A stretch of 64,000 bases of DNA from contig CM075995.1 of NCBI GenBank assembly GCA_038087875.1, positions 434,001 to 498,000 of the forward strand, in the 5' to 3' direction. The notes beneath the pieces were generated by a model. It had not been told where the DNA came from. It did no database searches and worked only from the letters and a program-made list of their open reading frames with translations. The stretch is from Malacoraja senta. Its lineage: Eukaryota. A program made the translations under genes and the position numbers. Shown piece by piece: positions 1-64,000 of this stretch. Position 1 is the stretch's first letter. The number at the start of each line of letters is the position of its first letter.

Positions 1-175
1 TGATGGCGGGGAGGGCTCTATCCATGGTGAACTAGGATCAGTCAATAACTCTCTGCAGCCTAATATCATAATAGGCCATGATGCAACCAGTCAGGAATCT
101 TTCTACAGTGTGTCTGCAGAAGGTTTTTTTCAGTGGCATAACAAATCTCTTTAACCTTGTACGAAAGTAGAAGCT
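1..175 (-). mobile_element. Degraded Rex1-like LINE fragment
   Basis: ccatgatgcaaccagtcagg and neighbouring sequence resemble the Rex1-like fragment at 51240-51720 (TGCI.AW region). Confidence 0.4.
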
Positions 176-614
176 GTCTCCAGAGATGCTGCCTGACCCA
201 CTGAGTTACTCCAGCATCTTGCGTCTATCTTCTTCATGGTGACATCTATACTCATTATTAACCCCATTTTCCTGCCTTCTCCCCGTATTTCACTGGATCA
301 CCTTTTTTCTAAATACACGAGTGAACTTGGAAGTCAAGCTAAATAAATCTGCTGGTGACATTGAGATTTTAAAGAAATAAATCACTCATTAGACTCCCAC
401 ACGAAGTACAAGTGCTGACAAAGAGCCCCGTGAATAGGAAATCCAACTTTCAGTAGAAAATATGAGATACCAGATGATTCACCTTTCCTCGTCATGGAAT
501 ATACTGCTGTGGCCCCATCACCCTTATCCAAATGAATAATCACCTGTCTTTGGCAATCCACGCACTCTCTGCTATCGCAATCATTCCAGAGATGGATGAT
601 GAATCAAAGCTGGC

Positions 615-886
615 TTGGACACGCTAGAGGCAGGAAACATGTTCCCGAAGTTGGGGGAGTCCAGAACCAGGGGCCACAGTTTAAGAACAAGGAGTATGCC
701 ATTTAGAACGGAGACGAGGAAACACTTTTTCGCATGGAGAGTGGTGAGTCTGTGGAATTCACTGCCTCAGAGGGCGGTGGAGGCTGGTTCTCTGGACGCT
801 TTCAAGAGAGAGCTAGATAGGGCTCTTAAAAATAGCGGAGTCAGGGGATATGGGGAGAAGGCAGGAACGGGGGGGTACTGATTGTG
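615..886 (+). mobile_element. CR1 LINE 3' fragment
   Basis: ORF2 C-terminal peptide RTRGHSL...VVSLWNSLP...FKRELDRAL. Confidence 0.9.
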
Positions 887-1462
887 GCCCCTGGTTCTGG
901 ACTCCCCCAACTTCGGGAACATGTTTCCTGCCTCTAGCGTGTCCAAACCCTTAACAATCTTATATGTTTCAATGAGATACCCTCTCATCCTTCTAAACTC
1001 CAGAGTGTACAAGCCCAGCCGCTCCATTCTCTCAGCATATGACAGTCCCGCCATCCCGGGAATTAACCTTGTAAACCTACGCTGTACTCCCTCAATAGCA
1101 AGAATGACCTTCCTCAAATGAGGGGACCAAAACTGCACACAATACTCCAGGTGTGGTCTCACTAGGGCCCTGTACAACTGCAGAAGGACCTATTTGCTCC
1201 TATACTTAACTCCTCTTGTTATAAAGGCCAACATGCCATTCGCTTTCTTCACTGCCTGCTGTACCTGCATGCTCACTTTCATAGACTGATGAACAAGGAC
1301 ACCCAGATCCCGTTGTACTTCCCCTTTTCCCAACTTGATGCCATTTAGATAGTAATCTGCCTTCCTGTTTTTGCTACCAAAGTGGATAACCTCACATTTA
1401 TCTGCATTAAACTTAATCTGCCCACTCCCCCAACCTGTCCAAGTCAACCTGCATTCTCATAG
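882..1462 (-). mobile_element. CR1 LINE fragment (RT C-terminal part)
   Basis: Peptides KFNADKCEVIHFG, RDLGVLVH and [15 protein letters not shown]. Confidence 0.9.
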
Positions 1463-3250
1463 CATAGAAAAATGGACAGTAGAGGCATATGGGCTAAACG
1501 CAGGCAGGTGTGACTAGGGTAGATGGGAAAAGTTGGTCGGTGTAGGCAAGAGGGCCAAAGTGCCTGCTTCCTCGTTGTATAACTCTATGACTTCAAAGGC
1601 ATTTTTGCTTCCTCCTAACTAGCGGTATCTATGACAACTTTTTAATGGAAAGTTCACCAAATTTTTTGCAGTTACCAGACTTTACCAAATTCCAAAAGTG
1701 CACGAAAAAAAGATGAGCATCTGGTCCTGATGCTCTACTTTGTTTGATACAAAGAAAAATACGTAGGGATAGGTTCCACACAATAAGCGAGTTCGGTATT
1801 CCAAAAAACACAAGGAATCATGGGATTTGTCAAAGGTCACTCGCTATAAAGGAAAAGCGAACGAAGCGCTGGCTGTATGAACTATGTATAAATTCATATC
1901 TTTATTCATGATTTATGTGTAAAAATATATTTAATCTGAGGAGCGGGGGTGCCAGGCAGCGGTAGAGCGGGGTGTAACAGCAAGAGAGAGGGGGCAGATG
2001 TGAGTGGGAGACAAGGTGGAGGGGAGAGACTGGACTGGCGGAGTGACATTCTTGGCAGCTGCAGACCTGCGTCTCATCCGCAATCTGGATCGAACCCAGG
2101 TCCCCAGCGCTGCAAGTGCTGCCGAACCGCCACTGGACCATCCCCGTCTCCCGTCTACCCCCCCCCCCCCCACCACCCATCCCTGCCCAGGAGGTGGCCG
2201 GACGGATGGGACACCGGCCCCCAGGCCCACAGCCAGCGCGGAGAAGAAGCGGCAACCCCAGCTCAACTCCAACTCTCCCGCCGGGGAATGGCCCCCCGGA
2301 ACCGGAGCCAGCGCCTCCACCCTGCGGCGACTGCAAGTCCGGCCCGACACCTCCGGCCGCCCCCAGACAAGGACGGGACACCCGGGAGTGGACGGGTACA
2401 GCCCAGCAGCAACTCAACAGCGCCCGCAGCGCCGGTGACCCGGGTCAGACGACGGACCCCGACCCCACGAAGCAGCACGATCTCCTTCACTCACCAAAGC
2501 ATAAAGCAATAAAATCGACAAAATGTCACCCACCTGAAGTTACTTTGGACAATGTTGGCAGAGAAAGAGTTTGCGTCTGAAGAGCATTGTGTTTAAAATT
2601 AAACGCTAAAATGTGCCCGACTTTTGACAGGGAAAGGCAACTTTTGCCAGTCAGCCAAACACCCCAGGAGCTAATAATGGAATGAAAGTATAGGATGTCG
2701 TGTCAGGTAAGGGTGATCAGTGACCATTTCCTGCTAAATTACATGTCATTACTGTGGCACTCGTCCAGGTTCAGGTTTAAGATTTAACGGCTCGTGAAAC
2801 ACGTTTAAGAGAATATTAAAATGGGCTCACGCTGACAAGAATAGAGGATGAGCACACACCACAAAACGCAAAGAGGATTGTTTATACATCGATGTTGTTC
2901 TTATAGCACTAAAGTCACGAAGGGCTCTGAAAATAGGTTTGGAGAACTTTTTTGAATAATAACGCGTTTCTTAACAGGAGCTAAAGGGGTGCTGCAACTT
3001 GGGGCTAACACAAGATTGAAACTTGGTGCAAGTTAAAAAAGCATCAGACATACTTGGATAAGATAGGGTGTCAGGGGTTATGGGGAGAAGGCAGAAGAAT
3101 TTGGTTAGGAGGGAGAGGTAGACCAGCCATGATTGAATGGCGGAGTATGCTTGATGGGCAGAATGACCTCACTTATGACGGTCAAGTCTCTTCCAGCTTT
3201 CTTTCTCCCACCCCCACACAATCAGTCTGAAGAAAGGTCCCGACCCAACG

Positions 3251-3387
3251 TTCTTCTTGTAGGATGATGAGTCTACAAGTTCTTCTTACATCATCCCACA
3301 AGTTCTTCTTCTTGTAGGGTGCGCTCATCATCCCACAAGTTCTTCTTCTTGTAGGGTGCGCTCATCATCCCACAAGAAGAACTTGTG
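3251..3387. repeat. 37-bp tandem repeat (2 full copies plus partial) with inverted pieces
   Basis: catcatcccacaagttcttcttcttgtagggtgcgct at 3289-3325 and 3326-3362, partial copy from 3363, then inverted aagaacttgtg. Confidence 0.85.
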
Positions 3388-3445
3388 AATGGAAATGCTT
3401 CATTGGTAGTGTGAAAAACAATGAGAACAAGTTTAATTCAGCAAA

Positions 3446-3655
3446 GATACACACAAAATGCTGGAGTAACTCAGTGGGTCAGGCAGCATCTCTGGAGAGA
3501 AAGGATGGGTGACGTTTCTGGTCAGGACCTATCTTCAGACCGACCCGAAATGTCACCCATCCTTTCTCACCAGAGATGCTGCCTGACACACTGAGTTACT
3601 CCAACACTTTGTGTCTATCTTCGGCATAAACCAGCCCCTGCAGTTCCTTTTTACA
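3446..3655. mobile_element. Palindromic Penelope-derived short element
   Basis: Arms acacaaaatgctggagtaactcag...gacgtttc and cccgaaatgtcaccc...gagttactcc...ttgtgt are inverted copies of the Penelope 3' terminus seen at 53710-53806. Confidence 0.8.
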
Positions 3656-3774
3656 CGTTAAATTCAGCCTTTGGATCATGACGTGATACAAATGTAAATA
3701 TGCGGCAAAGATGGTGACTTGATGGTTTATGGGAAAGACACAAAACGCTGGAGTAACTAAGCAGATCAGACAGC

Positions 3775-4200
3775 ATAGAAACATAGAAACATAGAAAATA
3801 GGTGCAGGAGTAGGCCATTCGGCCCTTCGGCCATTCAATATAATCATGGCTGATCATCCAACTCAGTATCCTGTACCTGCCTTCTCTCCATACCCCCTGA
3901 TCCCCTTAGCCACAAGGGCCACATCTAACTCCCTCTTAAATATAGCCAATGAACTGGCCTCAACTACATTCTGTGGCAGAGAATTCCAGAGATTCACCAC
4001 TCTCTGTGTGAAAAATGTTTTTCTCATCTCAGTCCTAAAAGATTTCCCCTTTATCCTTAAACTGTGACCCCTTGTTCTGGACTTCCCCAACATCGGGAAC
4101 AATCTTCCTGCATCTAGCCTGTCCAACCCCTTAAGAATTTTGTACGTTTCCATAAGATCCCCCCTCAATCTTCTAAATTCTAGCGAGTACAAGCCGAGTC
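3775..4200 (-). mobile_element. CR1 3' fragment with (ctatgttt)n tail, inserted into a Penelope-derived palindrome
   Basis: ORF 3863-4192 is CR1 ORF2 C-terminus; tail agaaacatagaaacatag; host arm resumes at about 4207. Confidence 0.88.
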
Positions 4201-4934
4201 TTTCCTATCTCTGGAAAAAATGGATAGGTGACGTTTCGGGTCGGGATGCCTTCTTCTGAAGAAGGATCCCAACCCGAAATGTCACCCATCCATGTTCTCC
4301 AGAAACGCTACCTGACTCGGAGTTACCCCAGCACTTGCTAAATGTCTCTCCTTGATAAACCAGCATCTGCAGTTCCTGGTTTCTACATTTTGACTTTATG
4401 AGAAGGCTGTCAAACTACAAATGGGAAAGTTCAAGATTTTCAGTCGAAATATTCGACCGAATTTTTAGGTGTCTCGTGCATGGACACAAGGGAAAGCCAT
4501 AAACACGGCAACGGTGTTTGCATTATCTACAGGTGGTGTCATGTCATGTTTGAAGATGGATCATCTGATGAAGTTTATGAAAGGTGTGTATGTGTGTAAA
4601 GTACAAACAAATGGCAACTGTGTGCGGTGAAAGCAAAGAATTGGTAGACAGTGTGAGTGCTGAAAATCTAGTGAGTAAACCTCTGGGAGATGAACGAGGG
4701 GAGTGTATGGACATTGACAAGGATGCTCCTGTTACATTGATGAAATCATAGAAAACGTGCTTTGAATCATAATAAACCTAATGTTCAAGCAGTAATTGAC
4801 AAAGAAGAGAAGCCAGAGGAATCAGTCTCTTGGAGAAGTGCTGCTGAAGGAGTCAAAACGACCTTGAAACCCAACTTATGAAATTAAGATGGAGTAACTC
4901 AGCTCGTCAAAGGCAGCATCTCTGGAGAAAAATA

Positions 4935-5305
4935 GGCAATAGACAATAGGTGCAGGAGTAGGCCATTCGGCCCTTCGAGCCAGCACCGCCATTTAATGTG
5001 ATCGAGGCTGATCATCCACAATCAATACCCCGTTCCTGCCTTCTCCCCATATCCCCTGACTCCGCTATCTTTAAGAGCCCTATCTAGCTCTCTCTTGAAA
5101 GCATCTCTGCCTCCACCGCCCTCTGAGGTAGAGAATCCCACAGACTCATAACTCTCTGTGTGAGAAAGTGTTTCCTCATCTCCGTTCTAAATGGCTTACT
5201 CCTTATTCTTAAACTGTGGCCCCTGGTTCTGGACTCCCCCCAACATCGGGAACATGTTTCCTGCCTCTAGCGTGTCCAAACCTTTAATAATATTATATGT
5301 TTCAA
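4935..5305 (-). mobile_element. CR1 3' fragment with (ctattgt)n tail
   Basis: caatagacaataggtgcaggagtaggcc 3' UTR followed by ORF2 C-terminal sequence. Confidence 0.85.
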
Positions 5306-5631
5306 TAAGATCCAAAGATTTCGAAGATCCCGAAGAATAAGATTTCAATATGATTCAATAAGATCAAAGGACAGGTGATATTTTGTGTCGGGACCCTTCT
5401 GGGCCTTGAAACCTGTTGAGCAATGGATAATAGAAACAAAAGACTCCACATGCTGGATTGCAAAACTAAAAAGTCCTGAAAAGCGCTATATAAATAAAAG
5501 GTATTATTATTATTATTATTATTATAAAGTGGATCAGAGAGCAACCCTGGAGACCATGAACATGAAGAAGTCGCGACCCGAAACATCAACTATTCCTTCT
5601 CTCCAGAGATGCTGTCTGACCCACTGAGTTA

Positions 5632-5831
5632 AGGGCCTGTCCCACTTGGGCATCATTTGAGCGTCATTTACACGACATCATCAGCGACGCGCACGTGATG
5701 CGCGCATGGCGTGTGGTGAGGCGTGGTGGCATAGGCAGGGTTGTGCGCGGCGCACCAGGATTTGGGGATGTACAAAATCTTCGCAAGCCACCTGCGTGAC
5801 GCGCAAATGACGCCCAAGTGGGACAGGCCCT
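5632..5831. mobile_element. PIF/Harbinger-like MITE, family A (CpG-rich)
   Basis: TIR AGGGCCTGTCCCACTTGGGC/GCCCAAGTGGGACAGGCCCT; inserted at the TTA of the host repeat ctgagTTActcc. Confidence 0.8.
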
Positions 5832-6945
5832 TAACTCCAGCTTATCTTCGGTTCAAACCAGCATCTGTAGTTCCTTCCTAGTCTAGCACTTTGTGTCTTT
5901 TTGAGCAATGATAGGGCTTTTCTTTCGTTGAGTTCGAGATGCTAGTTAGACTCAAAAAGATGGGAGTCGGATTGTAGGCTAATTGGCTTGGTAAAATTAT
6001 AAATTGTCTCTAGTGTGTGTGTGTGTGTGTAGGGTAGTGTTAATGTGCAGGGATCGCTGGTCAGCATGGACTCGGTGGGCCGAAGGGCCCGTTTCCCCGC
6101 TGTATCTCTAAACTTAACTAAACATACGAATTGATTTATTATCCTAAAAATAAAGCTGCAATTTTGCTAAATACCAGAGGTCTCAGTTGTCATGGAAATC
6201 TCCCAGTAACAAAGCTGTGTAACAATCTGTTCTCTCTCCCTGTTACCTCCCTGTTACCCCCTCCCCCCCATCCCCTCCACGCCCCAATCTATCACATTCC
6301 TCTACAACCCATTAACTGTTTTATTTGAATGGTATAAACATCTAATCACGGTTCCGCTGCCTCCACTTCCACCACTGACTAATTTAATTTCACCAAACAC
6401 AAGTCAACCTTTAACATCCGAGTCGTTACATTTTCTAAATGATCCACTTCTCCGCTCAGGGTGAATGGCGTCATCTTTGCAGATCCCTAATTAACAATCA
6501 CAGCGTGTTTCTTCTTTCTAAGTTGAAACCAAGCAGTGTTGATTAAAAAAAAACGACATTGAAAAGAGCCAGCCTCAAAAGCCCATTCTGTATAAGACCC
6601 ATCATGTCTGTCAATTTACACCACCAAACACTTCACATAACTTCAGTCAGTTTTCCAGGGAGTAAAATGCACTGAATCATTACTTCATCTATAATTCCTG
6701 AACTAAAGCCAAGGCAGCAAAATTCTGCATTCTCAAAAGGCAACAAAGGACAAAACAAATGCCGATGGGAGGCTTCCAACCTAGAGGATCAAAATTAATG
6801 TTTATAACTTCTAGGAGCAGAATTAGGCCATTCGGCCCATCGTGACTACTACGGCATTTAATCATGACAGATCTATCGTTCACTCTCAACCCCATTCTCC
6901 TGCCTTCTCCCCATAACCCCCGACACCCATACTAATCAAGAATCG

Positions 6946-7238
6946 GCACGGTAGAGTTGCTGCCTTACAGCAAATGCAGCACCGGAGATCAGGGTTCGAT
7001 CCCGACTACGGAGTTTGTACGTTCTCCCCGTGATCTGCGTGGGTTTTCACCGAGATCTTCGGTTTCCCACACTCCAAAGACGTACAGGTTTGTAGGTTAA
7101 TTGGCTTGGTAAATGTAAAATTTGTCCCGTGTGTGTGTGTGCAGGATAGTGTTAATATGCAGGGATCGCTGGTCGGCGCGGACCCGGTGGGCTGAAGGGC
7201 CTATTTCCATCTCTAAACTAATGCTAAACTAAACTAAA
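6946..7238 (+). mobile_element. HE1-type V-SINE nested in a minus-strand CR1 3' end
   Basis: tRNA-like head with B box GGTTCGATCCC, V-domain gtttgtacgttctccccgtg, (aaact)n tail. Confidence 0.85.
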
Positions 7239-7371
7239 TCTATCAATCTCCGCCTTAAAAATATCAATTGATTGGCCTCCTCATGAGGCAATGAATTCCA
7301 CAGATTCACCACCCTTGGACTAAAGAAATTCCTCCTTGTCTCCTTTCTAAAGGTACATCCTTTTATTCTAA

Positions 7372-8095
7372 GAGTAAATTTACAAGGATGTTGCCAGGAA
7401 TCGAGGATCTGAGCTACAGGGAGAGGTTGAATAGGCGGGGACTCTATTCGCTGGATTGCAGGAGGATAAGGGGCGATCTTATACTGTAGAGGTGTATAAG
7501 ATCATGAGAGGAATAGATCGGGTGGACACAGAGTCTCTTGCCCAGAGTAGGTGAGTCAAAGGACCAGAGGACATAGGTTTAAGGTGAGGGGGTACTTTGG
7601 TGAGGGAGATTTTAAAGGAACACAAGGGATAACTTTTTTCAAGCAAAGGGTGGTGGGTGCATGGAATGAGCTGCTGGAGGAGGTAGTTGAGGCAGGGACA
7701 ATCGCAACATTTATCAAACAATTAGACAGGCACATGGATAGGATAGGTTTAGAGGGATATGGGCCAAACGCAGGCATTTGTACAAAATCATGCGAGGAAT
7801 CGATCGGGTAGATGCACAGAGTCTCTTGCCCAGAGGACACAGGTTCAAGGTGAAGGGGAAAAGATTTAATAGGAATCCGAGGGATATCTATTTCACACAA
7901 AGGGTGGTGGGTGCATGGAACAAGCTGCCGGAAGGAGGCAGTTGAGGCTATGATTATCCCATCTTTTAAAAAACAGTTAGACAGGTACATGGATAGGACA
8001 TGTTTGGAGGGATATGGGCCAAACACAGGCAGGTGGGACTAGTGTAGCCGGTGTGGGCAAGTTGGGACGAAGGGCCTGTCTTCATGCCGTATGAC
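7372..8095 (+). mobile_element. HER1/CR1-type LINE 3' region with internal tandem duplication
   Basis: RTRGHRFKV...RVVGAWNEL occurs twice (about 7490-7775 and 7780-8095). Confidence 0.75.
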
Positions 8096-8936
8096 CATCT
8101 ATTAACTATTGCTACACAGTTGCTGATTAATACGTTCAAACATTTCCCATAAATTGTTTCCTTCCTTTGATGCATCCAAATTAGCCTGTCCAGAACATCC
8201 AAGTATGGATGTGGCAAGAGGATAAAACCGGGATAATTCCCAAACTGGAATCATCAGTTGTTCCAATGTCATTTTATTAATGAGAAACAGATCTCCAATT
8301 CAGGAGTTACCAAAAACATCCAAACTTAACAACGTGCTTAAAAGAGCTCAGGAGTGCAAGGCTTTTTTGAAGCCATTTAAAAAAACACTGTAGACACAAA
8401 ATGCTGGAGTAACTCAGCGGGACAGGCAGCATCTCTGGAGAGAAGGAATGTGTGACGTTTCGGGTCGAGACCCTTCTTCATTAATTAATTATTTTATTAA
8501 TTGTTTGTTCATTAATTTAAAAAATACCAATCATTTACAATGCCCAGTGGCAGTTTTGCAAGATTCAGCACAGAAACAGGCCCCCTGGTGCACCAAATCA
8601 GCACCATAATATATCACCCTATAATAATCCCATTTTATTCTCCACACATTCCCTTTCATTTGCTCCAGATTTTACCAGCCATCTGCACACTAGGGTCAAT
8701 TATAAAAGTCACATTTAAAATTATAAAAGAACTGGACAAGCTAGATGCAGGAAAAAATGTTCCCAATGTTGGGGGAGTCCAGAACCAGGGGTCACACAAT
8801 TTAAAGATAAGGGGGAGGCCATTCAAAACTGAGATGAGAAAAAAAAAAATTCGCCCAGAGAGTTGTGAATCTGTGGAATTCTCTGCCACAGAAGACAGTG
8901 GAGGCCAATTCACTGGATGGATTTAAAAGAGAGATA

Positions 8937-9594
8937 AGGGCCTGTCCCACTTGGCCTAAAAAGAGGTTGTTGCGTCCTGGTCGGGTCGTGACGAGGCGTG
9001 ACACGTGGTGACGCACGGTAATGCGCGATGTCTCCCTGCCGCCCCAGGATTTTGTAATGTTGAAAATCCTTGCACGACATCTGCCTGTCTTAGCATGTTG
9101 TGCGCCCTTTCGCACGATGACGTACAGGTGATGCGTCTTTACGCATGGTGTCGCACGGTCTTTGCATATGCTAATTTATTTTGCATCACCGTGCATCACC
9201 ACGCGTCACCCGTACAACGTCGTGCGTCAAGATGCGTCGCGTCCCCTTTTATAGGGAAGCCGTTCAATCAACTGACGTCACGCGCCCCAGATGACGCAAC
9301 CTGTCGTATCTTGCCGTATCGTGGACGTACATTGACACCGCTCGACAGCTGTGACGTCACAGACGCTGTCCTATGCTGCCGTATGCTGTCGCATGCTGTC
9401 TTATGGTGACGCGTGCCCTGTCCCATGGTGATGTGTGGAAATTGGTGACGCGGGGAAATTGGCGACGCATGGTGACGCGGAGTGATGTACCTTGACGCAT
9501 CCTGTCGTACTACTTGACGGTTTTCAGGCGACATCGGGTGTCAGTCACTGACGGCCGTTGTTGCCCATAAAAATCGCAAAGTGGAACAGGCCCT
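8937..9594. mobile_element. PIF/Harbinger-like MITE, family A, long variant, inside a CR1 3' end (8700-9750)
   Basis: TIR AGGGCCTGTCCCACTT/AAGTGGAACAGGCCCT; flanks ATA and TTA; CR1 sequence resumes at gatagagctct. Confidence 0.8.
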
Positions 9595-9893
9595 TTAGAT
9601 AGAGCTCTCGGGGCTAGCGGAATCAAGGGATATCGGGAGAAGGCAGGCACGGGTTACTGATTGTGGATGATCAGCCATGATCACAGTGAATGGCGGTGCT
9701 GGCTCGATGGGCCAAATGGTCCCCTCCTGCACCTATTTTCTATGTTTCTAATTGACATCAGCCGATTAACCTATATGCCATTGGTATACGGGAGGAAATG
9801 GAGCAAATTTGCGGGTACTATCAATGTTTAGCGGGTACTATTACAATGTTTAAGAAATATATAGACAGGTGCATGGATAGGATAGGTTTAGAC

Positions 9894-10294
9894 CAGGGGT
9901 TCCCAACCTTTTTCATCCCGTTTACCCCAGGCAACATTAATAGCACATAACGATGTTATTTCACTTATTTATGAACAACTGTGGAGTGCAGGGGAGAGAC
10001 AAGACTTTGCCTTCCATCACAGTGAGGAGGAGATTCACTGTGATGGATGTTTGTGTAAATTGTGTTGTGTCTTGGTTCTTTTTACTTGTTTGTATGACTG
10101 CAGAAACAGAATTTCGTTTGAACTTAGGTTCAAATGACAACAAATAAATATCTATCTATCTATCTATCTATCTAACTAATGATGAACAGATACCAGAACC
10201 AAACACAGTCAGTCAATGAGAAAAAATATGTACAAATCCAGAATCAACAAATGTACCCCCTGGGGGTAAATTTACCCCAGGTTGGGAACCCTTG
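9894..10294. mobile_element. hAT (Charlie-like) MITE with nested SINE/LINE tail at 9981-10173
   Basis: TIR CAGGGGTTCCCAACCT/AGGTTGGGAACCCTTG; degenerate 8-bp TSD gtttagac/gcttagag; uninterrupted sister copy at 48699-48917. Confidence 0.85.
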
Positions 10295-10756
10295 GCTTAG
10301 AGGGATATTTGCCAAATGCAGGCAGGTGGGACTAGTGTAGATGGGACATGTTGGTCGGTGTGGGCAAGATGGGCCTGCTTCCTGTTCTACGACTCTAGGA
10401 CACTAACATGGGTGAACTCATGCAGTCACAGAGAGAATGTGCAGACTATACATCAAGATCAAACCTGGATCAATGGAACTGCAAGGCAGCAGCTCTTCCA
10501 GCTGTGCCATGGTTAGTGATCATGTATTGTCTCACCGCTGACCGGTTAGCACGCAACAAAAATCTTTTCACCGTACCTCGGTACACGTGACAATAAACTA
10601 AACTAACTGATAAGATATCATTCACCACAACAGTTTCAAAATATCAAATGGAAAAAATGATTTACATTTCTGCAAAGAAACTACTTGGGCGTCTTGTTCA
10701 AACCCATGTGGACAAAGTGAATCAGGTTGGTTTCCCCACCATGGTAAATGGCTCAC

Positions 10757-10817
10757 CTGCATATTTCGCTTTGTTGTTTTCATCCATGGACCAGAAGCAA
10801 TAGTCAAAAGCGAAGAC
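10757..10817 (-). CDS. kif13a: Kinesin-3 motor-domain exon (equivalent to KIF13A exon 4), 61 nt, VFAFDYCFWSMDENNKAKYA(G)
   Basis: Minus strand reads poly-T-aactAG|GTCTTCGCTTTTGACTATTGCTTCTGGTCCATGGATGAAAACAACAAAGCGAAATATGCAG|GTgagc, with canonical splice sites. The peptide matches the KIF13 motif VFAFDYCFWSMDE..KYAG. FAFDYC favours KIF13A over KIF13B (FAYDHC), from recall of the human proteins. Confidence 0.93.
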
Positions 10818-11454
10818 CTAGTTAAAAAAAAAAAAATTCAACTTTACTGGTGAAATAAGCGACTGCATTGCACAGCTTCTGGTGACCTTCCACTCCCCCC
10901 CCCCCCCACCCCAGGTCAAAGCAACTTGCAAAACTACCACAAACATCAATGCCAAGAAAAAGAGTTTAACTTCCATGAAAAATACGATGGTTTTTTTCTA
11001 CAAGGCCTAGATAGAGTGGATGTGGAGAGGATGTTTCCACTAGTGGGAGAGTCTAGGACCAGAGGCCACAGCCTCAGAATACACAAACGTACCTTTAGGA
11101 AGGTGATGAGGAATGTATTTAATCAGAGGGTGGTGAATCTGTGAAATTCATTGCCACAGAAGGCTGGGGAGGCCAAGTCAATGGATATTTTTATGGCAGA
11201 GATTGACAGATTCTTGGTTGGTGAGGGGGTCAGGGGTTAGAGGACAAAGGCAGGAGAATGGGGATGAGAGGGAGAGCTGGACCTGCCAAAATTGAACGGC
11301 GGAGTGGATTTGATGGGCCGAATGGCCTAATTCTGCTCCTATCGCTTATGAATTTATGAAACTTTATTCAAGTACCGAATTAAGAAAACACAACAATATG
11401 TCATTTTGCAGCAAGAGCTTAATATACATTTTGGACAATTAATTATTGGATTAA

Positions 11455-11695
11455 TTGAACCATCCTACCACAACCAAACAGCAGTGCTGAACTACCATCT
11501 ACCTCATTGGTGACCGTTGGACTATATTTGATCGGTCTTTACTGGCTTTACCTTGCACTAAACGTTATCATGTATCTGTACACTGTAAACGGCTCAATGG
11601 TAATCATGTATTGTCTTTCCGCTGACTGGATAGCGCGCAACAAAAGCTTTTCACTGTACCTCGGTACATGTGACAATAAACTAAACTGAACTAAA
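11455..11695 (+). mobile_element. Rex1-like LINE 3' UTR fragment
   Basis: gctttaccttgcactaaacg...tttcactgtacctcggtacatgtgacaataaactaaactgaa; related copies at about 10512, 15105, 36485, 41105 and 41780-42420 (minus). Confidence 0.6.
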
Positions 11696-12967
11696 TATAC
11701 ACGGTTATATGGCATGAGAGAGAACTGAAATGTTTGCACATCATAGCTACTAAATGCAATCAGTGAAATCTGCTACCAAGGGTGGGCCAGAATATTTAAG
11801 TATGTCAATGTACTGCAACATGAAGTCCATCTTTAGCTCGTTCATTGAAAGGTGGGACTGCTTTTCCAAGGAAAACTAGATGATACGTCCTTGGATCCTA
11901 ACTATTTAATACCCAGTAGCGGTTTTGCAAGTTATTGCATTCCTCCAGGTGCTCCTTACAAAGCATTTCAGAACGGTACTATCAGTAGGCAAAAAGAGTC
12001 TCGACCTGAAACGTCACCCATTCCTTCTCTCCAGAGATGCTGCTTGACCCGCTGAGTTACTCCAGCATTTTGTGTCTATCAGTAGACACCATAATAGTGT
12101 CCACATGATACTGGGCGATGCAGTGGCGCAGCGGTATAGTTGCTGCCTTACAACGCCAGAAACCCGGGTTCAATCCTGACTACGGGTGCTGTCTGTGCGG
12201 AGTTTGTAGCGTTCTCCCTGTGACCGCACCCGTTTCCTCCGGGTGATCCGGTTTCCTTCCACACTCCAAAGACGCGCAGGTTTGTAGGTTAATTGGCTTA
12301 TGTAGTAGGATAGAACTAGTGTACCGGTGATCACTGGTCTACGCGGTATCTCTAAACTAAACCAGAACTAAATGGCAAACATGCAATTCACATTATAATA
12401 CAAATGATTGAATGAGCCAATTTCGGTCTGATTGGGACAGAGCGAGCCCACCATTCTTGTTAAGTTCCGCCTCTTCCTTACATTGGACCATGCCATTTTT
12501 AACTTCCAACTTTCTCAGCCAAAGGTGAAAACTCAGTAAAATGTCCCATTTAAAACATTTCAATCATGTACATAATCCTACATAGTGGCAATGCAAAAAT
12601 GACAAGGTAAACTATTTACTATAGTTACTTAAGGCAATAATTAAGTTTAACAAACGTTTTAAAAAATGTAATGATTGTTTGAAGACACTTGACTGCTGCG
12701 TGCTTCCTACAAAGAAATACTAAGTCTAAGAATGCAAATATCTGGAAAATATAAAAGCAAATTGTTCATATTATACAGCATGGAAACAGGTCCTTCGGCC
12801 CAACTTGCCCACGCCGACCAACATGTCCCATCTACACTAGTCCCACCTGCCTGCTATTTGGCCCATATCCCTAAACTTTTCCTATCCATGTACCAGTGCA
12901 AATGTCCATTAAAAGAATTTCCTAACACTGACTCATTCATGTGCGATACTTTATTTTTAAGAACTGC

Positions 12968-13244
12968 GGGCGGCATGATGGTGCAGCGGTAGAGTTGCTG
13001 CCTCACAGCGCCAGAGACCCGGGTTCGATCCTGACGACGGGTGCGGTCTGCACGGAGTTTGTACGTTCTCCACGTGACCTGCGTGGGTTTTCTCCATGTG
13101 CTCTGGTTTCCTCCCACACCCTAAATGGCTTGGTAAAATTGTAAATCGTCCCTGGTGTGTGTGTGAGGAGGATAGATCTAGTGTGCGGGACTCGGTGGGC
13201 AGAAGGGCCTCTTTCCGCGCTGTATCGTAGCTGTAACTAAACTA
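12968..13244 (+). mobile_element. HE1-type V-SINE in intron 3
   Basis: gggcggcatgatggtgcagcggtagagttgctgcc head, B box, V-domain; a second copy lies at 12113-12312. Confidence 0.85.
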
Positions 13245-13286
13245 GCTTGTAGGAAGCACTCGACCTAATAGAATTAGCTGACATAC

Positions 13287-13299
13287 CTTAGGCACTTTT
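13287..13299 (-). CDS. kif13a: 13-nt microexon (equivalent to KIF13A exon 3), encodes (R)KVPK
   Basis: Minus strand cctgctattaaAG|AAAAGTGCCTAAG|GTatgt. 13 nt, ends in phase 0 and joins in frame to the 61-nt exon to give KVPK-VFAF, paralleling human RKPPK-VFAF. Confidence 0.85.
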
Positions 13300-14088
13300 C
13301 TTTAATAGCAGGATCAGTCCACCAGAGCAGAATAAGTAAGTGTTGAGAAATGCATCAGATCCACCAGGACACAGACAAGGATTTTGTTGGGAGGGAGGGG
13401 GGGGGGGGGGGAGGAGGAGAAAAAGGAAAATAAAGTTAATTTCCAGAACATTTATCACCGAAGATCATCAGACAAACATGTATTTTCATTTCAGATCCTT
13501 TTCACTGCGTACAGAAATAAAGCCTTTGCAATGAACATTATTGAATTTATTAAACATTCTTTGCGTTCTACTGGGATGAATACGATACGATATGATTACG
13601 ATATAACTTTATGCATCCCCGGAGGGAAATTGGGCTGCGGGGATGAATAAAGTTTAATCGTATCGTAATAATAGGCAAGAAACATCTTTTTAAAAGAAAG
13701 ACATCAGCAGCCACAAGTGTTAGACTTGCTGGTGATAATTGAGCTACAGCGACTCTCAATGTTTCAGGGGACACCTAGGCAGTAATTCTATCAAGAGAGA
13801 CCGATGGGTTGGTGATCTAGAAGAGAAGTTTAATTCCTCCTCCTCCCCACTCAAATCGGGCAGAAGGTACAAAGGCTTGATAGGGCATACCATCCGATTC
13901 GGGAACAGTTTTCATCTCTGTGTATGAAGGAACTGCAGATGCTGGTTTAAACCAACGTTAGACAAAAAATACTGGAGTAACTCAGCGGGTCAGGCAGCAT
14001 CTCTGCGGAGAAGGATTTGAAGAAGGGTCTCGACCCGAAACATCACCCATTCCTTCTCACCAGAGATGCTACCTGTCTTGCTGAGTAA

Positions 14089-14292
14089 AGGGCCTGGAAT
14101 CACAAAATCCTGGGGCACCGCACGTCACTGCCTACGTCACCATGCACCATGCACGCGTAATGCATGCCATGTGCACGTAATGCACGCCATGCGCACGTCA
14201 CGTGCTCGTCACGACGCAAGCGTCGTGCATCGTGACGCGTAAATGATGTTGCGTCAATGACACGCAAATGATGCCCAAGTGGGACAGGTCCT
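14089..14292. mobile_element. PIF/Harbinger-like MITE, family A (opposite orientation to 5632 copy, left TIR partly deleted)
   Basis: AGGGCCTG...CCCAAGTGGGACAGGTCCT; flanks TAA and TTA within host ctgagTTActcc. Confidence 0.72.
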
Positions 14293-15787
14293 TTACTCCA
14301 GCATTGTGTGTCTATCTACAGTTTGATCTCTGCTGTTTTCAAACTATTGAATAGTTCTCTCATAAACTATGGGTGTAATCCTGGTCTCCCAACCTACCTC
14401 ATTGCAGATCTTGCGCTTAAAAAAAAAATTGCACTTTCTCCACATCTGCAATGCTATAACTTTGAAACACTATATTCTGCACTCTGGTATATTTTCTCTT
14501 TGCACTAGCTGTTGTACTTGTGTTTGGTTTAATTGTACTTATGGTATGATTCGACTGCATAGCAAACAGATGAAGTTCTGGCTGTATCTCAGTGCACAGG
14601 CCAATAATAAACTAATGCCAATACATAGCAACAAATGAGCGAGAGATCAGTAAGTAGCAATCTTATGGATATCTCCATTTAAATACTTGCTTCGTAAAAA
14701 TAAGGTAATTTTGTTACCAAGTTAGTCCTCAAAATGCTACCCATAGCTCATATTAACAGTATAAACTTTAACGCTGAAATAAATATAAACACCGATGAGT
14801 AGGAAGGAGCTGCAGATGCAAGTTTACACTGAAAGTAGACACAAAGTGCTGAGGTAACTCAGCGGATCAGGGAGCATCTCTGGAGAGAAGGAACAGGTGA
14901 TGTTTCGGGTCGAGAAGAAGGGTCTTGACCCGAAACGTCACCCATTCCTTCTCTCCAGAGATGCTGCCTGTCCCGCTGAGTTACTCCAGCATTTAGTGTC
15001 TATAAACAGTAATGAATTGGGGACCAAAGATGATGCCACTTTATACAAATACTCAAGTTTCTGCTTTCCACCTACTCTCTTCCCTGTTGCACCATTTGAG
15101 CATGGGAATTTATCGGACTTTACTGGCTTTACCTTGCACCAAACGTTATTCCCTTATCATGAGTATATACACTGCAAATGGCTCGACTGTAATCATGTTT
15201 TGTCTTTCCGTTGAAGATAAGACACAAAATACTGGAGTAACTCAGAAGGTCAGGCAGCATCTCCGGAGAGAAGGAATGGATGACGTTTCAGGTCGAGACC
15301 CTTCTTCAGACTGTCTTTCTGCTGACTGATTAGCACGCAACAAAAGGCTTTTCACTGTACCTTGGTACACACTAAACTAAACTGAATTGAACTGAATTAA
15401 ATACCTAACATTACATGGTTTAGATTAATTGCAAGCCAAGTTGGAACTTGGGTACGATTCCACACTCATGAATAATTACCGCAAATGCCTTTCAGCTCAG
15501 TATTTGAGGCAATACTGATCCAGCCATTACATTTAGGTCTAGCACAAAAACACTTAGTGACTTCCTGCCGATAACAGGATGCAATAATGTACAAAGTGTA
15601 TCCTTTACATATTGTTTCCTGATTGAGATACCCTGCTAAATTTAAACCATCCACGGAATCCTTGAAGCAGTGTTTCGTCTCTTTAACTTCAAACAATCCT
15701 ATAGCTTAGTTTAGCTTAGAGACTCAGCATGGAAACAGGTCCTTCAGTACACCGGGTCCATGCTGGCCAGCGTTCCATGCACACTAA

Positions 15788-16097
15788 AGGGGCTGTCCCA
15801 CTGTACGAGGTAAGTCAAGAGCTCTCCCGAGTTTTTAAAAAAAAATCAAACTCGTGGTAAGTACGTAGAATGTACGCAGCGGGTACGTCGGAGCTCGGGG
15901 ACGTCTCTTAGCGGCTCGTAACGCTAACGACAGCTACTCGGGAAACGCGGTAAGCTCGTGAAGATTTTTCAACATGTTGAAAAATGTCCACGAGAGCCCC
16001 GAGTACCTACGAGCGGCTATTACCGTAATTCTCCGAGTTCGAATCGGGGGAAACTCGGGAGAACTCTTGAATTACCTCGTACAGTGGGACAGGCCCA
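15788..16097. mobile_element. PIF/Harbinger-like MITE, family B, inside a minus-strand HE1 SINE (about 15706-16330)
   Basis: TIR AGGGGCTGTCCCACTGTACGAGGTAA/TTACCTCGTACAGTGGGACAGGCCCA; perfect TAA TSD. Confidence 0.85.
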
Positions 16098-16570
16098 TAA
16101 CACTATCCTACACACACTCGGGACAATTTACAATTATACCAAGCCAGTTAACCTACAAACCTGTACGCCTTTGGAGTGAGGGAGGAAACCAGAGATCCCG
16201 GAGAAAACCCACGCAGTTCACGGGGAGAACGTACAAACTCAGTACAGACAAGCACCTGTAGTCAGGGTCGAACCCCGGTCTCTGGTGCTGTGAGGCAGCA
16301 ACACTACCGCTGCGCCACCGTACCGCCCGCTTAAAGTTTAAAAACCTAAAGCCAAAGTGTATCTTTTGAGTTTCCGCGTCATGGATGTGAACAATGTATA
16401 ACATTGATGTACACGCCTTCTTGGAGTCCAAGTCCATAACCCCCTGAAAGTGGCTACAAGTAGGTAGAGTGGTAAAGAAGGTGTATGGTATGCTTGCTTT
16501 CATAGATCAGAGCACTGAGTATAAGAGTCCGGAAGTCATGATGCAGCTTCATAGGACTTTGGTTAGGCCG

Positions 16571-17412
16571 GACTTCGGAGCTTCTGAGGCTCCAGCCGCA
16601 GGCCCGTGGACGGTGACAGCGGGAGCTCGCGGGTCCCTGGTGGGAGACCGCTTTTCGGAGCTATCGCGGCGGAAGCTTCTCCCGCCCGAGTTGCGGGGTG
16701 GAGGGTGACCCGGAGTGGGGCCTGACATCGCCCGGCGAGGCTTTAACTGCCTCGCCGCCTGCCATCGCCCGCCGGGGGCTCCAACATCAGGACCCGGAGC
16801 AGGGCCTTACATCGCGGCGCGGCTTTAACAGCCGCGGGGACACCATCGCCCGCCGGGGGGCTATAACATCGGGAGAGCAGGGGAGTGACAAGACTTTGCC
16901 TTCCATCACAGTGAGGAGGAGATTCACTGTGATGGATGTCTGTGTGAATTGAGTTTGGTCGTGTGTCTTGTAAAATTGTTTCTTTTTGTTGTATGGCTGC
17001 AGAAACCAAAGTTCCTAACGGTAAAATAAAGTTCATTGTATTGTATTGTAAATAGTCAGATTTATTCGTCACATACACAGTAAAGTGCAGTGAAATGAAT
17101 TTGCCAGCAGCGGTACAGTAAAAAATGAACACACAATACACAATAAAAAATTTTAACACAAAACATCCACCACAGCATTCATCACTGTGGTGGAAGGCAC
17201 AAAGTACAGTCAGTCCTCCTCCATTTTCCCCCGTGGTCAGGACCATAAACCTCCGCAGTTGCCGCTGCGGGCGGCCAGATGTACAGGCAAGTCAAGTCCC
17301 GAATTGGTGCTTCCCTACCGGAGACCTACTTGAAGATGACGTAGGCCGCAGGCCGGCGGTCGGAGCTCTTCTCCAGGGATTCCCGGCAAGTGATCCTGCA
17401 TCCGGATGGTAA
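16571..17412. mobile_element. Two GC-rich SINE-like elements, tail to tail, inserted in a CR1 fragment
   Basis: CR1 LVRP|..LEYC is split at 16570/17413. The plus element ends aataaagttc(attgt)n at about 17050; the minus element ends gtgacgaataaatctgact at about 17054. Confidence 0.65.
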
Positions 17413-19289
17413 GTTGGAGTATTGCATGCAGTTCTGGTCCCAATAGGAATGATAGGAAGGATGTGGAGGCTTTGGAAAAGGTGCAACGGAGATTTACCAG
17501 AATGATGCCTGGATTAGGGGGGCATTAGCTACAGGGGGAGGTTGGCCGGACAGATCATTTTCTCTGAAACGCCGAATGTTGCGGGAGGAACTTGACTTCA
17601 AGATCCTTAACCTCACGGAATTATACCAGCCATGGTCCATAACTAAAGTGCAAAAAAACGTCACCAGGCGCAACTCTTCAATCATTTTCGCGACACTTGG
17701 TTCAACATCTGACTCATTGGGGTCTGATTCCTCAAAAGTCAAAAGCCAAGAGTGTTTTATTGTCACATGTCCTGAAATGGAACAAGAAATTCTTACTTGG
17801 GATAGACACAAAACGCTGGAGTAACTCGGCGCGACAGGCAGCATCTCTGGAGAGAAGGAATGGGTGACGTTTCGGGTCGAAGAAGGGTCTCGACCCGAAA
17901 CGTCACCCATTCCTTCTCTCCAGAGATACTGCCTGTCCCGCTGAGCTACTCCAGATTTTTGTGTCTATCTTCGGTTTAAACCGGAATCTGCAGTTCCTTG
18001 CTACAAAATTCTTGTGCAGAGGCTGTGCTATCTCTGACTCACCAAGGCCTCGAATTTCTTTTGATCCACTGTGAAAGATGCAGAAAGTCTGCCAATTTGC
18101 CAATTACCAAAGTCTCCAATGGTCTGAAGAAGGTATCCGACCCAAAATGTTGCCTGTCCATTCCCCCTTTAGTTACTGCCTGACTTGTTGGATTTATCCA
18201 ACACTCTGTATTTTGTTTAAGGTACCAGTATCTGTAGTCTCTTCTGTCTCCATTATCTGAAGCTTACTGTAAATCTAATATGGCCAAGATACTTCTGGTA
18301 AAAAATCTACAGCTAGAACTTAAAAAGAAAGCAATCCACAAAGTTGAAAGAAAGACAATAAAAAGGCTTCAGATAATGGGAGACGCGGTGGCGTAGCGCT
18401 AAAATACTGACTACGTAGCGCTAGTCCTGACTACAGGTGCTTATCTCGGGGGGTTTTGTACGTTCTCTCCGTGACCTGCGTGGGTTTTCTCTGAGATCTT
18501 CAGTTTCCTCTCACAGTCCAAAGACATACAGGTTTGTAGGTTAATTGGCTTGGTATAAATGTAAATTGTCCCTAGGGCATGTAGGGTAGCGTTAGTGTGC
18601 GGGGATCACTGGTCGGCGCGGATCTGTTTCCGCGCAGTATCTCTAAACTAAATAACAAGAATAATGAACACCAACTGATCTTGGAGCTGTATTTTTCAGA
18701 TTGCTTATTATTTTGATATTATCATTATGATTCTTTCCATAATTGTCACTGATTAAAATAAAACTAAGAAATTAAGTTTATGTGTTGCAAGTAGTCACAA
18801 TCACAGAGGAGGATCTTTCGTTTGCTACTTCATTCTTGTTTAATTAACGCCTTGAAAAATGTGAAGATAAATTAAAAAGTATATACACAAACAGTCTTGC
18901 TGCATTATCCCCTAATGAATATTGTAACAAAGATATTTTCATAGGAATTTTAAAATTGCTATAACTAGAGTAACCACCATTAAAAGATCACTGCATTGTT
19001 TTGCACCTCACAGAATTATAGCTGCCATGGTCTACAACTAAGGTGCAAAAAAAACTTCATAACACTCAATTCTTTAATCCTTTTATCTCACACATCCAAC
19101 CATCCAACTAAAAAAGATCAGAAGGGCAAAAAGGGGCCAGGAGATAGCTGTGGCGGGTAGCATTAAGGACAATCCCAAAAGATTTTATAAATACACTAGA
19201 CCAAGGGGGACCCGTTGGGTCCCATCCCCTCAACGCACGATTGCGGGGGGGGGGGCGGCCTGCGGCGTCACACACATACTCCCCACACA

Positions 19290-19830
19290 CACGGGGGGGG
19301 GAAGGGAGGGGGTTGGAGGGGGAGAGGGGGGCGAGGGGGGAGAGGGGAGGATGAGGGGAGGAGGGGAGAGGGGGAGAGGTAGGGGAGAGGGGGAGGGGGG
19401 AGGGGGGAGGGGGGCAGAGGGGGGGGAGGGAGAGGGAGAGAGAGGAGGGGGAGAGAGGGGGGGAGGGAGCGAAAGAGAAGAGGGGAGAGAGAGGAGAGGG
19501 AGAAAGGGGGGGGGGAGGGGAGAGAGGAGGGGGGAGAGTGTAGAGGGGAGAGAGGAGGGGGAGAGAGGAGGTAGAGAGGACGGGAGAGAGAACAGGAGGG
19601 AGGAGAGGGGAGGGGGGAGGGGGTAGAGGGGGGAGTAGAGGGGGGAGAGGAGGAGGGGGAGAGGAGGAGGGGGGAGAGGAGGAGGGGGAGAGGAACAGGG
19701 GGGAGAGGAGGAGGGGGAGAGGAGGAGGGGGGAGAGGGAGCAGGGGGGAGAGGAGGAGGGGGAGAGGAGGAGAGGGGGGGAAGAGGACGAGGGGGGGAGA
19801 GGAGGAGGGGGAAGAGGAGGAGGGGAGCCG
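19290..19830 (+). repeat. Polypurine (G/A) low-complexity tract in the outer Helitron
   Basis: About 540 bp almost entirely GGGGAGAGGA-type units; an (AG)n microsatellite lies at 20051-20117. Confidence 0.95.
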
Positions 19831-20049
19831 GGCGGGCAAGCGCGCTGTGAGCGAGCGGTCGACGATACTCGCAGCGCGTGAACACAACGTGCAGCCATTG
19901 TGACGTCATCAGCCAGCCGAATTGCCAAGTTATTTGTAGCTGTTGAACATTTTGATTATAACTGGAGAAATAATGCATGAATTTTTCAGATAAGGCGATG
20001 TTTGACTTCATGGGATAAATCTCTACAGGATATGTTAACATTTAACCAT

Positions 20050-20121
<72 letters not shown>

Positions 20122-20462
20122 ACACACACACACACACACAAAAGACCAGAGTTTTATAAGCATACTAGACTAAGTGGGACCCGTTGGGTCCCAGCATCAC
20201 ACGGGAGGGCTGGTCCCCCAACGCAATATTCCATCTCTCCACCGATTCCAATATGGTGGTGGTGGTGGTGGGGGTGGGGTTGGGGGTGGGGGGGGGGGCT
20301 TTCTGGAGTGCCACAATGGGTGTTGTGGGCTGAAGGGACTGGTTTCCTGAGGGCTAGTATGGACTCTGTGGGACGAATGGATTCTTGGGCTGGTGGCTCA
20401 GTCACTCAAGCCTGTTGTGCCTGACAGCTCACTCACTCACGGCTGGTGGGCTGGCAGTTGAC

Positions 20463-21199
20463 CAGGGCTCGAAATTAGAGGTTGCCCGGGTGCCACTGAC
20501 CACTCAAAGCGCCACCGAGTCATTTTGCCCGGCTTGGCAACCAGATACTGGTTTGTACCAAAGATAGACACAAAAAACTGGAGTAACTCCGCGGGTCAGG
20601 CAGCATCTCTGGAGAAAAGGAACGCAATGTTTTGTGTCGGCGGTGACGGCTGTATTGCGGGGCAAAGATACTAAGTGCGGGGTGAGGAAAGGTCGGAGCG
20701 AACGACAGGCCCCAAACAGCGGCAGCAGCGGCTCCATCTGCTCCTCCTCCCGCCCCTCGCCCGCCCTGATAAGGGCCTCTGCTTGAAAATCCGCTAATGG
20801 CGATAACCGCTTTCGAAACAAACCCTCCCGCACGCCGAGGCCGGGAGAAGGGAGGGAGGGGGAGGCCTCGGCGTGCGGGAGGGAGGGTTTGTTTTGAAAG
20901 CCCGTTAGCGGGTTTACAAGCAGAGGCCCTTATCAGGGCGGGCGGGGGGCGGGAGGAGGAGCAGATGGAGCCGCGGCCGCTGCTGCTGCCGCTGTGCGGG
21001 GCCCGTCATTCACTTCGACTCGTCTGAAGCAGCTGCACCAAAGATCTTATAGCTATAGGATCTCTGAGCTGCACCGTTCGGCCCCGCACCTTGCTGTTGG
21101 CTGGCGGAGGAGGGAGGCGGTGGCGAGGAGTTCCCAACGACCAAGGCAGCGGGGCGATGTTGTCCGAGGAGCGCTGATCTTCCTTCCTCCCCACCTCGC

Positions 21200-21239
<40 letters not shown>

Positions 21240-22742
21240 TCTCTTGTACGCCCCCTCCACCCCCTTATCCTGGGACCCCTCCACTCCATCCCGCACTGAT
21301 CCCCATTCCCGCGTCTATTCAGTCCTCACTGACATCCCCTGTGCTCCCCTCCACGTCTACCCCCCCCCCCCATCTATTCATCCTGCGCTGATCACCCTAT
21401 CCACCTCGCATTGATTCTCCTGCCACCCCCCCCCCCATCCATCCTACACTGGTTCTCCAATTCACCCTGTACTTACCCCTTTCCCATCCATCGTACTTAC
21501 CCCTTTCCCATCCATCCTGCACTTCTCCATCCATCCTGTACTGACCCCCCATCCATCCTGGACTAATCCACGCATTCATCCCGTACTGACCCACCCTCCA
21601 TTTACCCTGCACCTTCCCCCCTTCCCCTCATTCATCCTATAGTGATCCCCCATTCATCTGCACACCCTCCGATCCACACTGTACTGACCCCCCCCATTCA
21701 TCCTGCGCTGATCTCCCCCCCCCCATCCCTGTACTGATCCTCCCATTCAAGAAGAATGGGGGGAACAGTCTGAAGAAGGGTCTCGACCCGAAACGTTGCC
21801 TATTTCCTTCGCTCCATAGATGCTGTCTCACCCGCTGAGTTTCTCCAGCACTTTTGTCTACCCACATCCATCCCGTACTGACCCCCCCCATTCAACACCA
21901 CTGACATCCCCTGTGCTCTCCCCTCACAATTTTACCTACTCCATCCAACACGTACTAATTCACCTGCCTCAATCCATCCATTCTGCACCGACTGCCTTCT
22001 AATCCCCCACCCCCGCCATCTATCCACCCCGCACTGATTCACACACACCCCCCTCCCTGACCCTATTGTGCTGGAAATGTCTTCAGAGCGAACATTGACT
22101 ATGTTTGATAACGGAATGCAATCAAATGTGTTTTAATTCCCAATGTTATTATTTGTTTAAATCCATAAAGATGGATTAATTAAATTGGGAACACGTGAAA
22201 CATTAAAACCGCAGTGTTCGATTGTCACTGCTGCCGTTGACACGTTATTACAGAATTCATTTTAACGGCAAATCAATGCTCTTAATATGGAGTATCTGTA
22301 CTGTAGTTATTAATGAGCAACATTCACAACTATACGTACGCATATATGTTACCATGGTCCAGCATTTATTGACACAGGTTGATCATACGCTGAATGATCC
22401 AACCACATTTTTGTTTGGAAGTGGAAAGAACATAGAAATTGCATTCATTGCAATGTGTAAAAAGAGTTGAGATACTGTCTTATAATTTTGTTGCATGTCA
22501 TTATGGGATATATCATGTCTTGATTGGTGAATATGTTTAGTTTGTGACTTTATTTGAAGCAGAAATAATATGTGAATGCTTCATTGATTCCGACTGGTAA
22601 CTACGCACTTCGTCCGAGCACATTCTCGCACGCGTCATGCAAGCCATCTTAAATGACCACCCTAAACTGTCATTTGGCAACCTAAAAAGCTGCCTAGGTT
22701 GCCCGGCTGGCAACAGGGGAAAAAAGTTAAGCGAGAGCCCTG
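20463..22742. mobile_element. Non-autonomous hAT-like DNA transposon with 5-bp TSD
   Basis: Termini CAGGGCTCgaaaTTA and TAAgcgaGAGCCCTG; TSD TTGAC on both sides; subterminal GGCAAC/GTTGCC motifs at both ends. Confidence 0.72.
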
Positions 22743-22767
22743 TTGACTCACGGCTATTCCTTGAAAT

Positions 22768-23440
22768 TCCATTTCAAGCAGGGTGCAAGGCCACCAAATT
22801 CAAGTGCCGTTTCTTACCACTTCAAGCAGGGTGCAAGGCCAACAAATTCAAGTGCAGTTTCATACCATTTCAAGCAGGGTGCAAGGCCACTAAAGACAGC
22901 AAGTCCTGACCTCTCCCTTCTCCATTTTGCAGAGACTGAGCCCACACACTGAGCCCACAGAAACCCACACTTCTGGGTTTTATAGTCCCTCCCCCCTCCC
23001 ACCAGAAGGGGCGTGGCCTCATGTCGTGATGACAGGAGAGAGAATCTCAATATTTTTTAAACACTAATAACTCTTTTATTTTTCATCGATGGGAAAAATC
23101 TTCGGCACCTGATGAGCGGAGGTGCACTCTGAGTAAGATGGCCAAAAACCACAGCCGTACGTGGTAGCGCATTTTCTAAAATCAATATAAAGCTCAAACA
23201 GGAAGTGGTCAAGATTAGACTTTTAATTATATAGAAGGCAAGGCAGCTCTAATTAGGCAAGGCAGCTCTAATTAGGCAAGGCATCTCTAATTAGGCAAGG
23301 CAACTTTAATTAGGCAAGGCAACTTTAATTAGGCAAGGCAACTTTAATTTGGCAACACAGCTTTAGCATTTCCAAACCAAAGGCAACACAGCTTTAGCAT
23401 TTCCAAACCAAAGGCAACACAGCTTTAGCATTTCCAAACT
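22768..23440. repeat. Helitron-internal minisatellites
   Basis: 48-bp unit about 2.5 times (22768-22890); 19-bp aggcaaggcagctctaatt about 6 times (23236-23350); 31-bp ggcaacacagctttagcatttccaaaccaaa about 3 times (23351-23440). Confidence 0.9.
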
Positions 23441-24025
23441 ATATTTTCAAACCACATTAAGGGCACTGACAGGTCAGTAAAACCACTCAGTTTAGTAGAC
23501 ATGTGTTCAGTGTTATTCACAGCTCAGACTGAGAGACGTGACCCTCTCGCTCCCCCATCTTGCAGAGACTGACTGAGGCATTCAACACTTCCGGGTTTTA
23601 TAGTCCCTCCGGAAGGGGCGTGGCCTTCAGGAGAGAGAATCTCAACATTTTTTAAACACTAATAACTCTTTTATTTTTCATCGATGGGGAAAAATCCTCT
23701 TGTCCTGCGCAGCGGAGGGGGCTCTGAGTAAGATGGCCAAAAATCACAGCCATAAGTGGCAGCGTTTTTTTCTAAACTCAATATACAGAACAACAGGAAG
23801 TGGTCAAGATCAGACTTTTAGTAATATAGATATAGATAAGGGGGGAAAAATAACTGGAGAGAGAGTGGGACCTCTCACGAATCGAAGCGGTCACCTCTGT
23901 GTGGATTCACAGGAGATGGGCAAGGTCCTCAATGAGTATTTCTCCTTTGTATTTACCGAGGAGAAAGACAGTAGGATGGAGGAAATTGGAGCAGTCGCTG
24001 GAAGTGTTGAGAGCAGTCAGGGTTG

Positions 24026-24346
24026 AATCCCTGTCCCACGGTACGAGTTCATTCCAAGAGTTCTCCCGAGTTTGCCCTGATTCGAACTCGGAGATTTACG
24101 GTAATGGCCACTCGTCGGTACTCGGGGCTCTCGTGGACATTTTTCATCATGTTGAAAAATCTTCACGAGTCTTCCCGTGCTTACCTGCCCGTTATCGAAT
24201 CTTCCCGAGTACCTGCCGTTAGCGCTAAGAGATGTCCCCGAGCTCCGACATACCCGCTACGTTCATTCTCCGTGCTTAATACGAGTTTGATTTTTTTTAA
24301 ACTCGGGAGAGCTCTTGGAATGAACTCGTACCGTGAGACAGGGCTA
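24026..24346. mobile_element. PIF/Harbinger-like MITE, family B
   Basis: TIR ..CCCTGTCCCACGGTACGAGTTCATTCCAAGAG and its inverse; flanks TTG/TTA; near-identical to 62982-63312. Confidence 0.8.
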
Positions 24347-25535
24347 TTACCATCGAAGAAGTACTGAAGGTACTGTCGTGTATGAAGGTAGACAAATCTT
24401 CAGGGTTTGATCAGATATATCCGAGACATTGCGGGAAAATAAAGAGCAAATTGGTTGAAATTTATGCATCGTCCTTAGATACAGGAGAGGTGCCGGAAGA
24501 CTGGAGGGTGGCAAATGTTGTGCCTCTTTTCAAGAAAGGCTGCAGGGAAAATGCTAGTAACTATAGGCCGGTGAGTTTAACATCTGTAGTTGGTAAGTTA
24601 CTGGAGAGTATTCTGAGGGATAGGTTATACAGGCTTTTTGATGGGCAAGGGCTGATTAGGGACAGTCAGCATGGTATTGTACGTGGGAGGTCGTGTCTCA
24701 CAAATCTGAATGATTTTTTTGAAGACGTGACCAAAAAGGTTGATGAAGGCAGAGCTGTAGATGTTGTGTACATGGATTTCAGTAAGGCGTTCGACAAGGT
24801 TCCGCATGGTAGGCTGATCTGGAAGGCTAAATCGCATGGGATCCAAGGAGAGATAGCTGAATGGATAGCAAATTGGCTCCATGAAAGTAAGCAGAGGGTG
24901 ATGGTGGAAGGTTGCTTCTCGGACGCGAGGCCGGTGACTAGTGGTGGTGGCTCAGGGTTCGGTGCTGGGACCGTTACTGTTTGTCATCTACATCAATGAT
25001 TTGGATGAGAACATACAGGGCAAGATTAGCAAGTTTGCTGATGATACAAAAGTTAGTGGTTTTGCAGATAGTGAAGATAGTTGTGAAAGATTGCAGCAGG
25101 ATCTGGATCGATTGGCCAGGTGGACGGAGGAATGGTTGATGGAATTTAATACAGAGAAGTGCGAGGCGTTGCATTTTGGGACGTCGAACAAGGGCAGGAC
25201 CTACACAGTGAATGGTTGGCCTCTGGAGATTGATGTAGAGCAGAGGGATCTAGGAGTACACGTGCACAGTTCCTTGAAGGTCGAGTCGCAGGTAGATAAG
25301 GTGCACATGAAGGCTTTTGGCATTTTGGCCTTCATCAGTCAGAGTATTGAGTATAGAAGTTGGGAGGTCATGTTGCAGTTGTATAAGATGTTGTTGAGAC
25401 CGCATTTAGAATATTGTGTTAAGTTCTGGGCACCATGTTATAGGAAAGATATTGTCAAGCTTGAAATGGTTCAGAAAAGATTTACGAGGAAGTTGCCAGG
25501 ACTAGAGGGTGTGAGCTACAGGGAGAGGTTGAGTG

Positions 25536-26080
25536 ATAGACAATAGACAATAGGTGCAGGAGTAGGCTATTCGACCCTTTGAGCCAGCACCGCCATTCAA
25601 TGTGATCATGGCTGATCATCCCCAATCAGTACCCGTTCCTGCCTTCTCCCCATATCCCCAGATTCCGCTATCCTTAAGAGCCCTATCTAGCTCTCTCTTG
25701 AAAGCATCCAGAGAACCGCCCACTGAGGCAGGGAATTCCACAGACTCACCACTCTCTGTGAGAAAAAAGTGTTTCCTCGTCTCCGTTCTAAATGGCTTAC
25801 CACTTATTCTTAAACTGTGGCCCCTGGTTCTGGATTCCCCCAACATCGGGAACATGTTTCCTGCCTCTAGCGTGTCCAAACCCTTAACAATCTTATATGT
25901 TTCAATAAGATTCCCTCTCATCATTCTAAACTCCAGAGTGTACAAGCCCAGCCGCTCCATTCTATCAGCATATGACAGTCCCGCCATCCCGGGAATTAAC
26001 CTTGTAAACCTACGCTGCACTCCCTCAATAGCAAGAATGTCCTTCCTCAAATTAGGGGACTAAAACTGCACACCATACTC
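25536..26080 (-). mobile_element. CR1 3' fragment
   Basis: ORF 25616-26050; (ctattgt)n tail. Confidence 0.88.
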
Positions 26081-26540
26081 CATACGTGATAGGAGCAGAA
26101 TTAGGCCATTCAGCCCATCAAGTCTACTCCACCATTCAATCATGGCTGATCTATCTCTTCATCCTAACACCATTCTCCTGCCTTCTCCCCATAATCCCTG
26201 ACACGCGTACCAATTCAGCCTGAAGGAACCATGTTGCACTTATTCAAAGCTCCAACCTGCAGCCAATGTTTACACACCTATTAATCTCCTGCTTAGTAAC
26301 CAAAACCACAAATCTGAAATAGTCACAAAGTTCTGGAATAACTCAGTGGGTCAGGCAGCATCTCTGAAGAACGTGGATAGGTGACGTTTCAGACAACTAT
26401 CCACATTCTCAGTACATGTTTGGATCCGTTGAGTTACTCCGGCATTTTGTGTCTCATTCTTTGTTTTATGTTTTGTTTCGCTCAGTTTAGTTTGGAGATA
26501 CAGCGTGGAAACAAGCCCAAGTCCATGCCGACCAGCAACC

Positions 26541-26898
26541 AGATGGCGCAATGGGCTAAGTGTTTGGCTGGCAACCGGAAGGTAGCCGGTTCGAATCCCG
26601 CTTGGAGTGCATACTGTCGTTGTGTCCTTGGGCAAGACACTTCACCCACCTTTGCCTGCGTGTGAATGTGTGTGAATGTGTGTGAATGTGTGTGAGTGAT
26701 TGGTGGTGGTCGGAGGGGCCGTAGGCGCAGATTAGCAGCCACGCTTCCGTCAGTCTGCCCCAGGGCAGCTGTGGCTACAGAAGTAGCTCACCACCACCGA
26801 GTGTGACTGAGGAGTGAATGAATAATGCGATGTAAAGCGCCTTGAGTATTAGAAAGGCGCTATATAAATCCCATCCATCATTATTATTATTATTATTA
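26541..26898 (+). mobile_element. tRNA-derived CORE-SINE with L2-type tail (AFC-SINE-like), nested in an HE1 SINE
   Basis: A box TGGCGCAATGG 26544-26554, B box GGTTCGAATCCC 26588-26599, CORE-like gtgtccttgggcaagacacttcaccc, tail tgtaaagcgccttgag..gaaaggcgctatataaat(tta)n. Confidence 0.85.
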
Positions 26899-27585
26899 CA
26901 TTAGTTCTATCCTGCACATCAAGGACAATTTGCCAATTAGCCCACAAGCCTGAACATCTTTGGAATGTGAGAGGACACCCACGCTGTCACAGTGAGGACG
27001 TACAAACTCCACACAGACAGCACCCGTCGCCAGGATCAAACCCGACTCCCTGGTGCTGTTAGGCAGCAACTCTGCCGCCGCGCCGCCCGTTGTTAACCAA
27101 CATCTGCAGTTTGTCGTGTCTATAATCTAAAATTTGTCATTGACTGTTTAAATGTCTCCACTGTCTAACTTTCCCATCAGTGTTACATCCTACAACCCCA
27201 AACAAACTTTGGATATCCACCAGTCCAGGCCTCCCTCTTCCCAAAGTTCTATACCATCGGCGGATTTGCCCAAAGCAATCCCAGCCCAATCCCTTCCTCT
27301 TTAACACCTTCCTGTTTGACCACACATTAACATGTTCCGTATGTTTGGGTCATGGCCAATAGTGAGGAAAAAAAAACCTGGCAGTGAACAGGTTAACAAT
27401 TCCCCTTATTTCTTCTTTGGCTTGGTATCAATCTTTTATCAGCTGACGACTTTTTCTTGATTCGTGCTTCTGTGAAGCTCCCTGGGACTCTTTCCCCTGT
27501 TCAAAGGTTTATATGTTGTTGGAGTTCATTCCAGTTTCACTGCAGGCAGTCGTTACTTAAAATAGTTCTGTGAAGTGGTGACCAA

Positions 27586-27905
27586 GGGCGGCATGGTGGC
27601 GCAGCTGGTAGAGCCGCTGCCTCACGGTGCCGGAGACCCGGGTTCGATCCCGACCTTGGGTACTGTCTGTGTGGAGACATGGTCTCCCTGTGACTACGTG
27701 GGTTTCCTCTGAGTGTCCAGTTTCCTCCTACATCTCAAAAACATGTGGTTTTGTAGCTTGATTGGCCTCTGTACAACAATTGCTCCCTGTGTGTAGGGAG
27801 TGGACTCAAATGTGAGATAACATGGAACAAGTGTGAATCGGTGATCGATGGTCGGCGTGGACTCAGTGGGCCAAAGGGCCTGTTTCTGTGCTGTATCCCT
27901 TTATG
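27586..27905 (+). mobile_element. HE1-type V-SINE
   Basis: Full head gggcggcatggtggcgcagctggtagagcc, B box, tail ggcctgtttctgtgctgtatc. Confidence 0.85.
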
Positions 27906-28255
27906 AAAAAAATCACAATGATCCATTCTACATTTTATTTGATCTCCATTCCCTTTGCCCCGTTTCACACCTTCACACTTCCTTATCTATCTATGTCCCT
28001 CCCCCCTGACGTCAGTCTAAAGAAGGGTCTCGACCCAAAACGTTACCCATTCCTTCTCTCCAGAGATGCAGCCTGTCCCGCTGAGTTACTCCAGCATTTT
28101 GTGTCTATCTTTGGTTTAAACCGGCATCTGCTGCTGCTCCATACACCATAATGTCTTTCATGTTTTATGGGTTGATTCAATCTTTCAATCAATTGAAGCA
28201 ATCAGTAAAACTTTATTATTTTATCTTGAAGCTGCAAAGATCCTACAAGCATGCG

Positions 28256-28907
28256 GAATGTTGGCCTTCATAACAAGAGGATTTCAGTATAGGAGTAGAG
28301 AGGTTCTTCTGCAGTTGTATAGGGCTCTGGCGAGACCACATCTGGAGCATTGCGTACAGTTTTGGTCTCTTAATGTGAGGAAGGACATCCTTGTGATTGA
28401 GGCAGTGCAGCGTAGGTTCACGAGGTTGATCCCTGGGATGGAGGGATTGTCATATGAGGAAAGATTGAAAAGACTAGGCTTGTATGCACTGGAGTTTAGA
28501 AGGATGAGGGGGGAACTTATAGAATAATATAAAATTATAAAAGGACTGGACAAGCTAGATGCAGGAAAAATGTTCCCAATGTTGGGTGAGTCCAGAACCA
28601 GGGGTCACAGTCTTAGAATAAAGGGGAGGCCATTTAAGACTGAGGTGAGAAAAAAAAATTTCACCCAGAGAGTTGTGAATTTGTGGAATTCCCTGCCACA
28701 GAGGGCAGTGGAGGCCAAATCACTGGATGGATTTAAGAGAGAGTTAGATAGAGCTCTAGGGACTAGTGGAATCAAGGGATATGGGGAGAAGGCTGGCACG
28801 GGTTATTGATTGGGAACGATCAGCCATGATCACAATGAATGGCAGTGCTGGCTCGAAGGGCCGAATGGCCTCCTCCTGCACCTATTTTCTATGTTTCTAT
28901 GTTTCTA
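28256..28907 (+). mobile_element. CR1 3' fragment
   Basis: ORFs 28258-28527 and 28570-28809; (ctatgttt)n tail. Confidence 0.9.
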
Positions 28908-30566
28908 TTATCCCCCAAAGTCTGTTGATCCTTCTTCCTTGTTATTTATGATGTTATCCTATCCCTGCTTCAAACTTATATATAAGGTACACAAAAATGC
29001 TGGAGAAACTCAGCGGGTGCAGCAGCATCTATGGAGCATATATTAGAACTTATATATAGTTGACTATTTTGAATCACCTGCAAATAATCAATCATGCAAC
29101 TCAAATTGCTATTGTTCTAAGTTCCTTGTCCAGTTGAATGTTGGCTTGTGCAAGGCTGGAAAGAATGTAGAGAAGATTAACGGGAATGTTGCCAGCACTC
29201 AACGGCCTGAGTTATAGGGAAAGGTTGGGCAGGCTAGGAGTTTATTCCTTGTAGTGCAGGAGGCTGAGGGGTGATCTTACAGAGGTGTACAAAATCATGA
29301 GGGGAATTCATAGGGTGAATGCTCTTGCCCGGAGTAGGGGGAATCGAGAACCAGACGACAGAGGTTTAAGGTGAGGGGGGAAGGATTTACTAATAAACTC
29401 GTGGGGCAATATTTTCACACAGAGGGTGGTGGATATGTAGAACATGCTACCAGAAGAGGTAAGACAATAGACAATAGGTGCAGGAGTAGGCCATTCGGCC
29501 CTTCGAGCCAGCACCGCCATTCAATGTGATCATGGTTGATCAGCCCCAATCAGTACCCCATTCCTGCCTTCGTTGAGGCAGGTACTATAATAGCGTTAAA
29601 AAACCTTTGGACAGGTACGTGGATAGGCAATGTTTAGCGAGATATGTGCCAAAGGCAGGCTAATGGGACGAGCTTAGATGGGGCATCTTAGTTGGTAGGG
29701 ACAATTGGGCTGAAGGGCCTGTTGAGTATGTCTCAAGTCTCAAACAAGTTTGAAACCATTTTGTTATTCAATATATTTTTAAAAAAAATACAAAGCTTGG
29801 CCCCAGCCAGAGCATGGTCAGAAGGAACTGAATTAAGAAAATTTCACATGAGATCAACTTTAACAAAGAAATCCTTTACAGCCTCCAAATAAAACTAAAA
29901 GACTGCACCCATGACTCCAAAAGAAATAAAAGGAATTTTACACACAAGATACCACTACTGTGGCCAAAGTACTCCTTGGTGTTACTTTAAACTTAACTAC
30001 TGCGTCTCTGCTATATTCTGGGCGTTTGCAGATAGTCATAGACATAGAGTGATGCAGTGTGGAAACAGGCCATTCGGCCCAACTTGCCCACACTGGCCAA
30101 CATGTCCCAGTTACACTAGTCCCACCTGCCTGCGCTTGGTCCATATCCCTCCAAACCTGTCCTATCCATGTACCTGTCTGTTTCTTAAACGTTGGGATAG
30201 TCCCAGCCTCAACTACCTCATCTGGCAGCTTGTTCCATGCACCCTTTTAGTGAAAATCTTGTGAGATGGGTCCAAGAATATAAAGAGGGCAAGAACCATT
30301 GCCCTTGAGGCACTGCACTTAACTGCTAACATCAGGCTTGACCTTATGACAGAACACTCAGTTCTATTTCTAGACACCTATGCATTACTACTGAGCACCA
30401 AGAGCCAACAGTGAGTGGGTGAGGAGGAGCACTGAGCTGATGGGAGTCGGGATCATGTAACTATTTTTAAACAGGTTTTCTCAGCTTCATTCCAGAACAC
30501 TGAGAACCAGAGATAAACCCCGTTGATAAACGGAACTTCTCACTAAAAACAAACCCTGGGAACTAA

Positions 30567-31019
30567 AGGGCCTGTCCCACTTGGCCGTCATTTGCACCTC
30601 ATTTACGCGTCATATGTAAAATAGGTCGATGTGTCGTGATGCGCTACGTCGCACGCAAATCACGCGTCAGCACAGCCGTCTGGTGCGTGTGACGTCATTA
30701 GAATATCCTGCGGCGTGCGGCAGGACCTTGATGCAAGGACATTGACGTAACCATGCGTCAGCACGCGATACACGTGAGACGTCGTGATGCCAGCGTACGA
30801 CGCCAATGCGTCAGCGTGCGTACCCAATGCGTCAGCGTGCATACGCGATACGTCATGCAGGTGGCGCGCGTGGATTTCGTTCCTGTACTAAAACCTGGAG
30901 CGCCGCGCGATACGATTCCACGCCTCACCATGCACAGCGTTTGCGCACCCCACGCATCGACCTAATTTACATATAACGCGTAAATGAGGCGCAAATGACG
31001 GCCAAGTGGGACAGGCCCT
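30567..31019. mobile_element. PIF/Harbinger-like MITE, family A, with long TIRs
   Basis: TIR AGGGCCTGTCCCACTTGGCCGTCATTTGCACCTCATTTACGCGT..., about 55 bp and near-perfect; flanks TAA and TTA. Confidence 0.85.
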
Positions 31020-31700
31020 TTACTGCAGGATTTTACACACTATTCAACGAAATTAAGGTTAAACATTAAAAATTGGCCTGCAGTCAGAAGAATTCCCATC
31101 AATTATGTGTGGCGGCCTACAAACTCATGGGCGGTAGAGTTGCTGCCTTACAGCGCCAGAGACCCGGGTTCGATCCTGACTACGGGTGCTGTCTGTCCCG
31201 AGTTTGTACGTTCTCCCAGTGACCTGCGTGGGTTTTCTCCGGGATCTCTGGTTTCCTTCCACACTCCAAAGACGTACATGTTTGTAGGTAAATTGGCTCG
31301 GTAGAATTTTAAATTGTCCCTCGTGTGTGTAGGGCGGCGCGGACTCGGTGGGCCGAAGGGCCTGTTTCCGCGCTGCATTTCCAAACTAAGCAATACTAAG
31401 CTACAGTAAAAAGCTGACCCAAGTAAATCATTGGCTTGGTATTCAAATTAATAATTGACCAGATATTAAGATAATTACAATATTTTAATTGTTACACTCT
31501 CACACAGATTTTACTTCCATTCCATAAAAATTACAAAAGATTATTCCTATAATTCATTCTTAAACATGATTATTCTTACGTTTAGACTCCGCAAGGCAAA
31601 ATAATTTCTATCCCACCATAACCCATGACAACATCTAGTTGCTCCTTCAAATTAATCCAATCTACCCTGAATTTTCCAATTCCAACTCTAGTTATCCTCT

Positions 31701-31990
31701 GTAGACAAAAAAGCTGGAGAAACTCAGCGGGTGAGGCAGCATCTATGGAGCGAAGGAAATAGACAACGTTTCAGGCCGAAACCCTTCTTCAGACTGCCCA
31801 AGCGAAATATGAGGTGCTGTTCCTCCAATTTACGGTGGTCCTCACTCTGGCCATGGAGGAGGCCCAGGACAGAAAGGTCGGATTCGGAATGGGAGGGGGA
31901 GTTGAAGTGCTGAGCCACCGGGAGATCAGGTTGGTGATTGCGAACCGAGCGGAGGTGTTCGGCGAAACGATCGCCAAGCCTACGCTTGGT
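31701..31990 (-). mobile_element. Penelope-like 3' fragment with internal deletion
   Basis: GIY-YIG tail peptide QHFNSPSHSESDL joined directly to the terminal module; perfect 15-bp TSD ctctagttatcctct (31686-31700, 31991-32005). Confidence 0.88.
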
Positions 31991-32164
31991 CTCTAGTTAT
32001 CCTCTTTCTGTTTAGTTCTCTTCAATGTGGAAAAACTACCATTTTACGTTTTTCCAAAACTATCTTGAACCCACAATCACAAGCTTGTTGCCCTGAATTT
32101 ATCATTCTGTTTTTTGTCTGGAACAGGTAAATAACAATGATCAAAATGCTGCTTTGTAGGAAAT

Positions 32165-33600
32165 TGAGTTTAGAAGATTGAGGGGGGATCTTATAGAAAC
32201 TTACAAAATTCTTAAGGGGTTGGACAGGCTAGATGCAGGAAGATTGTTCCCGATGTTGGGGAAGTCCAGGACAAGGGCTCACAGCTTAAGGATAGAGGGG
32301 AAATCCTTTAGGACCGAGATGAGAACAACTTTTTTCACACAGAGAGTGGTGAATCTCTGGAACTCTCTGCCACAGAAGGTAGTTAAGGTCAGTTCATTGG
32401 CTATATTTAAGAGGGAGTTAGATGTGGTCCTTGTGGCTAAAGGGATCAGGGGGTATGGAGAGAAGGCAGGGATGGGATACTGAGTTGGATGATCAGCCAT
32501 GATCATATTGAATGGCGGTGCAGGCTCGAAGGGCCGAATGGCCTACTCCTGCACCTATTTTCTATGTTTCTATGAGTTTGGTGCGAGGATTTGGTGCGAG
32601 GATTTGCTGTAGTTCTTGATTTTGCAACATACTTATTGCCACAAGCATGTCCGAAGGCTCTAAAAATGGTCCTAATTTCATTATTATTGTTTGCCCTCAC
32701 TGGGACAGGCACGTGGCAAGGGATCCACATTGACCTGTCTCTCCTCATAAAACCACGTTGGCGCTGAGGTAGAATTGCTGCTTTACAGCACCTGAGACCC
32801 GGGTTCGATCCTGACTACGGGTGCATGTCTGCACGGAGTGTGTGCTCCCTGTGACCTGTGTGGGTTTTCTCCGGGTGCTCCAGTTTCCTCCCACACTCCT
32901 AAGACCACAGATTTGTAGATTAATTGGCTTGGTAAAAATTGTAAATTGTCCCAGTGTGTGTAGAATAATGTTAGCATGTGGGGATCGCTAGTCAGCGCAC
33001 ACTCAGTGGGCTGAACGGCCTGTTTCTGCGCTCTATCTCTAACTAAACTAAACTCTGACCGGGAGAGATAGATCAGCCATGATTGAATGGCGGAGTAGAC
33101 TTGATGGGTCGAATGACCTAATTCTACTCCTATCAATAGACAATAGGTGCCATTCAATGAGATCAAGGCTGATCATTCACAATCAGTACCCCGTTCCTGC
33201 CTTCTCTCCATATCCCTTAACCCCGCTATCCTTAAGAGCTCCATCTAACTCTCTCTTGAAAGCATCCAGAGAACCAGCCCCCACTGCCCTCCGAGGCAGA
33301 GAATTCCACACACTCACAACTCTCTGTGTGAAAAAGTTTTTCCTCATCTCCGTTCTAAATGGCTTTCCACTTATTCTTAAACTGTGCCCCCTGGTTCTGG
33401 ACTCCCTCAACATCGGGAACATGTTTCCTGCCTCTAGCATGTCCAAGCCCTTAATAATCTTATATGTTTCAATAAGATCCCCTTTCATCCTAAATTCCAG
33501 AGTGTACAAGTCCAGCCGCTCCATTCTCTCAACATATGACAGTCCCGCCATCCTGGGAATTAACCTCGTGAACATACGCTGCACTCCCTCAATAGCAAGA
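32165..33600. mobile_element. Cluster: CR1 (+, 32165-32574), HE1 SINE (+, 32755-33053), CR1 (-, 33135-33600)
   Basis: ORFs 32178-32483 and 33183-33584; SINE boxes and V-domain. Confidence 0.85.
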
Positions 33601-35039
33601 ACTTATGAAGTTATAGTGGACAATTCGCAATAATTGCCTACTATAACCATTCTTGATTAGTAAGGGTGTCAGGGGTTATGGGGGCAAGGCAGAGTTACAG
33701 TTACAGTTTAGTTTACAGTTTAGTTTATTGTCAAGTGTACTGAGGTACATTGAAAAGCTTTTGGTACGTGCTAAACAGTCAGCAGAAAGGCACGAGAATA
33801 GGGAAGAGAGGGAAAGATAGATCAGACATGATTGAATGGCGGAGTAGACTTGATGGGTCGAATGGCCAAATTCTGCTCCGATCATTTATGAACTTATAAT
33901 GGACACCATCCCTCCTTTATAACAAGGGTTTACTGTATTACCCAATATTAGTGGAAAAATAGCCCAGACCCTCATACAACCAAGGTAGACCGGTTTAGTT
34001 GGGGTTTGTTGCGTTTAAGAGCCTGATAATTGTTGGAAAGAAACTGTTCCTGAACCTGGACATCATAGATACATAGATACATAGAAAATAGGTGCAGGAG
34101 TAGGCCATTCGGCCCTTCGAGCCTGCACCGCCATTCAATATGATCATGGCTGATCATCCAACTCAGTACCCTGTACCTGCCTTCTCTCCATACCCCCTGA
34201 TCCCTTTAGCCACAAGGGCCACATCTAACTCCCTCTTAAATATAGCCAATGAACTGGCCTCAACTACCCTCTCATGGTTTTCAGACTCTTATATCTTCTT
34301 CCCTATGGCAGGAGTGAACTGAGAGGGTTGTCCATAAGTTTATAAGTTCTAGGGGCCGAATTAGGTCATTTGGCCAGTCATGTCTGCTCCGCCATTCAAT
34401 CATGGCTGATCTATCTCTCCCTCTCAACCTCATTCTCCTGTCTTCTTCTCATAACCCCTGACACCCTCACTAATCAAGAATCTGTCAATCTCTGCTTTCA
34501 AAATATCCAGCCGTCTTTGGCAATGAATTCCACTGATTCACCACCCTCAGGCTAAAGAAATTCCTCCTCATCTCCGTTCTAAAAGAACGTCCATTATTCC
34601 TGAGGCTATGGCCTCCAGTCCTAGACTTTCCAACTAATGGAAACATCCTCTCCACATCCACTCTACCCAAGCCTTTCACTATTCTGTACGTTTCAATGAG
34701 GCCCCCCCCCCTCATTCTTCTAAACTCCAGCGAGTACAGGCCCAGTGCCGACAAACGCTCATCATAGGTTAACCTACTCATTCTTGAGATCATTCTGGTA
34801 GACCTCCTCTGGACCCTCTCCATCCTTCCTCACGATATGGTGCCCAAAACAGTCAGGGTGATGCGGGGCATTGATGATGCCGGTTGCCACTTTGAGACAG
34901 CGCCTTCTATAGATCCCTTCGATGGTGGGGAGCTCACTGCCGGTGATGGGGACAGCCTCCACCACTTTTGCTAATCTCCTTCGTTCCCAAGTGACATTCG
35001 AGTTGCCCATCCTATTCATTTTATTTACGCGCCACAATG

Positions 35040-36457
35040 TTTAGGCTGGTCCTTACCCTCAACAACGTTTCCTTCGACTCCTCCCATTTCCTCCAAATAC
35101 AAGGCGTTGCTATGGGCACGCGCATGGGCCCCAGCTATGCCTGCCTCTTTGTAGGGTACGTCTAACAATCCTTGTTCGAGGTGTACCGTGGCCCTATCCC
35201 CGAACTCTACCTCCGCTACATCGACGACTGCATTGGTGCTACCTCCTGCACCCATGCAGAACTCAGTGACTTCCATCCGGCACTCAAATTCACCTGGACC
35301 ATTTCCGACATCTCCCTACCGTTTCTAGACCTCGCCATCTCCGTCGCAGGTGACAGACTACTGACCAACATCTACTACAAACCCACTGACTCCCATGGCT
35401 ATCTGGACTACACTTCTTCCCACCCTGCCTCCTGTAAGGACTCCAACCCCTACTCCCAATTCCTCCGTCTACGCCGCATCTACACCCAGGATGAGGTGTT
35501 CCAAACCAGGGCACCGGAGATGTCCTCATTCTTCAGGGAACGGGGATTTCCCTCTTCCACTATAGATGAGGCTCTCACCAGGGTCTCTTCTACACCCCGT
35601 AGCTCTGCTCTCACTCCCCATCCCCCTACTCGTAACAAGGGCAGAGTCCCCCTTGTCCTCACCTTCCACCCTAACAGCCATCGCATACAACATATAATCC
35701 ACCAACATTTTTGCCACCTCCAACGGGATCCCACCACTGGCCACATCTTCCCATCTCCCCCCCCTGTCTGCTTTCCGCAGAGACCATTCCCTCCGTAACT
35801 CCCTGGTCAATTCGTCCCTTCCCACCCAAACCATCCCCTCCCCGGTACTTTCCCCTGCAACCGCAGGAAATGCTACACTTGTCGCTTTACCTCCCCCCTC
35901 GACTCCATCCAAGGACCCAAGCAGTCTTTCCAGGTGAGGCAGAGGTTCACTTGCAACTCCTCCAACCTCATCTATTGCATGCGCTGTTCTAGGTGTCAAC
36001 TGCTCTACATCGGTGAGACCAAGCGCAGGCTTGGCGATCGCTTCGCCCAACACCTCCGCTCAGTTCGCAATAACAAACCTGATCTCCCGGTGGGTCAGCA
36101 CTTCAACTCCCCCTCCCATTCCGAATCCGACCTTTCTGTCCTGGGCCTCCTCCATGGCCACAGTGAGGTCCACCGCAAATTTGAGGAGCAGCACCTCATA
36201 TTTCGCTTGGGTAGTTTACACCCCAGCGGTATGAACATTGACTTCTCCAATTTCAGGTAGTCCTTGCTTTCTCCCACCTTCCCCTCCCCTTCCAAGCTCT
36301 CCCACAGCCTACGGTCTCCGCCTCTTCCTTTCTTCTTCCCTCCCCCACCCCCACGACATCAGTCTGAAGAAGGGTCTCGACCCTAAACGTCACCTATTCT
36401 TTCGCTCCATAGATGCTGCCTCACCCGCTGAGATTCTCCAGCTTTTTAGTCTACCTA
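35040..36457 (+). mobile_element. 5'-truncated Penelope-like retroelement (RT plus GIY-YIG endonuclease), inactivated
   Basis: QGVAMGTRMGPSYA, in-frame TAA, LRYIDD, YYKPTD; GIY-YIG region NLIYCMRCSRCQLLYIGETKRRLGDRFAQH ending TAG 36260; pyrimidine-rich UTR then the ctgaagaagggtctcgaccc terminal module. Confidence 0.93.
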
Positions 36458-39400
36458 CAATGTTGAGGCCTGACGATTGTCGATGGTAATCACCTATTGT
36501 CTTCCCGCTGACTGGTTAGCACGCAACAAAAGCTTTTCACCGTACCTCAGTACACGTGACAATAAACAAACCTGAGCCCAGCAAGCAACAAGGGTGATGA
36601 CCCAAAACCTTGTCTGTCCATTCTCTCCAGAGATGCTGCCTGACCTGCTGAGTTACTTCAGCATTTTGCGCCTTGTTCAAGCGACAGGTCTGTTTGGGCT
36701 CATTCAATTGCCTCCTGCTCACCTTTGAGTATGCGTGCTATTTTTAAATTACTCACTAAAAAAGAAATAGTAAGTTGTTTGCACAATTAAATGGCAGAGT
36801 TCACTGGTGCATAAACACCTGTTGGATATGTCAAATTCTGTACTTACGCTGTCAGGTTTCATATTTGGAACTTTACTCGGCTCCTATGAAAAACACAAAA
36901 ATAATTTGCCTGCTCATTTGAAGACAATTTCCATATTAGGCTTCGCTCCTGATCAAATAAGCAGATGAGGTACGATTTTGTGAAAAATCAAATAGCATTT
37001 AAAATGACCATGCCTAAAGAAAAATCTGTTACAGTACTGGAATATGCCATTTATAAAGCTGCACTTTATTCACACCACAATATATGCCTTAACATTTAGA
37101 AACATAGAAAATAGGTGCAGGAGGAGGCCATTCGGCCCTTCCAGCCGGCACCGCCATTCATTGTGATCATGGCTGATCATCCACAATCAGTAACCCGTGC
37201 CTGCCTTCCCCCCATATCCTCTGACTCCGCTAGCCCCTAGAGCTCTATCTAACTCTCTCTTAAATCCATCCAGTGAATTGGCCTCCACTGCCTTCTGTGG
37301 CAGAGAATTCCACAAATTCACAACTCTCGGGGTGAATTTCTGTCAGAGAATTGGTTTATTTTAGGAACTTCTGAGAATAGAGGTTGGGGGTCATGTTGCA
37401 GTTATACAAGACGTTGGTGAGGCCACATTTAGAGTATTGTGTTCAGTACTGGGCACCATGTTATAGGAAAGATGTTGTCAAGCTGGAAAAGGGTGCAGAG
37501 AAGATTTAACGGAGATGTTGCAGGATTTGAGAGCCCAAGCTAGAGGGAGAGTTTGAGCAGGCTGGGTCTCTATTCCTTGAAGCGCAGGAAACATGGAAAA
37601 TAGGTACAGGAATAGGCCATTCGGCCCCTTCGAGGAAGCACCGCCATTCAATATGACATGGCTGATGATCCAAAATCAGTACCCCGTTCCTCCTTTCTCC
37701 CCATATACCGATGATGAGTGGCGATCTTATAATGGTGTACAAAATCGTGGGAGGAATAGATCGGGTAGACGCGCAGTCTCTTGCCTAGAGTAGGGGAAAC
37801 GAGAAGCAGAGGACACATGTTTAAGGTGAGGGAGGAAAGATTTAATAGGAACCAAAGGGGTAACATTTTCACACAACGGGTGGTGGGTGTATGAAACGAG
37901 CTGCTGGAGGAGGTAGTTGAGACAGGGACTATCACAACATTTAAGAAATAATTGGACAGATACGTGGTATAGGACAAGTTTAGAGGGATATGGGCCAAAT
38001 GTAGGCAGGTGGGACTAGTGTAGATGGGACATGTTGATCGGCGTGGGCAGGTTGGGTCAGTTTCCTTGGTGTATAACTCTAGGAGACAGTGCTAATAATA
38101 ACTCATGGCCCAGTACCATTCGATGAGGGTCACAATAGTCATTCATTTATTCCTGCTAAGCTGACCAATATATTTTCATGTAGTTTTCATGTTCATAAGT
38201 GATAGGAGTATTCTCCCCATAACCTCTGATACCCGCACTAGTCAAGAATCTATCCATTTCTGCCTTAAAAATATCCATTGACTTGGCCTCCACAGCCTTC
38301 TGTGACAATTAAATCCAAAGATTCACTACCTTCTGACTAAAGAAATTCCTACTCATCTCCTTCCCAAAGGAACGTCCTGACCTCTGATCCCTGACTCTCC
38401 CACAAGTGGTAACATCCTCTCCACATCCACTCTATCCAGGCCTTTTACCATTTGGTAAGTATCAATGAGGTCCTCCTTCATCCTTCTAAACTTCAGCAAG
38501 TACAGGCCCAGAGCCGTCAAACGCTCATCATATGTTAATCCACTCATTCCTGGGACCAGTCTTGTAAATCTCCTCTGAACCCTTTCCAGAGTCAGCACAT
38601 CCTTCCTCAGATATGGGATCCAGAATTGCTTACAATCATGAAGTTTGAAAATCTTAATTCTCATGAAAAAAATCAGATGGTAATGTTAAAGATCGCAGGA
38701 TATTCATGTCTCACCAGTGAATCATATCATCTGTTAAATTCCATGAAAACCTTACAGTTTAGACTCAAGGTCGGATGGGGGAATCAAGAATTAGAGGCCT
38801 TAGGTGTATGATGAGTGGGGCAAGATGTAATAGGAACCTAAGGGACATAGAAACATAGAAAATAGGTCCAGGAGTACGCCGTTCGGCCCTTCGAGCCAGC
38901 ACCGCCATTCAATATGATCATGGCTGATCATCCAAAATCAGTTCCCCGTTCCTGGTTTCCCCCCCCTATCCCTTGATTACTTTAGCCCTAAGGACCTAAA
39001 TGAGTGCTTGAAGGCACTGGGCCTGTAGCCGCTGGAGTTTAGAAGGATGAGGGGTCCCCTCAATGAAACTTACCGAATAGTGAAAGGCTTGGATAGAGTG
39101 GATGAGGAGAGGATGCTTCCATTAGTTGGAGAGTCTAGGTCATACTCAGAATAAAAGGATGTTCCTTTAGAAAGGAGATGAGGAGGGATTTCTTTAGTCA
39201 GACGGTGGTGAATCTGCAGAATTCATTGCTACAGAAGGCTGTGGAGGCCAAGTCAATGGATATTTTTAAGATGGAGATTGACAGATTCTTGATTAGTACG
39301 GGTGTCAGGGGTTATGGGGAGAAGGGAGGAGAATGGGGTAGAGATGGAAAGATAGATCAGCCATGCATTAAAGACGTACACGGCAGAGAACCATATTTCT

Positions 39401-40196
39401 ACAACAAGAAGGTACACAAAAATGCTGGAGAAACTCAGCGGGTGCAGCAGCATCTATGGTGCGAAGGAGATAGGCAACGTTTCGGGCCGAAACCCTTCTT
39501 CAGACGCTTTCTACAACAAGAAGTTCCTCAACATGATCATAGATACATTTGCAAGAAAAAAGTTCTTGTTGGGTCCTGGGACTGACTTTGCAAGTAGACA
39601 GTTAGCAAATGAGTGGGTAATAAGGGCCGCCTGTAAAAGCTACTGCAATTATTACAGTGCAGAAGGTGGTCCGTAATAAACAACGGATAGTCATATGATT
39701 TTCAGTGGCAAGAGTACAGATCTACACAGGTCGTTTGCTGAAAAACCACGTAACCAGGTTATAGCTCAGAATTCAACAGAAGGACAATGTGGCCCATTTT
39801 TTCCCCTCATTTGCGTTAACCCTGTGTAAATTAGTTAACTGTTGTGAACCTGTATGGGGTTATGAAGGAGAGATAGATCAGCCATGATCTATTGGCAGAG
39901 TAGACTTGATGGGTCGAATGGCCTAATTCTGCCCCTATCACTTATGAACCTCAGACAAGTAAAGGTATTACCAGAAAGGAGACCAAAGTGGAGTGCAATA
40001 CTATACATCAAACAGACTCACAACAGTCTCCTCCCATTTCATTTATACTTTTTATTAAATTATAATTTGATATAAATTAGATTTAATTCATATCTAGTAT
40101 GAAATGATATCCCTAGTTGGATATCCCGAGTCTAGGACCAGAGGCCACAGCCTCAGAATAAAAGGACACGTACCTTTAAAAAGGAGATGAGGAGGA

Positions 40197-40610
40197 ATTT
40201 AGAAGATTGAGAGGGGATCTTATGGAAACTTACAAAATTCTTAAAGGGTTGGACAGGCTAGATGCAGGAAGATTGTTCCCGATGTTGGGGAAGTCCAGAA
40301 CAAGGGGTCACAGTTTAAGGATAAGGGGGAAATCTTTTAGGACCGAGATGAGAAAAACATTTTTCACACAGAGAGTGGTGAATCTCTGGAATTCTCTGCC
40401 ACAGAAGGTAGTTGAGGCCAGTTCATTGGCTATATTTAAGAGGGAGTTAGATGTGGCCCTTGTGGCTAAAGGGGTCAGGGGGTATGGATAGAAGGCAGGT
40501 ACAGGATACTGAGTTGGATGATCAGCCATGATCATATTGAATGGCGGTGCAGGCTCGAAGGGCCGAATGGCCTACTCCTGCACATATTTTCTATGTTTCT
40601 ATGTTTCTAA
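40197..40610 (+). mobile_element. CR1 3' fragment nested in another CR1 3' end (40128-40850)
   Basis: ORF 40207-40491; host resumes at aatttctttagtcag. Confidence 0.85.
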
Positions 40611-42157
40611 TTTCTTTAGTCAGATGGTAGTGAATCTGTGGAATTCTTTGCCACAGAAGGCTGTGGAGGTCAAGTCAATGGATAATTTTAAGGCTGAGAT
40701 TGACAGATTCTTGATTAGTGCGGGTGTCAGGGGTTGTGGGGAGAAGGCAGGAGAATGGGGTTGAGAGGGAGAGTTAGATCAGCCATGATTGATTGGTGGA
40801 GTAGACTTGATGGGCTGAATGGCCTAATTCTTTTCCTAGAACTTATTCAGGAGCATGAAATTATTGCAGCAGTAACATACAATTGTATATCGCCTCTGGC
40901 GGTGTCCCGTCGGTAACGACGATAGCAGGTTGTGCAGACTCAATTCTGGTGAGTTCTGACATAGCTCATGAGTCTGTAGCGAAGAGGGCTGAACAAATCA
41001 CCTCGAAGGTATCAAATATTGCACGATGCATCAAATGGAAAAGAAAAATGCTCAATGAGGGAAAGAGAGAGATAGATAATTTTAATAATTGAAATGGGAA
41101 AGACTGAGAGCAGTGCTGAACTACTATCTGCCTCTTTGGTGACCCTAGGACAATCCTTGATCGGACTATGCTGGCTTTACCTTGCACTAAACGTTATTCC
41201 CTTATCACGTATCTGTACACTGTAAACGGCTCGATTGTAATCATGTATTGTCTTTCCGCTGACTGGTTAGCACGCAACAAAAGCTTTTCACTGTACACGT
41301 GACAATAACCTAAACAATACTCAGCTGCAAATGCTGCGACAGCTGCTTTGGCACCCATCCATGAGAAGATTTCCCACCAATTTCTCCCCCTCCCCTTCTG
41401 CTATTGATTGAAGTTGCGAATGAAAAAAAAAAATCTGAGGAGCGGGATCAGATGGAAATGAGCTTCAGGCTCTCCTTGACTCCAAAATAACTTGGGCGGG
41501 AAGAGAAAAAAAGCATCATCATTTACAGGTAGGCTGTTTAATGCCCGAGGGCCCGAAAGAACACAAGGCGGAAAATATGCGGTGGATGGGGAATTGAAAG
41601 CAGATGTTCTTAAACAAATTGGAAGCACAGTTAGTCAAAGCAAGAGGCCAGAGGTTGGCGACGCTGAGAAAACCCAGCAGGAGGGTTAAGGATAAAGAAG
41701 GGGAATGATGTTGTCAGCCAGAAGAATTACTTCCATGTCAATATCCTGGATGACTTATTCAGGAGAAGGGGTAGTTTTGGTTCAGTTTAGTTTATTGTCA
41801 TGTGTACCGTGGTACAGTGAAAAGCTTTCGTTGCGTGCTAACCAGTCAGCGGAAAGTTCATAGCTTCTCGGAGCAGAATTTCGCCATTCGTCCTTCAAGT
41901 CTACTCTGCCCTTCAATCGTGTCTGGATCTATCTTTCCCTTTCAAACCCATTCTCCTGCCTTCTCCTCATAACCCCTGACAACCTTACTAATTAAAGACA
42001 GTAAGACAATACATGATTACAATTGAGCATTTCCACAGCGTACAGATACACCATAAAGGGAATGGTGTTTAGTGCAAGATAAAGTCCAGTAAAGTCCAAT
42101 TAAAGATAGTCTGAGGGTCTCCAATGAGGTAGATAGTAGCTCAGGTTCTCTCTTGTT

Positions 42158-42349
42158 CAGTGGTTCTTAACCTTTTTGACATACGTACGCGCATACGCAA
42201 ACAAAATACTGTGTGTAGTAGGTACCTTTGTTAGGTTCCTAAAAATGGGCTCAACAAATGGATATGTTATTTATGAGCCCTTCATGTCCCCCGGTAAAGC
42301 CCCAAGTGACCCCCCGTGGGGGTCCCGACCCCCAGGTTAAGAACCACTG
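42158..42349. mobile_element. hAT (Charlie-like) MITE
   Basis: TIR CAGTGGTTCTTAACCT/AGGTTAAGAACCACTG; 8-bp TSD ctcttgtt/ctctagtt. Confidence 0.88.
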
Positions 42350-43077
42350 CTCTAGTTGTTGGTTGGATAGTTCAGTTGCCTGATAGCAGCAGAGAAGAAA
42401 CTGCCCCAGAATTCGGAGGTGTAGGAAGAAAAATATATTCTTGGTTGTTCATCAATCATCAATAGCAAAATGAAATGTGTTTGTTGCCCAATCTGCTCAG
42501 TCGATAATAAATAAACCTGTCTGCAGTTCAGGGGTGATTTTCTGTAATTCAAGTGAACATGGGATAAACATATTTAAATAAGAAGCTTTAACTAAAGCCT
42601 GCATTCACAGACCATTTTTTTCCTTTCCTCTGCAATAATTTAAGGTCATAAGGTCACAAGGAATAAGAGTAGAATTAGGCCATTCGGCCCATCAAGTCTA
42701 CTCCGCCATTCAATCGTGGCTGATCTATCTTTCCCTCCTCACACCATTCCACTGCCTTCTCCCCATAACCTCTGACACCTAATTTAGGAATTAACATAGG
42801 TTTATTATTGTCATGTGTACTGAGATATATTAAAAAGCTTCTGTTTGCATGCTATCCAGTCAAACCATACTACGCATGAGTTAAATCAAGCCAAATACAT
42901 GTACAATGGTTGAGAAAAATACCAGAGTGCTAGAATATAGTTCACAACATTGCAGCATTACAGTTACAAAGAAAGTGTAGAGTGATACAGCGTGGAAACA
43001 GGCCCTATGACCCAACTTGCCCACACCAACCATCTGCATTAGTCCCACTTGCCTGCGTTTGGCCCATATCATTCTAA

Positions 43078-43373
43078 AGGGCCTGACCCACTGTACGAGG
43101 TAATTCAAGAGCTCTCCCTAGTTTCCCCTGATTCGAACTCGGAGAATTACGGTAATAGCCGCTCGTGGGTACTCGGGGCTCTCGTGGACACTCTACGCAC
43201 TGTTGAAAAAACTTCACGAGCTTACCGCGTTTCCCGAATACCTGCCGTTAGCGTTACGAGCCACTAAGAGACGTCCCGAGCTCCGACGTACCCGCTACGT
43301 ACTTACCACGAGTTTGATTTTTTTTTAAACTCGGGAGAGCTCTTGGGTAAACTCGTACAGTGGGACAGGCTCT
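43078..43373. mobile_element. PIF/Harbinger-like MITE, family B
   Basis: AGGGCCTGACCCACTGTACGAG/CTCGTACAGTGGGACAGGCTCT; perfect TAA TSD. Confidence 0.85.
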
Positions 43374-43560
43374 TAAACCTGTCCTATCCATGTACCTATC
43401 AAATTGCTCCTGAAACGTTGCGATAGTCCCTACCTCAACCACCTCCTCCGGCAGTTCATTCCATGCACCCACCACCCTTTGTGTTAAAAGGTACACCTCA
43501 GATTCCTATAAAATCTTTCTTGTGTTCTCGATTTCCCCATTCCGGGCAAAAGACTCTGGA

Positions 43561-43975
43561 AGGGATGCCAACTGTCCCCTATTAGCCGGGATATCCCATT
43601 TGTTGGGCTAAAGTGGTTAGTCCCATACGGGACCGCCCTTGTCCTGTATTTGACTGCTACTACTCGGGTCGAAGGGACTGTCGGGTCGGAGCGCCGCTTC
43701 TGGCTCCGCCGTAGCGCAGCCAATGGAGTGCAGCAGCTGCGTCTCGCCCGTGGCCCCGTCGGTCGGCAGCCCGGCCAGCTGTCCGACCTCCGAAACTTTG
43801 CTTACCGCCGACACCACCACCACCCCTCCTTCTCATGGCCGATCATCGGTTCATGAGTTGGGCGGGGCGCCGGACTTTGGGCGGCCCGGGCCAAAACTCC
43901 TCAGCTGGCCAGCCGGCTGGGCTTTGTGTGCACCCGGGCCAACCAGGGTGCACCCCAGCGTTTGAGAGGGACGTT
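43561..43975 (+). mobile_element. Possible left end of a GC-rich hAT-type non-autonomous element
   Basis: Starts AGGGATGCCAACTGTCCC..CCGGGA, resembling AGGGTTGCCA-type hAT termini; no matching right end found. Confidence 0.4.
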
Positions 43976-44814
43976 CGGTTGTCTAATAACAGCAGGGAAG
44001 GTGTTCTTGAATTTGGTGGTAAGTGTTTTCAAGCTTTTGTATCTTACATCGAACAGGAGGAGAGAGGAGTGACTGGGGTGCAAGTGATCTTCGATTATGT
44101 TGGCTGCTTCACTGAGGCAGCATGAAGTGTAGATGGAGTTCAAGGGTCAGTTGGGAGAAGGGGAGAGAGTTAGGGGGCTGCTTTTTTTGTGATGGTCTGG
44201 GTCACATTCACAATTCTCTGAATTTCTAGCAGTCTTTACTTTAGCTCGGAGATACAGTGTGGGGACTGGCCCATGGCCCACAGAGTCTGTGCTGACCAGC
44301 GATCCCCTTACACTACACACAAAGGATAATTTATAGAGACCAATTAACCTACAAACCTGCACATCTGTGGAATATTGTAGTTGCACAACTTAAGACAGCT
44401 ACACATAATGCAGGATTTATTTTGATCTAAGGTATTATATCATCCAATCAGTTTTTTTGTTTTAAACCAGTGAGAAGAAAGGAACAGCAGATGCTGGTTT
44501 ATACTGAAGATAGACACAAAGTGCTGGAGTAACTCAGCAGGTCAGGCAGCATCTGTGGCGTTTTGAGTTGGGTCGAAGAAGGGTACTGACCCGAAACGTC
44601 ACCCCATCCCTTTTCTCCAGAGATGCTGCCTGACCCGCTGAGTTACTCCAGCACTTTGTGTTTATCTTTTTTTTTAAACCAGTATCATTTCATAAGTTCA
44701 TGTTCATAAGTTGTAGGAGCAGAATTAGGCCATTCGGCCCATCAAGTCTACTCTGCCATTCAATCATTGTGATCTATCTTTCCCTCTCAACCCCATTCTC
44801 CTGCCTTCTCCCCC

Positions 44815-45605
44815 CAAAAAAACGGGAAGGCAGACTATTATCTAAATGGTGGCTGATTAGGAAATGGGGAGATGCAGCGAGACCTGGGTGTCATGGTACA
44901 CCAGTCATTGAAAGTAGGCATGCAGGTGCAGCAGGCAGTGAAGAAAGCGAATGGTATGTTAGCTTTCATAGCAAAAGGATTTGAGTATAGGAGCAGGGAG
45001 GTTCTACTGCAGTTGTACAGGGTCTTGGTGAGACCACACCTGGAGTATTGCGTACAGTTTTGGTCTCCAAATCTGAGGAAGGACATTATAGCCATAGAGG
45101 GAGTGCAGAGAAGGTTCACCAGACTGATTCCTGGGATGTCAGGACTTTCATATGAAGAAAGACTGGATAGACTTGGCTTATACTCGCTAGAATTTAGGAG
45201 ATTGAGAGGGGATCTTATAGAAACGTACAAAATTCTTAAGGGGTTGGACAGGCTAGATGCAGGAAGATTGTTCCCGATGTTGGGGAAGTCCAGAACAAGG
45301 GGTCACAGCTTAAGGATAAGGGGGAAATCCTTTAAGACCGAGATGAGGAAAAACTTTTTCACACAGAGAGTGGTGAATCTCTGGAACTCTCTGCCACAAA
45401 GGGTAGTTGAGGCCAGTTCATTGGCTATATTTAAGAGGGAGTTAGATGTGGCCCTTGTGGCTAAGGGGATCAGGGGGTATGGAGAGAAGGCAGGTATGGG
45501 ATACTGAGTTGGATGATCAGCCATGATCATATTGAATGGCGGTGCAGGCTCGAAGGGCCGAATGGCCTACTCCTGCACCTATTTTCTATGTATCTATGTA
45601 TCTAT
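44815..45605 (+). mobile_element. Young CR1 3' fragment with a 211-aa open ORF2 piece
   Basis: ORF 44872-45507 uninterrupted; 3' UTR and tail; nested within an opposite-strand CR1 (44698-46330). Confidence 0.93.
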
Positions 45606-48600
45606 AACCCTAGACACCCCAACTAATCAAGAATCTATCAATCTCCACCTTTTAAAAATTTCCATTGACGGCCTCCACAGCCTTCTGTGGCAATGAATTC
45701 CACAGATTCACCACCCTCTGACTAAAGAGATTCAACAGACAATGGACAATAGGTGCAGGAGTAGGCCATTTGGCCCTTCGAGCCAGCACCGCCATTCATT
45801 GTGATCATGGCTGATCATCCCCAATCCGTACCCCGTTCCTGCCTTCTCCCCATATCCACTGACTCCGCTATTTTTAAGAGCCCTATCTAGCTCTCTCTTG
45901 AAAGCATCCAGAGAACCCGCCTCCACCACCCTCTGAGGCAGAGAATTCCACAGACTCACCACTCTCTGTGAGAAAAAGTGTTTCCTCATCTCCGTTCTAA
46001 ATGGCTTACTCCATATTCTTAAACTGTGGCCCATGGTTCTGGATCCAGATCCTCCTGGTCCTCCTCATCTCCTTTTATTCTGAGGCTATGGCCTCTGGTC
46101 CTAGACTCTCCCACTAGTGGAAACATTCTCTCCATATCCACTCTATCCAGGCCTTTCAATATTCTGTATGTTTCAATGAGGTCACCCCCTCATTCTTCTA
46201 AATTCCAGTGAGTACAGGCCCAGTGCCGACAATCGCTCATCATAGGTTAACCTACTCATTCTTGAGATCATTCTTGTAGACCTCCTCTGGACCGGACCCT
46301 CTCCAGAGCCAGCACATCCTTCCTCACGATATGGTGCCCAAAACAGTCAGGGTGATGCGGGCCATTGATGCTGCCGGTTGCCACTTTGAGGCGGCGCCTT
46401 CTATAGATTCCTTCGATGGTGGGTTCCCCCCTCAGGCTTCTAAAACTCCAGCGAGTGCAGGCCCAGTCCTGTCAAATGGTTATAATTTCTCCCCTGCGAC
46501 ATTAGGACATTTTTACTCTTTGTCACGAACACTGTTTCTAGATCACAAAATGGAAAGACTCGTAATCCACTCAGTTGGGTCCTCGCTGCAGCCAGGCAGA
46601 GTCTGACATACCGACTAACCTCGAAGTACAAGCACAGACTCATCCGTTTACAAGATTGCCTGAGGAATGAAGGAACTGCATTTAGCAACTAAACACAGCT
46701 CACTAATGCATGCTTGTCGGAACCAGACTAGTACATTGGAATGTGTCCAATACTTTCTCCTAAACCATTAATGCTGCAAACTGTTACTGCTTTCATTGTG
46801 TAATGAAACATTCCCTGGGGCCTAAGCCAAGGCTTCAAAACACAAAAGATAGCTATGGGTACGTACACAAGAAACTTCAGATGCTGGAAGGTGTGTGGAT
46901 GGCCCAACTGGAGATGGGATTATACTGAATAGGCACAAAATGCTGGAGTAACTTAGCAGGTCAGGCAGCATCTCTGGAAAAAAGGAATAGGTGACATTTC
47001 AGGTCGAGACCCTTCTTCAGACTGAGAGTTGGGGGGGGGGGGGGGTTAAAATAAATCTATGCTCCTTGTCTCACAGCTCTGTGGTACTTGAAATTCTTGA
47101 CCATTGTTCATCTTGTAGGTTCTCGATGGCATATATCATCACCTTAGATACATTTTAGTAATATTCACAAACTCTACCTTAATTAAGTACGTCTCCTGGT
47201 TCATCTCCCTAAACAAACTAAATATTATGGGGTGGCAGAGCGGCTGCCTCACTGCACCAGAGAACCGGTTCGATCCTGACCTCGGATGTTGTCTACATGG
47301 AGTTTGAATTTTCGCCCTGCGACCGAGTGGGTTTCCTCCAGATTCTTCGGTTTCCTCCAACATCCCAAAGTTCAGTTTAGTTCAGAAATACAGCGAGGAA
47401 ACAGGCCCTTCGGCCCATCGAGTTTGCATCGACCAGCGATCCCCGCACACTAACACTATCCTACACACACACGAGGGACAAATTACATTTATACCCAGGC
47501 CAATTAGCCAACAAACCTGTACGTCTTCGGAGTGCGGGAGGAAACCGAAGCTCTCGGTGAAAATCCACGTGGCCACAGGGAGAACGTTCAAACTCCGTAC
47601 AGACAGCACCCGCAGTCGGCATCAAACATGGATCTCTGTGCTGTAAGGCAGCAACTCTACCGCTACTGTAAATTGCTACTGTAAATTGCCTCTAATGTGT
47701 AGGGAGTGGATGGAAAAGTGGGATAACATGGGAACTAGTGTGAAGAGGTGATTGAAGCCTGCTTTCATACGACATGACTTTAATTACACATTTAGTGGTG
47801 CAACCTCCAATAGGGGGAAGTGCAAATTCTTATGAATCAGAAGTTCTGCCCATGTGGATTTTCCTGCAATTTCTTTCAGATCATTTGGATTGGCCAATGC
47901 ATAAAATAGGAGATACAGCATGAAAACCAGCCCTTCGGCTCACCAATTCTATGCCGAAAGTTAAGCATCCATTTTACTTTAGTCCTATTAAGACCCATTT
48001 CATGCTGCTCCTATTCTCAGCAATTGAGATTCTACCACTCCACACTGCAAACTGGAGGCAATTTACAGTAGCCAATTAATCTAACAAGCTATTATTTGTG
48101 GGATGTGGGAGGAAGCCAGAGCACCTAGGTGCCACATGGTCACGAAGACCGCATTCAAGCTTCACACAGACAGCGTTGGTGGTCAGGATCGAGTTATAGA
48201 GTCATAGAGCGATTCAGTGTGGAAACATGCCCTTTGGCCCAACTTGCTTACAACATGTCCCAGCTACACTAGTCCCACCTGCCTGTGCTTGGTCCTTATC
48301 CCTCCAAACTTGTCCTATCCATGTACCTGTCTAACTGTTTCTTAACGTTGGAATAGTCCCAGCCTCAACTATCTCCTCTGGCAGCTTGTTCCATACACCC
48401 ACCACCCTCTGTGCAAGAAGCCTGGGTCATTGGAGGTATGAGGCAGTAGCTCTACCAGTGCACCATGTGAAATGTCCCGCAGGGGATATAAAGACAGAAA
48501 GAAATTCCTCCTCATCATCTTTCTACAGGTACCTCCTTCTATTCGGAGGCTCTCCCACGTCCACTCTATCAGCTACATTTGCCAGAGAGAGATTTGTCAT

Positions 48601-48698
48601 CTGCGACTGGACTCAAAAGACTCCTCCAGCGAGGAGGTCAATTTCTGATGCATCTTAATGTTTCCAAATCGATTTACTTGCTAGGAGTTCCTATAGGC

Positions 48699-48917
48699 CA
48701 GGGGTTCGCAACCTTTTTTCATCCCGTTTACCCCTGGCAACTTTAATAGACATAACAATGATATTTCACTGATTTATGAACAACTAATGATGAACAGATA
48801 CCGACCGGTATATCAGAACCAAACACAGTCAGTCAATGAGAGAAAATATGTACAAATCCAGAATCGACAAATTTACCCCCTGGGTAGGCGAAATTTACCC
48901 CAGGTTGGGAACCCTTG
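48699..48917. mobile_element. hAT (Charlie-like) MITE
   Basis: TIR CAGGGGTTCGCAACCT/AGGTTGGGAACCCTTG; perfect 8-bp TSD ctataggc. Confidence 0.9.
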
Positions 48918-50481
48918 CTATAGGCATTTAAAAATCAACCACTGATGGGACTGGAGTCACGTTTGGGGCTGTCCTCCGGAAAGGACAGATGTTACTGTAA
49001 TGTCAACATGTGGGCGGCAAGGTGCCGCAGCGGTAGAGTTGCTGTCTTACAGCACCAGAGACCCGGGTTCGATTCTGACTATGGGAGCTGTCTGTACGGA
49101 GTTTGTACTTTCTCCCAGTGACCCCGTGGGTTTTCTCCGGGCGCTCCGGTCTCCTCCCACATCCCAAAGACGCGCAGATTTATAGGTAAATCGGCTTCTG
49201 TGAAATGTCCCGAGTGTGCAGGATAGAACTGCCGATCGCCGGTCATCGCGGACTTCCACGCTGTACCTCGAATTTAAAGAAACTCTCGAATTTAGAAGTA
49301 AACCAAAACTACTGAAATAGTTTGAGGAAGTCTATATCTGAGGTATCTTAACGTTCCCAAACTGATTCACTTGTTCCTGGAGCATTTAAAATCAACCAGT
49401 GATTGAACTGGATTCACATGCAGGACAGACCAGATAAGGACAGACGTCACCATAATCCATATGTGATGATAAACAGTTTGGTGATTATTATTACTAAGAC
49501 TAGCTTTTCATTTCAGGTTTAATTTATTTTAATTACAATTCCCCAGCTGCTCTGTTGGCCACTTGGATGATTCTCCGTAAAACAGGAGCACACAATGTAA
49601 TCAGCAATTCAATCTTTTAATCGGTATAGTGGATATGAAATTTTTGGCATTTACCAAATTGCAAACTACATGCACAAAATTCCCAGTGCCGCAAAAAAAT
49701 ACACTTTGGAATCATCATCGATTTTTACCCCTTGCTGTAGAAAGTTTTCTGGTTAAATAACCGAACAAGTTCGTTTGATTTTCTCTTGTGAAATTTCTAT
49801 TTCAGGACAAGGTCCACAGGATCCCCATGGGATGTACAAAAATAGAATTTTCCGTCCCTAACTGTGGCTGCTGGAAGGCACTGCACCCGGCCAAACATGC
49901 TTATAATGCTGTTTAAGAAGGAACTGCAGATGCTGGAAAATCGAAGGTACACAAAAAAGCTGGAGAAACTCAGCGGGCGCAGCATGTATCTATGGAGCGA
50001 AGGAAATAGGCAACGTTTCGGGCCGAAACCCTTCTTCAGTAAGCTCCTGCTTACAAAGTGACAGACCAATCAACACTTGATCACTTGATTTGTTGTTACT
50101 TGTGGGCAGAGTACCAAGGCAAATTCCTTGTATGTGAATACTTGGCCAATAAACTTACTTACTTACTTACTTGTGCTGGGGTAACTCACCGGGTCAAGCA
50201 ACATCCCTGGAGAACGAGGATAGACGAGGTCACTCTTCAGGGATGCTGCCTGGACATATAGGTCATAAGGTCATAAGGCCATTCGGCCCATCAAGTCTAC
50301 GCCGCCATTCAATCACGGCTGATCTAATTCTCGCTCCCAACCCCCATTCTCCTGCCTTCTCCCCATAACCCCACACTCCCATACTAATCAATAATCTATC
50401 TATCTTCTCCTTGAAAATATCCTGTACCTGTCCAAGTGTCCTAAATGCTGTCATACTACCTGCCTCAATTATCTCCTCTGG

Positions 50482-51237
50482 GAGGTAATATAGTCAAATC
50501 AAAATTTACAATTTAAAGTATTACATAGATTACATTACTCTAATACAAAACTAAATAGAATCTTCCCACATATCTCTCCTATTTGTGATAAATGTCAGCA
50601 TTTAGAGGCTAACTTAACTCATACATTTGTAAATTGTATAAAAATTAAATTAATTTCTGAAGTTGTCAACACCCAATTGGATCCCGACTCAAAACTAATA
50701 ATACTAGGAATATCAGAACAAAGCCTAACACTTACTACAAGCCAAAGAAACTTTCTCGACTATAGTATAATAACCGGGAAAAAATTAATATTAACATTTT
50801 GGAAAGGCCCTATAACCCCCACAATTAAAATGTGGATTATGGAAATGTCGGAGACCCTACACCTGGAAAGAATCAGACTTGTCTTAATGGACAAACAAGA
50901 ACTTTTTGTCAGAATACGGTCTCCATTCATTGACTATTTGAAGGGGTAGATCGGTTCGGCACGGGAACCTGACTGAAGCTTGAACTCAGGATTAGATGAA
51001 AAGTTATACTTTATAATTTACGAACCCATCTCCAATGTTGTATTATTAGTAAATTATTCCATCCTTCTTTATCATGCTTTTTTTTTCTCTTTCTTATTCT
51101 CTATCTATAAAAAAACTAGAAGCTGAGTCAATATACAACTGATAATATTAGCAATGTAAGACTGATATACATGAAATGTTCTTATTATGATATGTACTTG
51201 CTTCTAATAAAAATATATTTTTTTAAAGAAAAAAAAG
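50482..51237 (+). mobile_element. L1-clade LINE 3' fragment
   Basis: QFKVLHRLHYS..CDKC..LTHTFVNC zinc-knuckle, KKLILTFWK..PTIKMW..L.LERIR C-terminus, AT-rich 3' UTR, AATAAA and A-rich tail. Confidence 0.85.
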
Positions 51238-51239
51238 AC

Positions 51240-51720
51240 TCAAGTCAAGTCAAGAGAGTTTATTGTCATGTGTCCCAGATAGGACAATGAAATTCTTGCT
51301 TGCTGCAGCACAACAGAATATTGTAAGCAAAAATACAGAACAGTTCAGTTCAATATACACATAAATAAGCAGATAAAGTGCAATCGGCTGTTACAGTTCA
51401 GAGTCTGTTTGTTGGCGAGTTTAATAGCCTGATGGCTGTGGGGAGGTAGCTGTTCCTGAACCTGGATGTAACAGATTTCAGGCTCCTGTACCCTCTGCCC
51501 AATGGTAGCGGAGAGATGAGTGTGTGGCCAGGATGGTGCGGGTCCTTGATGATGTTGGCAGCCTTTTTGAGGCAGCGACTGCGATAGATCCCTTCGATGG
51601 TGGGGAGGTCAGAGCCGATGATGGACTGGGCAGTGGTTACAACTTTCTGCATCCTTTTCCGCTCCTGGACCCTCAGGTTGCCGAACCAAGCCACAATGCA
51701 ACCAGTCGGCATGATCTCTA
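51240..51720 (-). mobile_element. Rex1/Babar-like LINE 3' fragment
   Basis: TGCIVAWFGN..LKKAANIIKDPHHPGH..RFRNSYLPTAIRLLN; (cttga)n tail; related pieces at 34850-34985, 43975-44220 and 46345-46423. Confidence 0.82.
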
Positions 51721-53239
51721 CTAATATAACAGCATTTAAGACACTTGGCCAGGCACATGGCTAGAATTTCTACCTCCTAGTTCCATATGCACACCACGCT
51801 CTGTGAAAAAGTCACCCCTCATGTTCCTATTAAATCTTGCTCCTTTCACCTTTAATTTATGTCCCTTTTATTGATTCCCCAACCATTGATAAAAGGCCCT
51901 CCAATCAACAGATCAATTCCCCTCATGATTTTATACACTTGGCCTTCATGAACTAATTAAGATCCCAAATACAGACACAAAATGCTGGAGTAATTCAATG
52001 GGGCAGGCAGCGTCTCTGGAGAGAAGGAATGGGTAACGTTTTGGGTCGAGACCCTTCTTCAGTCTTCCTTCCCTCCAGAGATGCTGCATGTCCCACTGAG
52101 TTACTCCAGCATTTTGTGTCTATCTTCAGTTTAAACCTATACATAACTAAGATCCCACATAATTTCAGTAGATTACTTCATGAAAGATGTGCAAACCTTC
52201 ATTATAAATATTTCCCTACATCACATGGTCCGAACTGGGATGGTCAGTTGCATAGACTGATCAGACACAGTTTCGGATGCATCTCCTAAGATATTGAAGC
52301 CCTGTCCACACGACAATTCAGGCTTGAGCTGACAAGAAATATTAAGCAACATTGGTCAATGACAATAATCACCAGAAAGAAGGGTGGTAATGCAGGCTTA
52401 CAACGCCCGAGACCCGGACTCGATCCCGACTATAGGTGCTGTCTGTACGGAGTTTGTATGTTCTCCCCGTGACTGCTTTGGTTTACTCCAAGATCTTCAG
52501 ATTCCTCCCACACTCCAAAGGTTAATTGGCTTGGTATAATTATAAAATTGTCCCCAGTGTGTGTAGAGCGGTGTTAATATGCGGGGATCGCTGGTCGGTG
52601 CAGACTCGGTGGGCCGAAGGGCCTGTTTCCTTGCTGTATCACTAAACGAAACTAAACCAAACCAATTCTCAATCCACGCCAAGGGTAGACACAAAGTGCT
52701 GGAGTAATTCAGCGGGTCAGACAGCATCTCCAGAGAAAAGGAATCATTTTGGGTCAAGACCCTTCATCAGACCGGAAATGTCACATATTTCCTTTCTCCA
52801 GAGTTGCTGCCTGGCCCGCTGAGTTACTCCAGCATTTTGTGCCTATCTTTGGTGTAAACCAGCATCTGCAGTTCCTTCTTACACACTATCTATCCATGCC
52901 ATTGCATTATGCCCATCCCCATGCACTGTCTGAAGAAGGGTCTCGACCCCCTGAAATGTCACCAATTCCTTTTCTCCAGAGATGCTGTCTGACCCGCTGA
53001 GTTACTCCAGCTTTTTGTGTCGCTCCCATGCGGTGCAACTTTAACACCCAAGTTCCTTCCAAAATATAAATACATCGCATTCACTAGTTCCCTAAAGAAT
53101 GGCAGCTGATTACTTAAACTCTTACTTTCCCTTTAACAAATTCAGGCTGGTTCTGCCAAGTTATTTTCTAAGTATTCTGTTATTGCAACCTTCATTACGA
53201 ATTCCTGCATTTCCTTTACAGCTGACATTAGGTTATATA

Positions 53240-53806
53240 TCCTATATATCGGTGAGACCAAGCGCAGGCCTGGCGATCATTTAGCTGAACACCTTCGCTC
53301 AGTCCACCTAGGATCTCCTGGTTGCTAAACACTTTGACTCCCCCTCCCATTCCCACACTGACCTTTCTGTCCTGGGCCTTCTCTACTGTCAGAGTGAGGC
53401 CTAATGCAAATTGGAGGAACAGCACCTCATATTTCGCTTGGGCAGCTTACAACCTAGCAGTATGAATTTGACCTCTCTAACTTTAAGTAACCCTTGCTTT
53501 CCCTCTCTTTCCATCCCTACCCCATCCTAGTTCTCTGACTAGTTTCATTGTCCTCCTGATTACATTTTACTGATTGTGGACCTCGTTGTCACCTTCCCCT
53601 CAGTTAACAATGATCCATTCTACATTTTCCTTGATCTTTCATCCCCTTTGATCTCTCGTTTTCACACCTTACCCTTCCATATCTCTTATGTTTCCCTCTA
53701 CCCTGACTCTCAGTCTCAAGAAGGGCCTCGACCCGAAACGTCACCCATTCCTTCTCTCCAGAGATGCTGCTCATCCTGCTGAGTTACTCCAGCATTTTGT
53801 GTCTAT
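53240..53806 (+). mobile_element. Penelope-like 3' fragment, second subfamily
   Basis: YIGETKRR..EEQHLIFRLG remnants, pyrimidine-rich UTR, terminal module ending ttttgtgtcta. Confidence 0.85.
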
Positions 53807-56037
53807 ATTAGGTTTAGCACATCAGCAGCTCCCTAGATTGCTCCTTTAAATGATAGTTATTATTGCTGACCTCTGATGTGCAGGAGTCAGTCTAAAATCA
53901 ATAAAAGTCTGAACATTGATGACAATGCAACCACTGTCTCGATTGCCACTCTGACTCCACGACTAGATTGGCACATTTTCATCCTTGGGGATTCAATAGT
54001 CATATTGAACTAGTGTCCAGTGTTTCTTCACAGCTTTACAAAAGAAAACTTACTGGATGGACATCATATCATCCGAGCACAATAATTTCATCACCTTGTT
54101 TACCTTTACGACATTATTCCATTTTAAAATGGCCGATGCAAAACGTCACATATTTTCTCAATCAAGATCGCAGGGTTAGTGGTAAATTATTTTAGTTAGG
54201 GACAATGATTATGACACCAATAATAATTTACAACTTTTAAAATCAATTAATAGTCAATTTTAATGCAACACGTCTTAGTGCAAAAAGCTCTCGACTTTCA
54301 TGGTGTTTGCTGTACAATTGGCACCATATTTGCCAGATAAGGTTCCAACCACTCACAATCAATTTACAGTACTTTGACAATTGCTCCAGGTATTACTGCT
54401 GCTTAATATCTATTAAAGTGAGGCCAACACTTCACAAGTTCTACATTGTTAATTGTTCCGTGAGCTGAAATCCAAGACAATAACCACCGCAAAGAAGGGA
54501 CAGATTAAACGCCTCCCCTCGACTTTCAACACATTACAATTGCTGAGCACCACCATCAGAATCCCAGCGGTGAACATTAACCAAAAACCTAAATGTAACA
54601 CATAGAGTGCAGAGAAGATTCATGAGAATGTTGCCAGGACTCGAAGGCTTGACCTGTAGGGAGAGGTTGGGCAGGCTAGGACTTACAGATGCTTGTCTAT
54701 GCAAAGACACGCAGAGTACTGGGGGATCTTGGCAGGTAGGGGCAGTATCTCTGAAGAGCATGGATAGGTGACGTTTCGGGTCAGAATTGGAGGTGTTGCC
54801 TGTCTTGCCCATCAGGCTATTGAACACAACGAATAAGCTCTGAGCTCTGAACTGCAAAAGACTATATTATTATTTGTTATTTGCACTTTATTTGTTATTT
54901 ATTGAACTTTTTCTTTTTTTTCCCCCATTATATACAATGTTTACATATTCACATATTCTGTTGTGCTGCAGCAAGTAAGAATTTCATTGTCCAGTCCGGG
55001 ACATAGGACAATAAAACACTCTTGACTCTTGTCTGTGGATGTTCTCGGGGAATGCTGCCTTGCCTGCTGGGTTATTCCAGCACTTTGTGGCTTTTTATCT
55101 TCATAAATCAGACAAGACCAAGCGGTCAACGTGGCCGGACGCACAAGACCGCAGGGGGAAGCCGCCAAGCCGTACCCGACATTGACCGGAGAGAAAGGAA
55201 CCAGCAACGGCAGACACGAAGGGCAAGGAGCGAGGCCAGTAAGAGTGTGAACTCTGGTCTGGCCATCCGCGCCCTTGAGGTCAGCTCGGGGAACAAAGGT
55301 GGACGGGTGATTGGAGTGGCGTTGGTTCACTGGACGATCTAGACTTCCAGGGAAGGTGACGGCTGGAGGCCCCGCAGCAGCCTGGGGCTCGCCTGGATCG
55401 GGAGCCACTCATTAGACCCAGAGCGCGGACTGGATTTTGAATATGGTGCCAAAACTTGGCGGCCTCAGTGGACTATTTCTGTAAGAAAGACACAAAATGC
55501 TGGGCCCACTCAGCGGGACAGGCAGCATCTCTGGAGAGAAGGAATGAGTGTCATTTCGAGTCGAGACCCATCTTCAGTCTGATCAGTCTGAAGAAGGGTC
55601 TCAATTCGAAATGTCACCCATTCCTTCTCTCCAGAGATACTGCCTGTCCCGCTGAGTTACCCCAGCATTTTGTGTGCATCTTCGATTTCAACCAGCATCT
55701 GCAGTTCTTTCCTACTGACTATATCTGTAAACTGTGCTAATCGGTGATTGTGCTTAGGTATGGCAATACTTCACTGAACTGTATGCCAAAGAAAGGATTT
55801 CACTGTGCGCAAGCAACATGGACCATTTATTCTTTGGAGCGCAAGAGGCTGAGGGGTGATCTAATGGATGTGTATAGAATCATGAGGGGAATTGATAGGG
55901 TGAATGCAGAGTATTTTATCAAGGGTACAGAAATCAAGAACCAGAGGACATAAATTTAAGGTGAGAGGAGCAAGATTTGATAAGAATCCAAGGGGCAACT
56001 TTTTCACTTGTGGGTGGTGGGTATATGGAATGATAAT

Positions 56038-56660
56038 TGACAATAGGTGCAGGAGTAGACCATTCGGCCCTTCAAGCCAGCACCGCCATTCAATGTGATC
56101 ATGGCTGATCATCCCCAATCAGTACCTCGTTCCTGCCTTCTCCCCATATCCCTTGATTCCGCTATCTTTAAAAGCCTTATCTAGCTCTCTCTTGAAAGTA
56201 TCCAGAGAGATGGCCTCCACCGCCCTCTGAGGCAGAGAATTCCACAGACTCACAACTCTCTGTGTGAAAAAGTGTTTCCTCATCTCCGCTCTAAATGGCT
56301 TACCCCTTATTCTTAAACTGTGGCCCCTGGTTCTGGACTCCCCCAACATCGGGAACATGATTCCTGCCTCTAGCGTGTCCAATCCCTAAAAAATCATATG
56401 TTTCAATAAGATGCCCTCTCATCCTTCTAAACTCCAGAGTATACAAGCCCAGCCGTTCCGTTCTCTCAGCATATGACAGTCCCGCCATCCCGGGAATTAA
56501 ACTTGTGAACCTACGCTGCACTCCCTCAATAGCAAGAATGTCCTTCCTCAAATTTGGAGACCAAAACTGCACACATTACTCCAGGTGTGGTCTCACTAGG
56601 GCCCTGTACAACTGCAGAAGGGCATCTTTGCTCCTATACTCAACTCCTCTTGTTATGAAG
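56038..56660 (-). mobile_element. CR1 3' fragment
   Basis: ORFs 56119-56382 and 56300-56572. Confidence 0.88.
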
Positions 56661-57843
56661 AGGACTCCTCTTGGTATCTCTCTCTCAATCTTACCTATCC
56701 TTGTACCTGTCCAAGTGCCTTAAATGCTGTTATAGTAGCCGCCAGAGGAGGTAGTTGAGGCAAATACTACGACAGAATTTAGGACACGTACAGGTATATG
56801 GATAGGAAAGGTTGAGAGGGATATGAGCCAAACACAGGCAAACACGACCAGCTCAGGTGGGGCTCTTGGTCGGCATGGATGAGATGGGCCGAAGAGCCTG
56901 TTTTCGTGCTGTACGACTCTATCTGAGAGCAGGCTTTCAACTTCAGTTAAGTTTAGTTTAGAGATACAGTGAGAAAACATGCGCTTCAGCCCACCGAGTC
57001 TGGGCCGACCAGCGATCCCCGCACACTAACACTGGGGACCAGTAAGAATTTCATTGTTCTATCTGGGACATATGACAATAAAACACTCTTGACAATTTAC
57101 AATTATACCAAGCCAATTAACCTGGAGTATGGGAGGAAACAAGAGATCCCGGAGAAAACCCACGCAGGTCACGGGGAGAACGTACAAACTCCATACAGAC
57201 AGCACCCGTAGTCAGGATCGAACCCAGGTCTCTGGCGCAACTGTACTGTTGCGTAACCGTGCCGCCCTAAAATGGGGCTCAGATTAGGTTCTTGGTCAGC
57301 ATGGATGAGTTGGGCCGAAGAGCCTGTTTCCTTGCTGTACGTCTCTGTCTAAGATCAGACTATAGACGTACAGTGCTGGGGTAACTCAGCGAGTCAGGCA
57401 GCATCTCTAGCACTTTGTGTTTTGTTCAAGATTCCAGTATTTCCAGTTCCTTGTTTCTCCATTCCCAATTTATCTAAGAGATGCCAGGATCTATGCCAGG
57501 ATCTGAAAATAATATCCACCCACTGGTACATCTAATGGGCAGCATGGTGGCGCAGCAGGTAGAGTTGCTGTCTTAGAGGCCCGGGTTCGATCCTGACCAT
57601 GGGTGCTGTCTGTACGGAGTTTGTACATTCTCCCAGTGGCCGTGTGGGTTTTCTCCGAGATCTTTGGATTCCTCCCACATTCCAAAGGCGTACAGGTTTG
57701 CATTCCGATTGGCTGGACATAAGGGTAAATTGTCCCTAGTGTGTGTAAGATAGTGTTAGTGTGCAGGGCTCGCTGGTCGGCGCAGACTCGGTGGGCCGAA
57801 GGGCCTGGTTCCGCACTGTATCTCTAAACTAAACTAAAATAAT

Positions 57844-58179
57844 TAAGAAGGAACTGCAGATGCTGGAGAATCGAAGGTAGACAAAAGTGTTGGAGAAACT
57901 CAGCGGGTGCAGCAGCATCTATGGAGCGAAGGAAATAGGCAACGTTTCGGGCATAAACATTGACTTCTCCAATTTCCGGTAATCCTTGCTGCCTCCTCCC
58001 CTTCTCAGCTCTCCCTCAGCCCTCGGGCTCCTCCTCTTCCTTTCTCCTTTCTTCTCCCCCCCCCCCCCACCTCACCCCACATCAGTCTGAAGAAGGGCTT
58101 CGGCCCGAAACGTTGCCTATTTCCTTCGCTCCATAGATGCTGCTGCACCCACTGAGTTTCTCCAGCACTTTTGTCTACC
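57844..58179. mobile_element. Penelope insertion: inverted terminal module followed by a 5'-truncated forward copy
   Basis: Inverted arm 57844-57951 with tail aagaaggaactgcagatgctgg; forward 57952-58179; flanking duplication ctaaactaaaata. Confidence 0.82.
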
Positions 58180-58587
58180 CTAAACTAAAATATATTGGGC
58201 AGACAGACTTTAAAAAGCATAGATTACTCGTTGCAGCTTTGTAGGCGTATCTTGGAAAACGCCATCCACTATTGCTTTTCCAGATACTGTTTCAGCTGAG
58301 TCAGATGATCAGTTTACATCTCCGTCTCGGCTTTCAATGTCAAACCAAGTCTCTGGACGGCTTCCGGTATTCAGCGAGGCAGTCAAAACTGCATCAAGTT
58401 TCAACAGTTCGCCAGCCCCACTGAGTGTAATACAAAACAGTCTTCTCTTTGCTGGCTTTGATCTGTCTTTTTGTATTCTTTTAATTAATTTTAATTACAC
58501 AAAAACCTTTTCACTGTACTTCAGTACACGTGACTAATTTGTTCTGTGTACCTTATCATATCTCTTGGTTCCCTCTCCCCTGACTCT

Positions 58588-58623
58588 CAGTCTGAAGAAG
58601 GGTCTCGACCCGAAACGTCGCCT
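58588..58623 (+). ncRNA. Minimal hammerhead ribozyme-like motif (representative copy)
   Basis: CUGAAGA-A-GGGUC-UC-GACCC-GAAA-CGUC: core CUGANGA and GAAA, stem II, palindromic ACGU in place of stem III. Stem I is very weak, so activity is unproven. Confidence 0.65.
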
Positions 58624-58717
58624 ATTTCTTTTCTCCAGAGATCCAGCCTGACCCGCTGAGTTGCTCCGGCTTTTTGTGCCTATCTTTGGTGTAAACCAGC
58701 ATCTGCAGTTCCCTCCT

Positions 58718-59600
58718 ACATGGATGGAGATGTGGTTGGCAGACAGGAAACAAAGAGTAGGGATTAACGGGTCACTTTCAGAATGGCAGGCCGTGACTAG
58801 TGGGGTACCGCAAGGCTCGGTGCTGGGACCGCAGCTACTTACAATATACATCAATGATTTGGATGAAGGGATTCAAAGTAACATTACCAAATTTGCAGAT
58901 GACACAAAGCTGGGTGGCAGTGTGAACTGTGAGGAGGATGCTACGAGAATGCAGGGTGACTTGGACAGGTTGGGGGAGTGGGCAGGTGCATGGCAGATGA
59001 AGTTTAATGCGGATAAATGTGAGGTTATCCACTTTGGTAGCAAAAACAGGAATGCAGATTACTATCTAAATGGCGTCAAGTTGGGAAAAGGGGAGGCTAT
59101 TGAGGGAGTGCAGCGTAGGTTTACAAGGTTAATTCCCGGGATGGCGGGACTGTCATATGCTGAGAGAATGGAGCAGCTGGGCTTGTACACTCTGGAGTTT
59201 AAAAGGATGAGAGGGAATCTCATTGAAACATATAAGATTGTTAAGGGTTTGGACACGCTAGAGGCAGGAAACATGTTCCCGATGTTGGGAGAGTCCAGAA
59301 CCAGGGGCCTCAGTTTAAAAATAAGGAGTAAGCCATTTAGAACGGAGACGAGGAAACACTTTTTCTCACAGAGAGTTGTGAGTCTGTGGAATTCTCTGCC
59401 TCAGAGGGCGGTGGAGGCAGGTTCTCTGGATACTTTCAAGAGAGCTAGATAGGGCTCTTAAAAATAGCGGAGTCAGGGGATATGGGGAGAAGGCAGGAAC
59501 GGGGTACTGATTGGGGATGATCAGCCATGATCACATTGAATGGCGGTGCTGGCTCGAAGGGCCAAATGGCTTACTCCTGCACCTATTGTCTATTGTCTAT
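58718..59600 (+). mobile_element. CR1 fragment (RT to 3' end, internal deletion near 59095)
   Basis: SGVPQGSVLGP, FADDTKLGG; jumps from KLGKGE to AIEGVQRRF; (ctattgt)n tail. Confidence 0.92.
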
Positions 59601-59855
59601 ACAAAACTTCCCTTTTATGCAGGAATATCCAAATGGGACATTAAAAACAATAAATAATAAAACTCTGACAGATTTCAGCTCACGGAACAATTAACAAAGA
59701 GCACAGATAGACAGTGGGAACCTTTATCCCAGATGTAAATTGCAAACATTCAAGGCCATAGCTGTGAGGTGATATGGGCTAGGTTTAAATCAGACATGTA
59801 GGGCAAATTTAGTTTTTACATCAGAGGGTGGTGGTTGCCTGGAATGCATTGCCAG

Positions 59856-60171
59856 GGGCGGCACGGTGGCACAGCGGTAGAGCTGAGTGCCTTACAGCGC
59901 CGGAGAACCGGGTTCGATCCCGACTACGGGTGCTGTCTGCACGGAGTTTGTACGTTCTCCCCGTGACCTGCGTGGGTTTTCTCCGAGATCTCCGATTTCC
60001 TCCCACACTCCAAAGATGTACATGTTTGTCGGCTGGTTGGCTTGGTATAATTGTAAATTGTTCCCAGTGTGTGTAGGATAGTGTTAATGTGCGTGAGTCG
60101 CCGGTCGGCACGGACCCGGTGGGCCGAAGGGCCTGTTTCCGCGCTGTATCTCCAAACTAAACTAAACTAAA
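59856..60171 (+). mobile_element. HE1-type V-SINE, full length
   Basis: Head, B box, V-domain, (aaact)n tail. Further copies at about 18378, 31130, 47370 (-), 49012, 52395, 56940 (-), 57537 and 62365. Confidence 0.9.
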
Positions 60172-61153
60172 TGCAATAATGTTTAAAAGACATTTGGATA
60201 GGCACATGGATATGGAGGCAATGGGGGGGAGGGGGGGGGATGTGGATCACATGCAGGCAGACGAGATTGGTTTATCTTACTATCATGCTCAGCATAGACG
60301 TAGTGGGCCGAAGGGCGTGTTCCTGTGCTGTACTTTTCTGTGTTCGATCAATTTTCAGCAAGATTCGATAGGAAATAACAGAGCCCAACAAATTGACTTT
60401 CTGAAGAAGGGTCTCGACCCAAAACGTCACCCATTCCTTCTCTCCAGAGTTGCTGCCTGACCTGCTCAGTTTTTCCAAGCATTTTGTGTTTTTAAAGCAG
60501 CAACAAACATCCACTTAAGATTTTGATTCTGTCACGAGAACTTGGTTTACGTTAAGGCGAGGAGGGAAAGATTCTCACGCAAAGGGTGGTGGGTGTATGG
60601 AACGAGCTGCCGGAGGAGTTAGTTGAGGCAGGGACTATCGCAACGTTTAAGAAACAGGTACGTGGATAGGACAGGTTTGGAGGGATATGGACCAAACGCA
60701 GGCAGGTGGGATTAGTGTAGATGGGACAAGTTGGGCTGAAGGGCCTGTATGCATGCTATGGCTCATGTATTCAATCAGGAGCAAAGGCAACCGATAGTTA
60801 AAAGCTACATCACCCAACACCACCCATGTCTTCAATACTATTTATAACCCAACTACCTAAGTATTGAATTTCAAAACCAAACAAGGGCAATGGGTTCTGG
60901 AAATAAACAATAGGACACAAGAGATTATGATCCAAATAAAGAAATACTGATGCCTGGCTGCCTGTTATAAAATCTGAATAAGAAAATGAAATCTGCCCAA
61001 GGGGAAAAATCATATCAGTTTCTCACGTGGAAGGGAAAAAAAAAATCTACATACTCCAAGTTCATTCACAAATAAAATACGGAGCACAGAAGTGTGCTCA
61101 ATGCAGTCCGTACCAACCGAGTTTCATCAGTTCAATTAGTTATAGAGATACAA

Positions 61154-61387
61154 TGTGGGAATAGGCTATTCGGCCCACTGAGCCTGCGTCGACCAGCAAT
61201 CACCCGTACACTGGTGATAAGACACAAAAATTGTGGGAATAGGCTATTCGGCCCACTGAGCCTGCGTCGACCAGCAATCACCCGTACACTGGTGATAAGA
61301 CACAAAAATTGTGGGAATAGGCTATTCGGCCCACTGAGCCTGCGTCGACCAGCAATCACCCGTACACTGGTGATAAGACACAAAAAG
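61154..61387. repeat. 78-bp tandem repeat, 3 copies
   Basis: Unit starts at 61154, 61232 and 61310; the copies are essentially identical. Confidence 0.95.
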
Positions 61388-61896
61388 CTGGAGTAACTGA
61401 GCGGGTCAAACAGCATCTCTGGAGAAAAAGAATGGGTGACGTTTCAGGTCTCGACCCAAAATGTCACCCATTCTTTTTCTCCAGAGTTGCTGTCTGACCC
61501 GCGTAGTTACTCCGGCTTTTTGTGTCTATCTTTGGTTTAACTCAGCATCCGCAGTTCCTTCCGCAACACCCCGTACACTGGTTCTATGTTATCCCAGTTT
61601 TGCATCCTACACGCTAGGGGAAAATGCAGACGCTAATTCACCTACAAACCAGCACGACTTTGGAATGTGGGAGGAAACCGGAGCGCCCGAGGAAAACCCA
61701 CGTGGTCACAGGGAAAATAGACAAACTCCGCACAGACAGCACCCGTGCTCAGGATTGAACCTGGGTCCCTGGCGTTGTCAGGCAGTAACTCTACTGCTGC
61801 GCCACTTATCCAGAATTTTCCATGGTACTAAACCACTCTCTTTAGAGAGTTGAGAGTGAGCAAGGCCAAACTGCTGGAGAAATTAGCACTACCAGT

Positions 61897-62210
61897 GGGC
61901 GGTCACGGTGGCACAGCGGTAGAGTTGCTGCCATTACAGCGCCGGAGACCCGGGTTCGATCCCGACTACGGGTGCTGTCTGTACGGAGTTTGTACGTTCT
62001 CCCCATGACCTGCGTGGGTTTTCCCTCGAGGTCTTCGGTTTCCTCCCACACTCCATAGACGTACAGGTTTGTAGGTTAATTCGCTTGGTAAATGTAAAAA
62101 TTGTCCCTAGTGTGTGTAGGATAGTGTTAATGTGCGGGGATCGCTGGTCGGCGCGGACCCGGTGGGCTGAAAGGGCCTGTTTCCGCGCTGTATCTCTAAA
62201 CTAAACTAAA
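61897..62210 (+). mobile_element. HE1-type V-SINE, full length
   Basis: gggcggtcacggtggcacagcggtagag...tctctaaactaaactaaa. Confidence 0.9.
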
Positions 62211-62981
62211 CAGTGATAGGTTTTCAGAAGGTAGACACAAAATGCTGGAGTAACTCAGCAGGTGAGGCAGCATCTATGGAGGGAAGGAATGGGTGATGTT
62301 TTGGGTCGAGGCCCTCCTTCAGATTCAGGTTAAGTATTAAACTGTGTGAGCAGAGTTGTACCACGGGGCTGACATGGTGGTGTGGCTGTAGAGTTTCTGC
62401 CTTACAGCGCCAGTGACCCGGGCTTGACCCTGACTACGGTTGCTGACTGTATGGAGTTTGTATGTTCTCCCCATGACCGCTTGGGTTTTCTCCGGGAGCT
62501 CCGGTGTCCTAACAAATTCCAAAGATGTGCAGGCATTGCTCCTCTCCAGACATGCTGCCTGTCCCGCTGAGTTACTCCAGCATTGTGTGTCAGCCTTCGA
62601 TTTAAACCAGTTCTTTCCTACGGGTTTGTAGGTTAATTGGCTTGGTATAAGTGTTAAATTGTCCCCAGTTTGTGTAGGGTGGTGTTAGTGTGTGGAGATC
62701 GCTGGTCTGTGTGGATTCGGTGGGCCGAAGGGCCTGTTTCCACGCTGTATCTTTAAACTTATTTGAACAACCAGAGGGAGAGAAAAAAAAGTGTGATTTA
62801 CAGAAAACCCTCATTATTAATAGTACATCCCCAAATGATTCTTAATGATGGTGTAGCTCAGCGGGTCGAGACCCGAAAGTTCGCCCATTCCTTTTCTCCA
62901 GAGATGCTGCCTCGCCCGCTGAGTTACTCCAGCATTTTGTGTCTACCTTCGATTTAAACCAGCATCTGCAGTTCTTTCTTA

Positions 62982-63312
62982 AAGCCTTGTCCCACAGTAT
63001 GAGTTCATTCCAAGAGCTCTCCCGAGTTTGCCCTGATTCGAACTCGGAGATTTACGGTAATGGCCGCTCGTCGGTACTCGGGGCTCTCGTGGACATTTTT
63101 CAACATGTTGAAAAATTTTCATGAGTCTTCCCGAGCTTACCTGCCATTAGCGAGTCTTCCCGAGTACCTGCCGTTAGCGTTACGAGCCGCTAAGAGACGT
63201 CCCCGAGCTCCGACGTACCCGCTACGTTCATTCTCCGTGCTTACTACGAGTTTGATTTTTTTTAAACTCGGGAGAGCTCTTGGAATGAACTCGTACCGTG
63301 GGACATGGGCCA
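62982..63312. mobile_element. PIF/Harbinger-like MITE, family B
   Basis: TIRs ..TGTCCCACAGTATGAGTTCATTCCAAGAG and inverse; TTA TSD; sits in the tail of a Penelope-derived element. Confidence 0.82.
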
Positions 63313-64000
63313 TTACCCAAATGATTCTTAATACTTCACAAAGCTGCCCCATCTCTTCTCAAGAAAAACACACTTCCTCAGGCTATGTCAAAGTGTTAAG
63401 AAGCTAATGAATTACTGTTTTGTCAGCACTTGTGTTGATAACAGCCAAGCTGCCTTGCAGATTTTTCAGTCCATGTAAATCATGAAAGGGAAATTCTTAC
63501 CAGATCAGTCATTGCCCTGGTAAATAAATGCCTTATTCAGGAAATGAATCATAGAATATATAATACAGAAAAATACAGAGTATGAACAGGCCCTTCAGCC
63601 CACAATGTTTGTGCTGAACTTGCTGCCAAGCTGAACTGATCTCATCTGTCTGTACATGATCTAAATCCCTCTGTTGCCTGCTCTTCCATGTGCCTATCTA
63701 AAAGCCTCTTAAATGCCACCATCCTATCTGCCTCCACCACCACCCCTGGCAATGCATTCCAGGCCCCCACCACCCTCTGTGTAAAAAAACCCATTTTGGA
63801 TTGAACTTTTCCCTCTCACCTTCTAGCTACGCCCTATAGTGTTGGACATTTCCACCCTGGGAAAAAGATTCGGACTGTCTAACGCATCTATGCCGCTCAT
63901 AATTTTATATACTATCGAATCTCCTCTCAACGTTCCAAAGAAAAAAAACAGCTGACGTTCCAGAGAAGAAAATTGCTGTTGATGAGGAGTGCAGCGTAGA

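Follow-up and report, generated by a model that had tools for sequence, protein, structure and literature searches.

Short hammerhead-bearing repeats in a skate genome are probably by-products of copying by a Penelope element

Introduction

How Penelope elements make their pseudo-LTRs (pLTRs), tails and inverted copies, and what role their hammerhead motif plays, is still an open question. A skate locus, analysed here as a window of 64 kb (the whole stretch of DNA), bears on it: a module of about 100 bp with a minimal hammerhead motif recurs there dozens of times, largely without coding sequence. The original prediction took these copies for a retrozyme-type non-autonomous family. We ask what they are and what set their ends.

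Results

Abundance of the module

Module positions are numbered with C3 of CUGA as +1. A first HMM, built from 12 module copies within the window, detected 54 pieces, and none in the reversed window. A longer HMM delimited 57 pieces totalling 4,825 bp, or 7.5% of the window (about one piece per 1.1 kb), which bears out the recurrence originally described. The strict core pattern occurs seven times, versus a mean of 0.017 (maximum 1) in 60 Markov controls. Head-to-head pairing accounts for 24 of the 57 pieces, which make up 12 pairs, an arrangement absent from the original prediction. Besides the two Penelope remnants, six pieces extend upstream into the 3' UTR or ORF of the element (near 3188, 27915, 31993, 47046, 57959 and 58549). 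Unpaired copies lie on both strands, 18 on the plus and 15 on the minus strand.

The parent element

From their sequence, the repeats appear to represent the pLTRs that terminate a Penelope element of Neptune type. Copies that reach beyond the module are the following.

35040..36457, plus strand: 5'-truncated Penelope-like element with the C-terminal part of the RT, CX4CX2C linker, GIY-YIG, 3' UTR and module
36257..36362, plus strand: 3' UTR, intron-like, with GT at the stop codon, a pyrimidine tract and CAG just before helix I
53240..53832, plus strand: endonuclease end, UTR, module and partial tail, subfamily A
31701..31993, minus strand: endonuclease end fused straight to the module at AGT (-2..0), intact core, 15-bp target duplication
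27915..28146, plus strand: UTR, module and tail
58549..58720, plus strand: UTR piece, module with intact core, and tail
46906..47046, minus strand: UTR piece, module and partial tail
3188..3251, plus strand: UTR piece and 5' part of the module

As first noted, the module forms the 3' end of both Penelope remnants (35040-36457 and 53240-53806, the latter extended here to 53832). The former has a pyrimidine-rich 3' UTR, an 8-bp target duplication and a reading frame interrupted by a stop and frameshifts. Its RT region (59% to P0005, which itself has RVT_1 and GIY-YIG matches) is followed by a C-terminal GIY-YIG endonuclease (match at 9.9e-05), the order found in EN+ Penelope-like elements (PLEs). 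Between the two, in the 35799-36260 frame, CX4CX2C conforms to the CX2-5CxxC linker defined for Neptune/Nematis in the available text of Craig 2021 (PMC8557442), and the inverted 5'-truncated copies, 30-40 bp tail and target duplications that characterise this group are present in the window. Among named proteins, one of little skate is the nearest (82%); 12 more, the majority of them named from rays and sharks, are 57-75% alike. The CAG before helix I is also part of an initiator-like TCAGTCT, either presumed function being read from the motif.

No full-length element (pLTR-ORF-pLTR) was found within the 64-kb window; contigs of runs X2 and X15 contain a go-back joint from the module end to the ORF (36445/36453 to 35720). 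Summed contig depth in run X2 is 0.1-1.3 million over the RT, 1.8-4.7 million over the endonuclease end and 8.4-9.9 million over the module, a measure that is no copy number and varies with likeness to the single reference copy. The excess of termini over coding sequence holds as predicted.

Ends of the copies

The solo and partial modules are listed here.

15213..15313, minus strand: solo module, intact core; target duplication abuts the 5' edge (10 bp, empty-site comparison)
39408..39505, minus strand: solo module (subfamily B), intact core, from -1, 15-bp target duplication
21766..21862, plus strand: solo module (B), intact core
49910..50039, minus strand: solo module (B) with tail, intact core, helix I absent
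11991..12080, plus strand: solo module from +4, 10-bp target duplication
8391..8480, minus strand: solo module from +2
52928..53021, plus strand: solo module from -1
60400..60489, plus strand: solo module from 0; the preceding 8 nt match the ORF end
62227..62323, minus strand: solo module from 0
5563..5880, plus strand: module and tail from +2, split (5563-5631, 5843-5880) by an inserted inverted-repeat element
18122..18245, plus strand: old diverged module and tail, from -1
36587..36668, plus strand: diverged module from +4
5374..5400, minus strand: fragment, +5..+31
62863..62981, plus strand: module and tail from +9, helix II inverted
28984..29037, minus strand: short piece (B), +42..+96, without ribozyme core, 12-bp target duplication
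177..232, plus strand: piece, +42..+97, without core
3733..3776, minus strand: piece, +51..+94, without core
4890..4931, minus strand: piece, +39..+78, without core
20542..20639, minus strand: piece without 5' core, partial tail
50174..50230, minus strand: piece without core
54678..54783, minus strand: diverged piece from +16, tail remnant
55052..55096, plus strand: piece, +51..+91, without core
57362..57408, minus strand: piece, +47..+93, without core
62534..62621, plus strand: piece from +32, partial tail, without core

The copies arrived by separate insertions, with target duplications; their truncation is partly non-random, with a shared 5' edge. Among the 49 short arms, which do not reach the UTR, 24 begin at -3..+5 of CUGA (24 stops in 206 base-exposures versus 23 in 2,373 at +6..+60, p ~1e-18), a pile-up about 12-fold over the downstream per-base rate. 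The edge is also seen in unpaired copies alone (13 of 26, p=2e-10), the 5' flanks of which are not overlooked UTR. The other 25 arms begin at scattered points from +9 to +91, and none of the 49 begins at the cleavage site (+27..+31). Of the contig ends and joints, 12 of 3,199 loose ends and 15 of 738 joints were listed, and some fell outside the count. Among those listed, the best-supported 5' loose ends of run X2 include 36361 (1,021) and 36362 (919), that is, -2 and -1, with mixed AT-rich flanks, and run X15 has one at 36361 (141). The go-back joints listed land at 36359-36361 and copy 31701-31993 joins ORF to module at AGT, as expected for template jumps from the RNA end.

Two 3' ends lie about 40 bp apart, at +88..+99 in 23 and at +120..+132 (the 'tail') in 17 of the 57 pieces. 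Target duplications of 8-16 bp flank 13 of 45 units, compared with 1.75% of 400 random sites; seven of the 12 head-to-head pairs have them.

Head-to-head pairs

The pairs, given with the extents of their two arms, are single insertions.

57843..58179, subfamily B: minus arm +11..+129 (tail), plus arm ORF end to +94
3444..3656: -1..+96 and +15..+131, target duplication
4207..4377: 0..+52 and 0..+123
13920..14324: +36..+131 and +2..+71; right arm resumes at 14293-14324 past an inserted inverted-repeat element
14799..15003: +12..+129 and +3..+93, target duplication
17801..18005: +14..+94 and +3..+130, target duplication
26319..26468: degenerate
44476..44686: to +127 and +3..+113
51965..52137: -2..+99 and +35..+107, target duplication
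52686..52884: -1..+92 and +16..+131
55483..55715: -3..+96 and -3..+129, target duplication
61376..61562: +9..+91 and +10..+126, joined inside helix II, 13-bp target duplication

Seven of the 12 combine one module-end arm with one full-tail arm, and five lack this one-tail pattern. The youngest, 57843..58179, whose arms differ at 1.5% of non-CpG sites, unites a short and an ORF-reaching arm within one insertion bounded by a 13-bp target duplication. The likeness between arms of one pair exceeds that among other copies only moderately (3 of 11 fall in the closest 5%), and three pairs have a nearly identical central junction (14914, 17879 and 44575).

The hammerhead core

36364..36393, plus strand: minimal hammerhead core of the 35040-36457 copy, with CUGAAGA, extra A, 4-bp helix II, GAAA and ACGU

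In this copy GAAA is mutated at G12 and putative cleavage falls after 36391; the majority letter at 36384 is G in runs X2 and X15. The majority sequence of either subfamily contains all the core parts, namely CUGANGA, the extra base, helix II, GAAA and NUH. Only 23 of the 57 pieces span the whole core, which is intact in eight of them, and 16 of these 23 have the self-complementary ACGU helix III that allows dimers, so that a minimal type I core with palindromic helix III was correctly recognised. The stem II examples given with it (21770, 58592, 58087 and 39476-39503 minus) have the reported sequences. The 5 bp and 2-nt loop proposed for the first two are replaced here, as such a loop is impossible, and we read stem II as 4 bp and a tetraloop (CUCG or UUCG). 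The sole varying pair is the fourth (T-A in 29, T-G in 4, C-G in 1 and unpaired in 3; n=37).

Helix I measures 0-3 bp in all 23 complete cores (2 bp in 12), and the 4-5 bp typical of minimal hammerheads (min-HHRs) occur in none. Among 127 motifs with the same core in metagenome contigs, 80 have at least 4 bp, versus 2.5% in offset controls. The dimer fold is estimated at 15-28 kcal/mol above the minimum, whereas motifs with 4-6 bp have medians of 10-13. A closed helix I/loop 1 is absent in the 23 cores, and no canonical hammerhead with loop 1-loop 2 contacts was found. Comparison with Rfam models, proposed originally, gave no hammerhead match at E<=1 in the window; the 10 matches are weak microRNA/CRE hits, and those shown fall on inverted pairs. 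Excess conservation of the core, also named as a test, is seen outside CpG (non-CpG substitutions 9/255 versus 240/2,391 downstream, p=3e-4). CpG sites in the core decay neutrally, with G12 behaving as other CpGs do (9 of 34 changed versus 20 of 84 at a CpG outside the core). Head-to-head pairs are predicted to fold as long hairpins (78-101 pairs, five of five folded). Counts of hammerhead motifs overstate live ribozymes, because in most copies here the motif is broken, has no helix I or is trapped in such a hairpin.

Discussion

We consider it probable that the short copies are by-products of the RNA of an autonomous Penelope element, generated by run-off from two internal RT starts. The likely first base of the RNA is the A that precedes CUGA by two bases, in the initiator-like TCAGTCT (such a 7-mer occurs by chance at 1.1% of positions), and the module would therefore be present at both RNA ends. 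The RT/GIY-YIG protein would nick both DNA strands 8-16 bp apart, and copying would start from one of two internal positions, where either the module or the tail ends. On the 3' module this would yield long, variably truncated copies, and on the 5' module a run-off at the RNA end after ~95 or 130 nt, hence short copies. Priming on both strands would give two cDNAs joined head to head via 2-3 nt microhomology, of which usually just one arm has the tail; twin priming and fold-back or self-priming both fit the pairs. The core would be kept in source elements and decay neutrally after insertion. With its 2-bp helix I, it might cleave weakly at most, and only as a protein-assisted dimer, and cleavage would not set the ends of copies.

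It is tempting to go further and regard the copies as the footprint of the whole Penelope cycle, from capped RNA through two RT starts and twin priming to template jumps, a reading that we hold as tentative. The capped RNA would start two bases before the hammerhead, so that helix I is cut to 2 bp, and jumps might occasionally reach a 31-nt fragment freed by protein-assisted hammerhead cleavage. If so, the core would be kept partly as a promoter or RT-landing signal, explaining pLTR regeneration.

A non-autonomous SINE-like family, in which short masters with an internal promoter are mobilised in trans by the Penelope protein, appears unlikely. It would account for the sharp 5' edge, the copies' own target duplications, the excess of termini over coding sequence and the shared central junctions, and non-autonomous Penelope derivatives are described in the available portions of Craig 2021 (PMC8557442) and Li 2026 (10.64898/2026.07.22.740005). 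However, short and ORF/UTR-linked members occur inseparably in both subfamilies, 57843-58179 joins a short arm to an ORF-reaching one, and the shared-junction pairs carry the tail on different arms and are therefore not copies of one palindromic master.

Slightly less likely still, the 5' edge could reflect an intron acceptor, or a strong RT stop at the UTR junction, rather than a transcription start. In the Penelope element of Drosophila virilis, transcription starts 46 nt upstream of an intron of 75 nt that ends at helix I. The skate UTR has these intron-like signals as well: three of its variants combine GT at the stop codon with a pyrimidine tract and a CAG directly ahead of helix I. This CAG may therefore serve as splice acceptor and not as initiator. 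An acceptor, however, predicts an edge at 0, whereas the listed peaks are at -2 and -1; no copy in the window has a shared upstream exon, and an exact intron-skipping joint is absent among the 15 of 738 joints listed.

The original proposal of an active retrozyme-type family, with dimer cleavage, small circular RNAs and cutting of host pre-mRNA, now seems improbable. Core conservation above background in source elements, the palindromic helix III and the rare short joints that lead back from 36391-36397 to where the module starts (X2 and X15) would fit it. Yet no starts fall at the cleavage site, helix I compares poorly with that of the metagenome motifs and the dimer fold with that of motifs with 4-6 bp, none of the 28 tandem-repeat rows of this window is a module array, and abutting head-to-tail neighbours are absent from it. 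Nor was a separate short-copy lineage found (permutation p=0.56 for 35 arms, in a 90-bp alignment of low power). Without head-to-tail arrays in the window or a lineage apart from ORF-linked copies, this is no retrozyme by the published definition. Host sequence is represented by one exon, given for context.

10757..10817, minus strand: 61-nt exon of a KIF13-family kinesin motor domain, AG/GT bounded

Minus-strand copies are indeed sense in a KIF13-family pre-mRNA, but kif13a, as originally named, is a presumptive paralogue, and the PDB matches of the exon are to KIF13B (E 4e-06). Module-driven cleavage of this pre-mRNA is unlikely, because only 8 of 23 cores are intact, core CpG decay is neutral and helix I does not exceed 3 bp; an effect on it is likewise unsupported by the strand counts of unpaired copies, which reveal no depletion of the sense orientation within the gene.

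Lastly, random 5' truncation alone, although a Penelope hallmark consistent with the scattered starts of 25 short arms, is contradicted as the whole explanation for about half of the copies, as 24 of 49 arms share a boundary at -3..+5 and the pile-up recurs in contigs of other runs, and we give it almost no credence.

Run-off copying by an autonomous element agrees with much that is known. According to the available text of Craig 2021 (PMC8557442) and Arkhipova 2013 (PMC3846280), Neptune-type EN+ PLEs have the same RT, linker and GIY-YIG with inner cysteines, the same pLTR, 5' truncation, inverted head-to-head copies and solo pLTRs, and, as here, a 30-40 bp tail at one end and 8-10 bp target duplications. 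In contrast, insertions of the module alone dominate in the skate and have a common 5' edge where the ribozyme begins, a feature that the same text does not report. In the green anole Poseidon PAc (Frangieh 2024, PMC11167929), two RT start sites downstream of the hammerhead bound a 30-40 bp tail and both strands are nicked and extended in vitro, and the hammerhead is not needed for insertion, with no reads at its cut site. PAc belongs to another clade and has an ORF that begins in helix II; the available main text of that paper does not discuss run-off copies or twin priming.

The min-HHRs of metazoan PLEs, in the accessible part of Cervera and de la Pena 2014 (PMC4209133), share with the skate motif the core boxes, the extra base between positions 9 and 10.1, G10.1-C11.1 and palindromic 15.2-16.2. 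A genome contains thousands of them. Most occur singly and are 'probably related to truncated PLEs', some form pairs on opposite strands, and in vitro activity is low. Their helix I measures 4-5 bp in schistosome families versus 2 bp in the skate, a length otherwise present only in a D. virilis variant with a longer helix III; the 4-bp helix II of the skate is a further difference, and cartilaginous fishes are not named in that part of the paper. Non-LTR retrozymes, as described in the available text of Cervera 2020 (PMC7229834) and Li 2026 (10.64898/2026.07.22.740005), are likewise non-coding, dispersed and pLTR-related with a type I hammerhead. They form head-to-tail tandems of ~150-450 bp with mostly canonical hammerheads and are expressed as circles, whereas the skate copies are solo or inverted, have the minimal motif, and their ends do not follow the cleavage site.

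The repeats described here thus represent mostly known biology, plus one testable mechanistic clue. A dense family with sharp ends and target duplications allows direct tests of run-off synthesis and twin priming, and the module copies could map where a Penelope element starts and stops copying.

The repeat and its host gene

Positions in the module, the ~100-bp terminal repeat (pLTR) with its minimal hammerhead core, are counted from C3 of CUGA (+1), which is base 36364 in the 35040-36457 copy and places the putative cleavage site after +28 (36391); all copy counts refer to the 64-kb window. The repeat is real and beyond chance. A profile built from 12 window copies detected 54 pieces, versus 0 in the reversed window, and a longer profile detected 57, together covering 4,825 bp (7.5% of the window). 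A strict core pattern gave 7 matches, versus 0.017 in Markov controls. The module thus recurs dozens of times, as the original prediction had it, and the coordinates cited there all agree with the sequence. Self-repeated sequence makes up 56% of the window. LINE-like RT fragments are abundant and are accompanied by one cysteine/histidine-rich LINE-like C-terminus (24337-25546, 44857-45507, 58652-59452 and 50494-50949; family names tentative).

The host gene had been named as kif13a. A minus-strand kinesin gene of the KIF13 family is borne out by a 61-nt exon, 10757-10817, which matches KIF13B structures; paralogue A is presumed. The exon was not recovered by a Pfam scan of 120 of the 145 unmasked minus-strand frames, and a pattern search for an upstream micro-exon gave no match. 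As for an effect of minus-strand copies, which are sense in the host pre-mRNA, unpaired copies number 18 plus versus 15 minus, which lends it no support: on these small numbers, sense copies show no sign of harm to the host transcript.

Identity of the element

The 35040-36457 remnant codes for the C-terminal part of an RT, a CX4CX2C linker and a GIY-YIG endonuclease. Its closest longer relative (13 such among 74 candidates) is a little skate protein, at 82%, and the remaining named relatives come from skates, rays and sharks. Linkers of the CX4CX2C type are described as defining Neptune/Nematis-type Penelope elements (Craig 2021, PMC8557442), and all features amenable to testing place the skate element in the EN+ Penelope class. 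Of the 57 pieces, 8 extend upstream into UTR or ORF; the others comprise the element's final ~95 bp, in some cases followed by ~40 bp more, the tail. Short and long members occur in both sequence variants, subfamily A (48 pieces) and subfamily B (9). A literature search found nothing on the skate family or on a copy edge at the hammerhead's 5' side; repeat databases such as Repbase or Dfam may well list the family already.

Three predicted cartilaginous-fish gene models (P0002, P0011 and P0013), namely receptor-transporting protein 3-like in two species and a neuromedin-U receptor, end in the endonuclease of the skate element. Because the receptor-transporting protein 3-like model is seen in two species, it reflects exonisation or else an annotation artefact that recurs.

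The original prediction compared the spreading terminus to a retrozyme-type non-autonomous family. Non-LTR retrozymes are described as repeats in tandem, every unit of which carries a hammerhead (Cervera 2020, PMC7229834; Li 2026, 10.64898/2026.07.22.740005), and the latter source reports retrozymes in its single cartilaginous fish. No tandem module array is present among the 28 tandem-repeat rows of the window, and the short copies did not separate from the long ones (p=0.56). As it has no hammerhead-bearing tandem array, the skate element is not, at the scope of the window, a non-LTR retrozyme.

The hammerhead core

Both subfamilies retain CUGAAGA, an extra A, helix II, GAAA and ACGU. The claim that stem II stays paired in both holds, its form being corrected to 4 bp with a tetraloop, while the suggested comparison with Rfam hammerhead models matched no hammerhead family at E<=1. 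In subfamily A, 9 of 255 non-CpG core cells are off the majority, versus 240 of 2,391 downstream (p=3e-4). This excess conservation suggests that source elements are under selection, although constraint on a promoter or on protein binding would leave the same pattern. G12, which lies in a CpG, is altered in 9/34 cases versus 20/84 at a CpG outside the core, and the inserted copies therefore decay neutrally; 8 of the 23 complete cores are intact. The A's of GAAA (+22 to +24) show 0 substitutions in 126 cells, below the neutral decay elsewhere, which may be due to context or alignment slack.

The skate module works like published minimal hammerhead elements, but these have a helix I of 4-5 bp, and it departs from them in having 0-3 bp in 23/23 complete cores. 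Helix I reaches at least 4 bp in 80 of 127 same-core motifs (offset controls, 2.5%) from 123 metagenome loci, which were collected with a relaxed pattern from other organisms, with duplicates retained, and serve the helix I comparison only, Penelope membership being assumed for none. The skate-specific pattern had 0 matches in the metagenome contigs. Head-to-head pairs of same-core motifs also occur in these loci (L037/L110, L044, L067, L081, L099 and L120), with a 5' edge whose distance upstream of CUGA, 3-55 nt, depends on the family.

Lunse et al. are said to have described dimer cleavage of small hammerhead variants. By nearest-neighbour energies only, the dimer fold of four skate copies lies 15-28 kcal/mol above the minimum, against medians of 10-13 kcal/mol for motifs with a 4-6 bp helix I. 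Five natural copies, when folded, had no stability beyond shuffles (z -0.5 to +0.5). The hammerhead of the anole element is reported to cleave solely with protein and to be dispensable for insertion (Frangieh 2024, PMC11167929).

A sharp 5' edge

Of the arms that stop short of the UTR (49 in all), 24 begin at -3 to +5 (p about 1e-18 versus the downstream rate), as do 13 of the 26 unpaired copies taken alone (p=2e-10). This rules out that all short copies are randomly truncated, with no common boundary. No missed UTR was found in the flanks of edge-starting copies, and 0/49 arms start at the cleavage site (+27 to +31). Contigs from two sequencing runs, X2 and X15 (the latter probably DNA), were compared with the 35040-36457 copy, those of X2 being aligned to 35020-36480 at 80% likeness. 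Among 12 listed of 3,199 rows, X2 5' loose ends with mixed AT-rich flanks fall at 36361 (1,021) and 36362 (919), and none falls at the cleavage site; among the rows listed, X15 has one at 36361 (141). Go-back joints land at 36359-36361 among the joints listed, and in copy 31701-31993 the ORF is joined to the module exactly at AGT. Summed X2 depth, which is not copy number, climbs from 0.1-1.3 million across the RT, through 1.8-4.7 million at the endonuclease end, to 8.4-9.9 million in the module.

Since the edge is found beyond the helix II hairpin but short of the C-rich UTR, we infer that an RNA end fits better than a stall. By the initiator consensus, position -2 (an A) corresponds to +1 of an initiator-like TCAGTCT; 1.1% of positions carry a 7-mer of this kind. 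Alternatively, the RNA may start further upstream and the edge may mark a splice-like site, as in Drosophila virilis, whose Penelope is reported to start 46 nt upstream of an intron ending at helix I (Schostak 2008; PMC4209133). The skate UTR carries matching splice-like signals: in the UTR variants 36257-36362, 53487-53713 and 57977-58085, a GT overlaps the stop codon and is followed by a pyrimidine tract and by a CAG in front of helix I. This UTR is possibly an intron that the copies have kept, comparable to the one in D. virilis; none of the window copies was seen to be spliced. RT stalling at helix II as the cause of the main 5' peak is rejected, the peak lying beyond the hairpin.

Two insertions (57959 and 60392-60399) open with an identical 8 nt from the ORF end, one continuing through the UTR and the other jumping straight to the module; this opening is possibly a second start point.

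Anatomy of copies and a proposed copying mechanism

As scored, the 57 pieces form 45 units, including 12 head-to-head pairs (two modules in one insertion). Another two pieces are each one half of a copy that a different element has interrupted, which brings the true insertions to ~43-44. Two module copies are interrupted at the same point (+71 to +73) by an element bounded by short terminal inverted repeats:

5632-5842, inserted inverted-repeat element
14087-14292, inserted inverted-repeat element

These are likely members of a small DNA-transposon family targeting TTA/TAA, the class being a guess. At 61154-61386, three exact 78-bp tandem copies without ribozyme core take in the 61376 pair's outer end together with flanking sequence.

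The 3' ends of the 57 pieces are bimodal (23 at +88 to +99, 17 at +120 or beyond, 7 intermediate and 10 shorter). Target duplications of 8-16 bp surround 13/45 units, versus 1.75% of 400 random sites, and 7/12 pairs; such flanks mark both the pairs and the solo modules as products of insertion and not as remnants of deletion. In 7/12 pairs one arm stops at the module end and its partner at the tail end, and several junctions show 2-3 nt microhomology. In the youngest pair, a short tailed arm and an ORF-reaching arm, 1.5% apart, lie inside a single 13-bp duplication.

In the anole element, both strands are nicked and extended, and two internal RT start sites bound the tail (Frangieh 2024, PMC11167929). 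In both skate majority sequences, a helix is predicted between +49 to +56 and the tail; the same segment can pair with +76 to +84 or +107 to +114, similar segments 10-20 nt before each 3' end, and these alternative pairings might position the two RT start sites. More likely than not, transcription of the skate element begins at -2 of an upstream pLTR. With such a start, synthesis primed on the 5' module of the RNA would run off after ~95 or ~130 nt, giving short copies; synthesis primed on the 3' module would yield copies that are long but truncated, and head-to-head pairs would come from priming of both strands. A fuller reading, which adds cleavage-linked template jumps to run-off and twin priming, is tentative and rather doubtful. 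Among the joints listed, a 30-38 nt ribozyme segment is on rare occasions duplicated head-to-tail (X2/X15 joints from 36391-36397 to 36359-36366), with a single G before -2 in two rows; such duplications are ambiguous, since donor ends near the cleavage site also mark subfamily divergence from the reference.

Pairs may instead arise from fold-back or self-priming, as proposed in Arkhipova 2013 (PMC3846280), and the only moderate likeness of their arms weakens twin priming. Inverted 5'-truncated copies with a 30-40 bp tail at one end are among the Penelope traits in Craig 2021 (PMC8557442), Arkhipova 2013 records 8-10 bp duplications and solo pLTRs, and Cervera 2014 (PMC4209133) describes minimal hammerheads, single or on opposite strands, as 'probably related to truncated PLEs'. 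The pairs, tails, duplications and solo modules of the skate element are already published Penelope behaviour.

Follow-up and report, generated by a model that had tools for sequence, protein, structure and literature searches.

The 4,641-bp insert at positions 19196–23836 of the window (the whole 64-kb stretch of DNA that was analysed) comprises, in the reading that we favour at a probability of roughly 0.6, two non-autonomous canonical Helitrons with unrelated bodies and near-identical 3′ ends. Both are on the minus strand in a head-to-tail arrangement, and the inner one would be nested six bases inside the 5′ end of the outer one. The Helitron-type ends, the insertion between A and T without duplication and the five-layer order of the nest, all put forward in an earlier sequence-only reading, are supported.

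Helitron ends within a LINE

The host sequence and the outer element comprise the following features:

19078..19195, plus strand: CR1-type LINE ORF2 fragment left of the insert, ending in the target A (blastx to RT-family homologues, alignment end at 19194)
19196..20164, minus strand: main part of the outer non-autonomous Helitron, including its 3′ end; 969 bp, or 975 bp if 23831–23836 are counted; recognized by its 3′ signature, the 5′-end motif at 20142–20164 and no coding match
19196..19223, minus strand: outer 3′ terminus, consisting of a hairpin with a 7-bp stem, 11 nt and CTAG, followed by the host T (terminal motif search, junction reading)
19293..19825, no strand: G/A-rich low-complexity tract within the outer element (repeat scan)
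20051..20141, no strand: (AG)33 and (CA)n microsatellites adjoining the outer 5′ end (repeat scan)
20142..20164, minus strand: outer 5′-end remnant, its first two bases TC missing when in register with the sibling ends (5′-end comparison)
23831..23836, minus strand: six non-LINE bases, TCTATA, a presumed displaced outer tip or duplicated inner tip
23837..25540, plus strand: CR1-type LINE ORF2 right of the insert, beginning with the target T and containing the RT domain (Pfam RVT_1, collinear homologues)
24029..24343, no strand: separate inverted-repeat MITE, also interrupting the LINE (arms of 62 nt, 84%)

The right-hand part of the LINE, which we take to be CR1 rather than another LINE clade, its homologues carrying no names, yielded two Pfam RVT_1 matches (E 1.2e-16 and 5.9e-12). 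In blastx alignments to RT-family homologues, both flanks were collinear and were contiguous to within 1 nt in 50 of the 55 homologues scored. The insert separates an A at 19195 from a T at 23837, and the host junction revealed no direct repeat of 2–12 bp, which indicates that the target was not duplicated. These data bear out the earlier claim that CR1 ORF2 is split at an AT site without target-site duplication. The rejoined LINE frame is short by 1 nt, in a G/A run ∼10 nt to the right of the junction. The MITE further to the right has three additional copies in the window, at 76–91%.

Two 3′ ends of the type CTAG plus GGGACCC/GGGTCCC hairpin were found on the minus strand, at 19196–19223 and 20165–20192. 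In both, a 7-bp stem with a 3-nt loop is positioned 11 nt from the end; this pattern was matched twice in the window and never in 100 shuffles. The two signatures had been described as identical, which is correct for the hairpin, the 11-nt spacing and the CTAG, but 2 of their 28 bases differ. The hairpin at 19196 is part of the minimum-energy DNA fold; that at 20165 is outcompeted by a longer rival stem in the fold of a 62-nt fragment. At the opposite ends, a 5′ TC is present at 23830, 23836 and 23235, and the outer element starts with TC only if the six bases 23831–23836 are counted as its own. A rolling-circle concatemer of one element was rejected, as the outer and inner bodies have only their last 29 nt in common. 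No further copy of either Helitron was detected in the window by the 3′-end and 5′-motif patterns or by self-comparison, and the terminal motifs gave 0 matches each in viral contigs, metagenome contigs and prokaryote genomes. The three matches of the 5′-motif pattern are circular, since it was derived from the three known ends.

We scanned 39 of the 50 internal frames of at least 50 aa against Pfam. These frames contained no Rep or helicase match and no coding remnant above the cut-offs, including a transposase in the TIR element described below. Matches to Atrophin-1 (on a microsatellite) and TnpW (10 residues) were both below the cut-off and were rejected. Rfam searches of 17000–37000 returned six miRNA-type matches below gathering scores, none of them within the nest. 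From what is known of the family, both elements would have been mobilised in trans, the RepHel transposase being supplied by a gene at another location.

Six bases between the inner element and the LINE

The sequence confirms the original description of the right end, of the six extra bases and of the middle junction. Judged from the junction alignment with 50 of the 55 homologues, the six bases are foreign to the LINE, and they are identical to those with which the inner element begins. Their origin as LINE sequence or as a target duplication was rejected by the homologue alignment and the repeat check. We infer that they belong to the outer element because all four junctions are then canonical and no base is lost. 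A 975-bp outer element would first have inserted at the AT site of CR1 ORF2, and the inner element would then have entered the AT site between positions 6 and 7 of the outer element, six bases of which would now lie on its far side.

Entry of the inner element at a point six bases inside the outer 5′ end is the simplest reading and explains every base with canonical junctions, as had been proposed, but it disagrees with the spacing seen in related ends: the restored outer 5′ end has 15 nt before AAAA versus 11 in both sibling ends. This longer spacer, together with the fact that the outer remnant without the six bases is exactly TC short of the sibling-end register, argues against nesting at the level of the sequence, as does the hexamer itself, which local duplication may equally explain. 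Also counted against nesting, no solo outer copy was present among the window, viral, metagenome and prokaryote sequences searched, and no RepHel gene was found or linked to the elements. The register of the remnant and the hexamer favour an abutting tandem, in which the inner element would have landed right at the edge of an outer element that lacks, or has lost, its TC and the six bases would be a duplicated inner tip, arising as a family trait or by slippage. Except for two absent bases, the remnant keeps the register of the sibling ends, the hexamer equals the inner start, and a Helitron 5′ end against the 3′ end of another is reported for bats in the available part of PMC4778049. We nevertheless consider such a tandem unlikely, if still a serious contender, because it calls for two independent irregularities, duplication of 6 bp and absence of the TC, whereas the nest requires just a 4-nt longer TA-rich spacer. 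Moreover, the hexamer is not doubled at the internal sibling end, 23235.

The probably composite inner element and its contents

The inner element comprises the following features:

20165..23830, minus strand: inner non-autonomous Helitron, TC...CTAG, 3,666 bp; 1,381 bp minus the TIR element and its duplication (ends, junctions, read coverage)
20165..20192, minus strand: inner 3′ terminus with the same hairpin, 11 nt and CTAG, followed by the T of the outer element (terminal motif search)
20463..22742, no strand: non-coding TIR DNA transposon (hAT5-like) with a perfect 8-bp TIR (5-bp duplication TTGAC at 20458–20462 and 22743–22747)
20542..20639, minus strand: Penelope-type 3′ module fragment in the TIR element (many window copies, very high read depth)
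20692..21019, no strand: long imperfect palindrome in the TIR element, arms of 84 nt, 92% (inverted-repeat comparison)
21039..21066, no strand: 28-bp palindromic mini insertion with an 8-bp duplication, in the TIR element (sequence reading)
21766..21866, plus strand: Penelope-type 3′ module fragment in the TIR element (89% to 36360–36459)
22769..22889, no strand: 48-bp tandem repeat, 2.5 copies (repeat scan)
22910..23235, minus strand: second, internal 5′ module, beginning with TC and preceded by T, not A (76.5% to 23543–23830; junction bridged in other copies)
23236..23439, no strand: tandem repeats of 19 bp (6.3 copies) and 31 bp (2.9 copies) that separate the 5′ modules (repeat scan)
23543..23830, minus strand: terminal 5′ module (sequence comparison, 5′-end motif)

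The junctions of the inner element are A/TC and CTAG/T. A third 5′-end motif, missed in the first reading, is located at 23235, where the 76.5% copy of the terminal 5′ module begins; this internal 5′ end follows a T within a tandem array. Read-derived contigs were obtained from 4 of 21 sequencing runs, representing four organisms, with 20118–24030 as the query stretch (20118–20151 was skipped as repeat in one run). Contigs of the Penelope modules dominated this output, with 7,933 loose ends and 2,110 joints beyond those listed; the listed rows did not reach the termini at 20164, 23830 and 23836 and so weigh neither for nor against the nest. All 30 bins of the inner element were covered in all four runs, and the element is multi-copy in each. 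The junction at the internal 5′ module was bridged by at least three contigs from two runs, which indicates that it is common to other copies. In one run, a joint connecting 22797 with 23543 may represent a single-module form or a misplacement between the 76% modules and was left out of account. Having a pair of 5′ modules but a single 3′ end, the inner family is probably itself composite, which bypass of a 3′ end would predict.

This raises the question of where the nest was built. It could have been assembled at another locus, the whole 4.64-kb unit, from the outermost 5′ tip to the outermost 3′ end, moving into the LINE once with the inner terminator bypassed; the anatomy would be the same and only the history different. 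[quoted passage not shown] We regard it as rather improbable, given that the internal 3′ end here has an intact hairpin and CTAG, whereas maize multi-terminus elements had lost the CTAG at 99 of 100 internal 3′ ends, according to the available text (PMC3288121). That no contig among those listed spans the 20164/20165 junction weighs lightly against it.

The TIR element is enclosed by an exact 5-bp duplication, outside its perfect 8-bp TIR. Among the contigs listed, one departs from the sequence at 22743 and another connects to it at 22742, and an empty form connecting 20456 with 22742 was seen in 17, 22, 34 and 33 contigs of the four runs. The skipped length of 2,285 matches the element plus its duplication (2,280 + 5). 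Many copies of the inner element in the four organisms are without the TIR element, which is itself multi-copy in all four runs. An 8-bp target duplication is usual for hAT transposons; here it would need one mismatch and a right TIR shorter by 3 nt. The element earlier called hAT-like is present, but with a duplication of 5 bp. Its short TIR, CAG...CTG ends and 5-bp duplication are shared with hAT5 transposons. In the available part of PMC12730594, hAT5 is defined by a 5-bp duplication, and CA..TG ends with 2–5 bp duplications are noted in the CMCT clade. As this copy has no transposase, its assignment to a superfamily is tentative.

Both Penelope-module fragments noted earlier in the TIR element were recovered by window comparison. 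An ORF with a GIY-YIG match (E 1e-4) precedes, by ∼100 nt, the sequence at 36360–36459, to which the second is related; the ORF upstream of that ORF has no Pfam match, and Rfam gave no hammerhead match at E 0.1 in 17000–37000. The Penelope fragments probably arrived with the TIR family.

Target choice and relation to known Helitrons

The suggestion that the family prefers its own AT-rich termini is not needed here: there is one case, and its site fits the published preference for AT-rich targets. The insertion-site context in the outer element is 80% A+T, tied second among its 29 AT sites, and four of these (14%) fall in its first 14 nt. Helraiser uses an AT target in an A+T-rich 20-bp context and bypasses 3′ ends, as described in part of PMC4778049. 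Site choice would need only this known AT preference in A+T-rich DNA, the TA-rich tip being among the best targets of an otherwise A+T-poor outer element.

Targeting of the family's own 5′ termini would require RepHel to recognise the left end of an element already in place and to nick within the opening bases of that end, so that elements pile up in head-to-tail order. The shared orientation, the near-identical 3′ ends, entry within 6 nt of a terminus and the second 5′ module of the inner family are in line with this, and maize Helitrons are said, with reference to earlier work, to favour sites near or inside other Helitrons (PMC3288121, in part). We consider it very unlikely. The single case was found by selection; given a nest, 14% of AT sites are already in the first 14 nt; and the nick is neither at the terminal A/TC nor in the 11-nt register expected from end recognition. 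The internal 5′ end at 23235 follows a T in a tandem array, not a tip, the outer element itself entered a LINE and not a Helitron, and, in the portion of the report available, 701 Helraiser events were not clustered around their donor sites (PMC4778049). Self-targeting cannot be shown from one locus. It is very unlikely that a vertebrate group of Helitrons, abundant and apparently undescribed, enters the TA-rich 5′ tips of its relatives time and again, stacking TC-starting tips into composites with several 5′ and 3′ ends and growing by self-targeting, not by chance nesting. If true genome-wide, self-targeting would provide a path from nesting to multi-terminus elements that can be counted, and a means of approaching RepHel target choice.

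The locus is an ordinary mobile-DNA pile-up of the kind described in maize and bats; the families themselves are new. No paper that deals with the structure of Helitrons in skates or rays emerged from our literature search; for the whale shark, Helitrons are only listed. With the HelibatN subfamilies and Helraiser (PMC4778049, in part), the elements have in common a 5′ TC, a CTAG 3′ end, a subterminal hairpin, A/T insertion without duplication and an A+T-rich target; abutting 5′/3′ insertions and 3′ bypass are seen in bats, whereas terminal sequence and host differ here, and the frames scanned revealed no autonomous partner. As described in sections of PMC4224331, compound HelibatN539 combines, like the inner element, one copy's 5′ end and a second copy's 3′ end with intervening DNA, but it captured a host gene, whereas the inner element captured short tandem repeats. 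Multiple 5′ and 3′ ends per unit, with nesting proposed as their source, are likewise reported for maize in the available text of PMC3288121, where multiple termini occur in 28.7% of helA elements; most internal 3′ ends in maize carry damage, whereas the one here is intact, and the gene fragments captured by maize Helitrons have no counterpart in the elements here.

Taken together, the locus provides a clean vertebrate example of probable Helitron nesting and composite formation. It also presents two or three repeat families for a curated library to separate: the outer Helitron, the inner Helitron with its double 5′ end, and the TIR element with a 5-bp duplication and Penelope fragments.

Termini of the two Helitrons and the split LINE

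The two non-autonomous Helitrons lie head to tail on the minus strand, the outer element at 19196-20164 and the inner element at 20165-23830, within the ORF2 of a LINE that we take to belong to the CR1 clade; the homologue matches themselves are nameless. Their 3' ends carry the following signatures:

19196-19223, minus strand: 3' signature of the outer Helitron, hairpin and CTAG
20165-20192, minus strand: 3' signature of the inner Helitron, hairpin and CTAG

Each comprises a 7-bp stem, a 3-nt loop and 11 nt to the CTAG end, followed by T. At up to 3 mismatches these were the only 2 matches in the whole window (0 in 100 shuffles), and the terminal motifs had no match in four scans, one of viral contigs, two of metagenome contigs and one of prokaryote genomes. 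The sequence-only reading had called the signatures identical, which is true of the hairpin; over the whole signature 2 of 28 bases differ. The two bodies share no similarity outside the last 29 nt (blastn).

In silico excision of 19196-23836 restored A|T without a direct repeat of 2-12 bp. Of 150 LINE homologues, 65 matched both flanks, the right one reaching the RT domain, and 55 were kept after filtering (E < 1 on each side, gap < 40 residues). The flanks were 1 nt short of contiguous in 50 of these and showed other offsets in 5; the 1-nt deficit fits a G/A run directly to the right of the junction. The proposed split at A|T without a target-site duplication is thus borne out. Counted as LINE, the six bases 23831-23836 (TCTATA on the minus strand) would give a 5-nt surplus over the homologue spacing, and we therefore assigned them to the insert, with no target duplication.

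An inverted-repeat MITE (24029-24343) breaks the same LINE 190 bp to the right of the Helitron nest; its family has four copies in the window (76-91% identity), the others at 62979-63317, 15793-16093 and 43082-43369. On the left, an 80-bp direct repeat (19005-19084 and 17610-17688, 80% identity, 1.4 kb between) adjoins the LINE fragment.

Origin of the six bases

We consider it probable (about 0.6) that the inner Helitron inserted into the 5' tip of the outer element, in which case the six bases would be the displaced outer tip. The order would then be host A, the TC start, the inner TC...CTAG between A and T, the outer CTAG and host T; all four junctions are canonical under this assignment, with zero bases lost. 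The outer end so restored lies 15 nt ahead of the AAAA motif, versus 11 nt in both sibling ends, which speaks against nesting. The rival is an abutting tandem in which the six bases are a duplicated inner tip next to an outer end without TC. Also against nesting, the outer remnant alone (20142-20164), aligned in register with the siblings, is short of exactly TC, and the hexamer has the same letters as the first six bases of the inner Helitron. An abutting tandem nevertheless requires two anomalies, whereas the nested insertion requires only one, and we regard the tandem as unlikely.

Composition of the inner Helitron and its copies

Three related 5' motifs lie at 23830, 23235 and 20164. The one at 23235, absent from the sequence-only reading, opens a module of 326 bp whose identity with the terminal module (23543-23830) is 76.5%; it is preceded by T, not A, and adjoined by a 19-bp tandem array. 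Among the listed contigs, three from 2 runs span this junction with at least 31 letters on each side, and two more leave the alignment 6 nt into the 19-bp array. Because contigs bridge the junction, the double 5' end is a trait of the inner family, or at least of part of it. 3' bypass is described as yielding two 5' ends and one 3' end (PMC4778049, PMC4224331); we infer that the double 5' end arose in this way. Within 22910-23830, 19-bp and 31-bp tandem arrays separate the two 76%-identical modules, and a joint 22797>23543 in one run may represent a single-module variant.

Sampled 31-mers from 19830-24400 were contained at a share of 0.38-0.52 in 20 of 21 listed runs (7 coded organisms, 9 studies), which corresponds, roughly and with all parts pooled, to a 2-3% difference from the nearest copies. 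Contigs of 4 runs from 4 organisms were mapped to 20118-24030, with the outer body outside this stretch; all 30 bins were covered in all four runs, and contig depth, which is no copy number, was mostly higher over the Helitron parts than over most of the interior of the TIR element. This non-coding DNA transposon and the Penelope-type fragments within it are as follows:

20463-22742: TIR element with perfect 8-bp TIR and 5-bp duplication
20542-20639: Penelope-type module fragment inside the TIR element, a very abundant short module
21766-21866: Penelope-type module fragment inside the TIR element, a very abundant short module

A TIR-free form (joint 20456>22742) was present in all four runs (17, 22, 34 and 33 contigs), so the TIR element is a true later insertion. 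The skip of 2,285 equals 2,280 + 5; an 8-bp duplication gives an equal skip but needs one mismatch and a clipped TIR, and two single contigs set the edge at 22742/22743. hAT families usually have 8-bp duplications, those with 5 bp being called hAT5 in a part of PMC12730594. For this copy, which has no transposase, 'hAT5-like' is a lead only.

Fragment 21766-21866 is 89% identical to 36360-36459, which lies after an ORF with a weak GIY-YIG match, in line with a Penelope derivation of the module. Its right edge is spanned by two contigs, aligned over their full length and drawn from two runs, which reach 25 and 30 letters into the Penelope side (slightly below the 31-letter bar); this suggests that the fragment moves with the TIR family and is no insertion of its own here. 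The five layers proposed earlier would then form a genealogy and need not be five separate events at this locus.

The segment 35166-36459, a broken RT-like ORF and a GIY-YIG ORF followed by the short module, is likely a Penelope copy of the parent type for this module, which has >20 copies in the window. Inverted pairs of modules form long hairpins at 17833-17935 (Rfam miRNA matches, all sub-threshold), 14837-15001 and 13960-14106. Inside the TIR element, 21031-21074, a near-perfect 28-bp palindrome between 8-bp duplications, is a minimal TIR-only insertion, and an imperfect 328-bp palindrome at 20692-21019 (best arms 84 nt, 92%) may be a further MITE.

Target choice and known Helitron nests

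The suggested preference of the family for its own AT-rich termini is not needed for this single case. The restored outer element (975 bp) holds 29 AT sites, and its first 14 nt contain 4 of these, so that a hit in the tip, given a nest, is expected about one time in seven without A+T weighting. The used site has 80% A+T across 20 bp, which makes it joint second among the 29; of all 4,400 AT sites in the window, it ranks within the top 9%. Helraiser, according to PMC4778049, targets AT with a strong bias to A+T-rich DNA within ~20 bp. The nick missed the terminal A|TC and was also out of the register predicted for end recognition. Self-targeting is therefore not required, though with only one case it may still occur.

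Multiple termini are frequent in maize Helitrons (28.7% of helA elements), with nesting proposed as the source, and these elements reportedly land close to or within one another (PMC3288121); in bats, insertions that place one 5' end against another's 3' end are on record (PMC4778049), and head-to-tail junctions and tandem arrays occur in plants and bats (PMC5876387, PMC11934779). For cartilaginous fish, our literature search found only a whale shark listing (PMC8455134); the main text of the little skate paper leaves Helitrons unmentioned (PMC10115646), and the passages covered of a review on vertebrates list no Helitrons from this group (PMC5381603). The Helitron and TIR families of the nest may already be in repeat catalogues. 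The nest is real, well resolved and ordinary.
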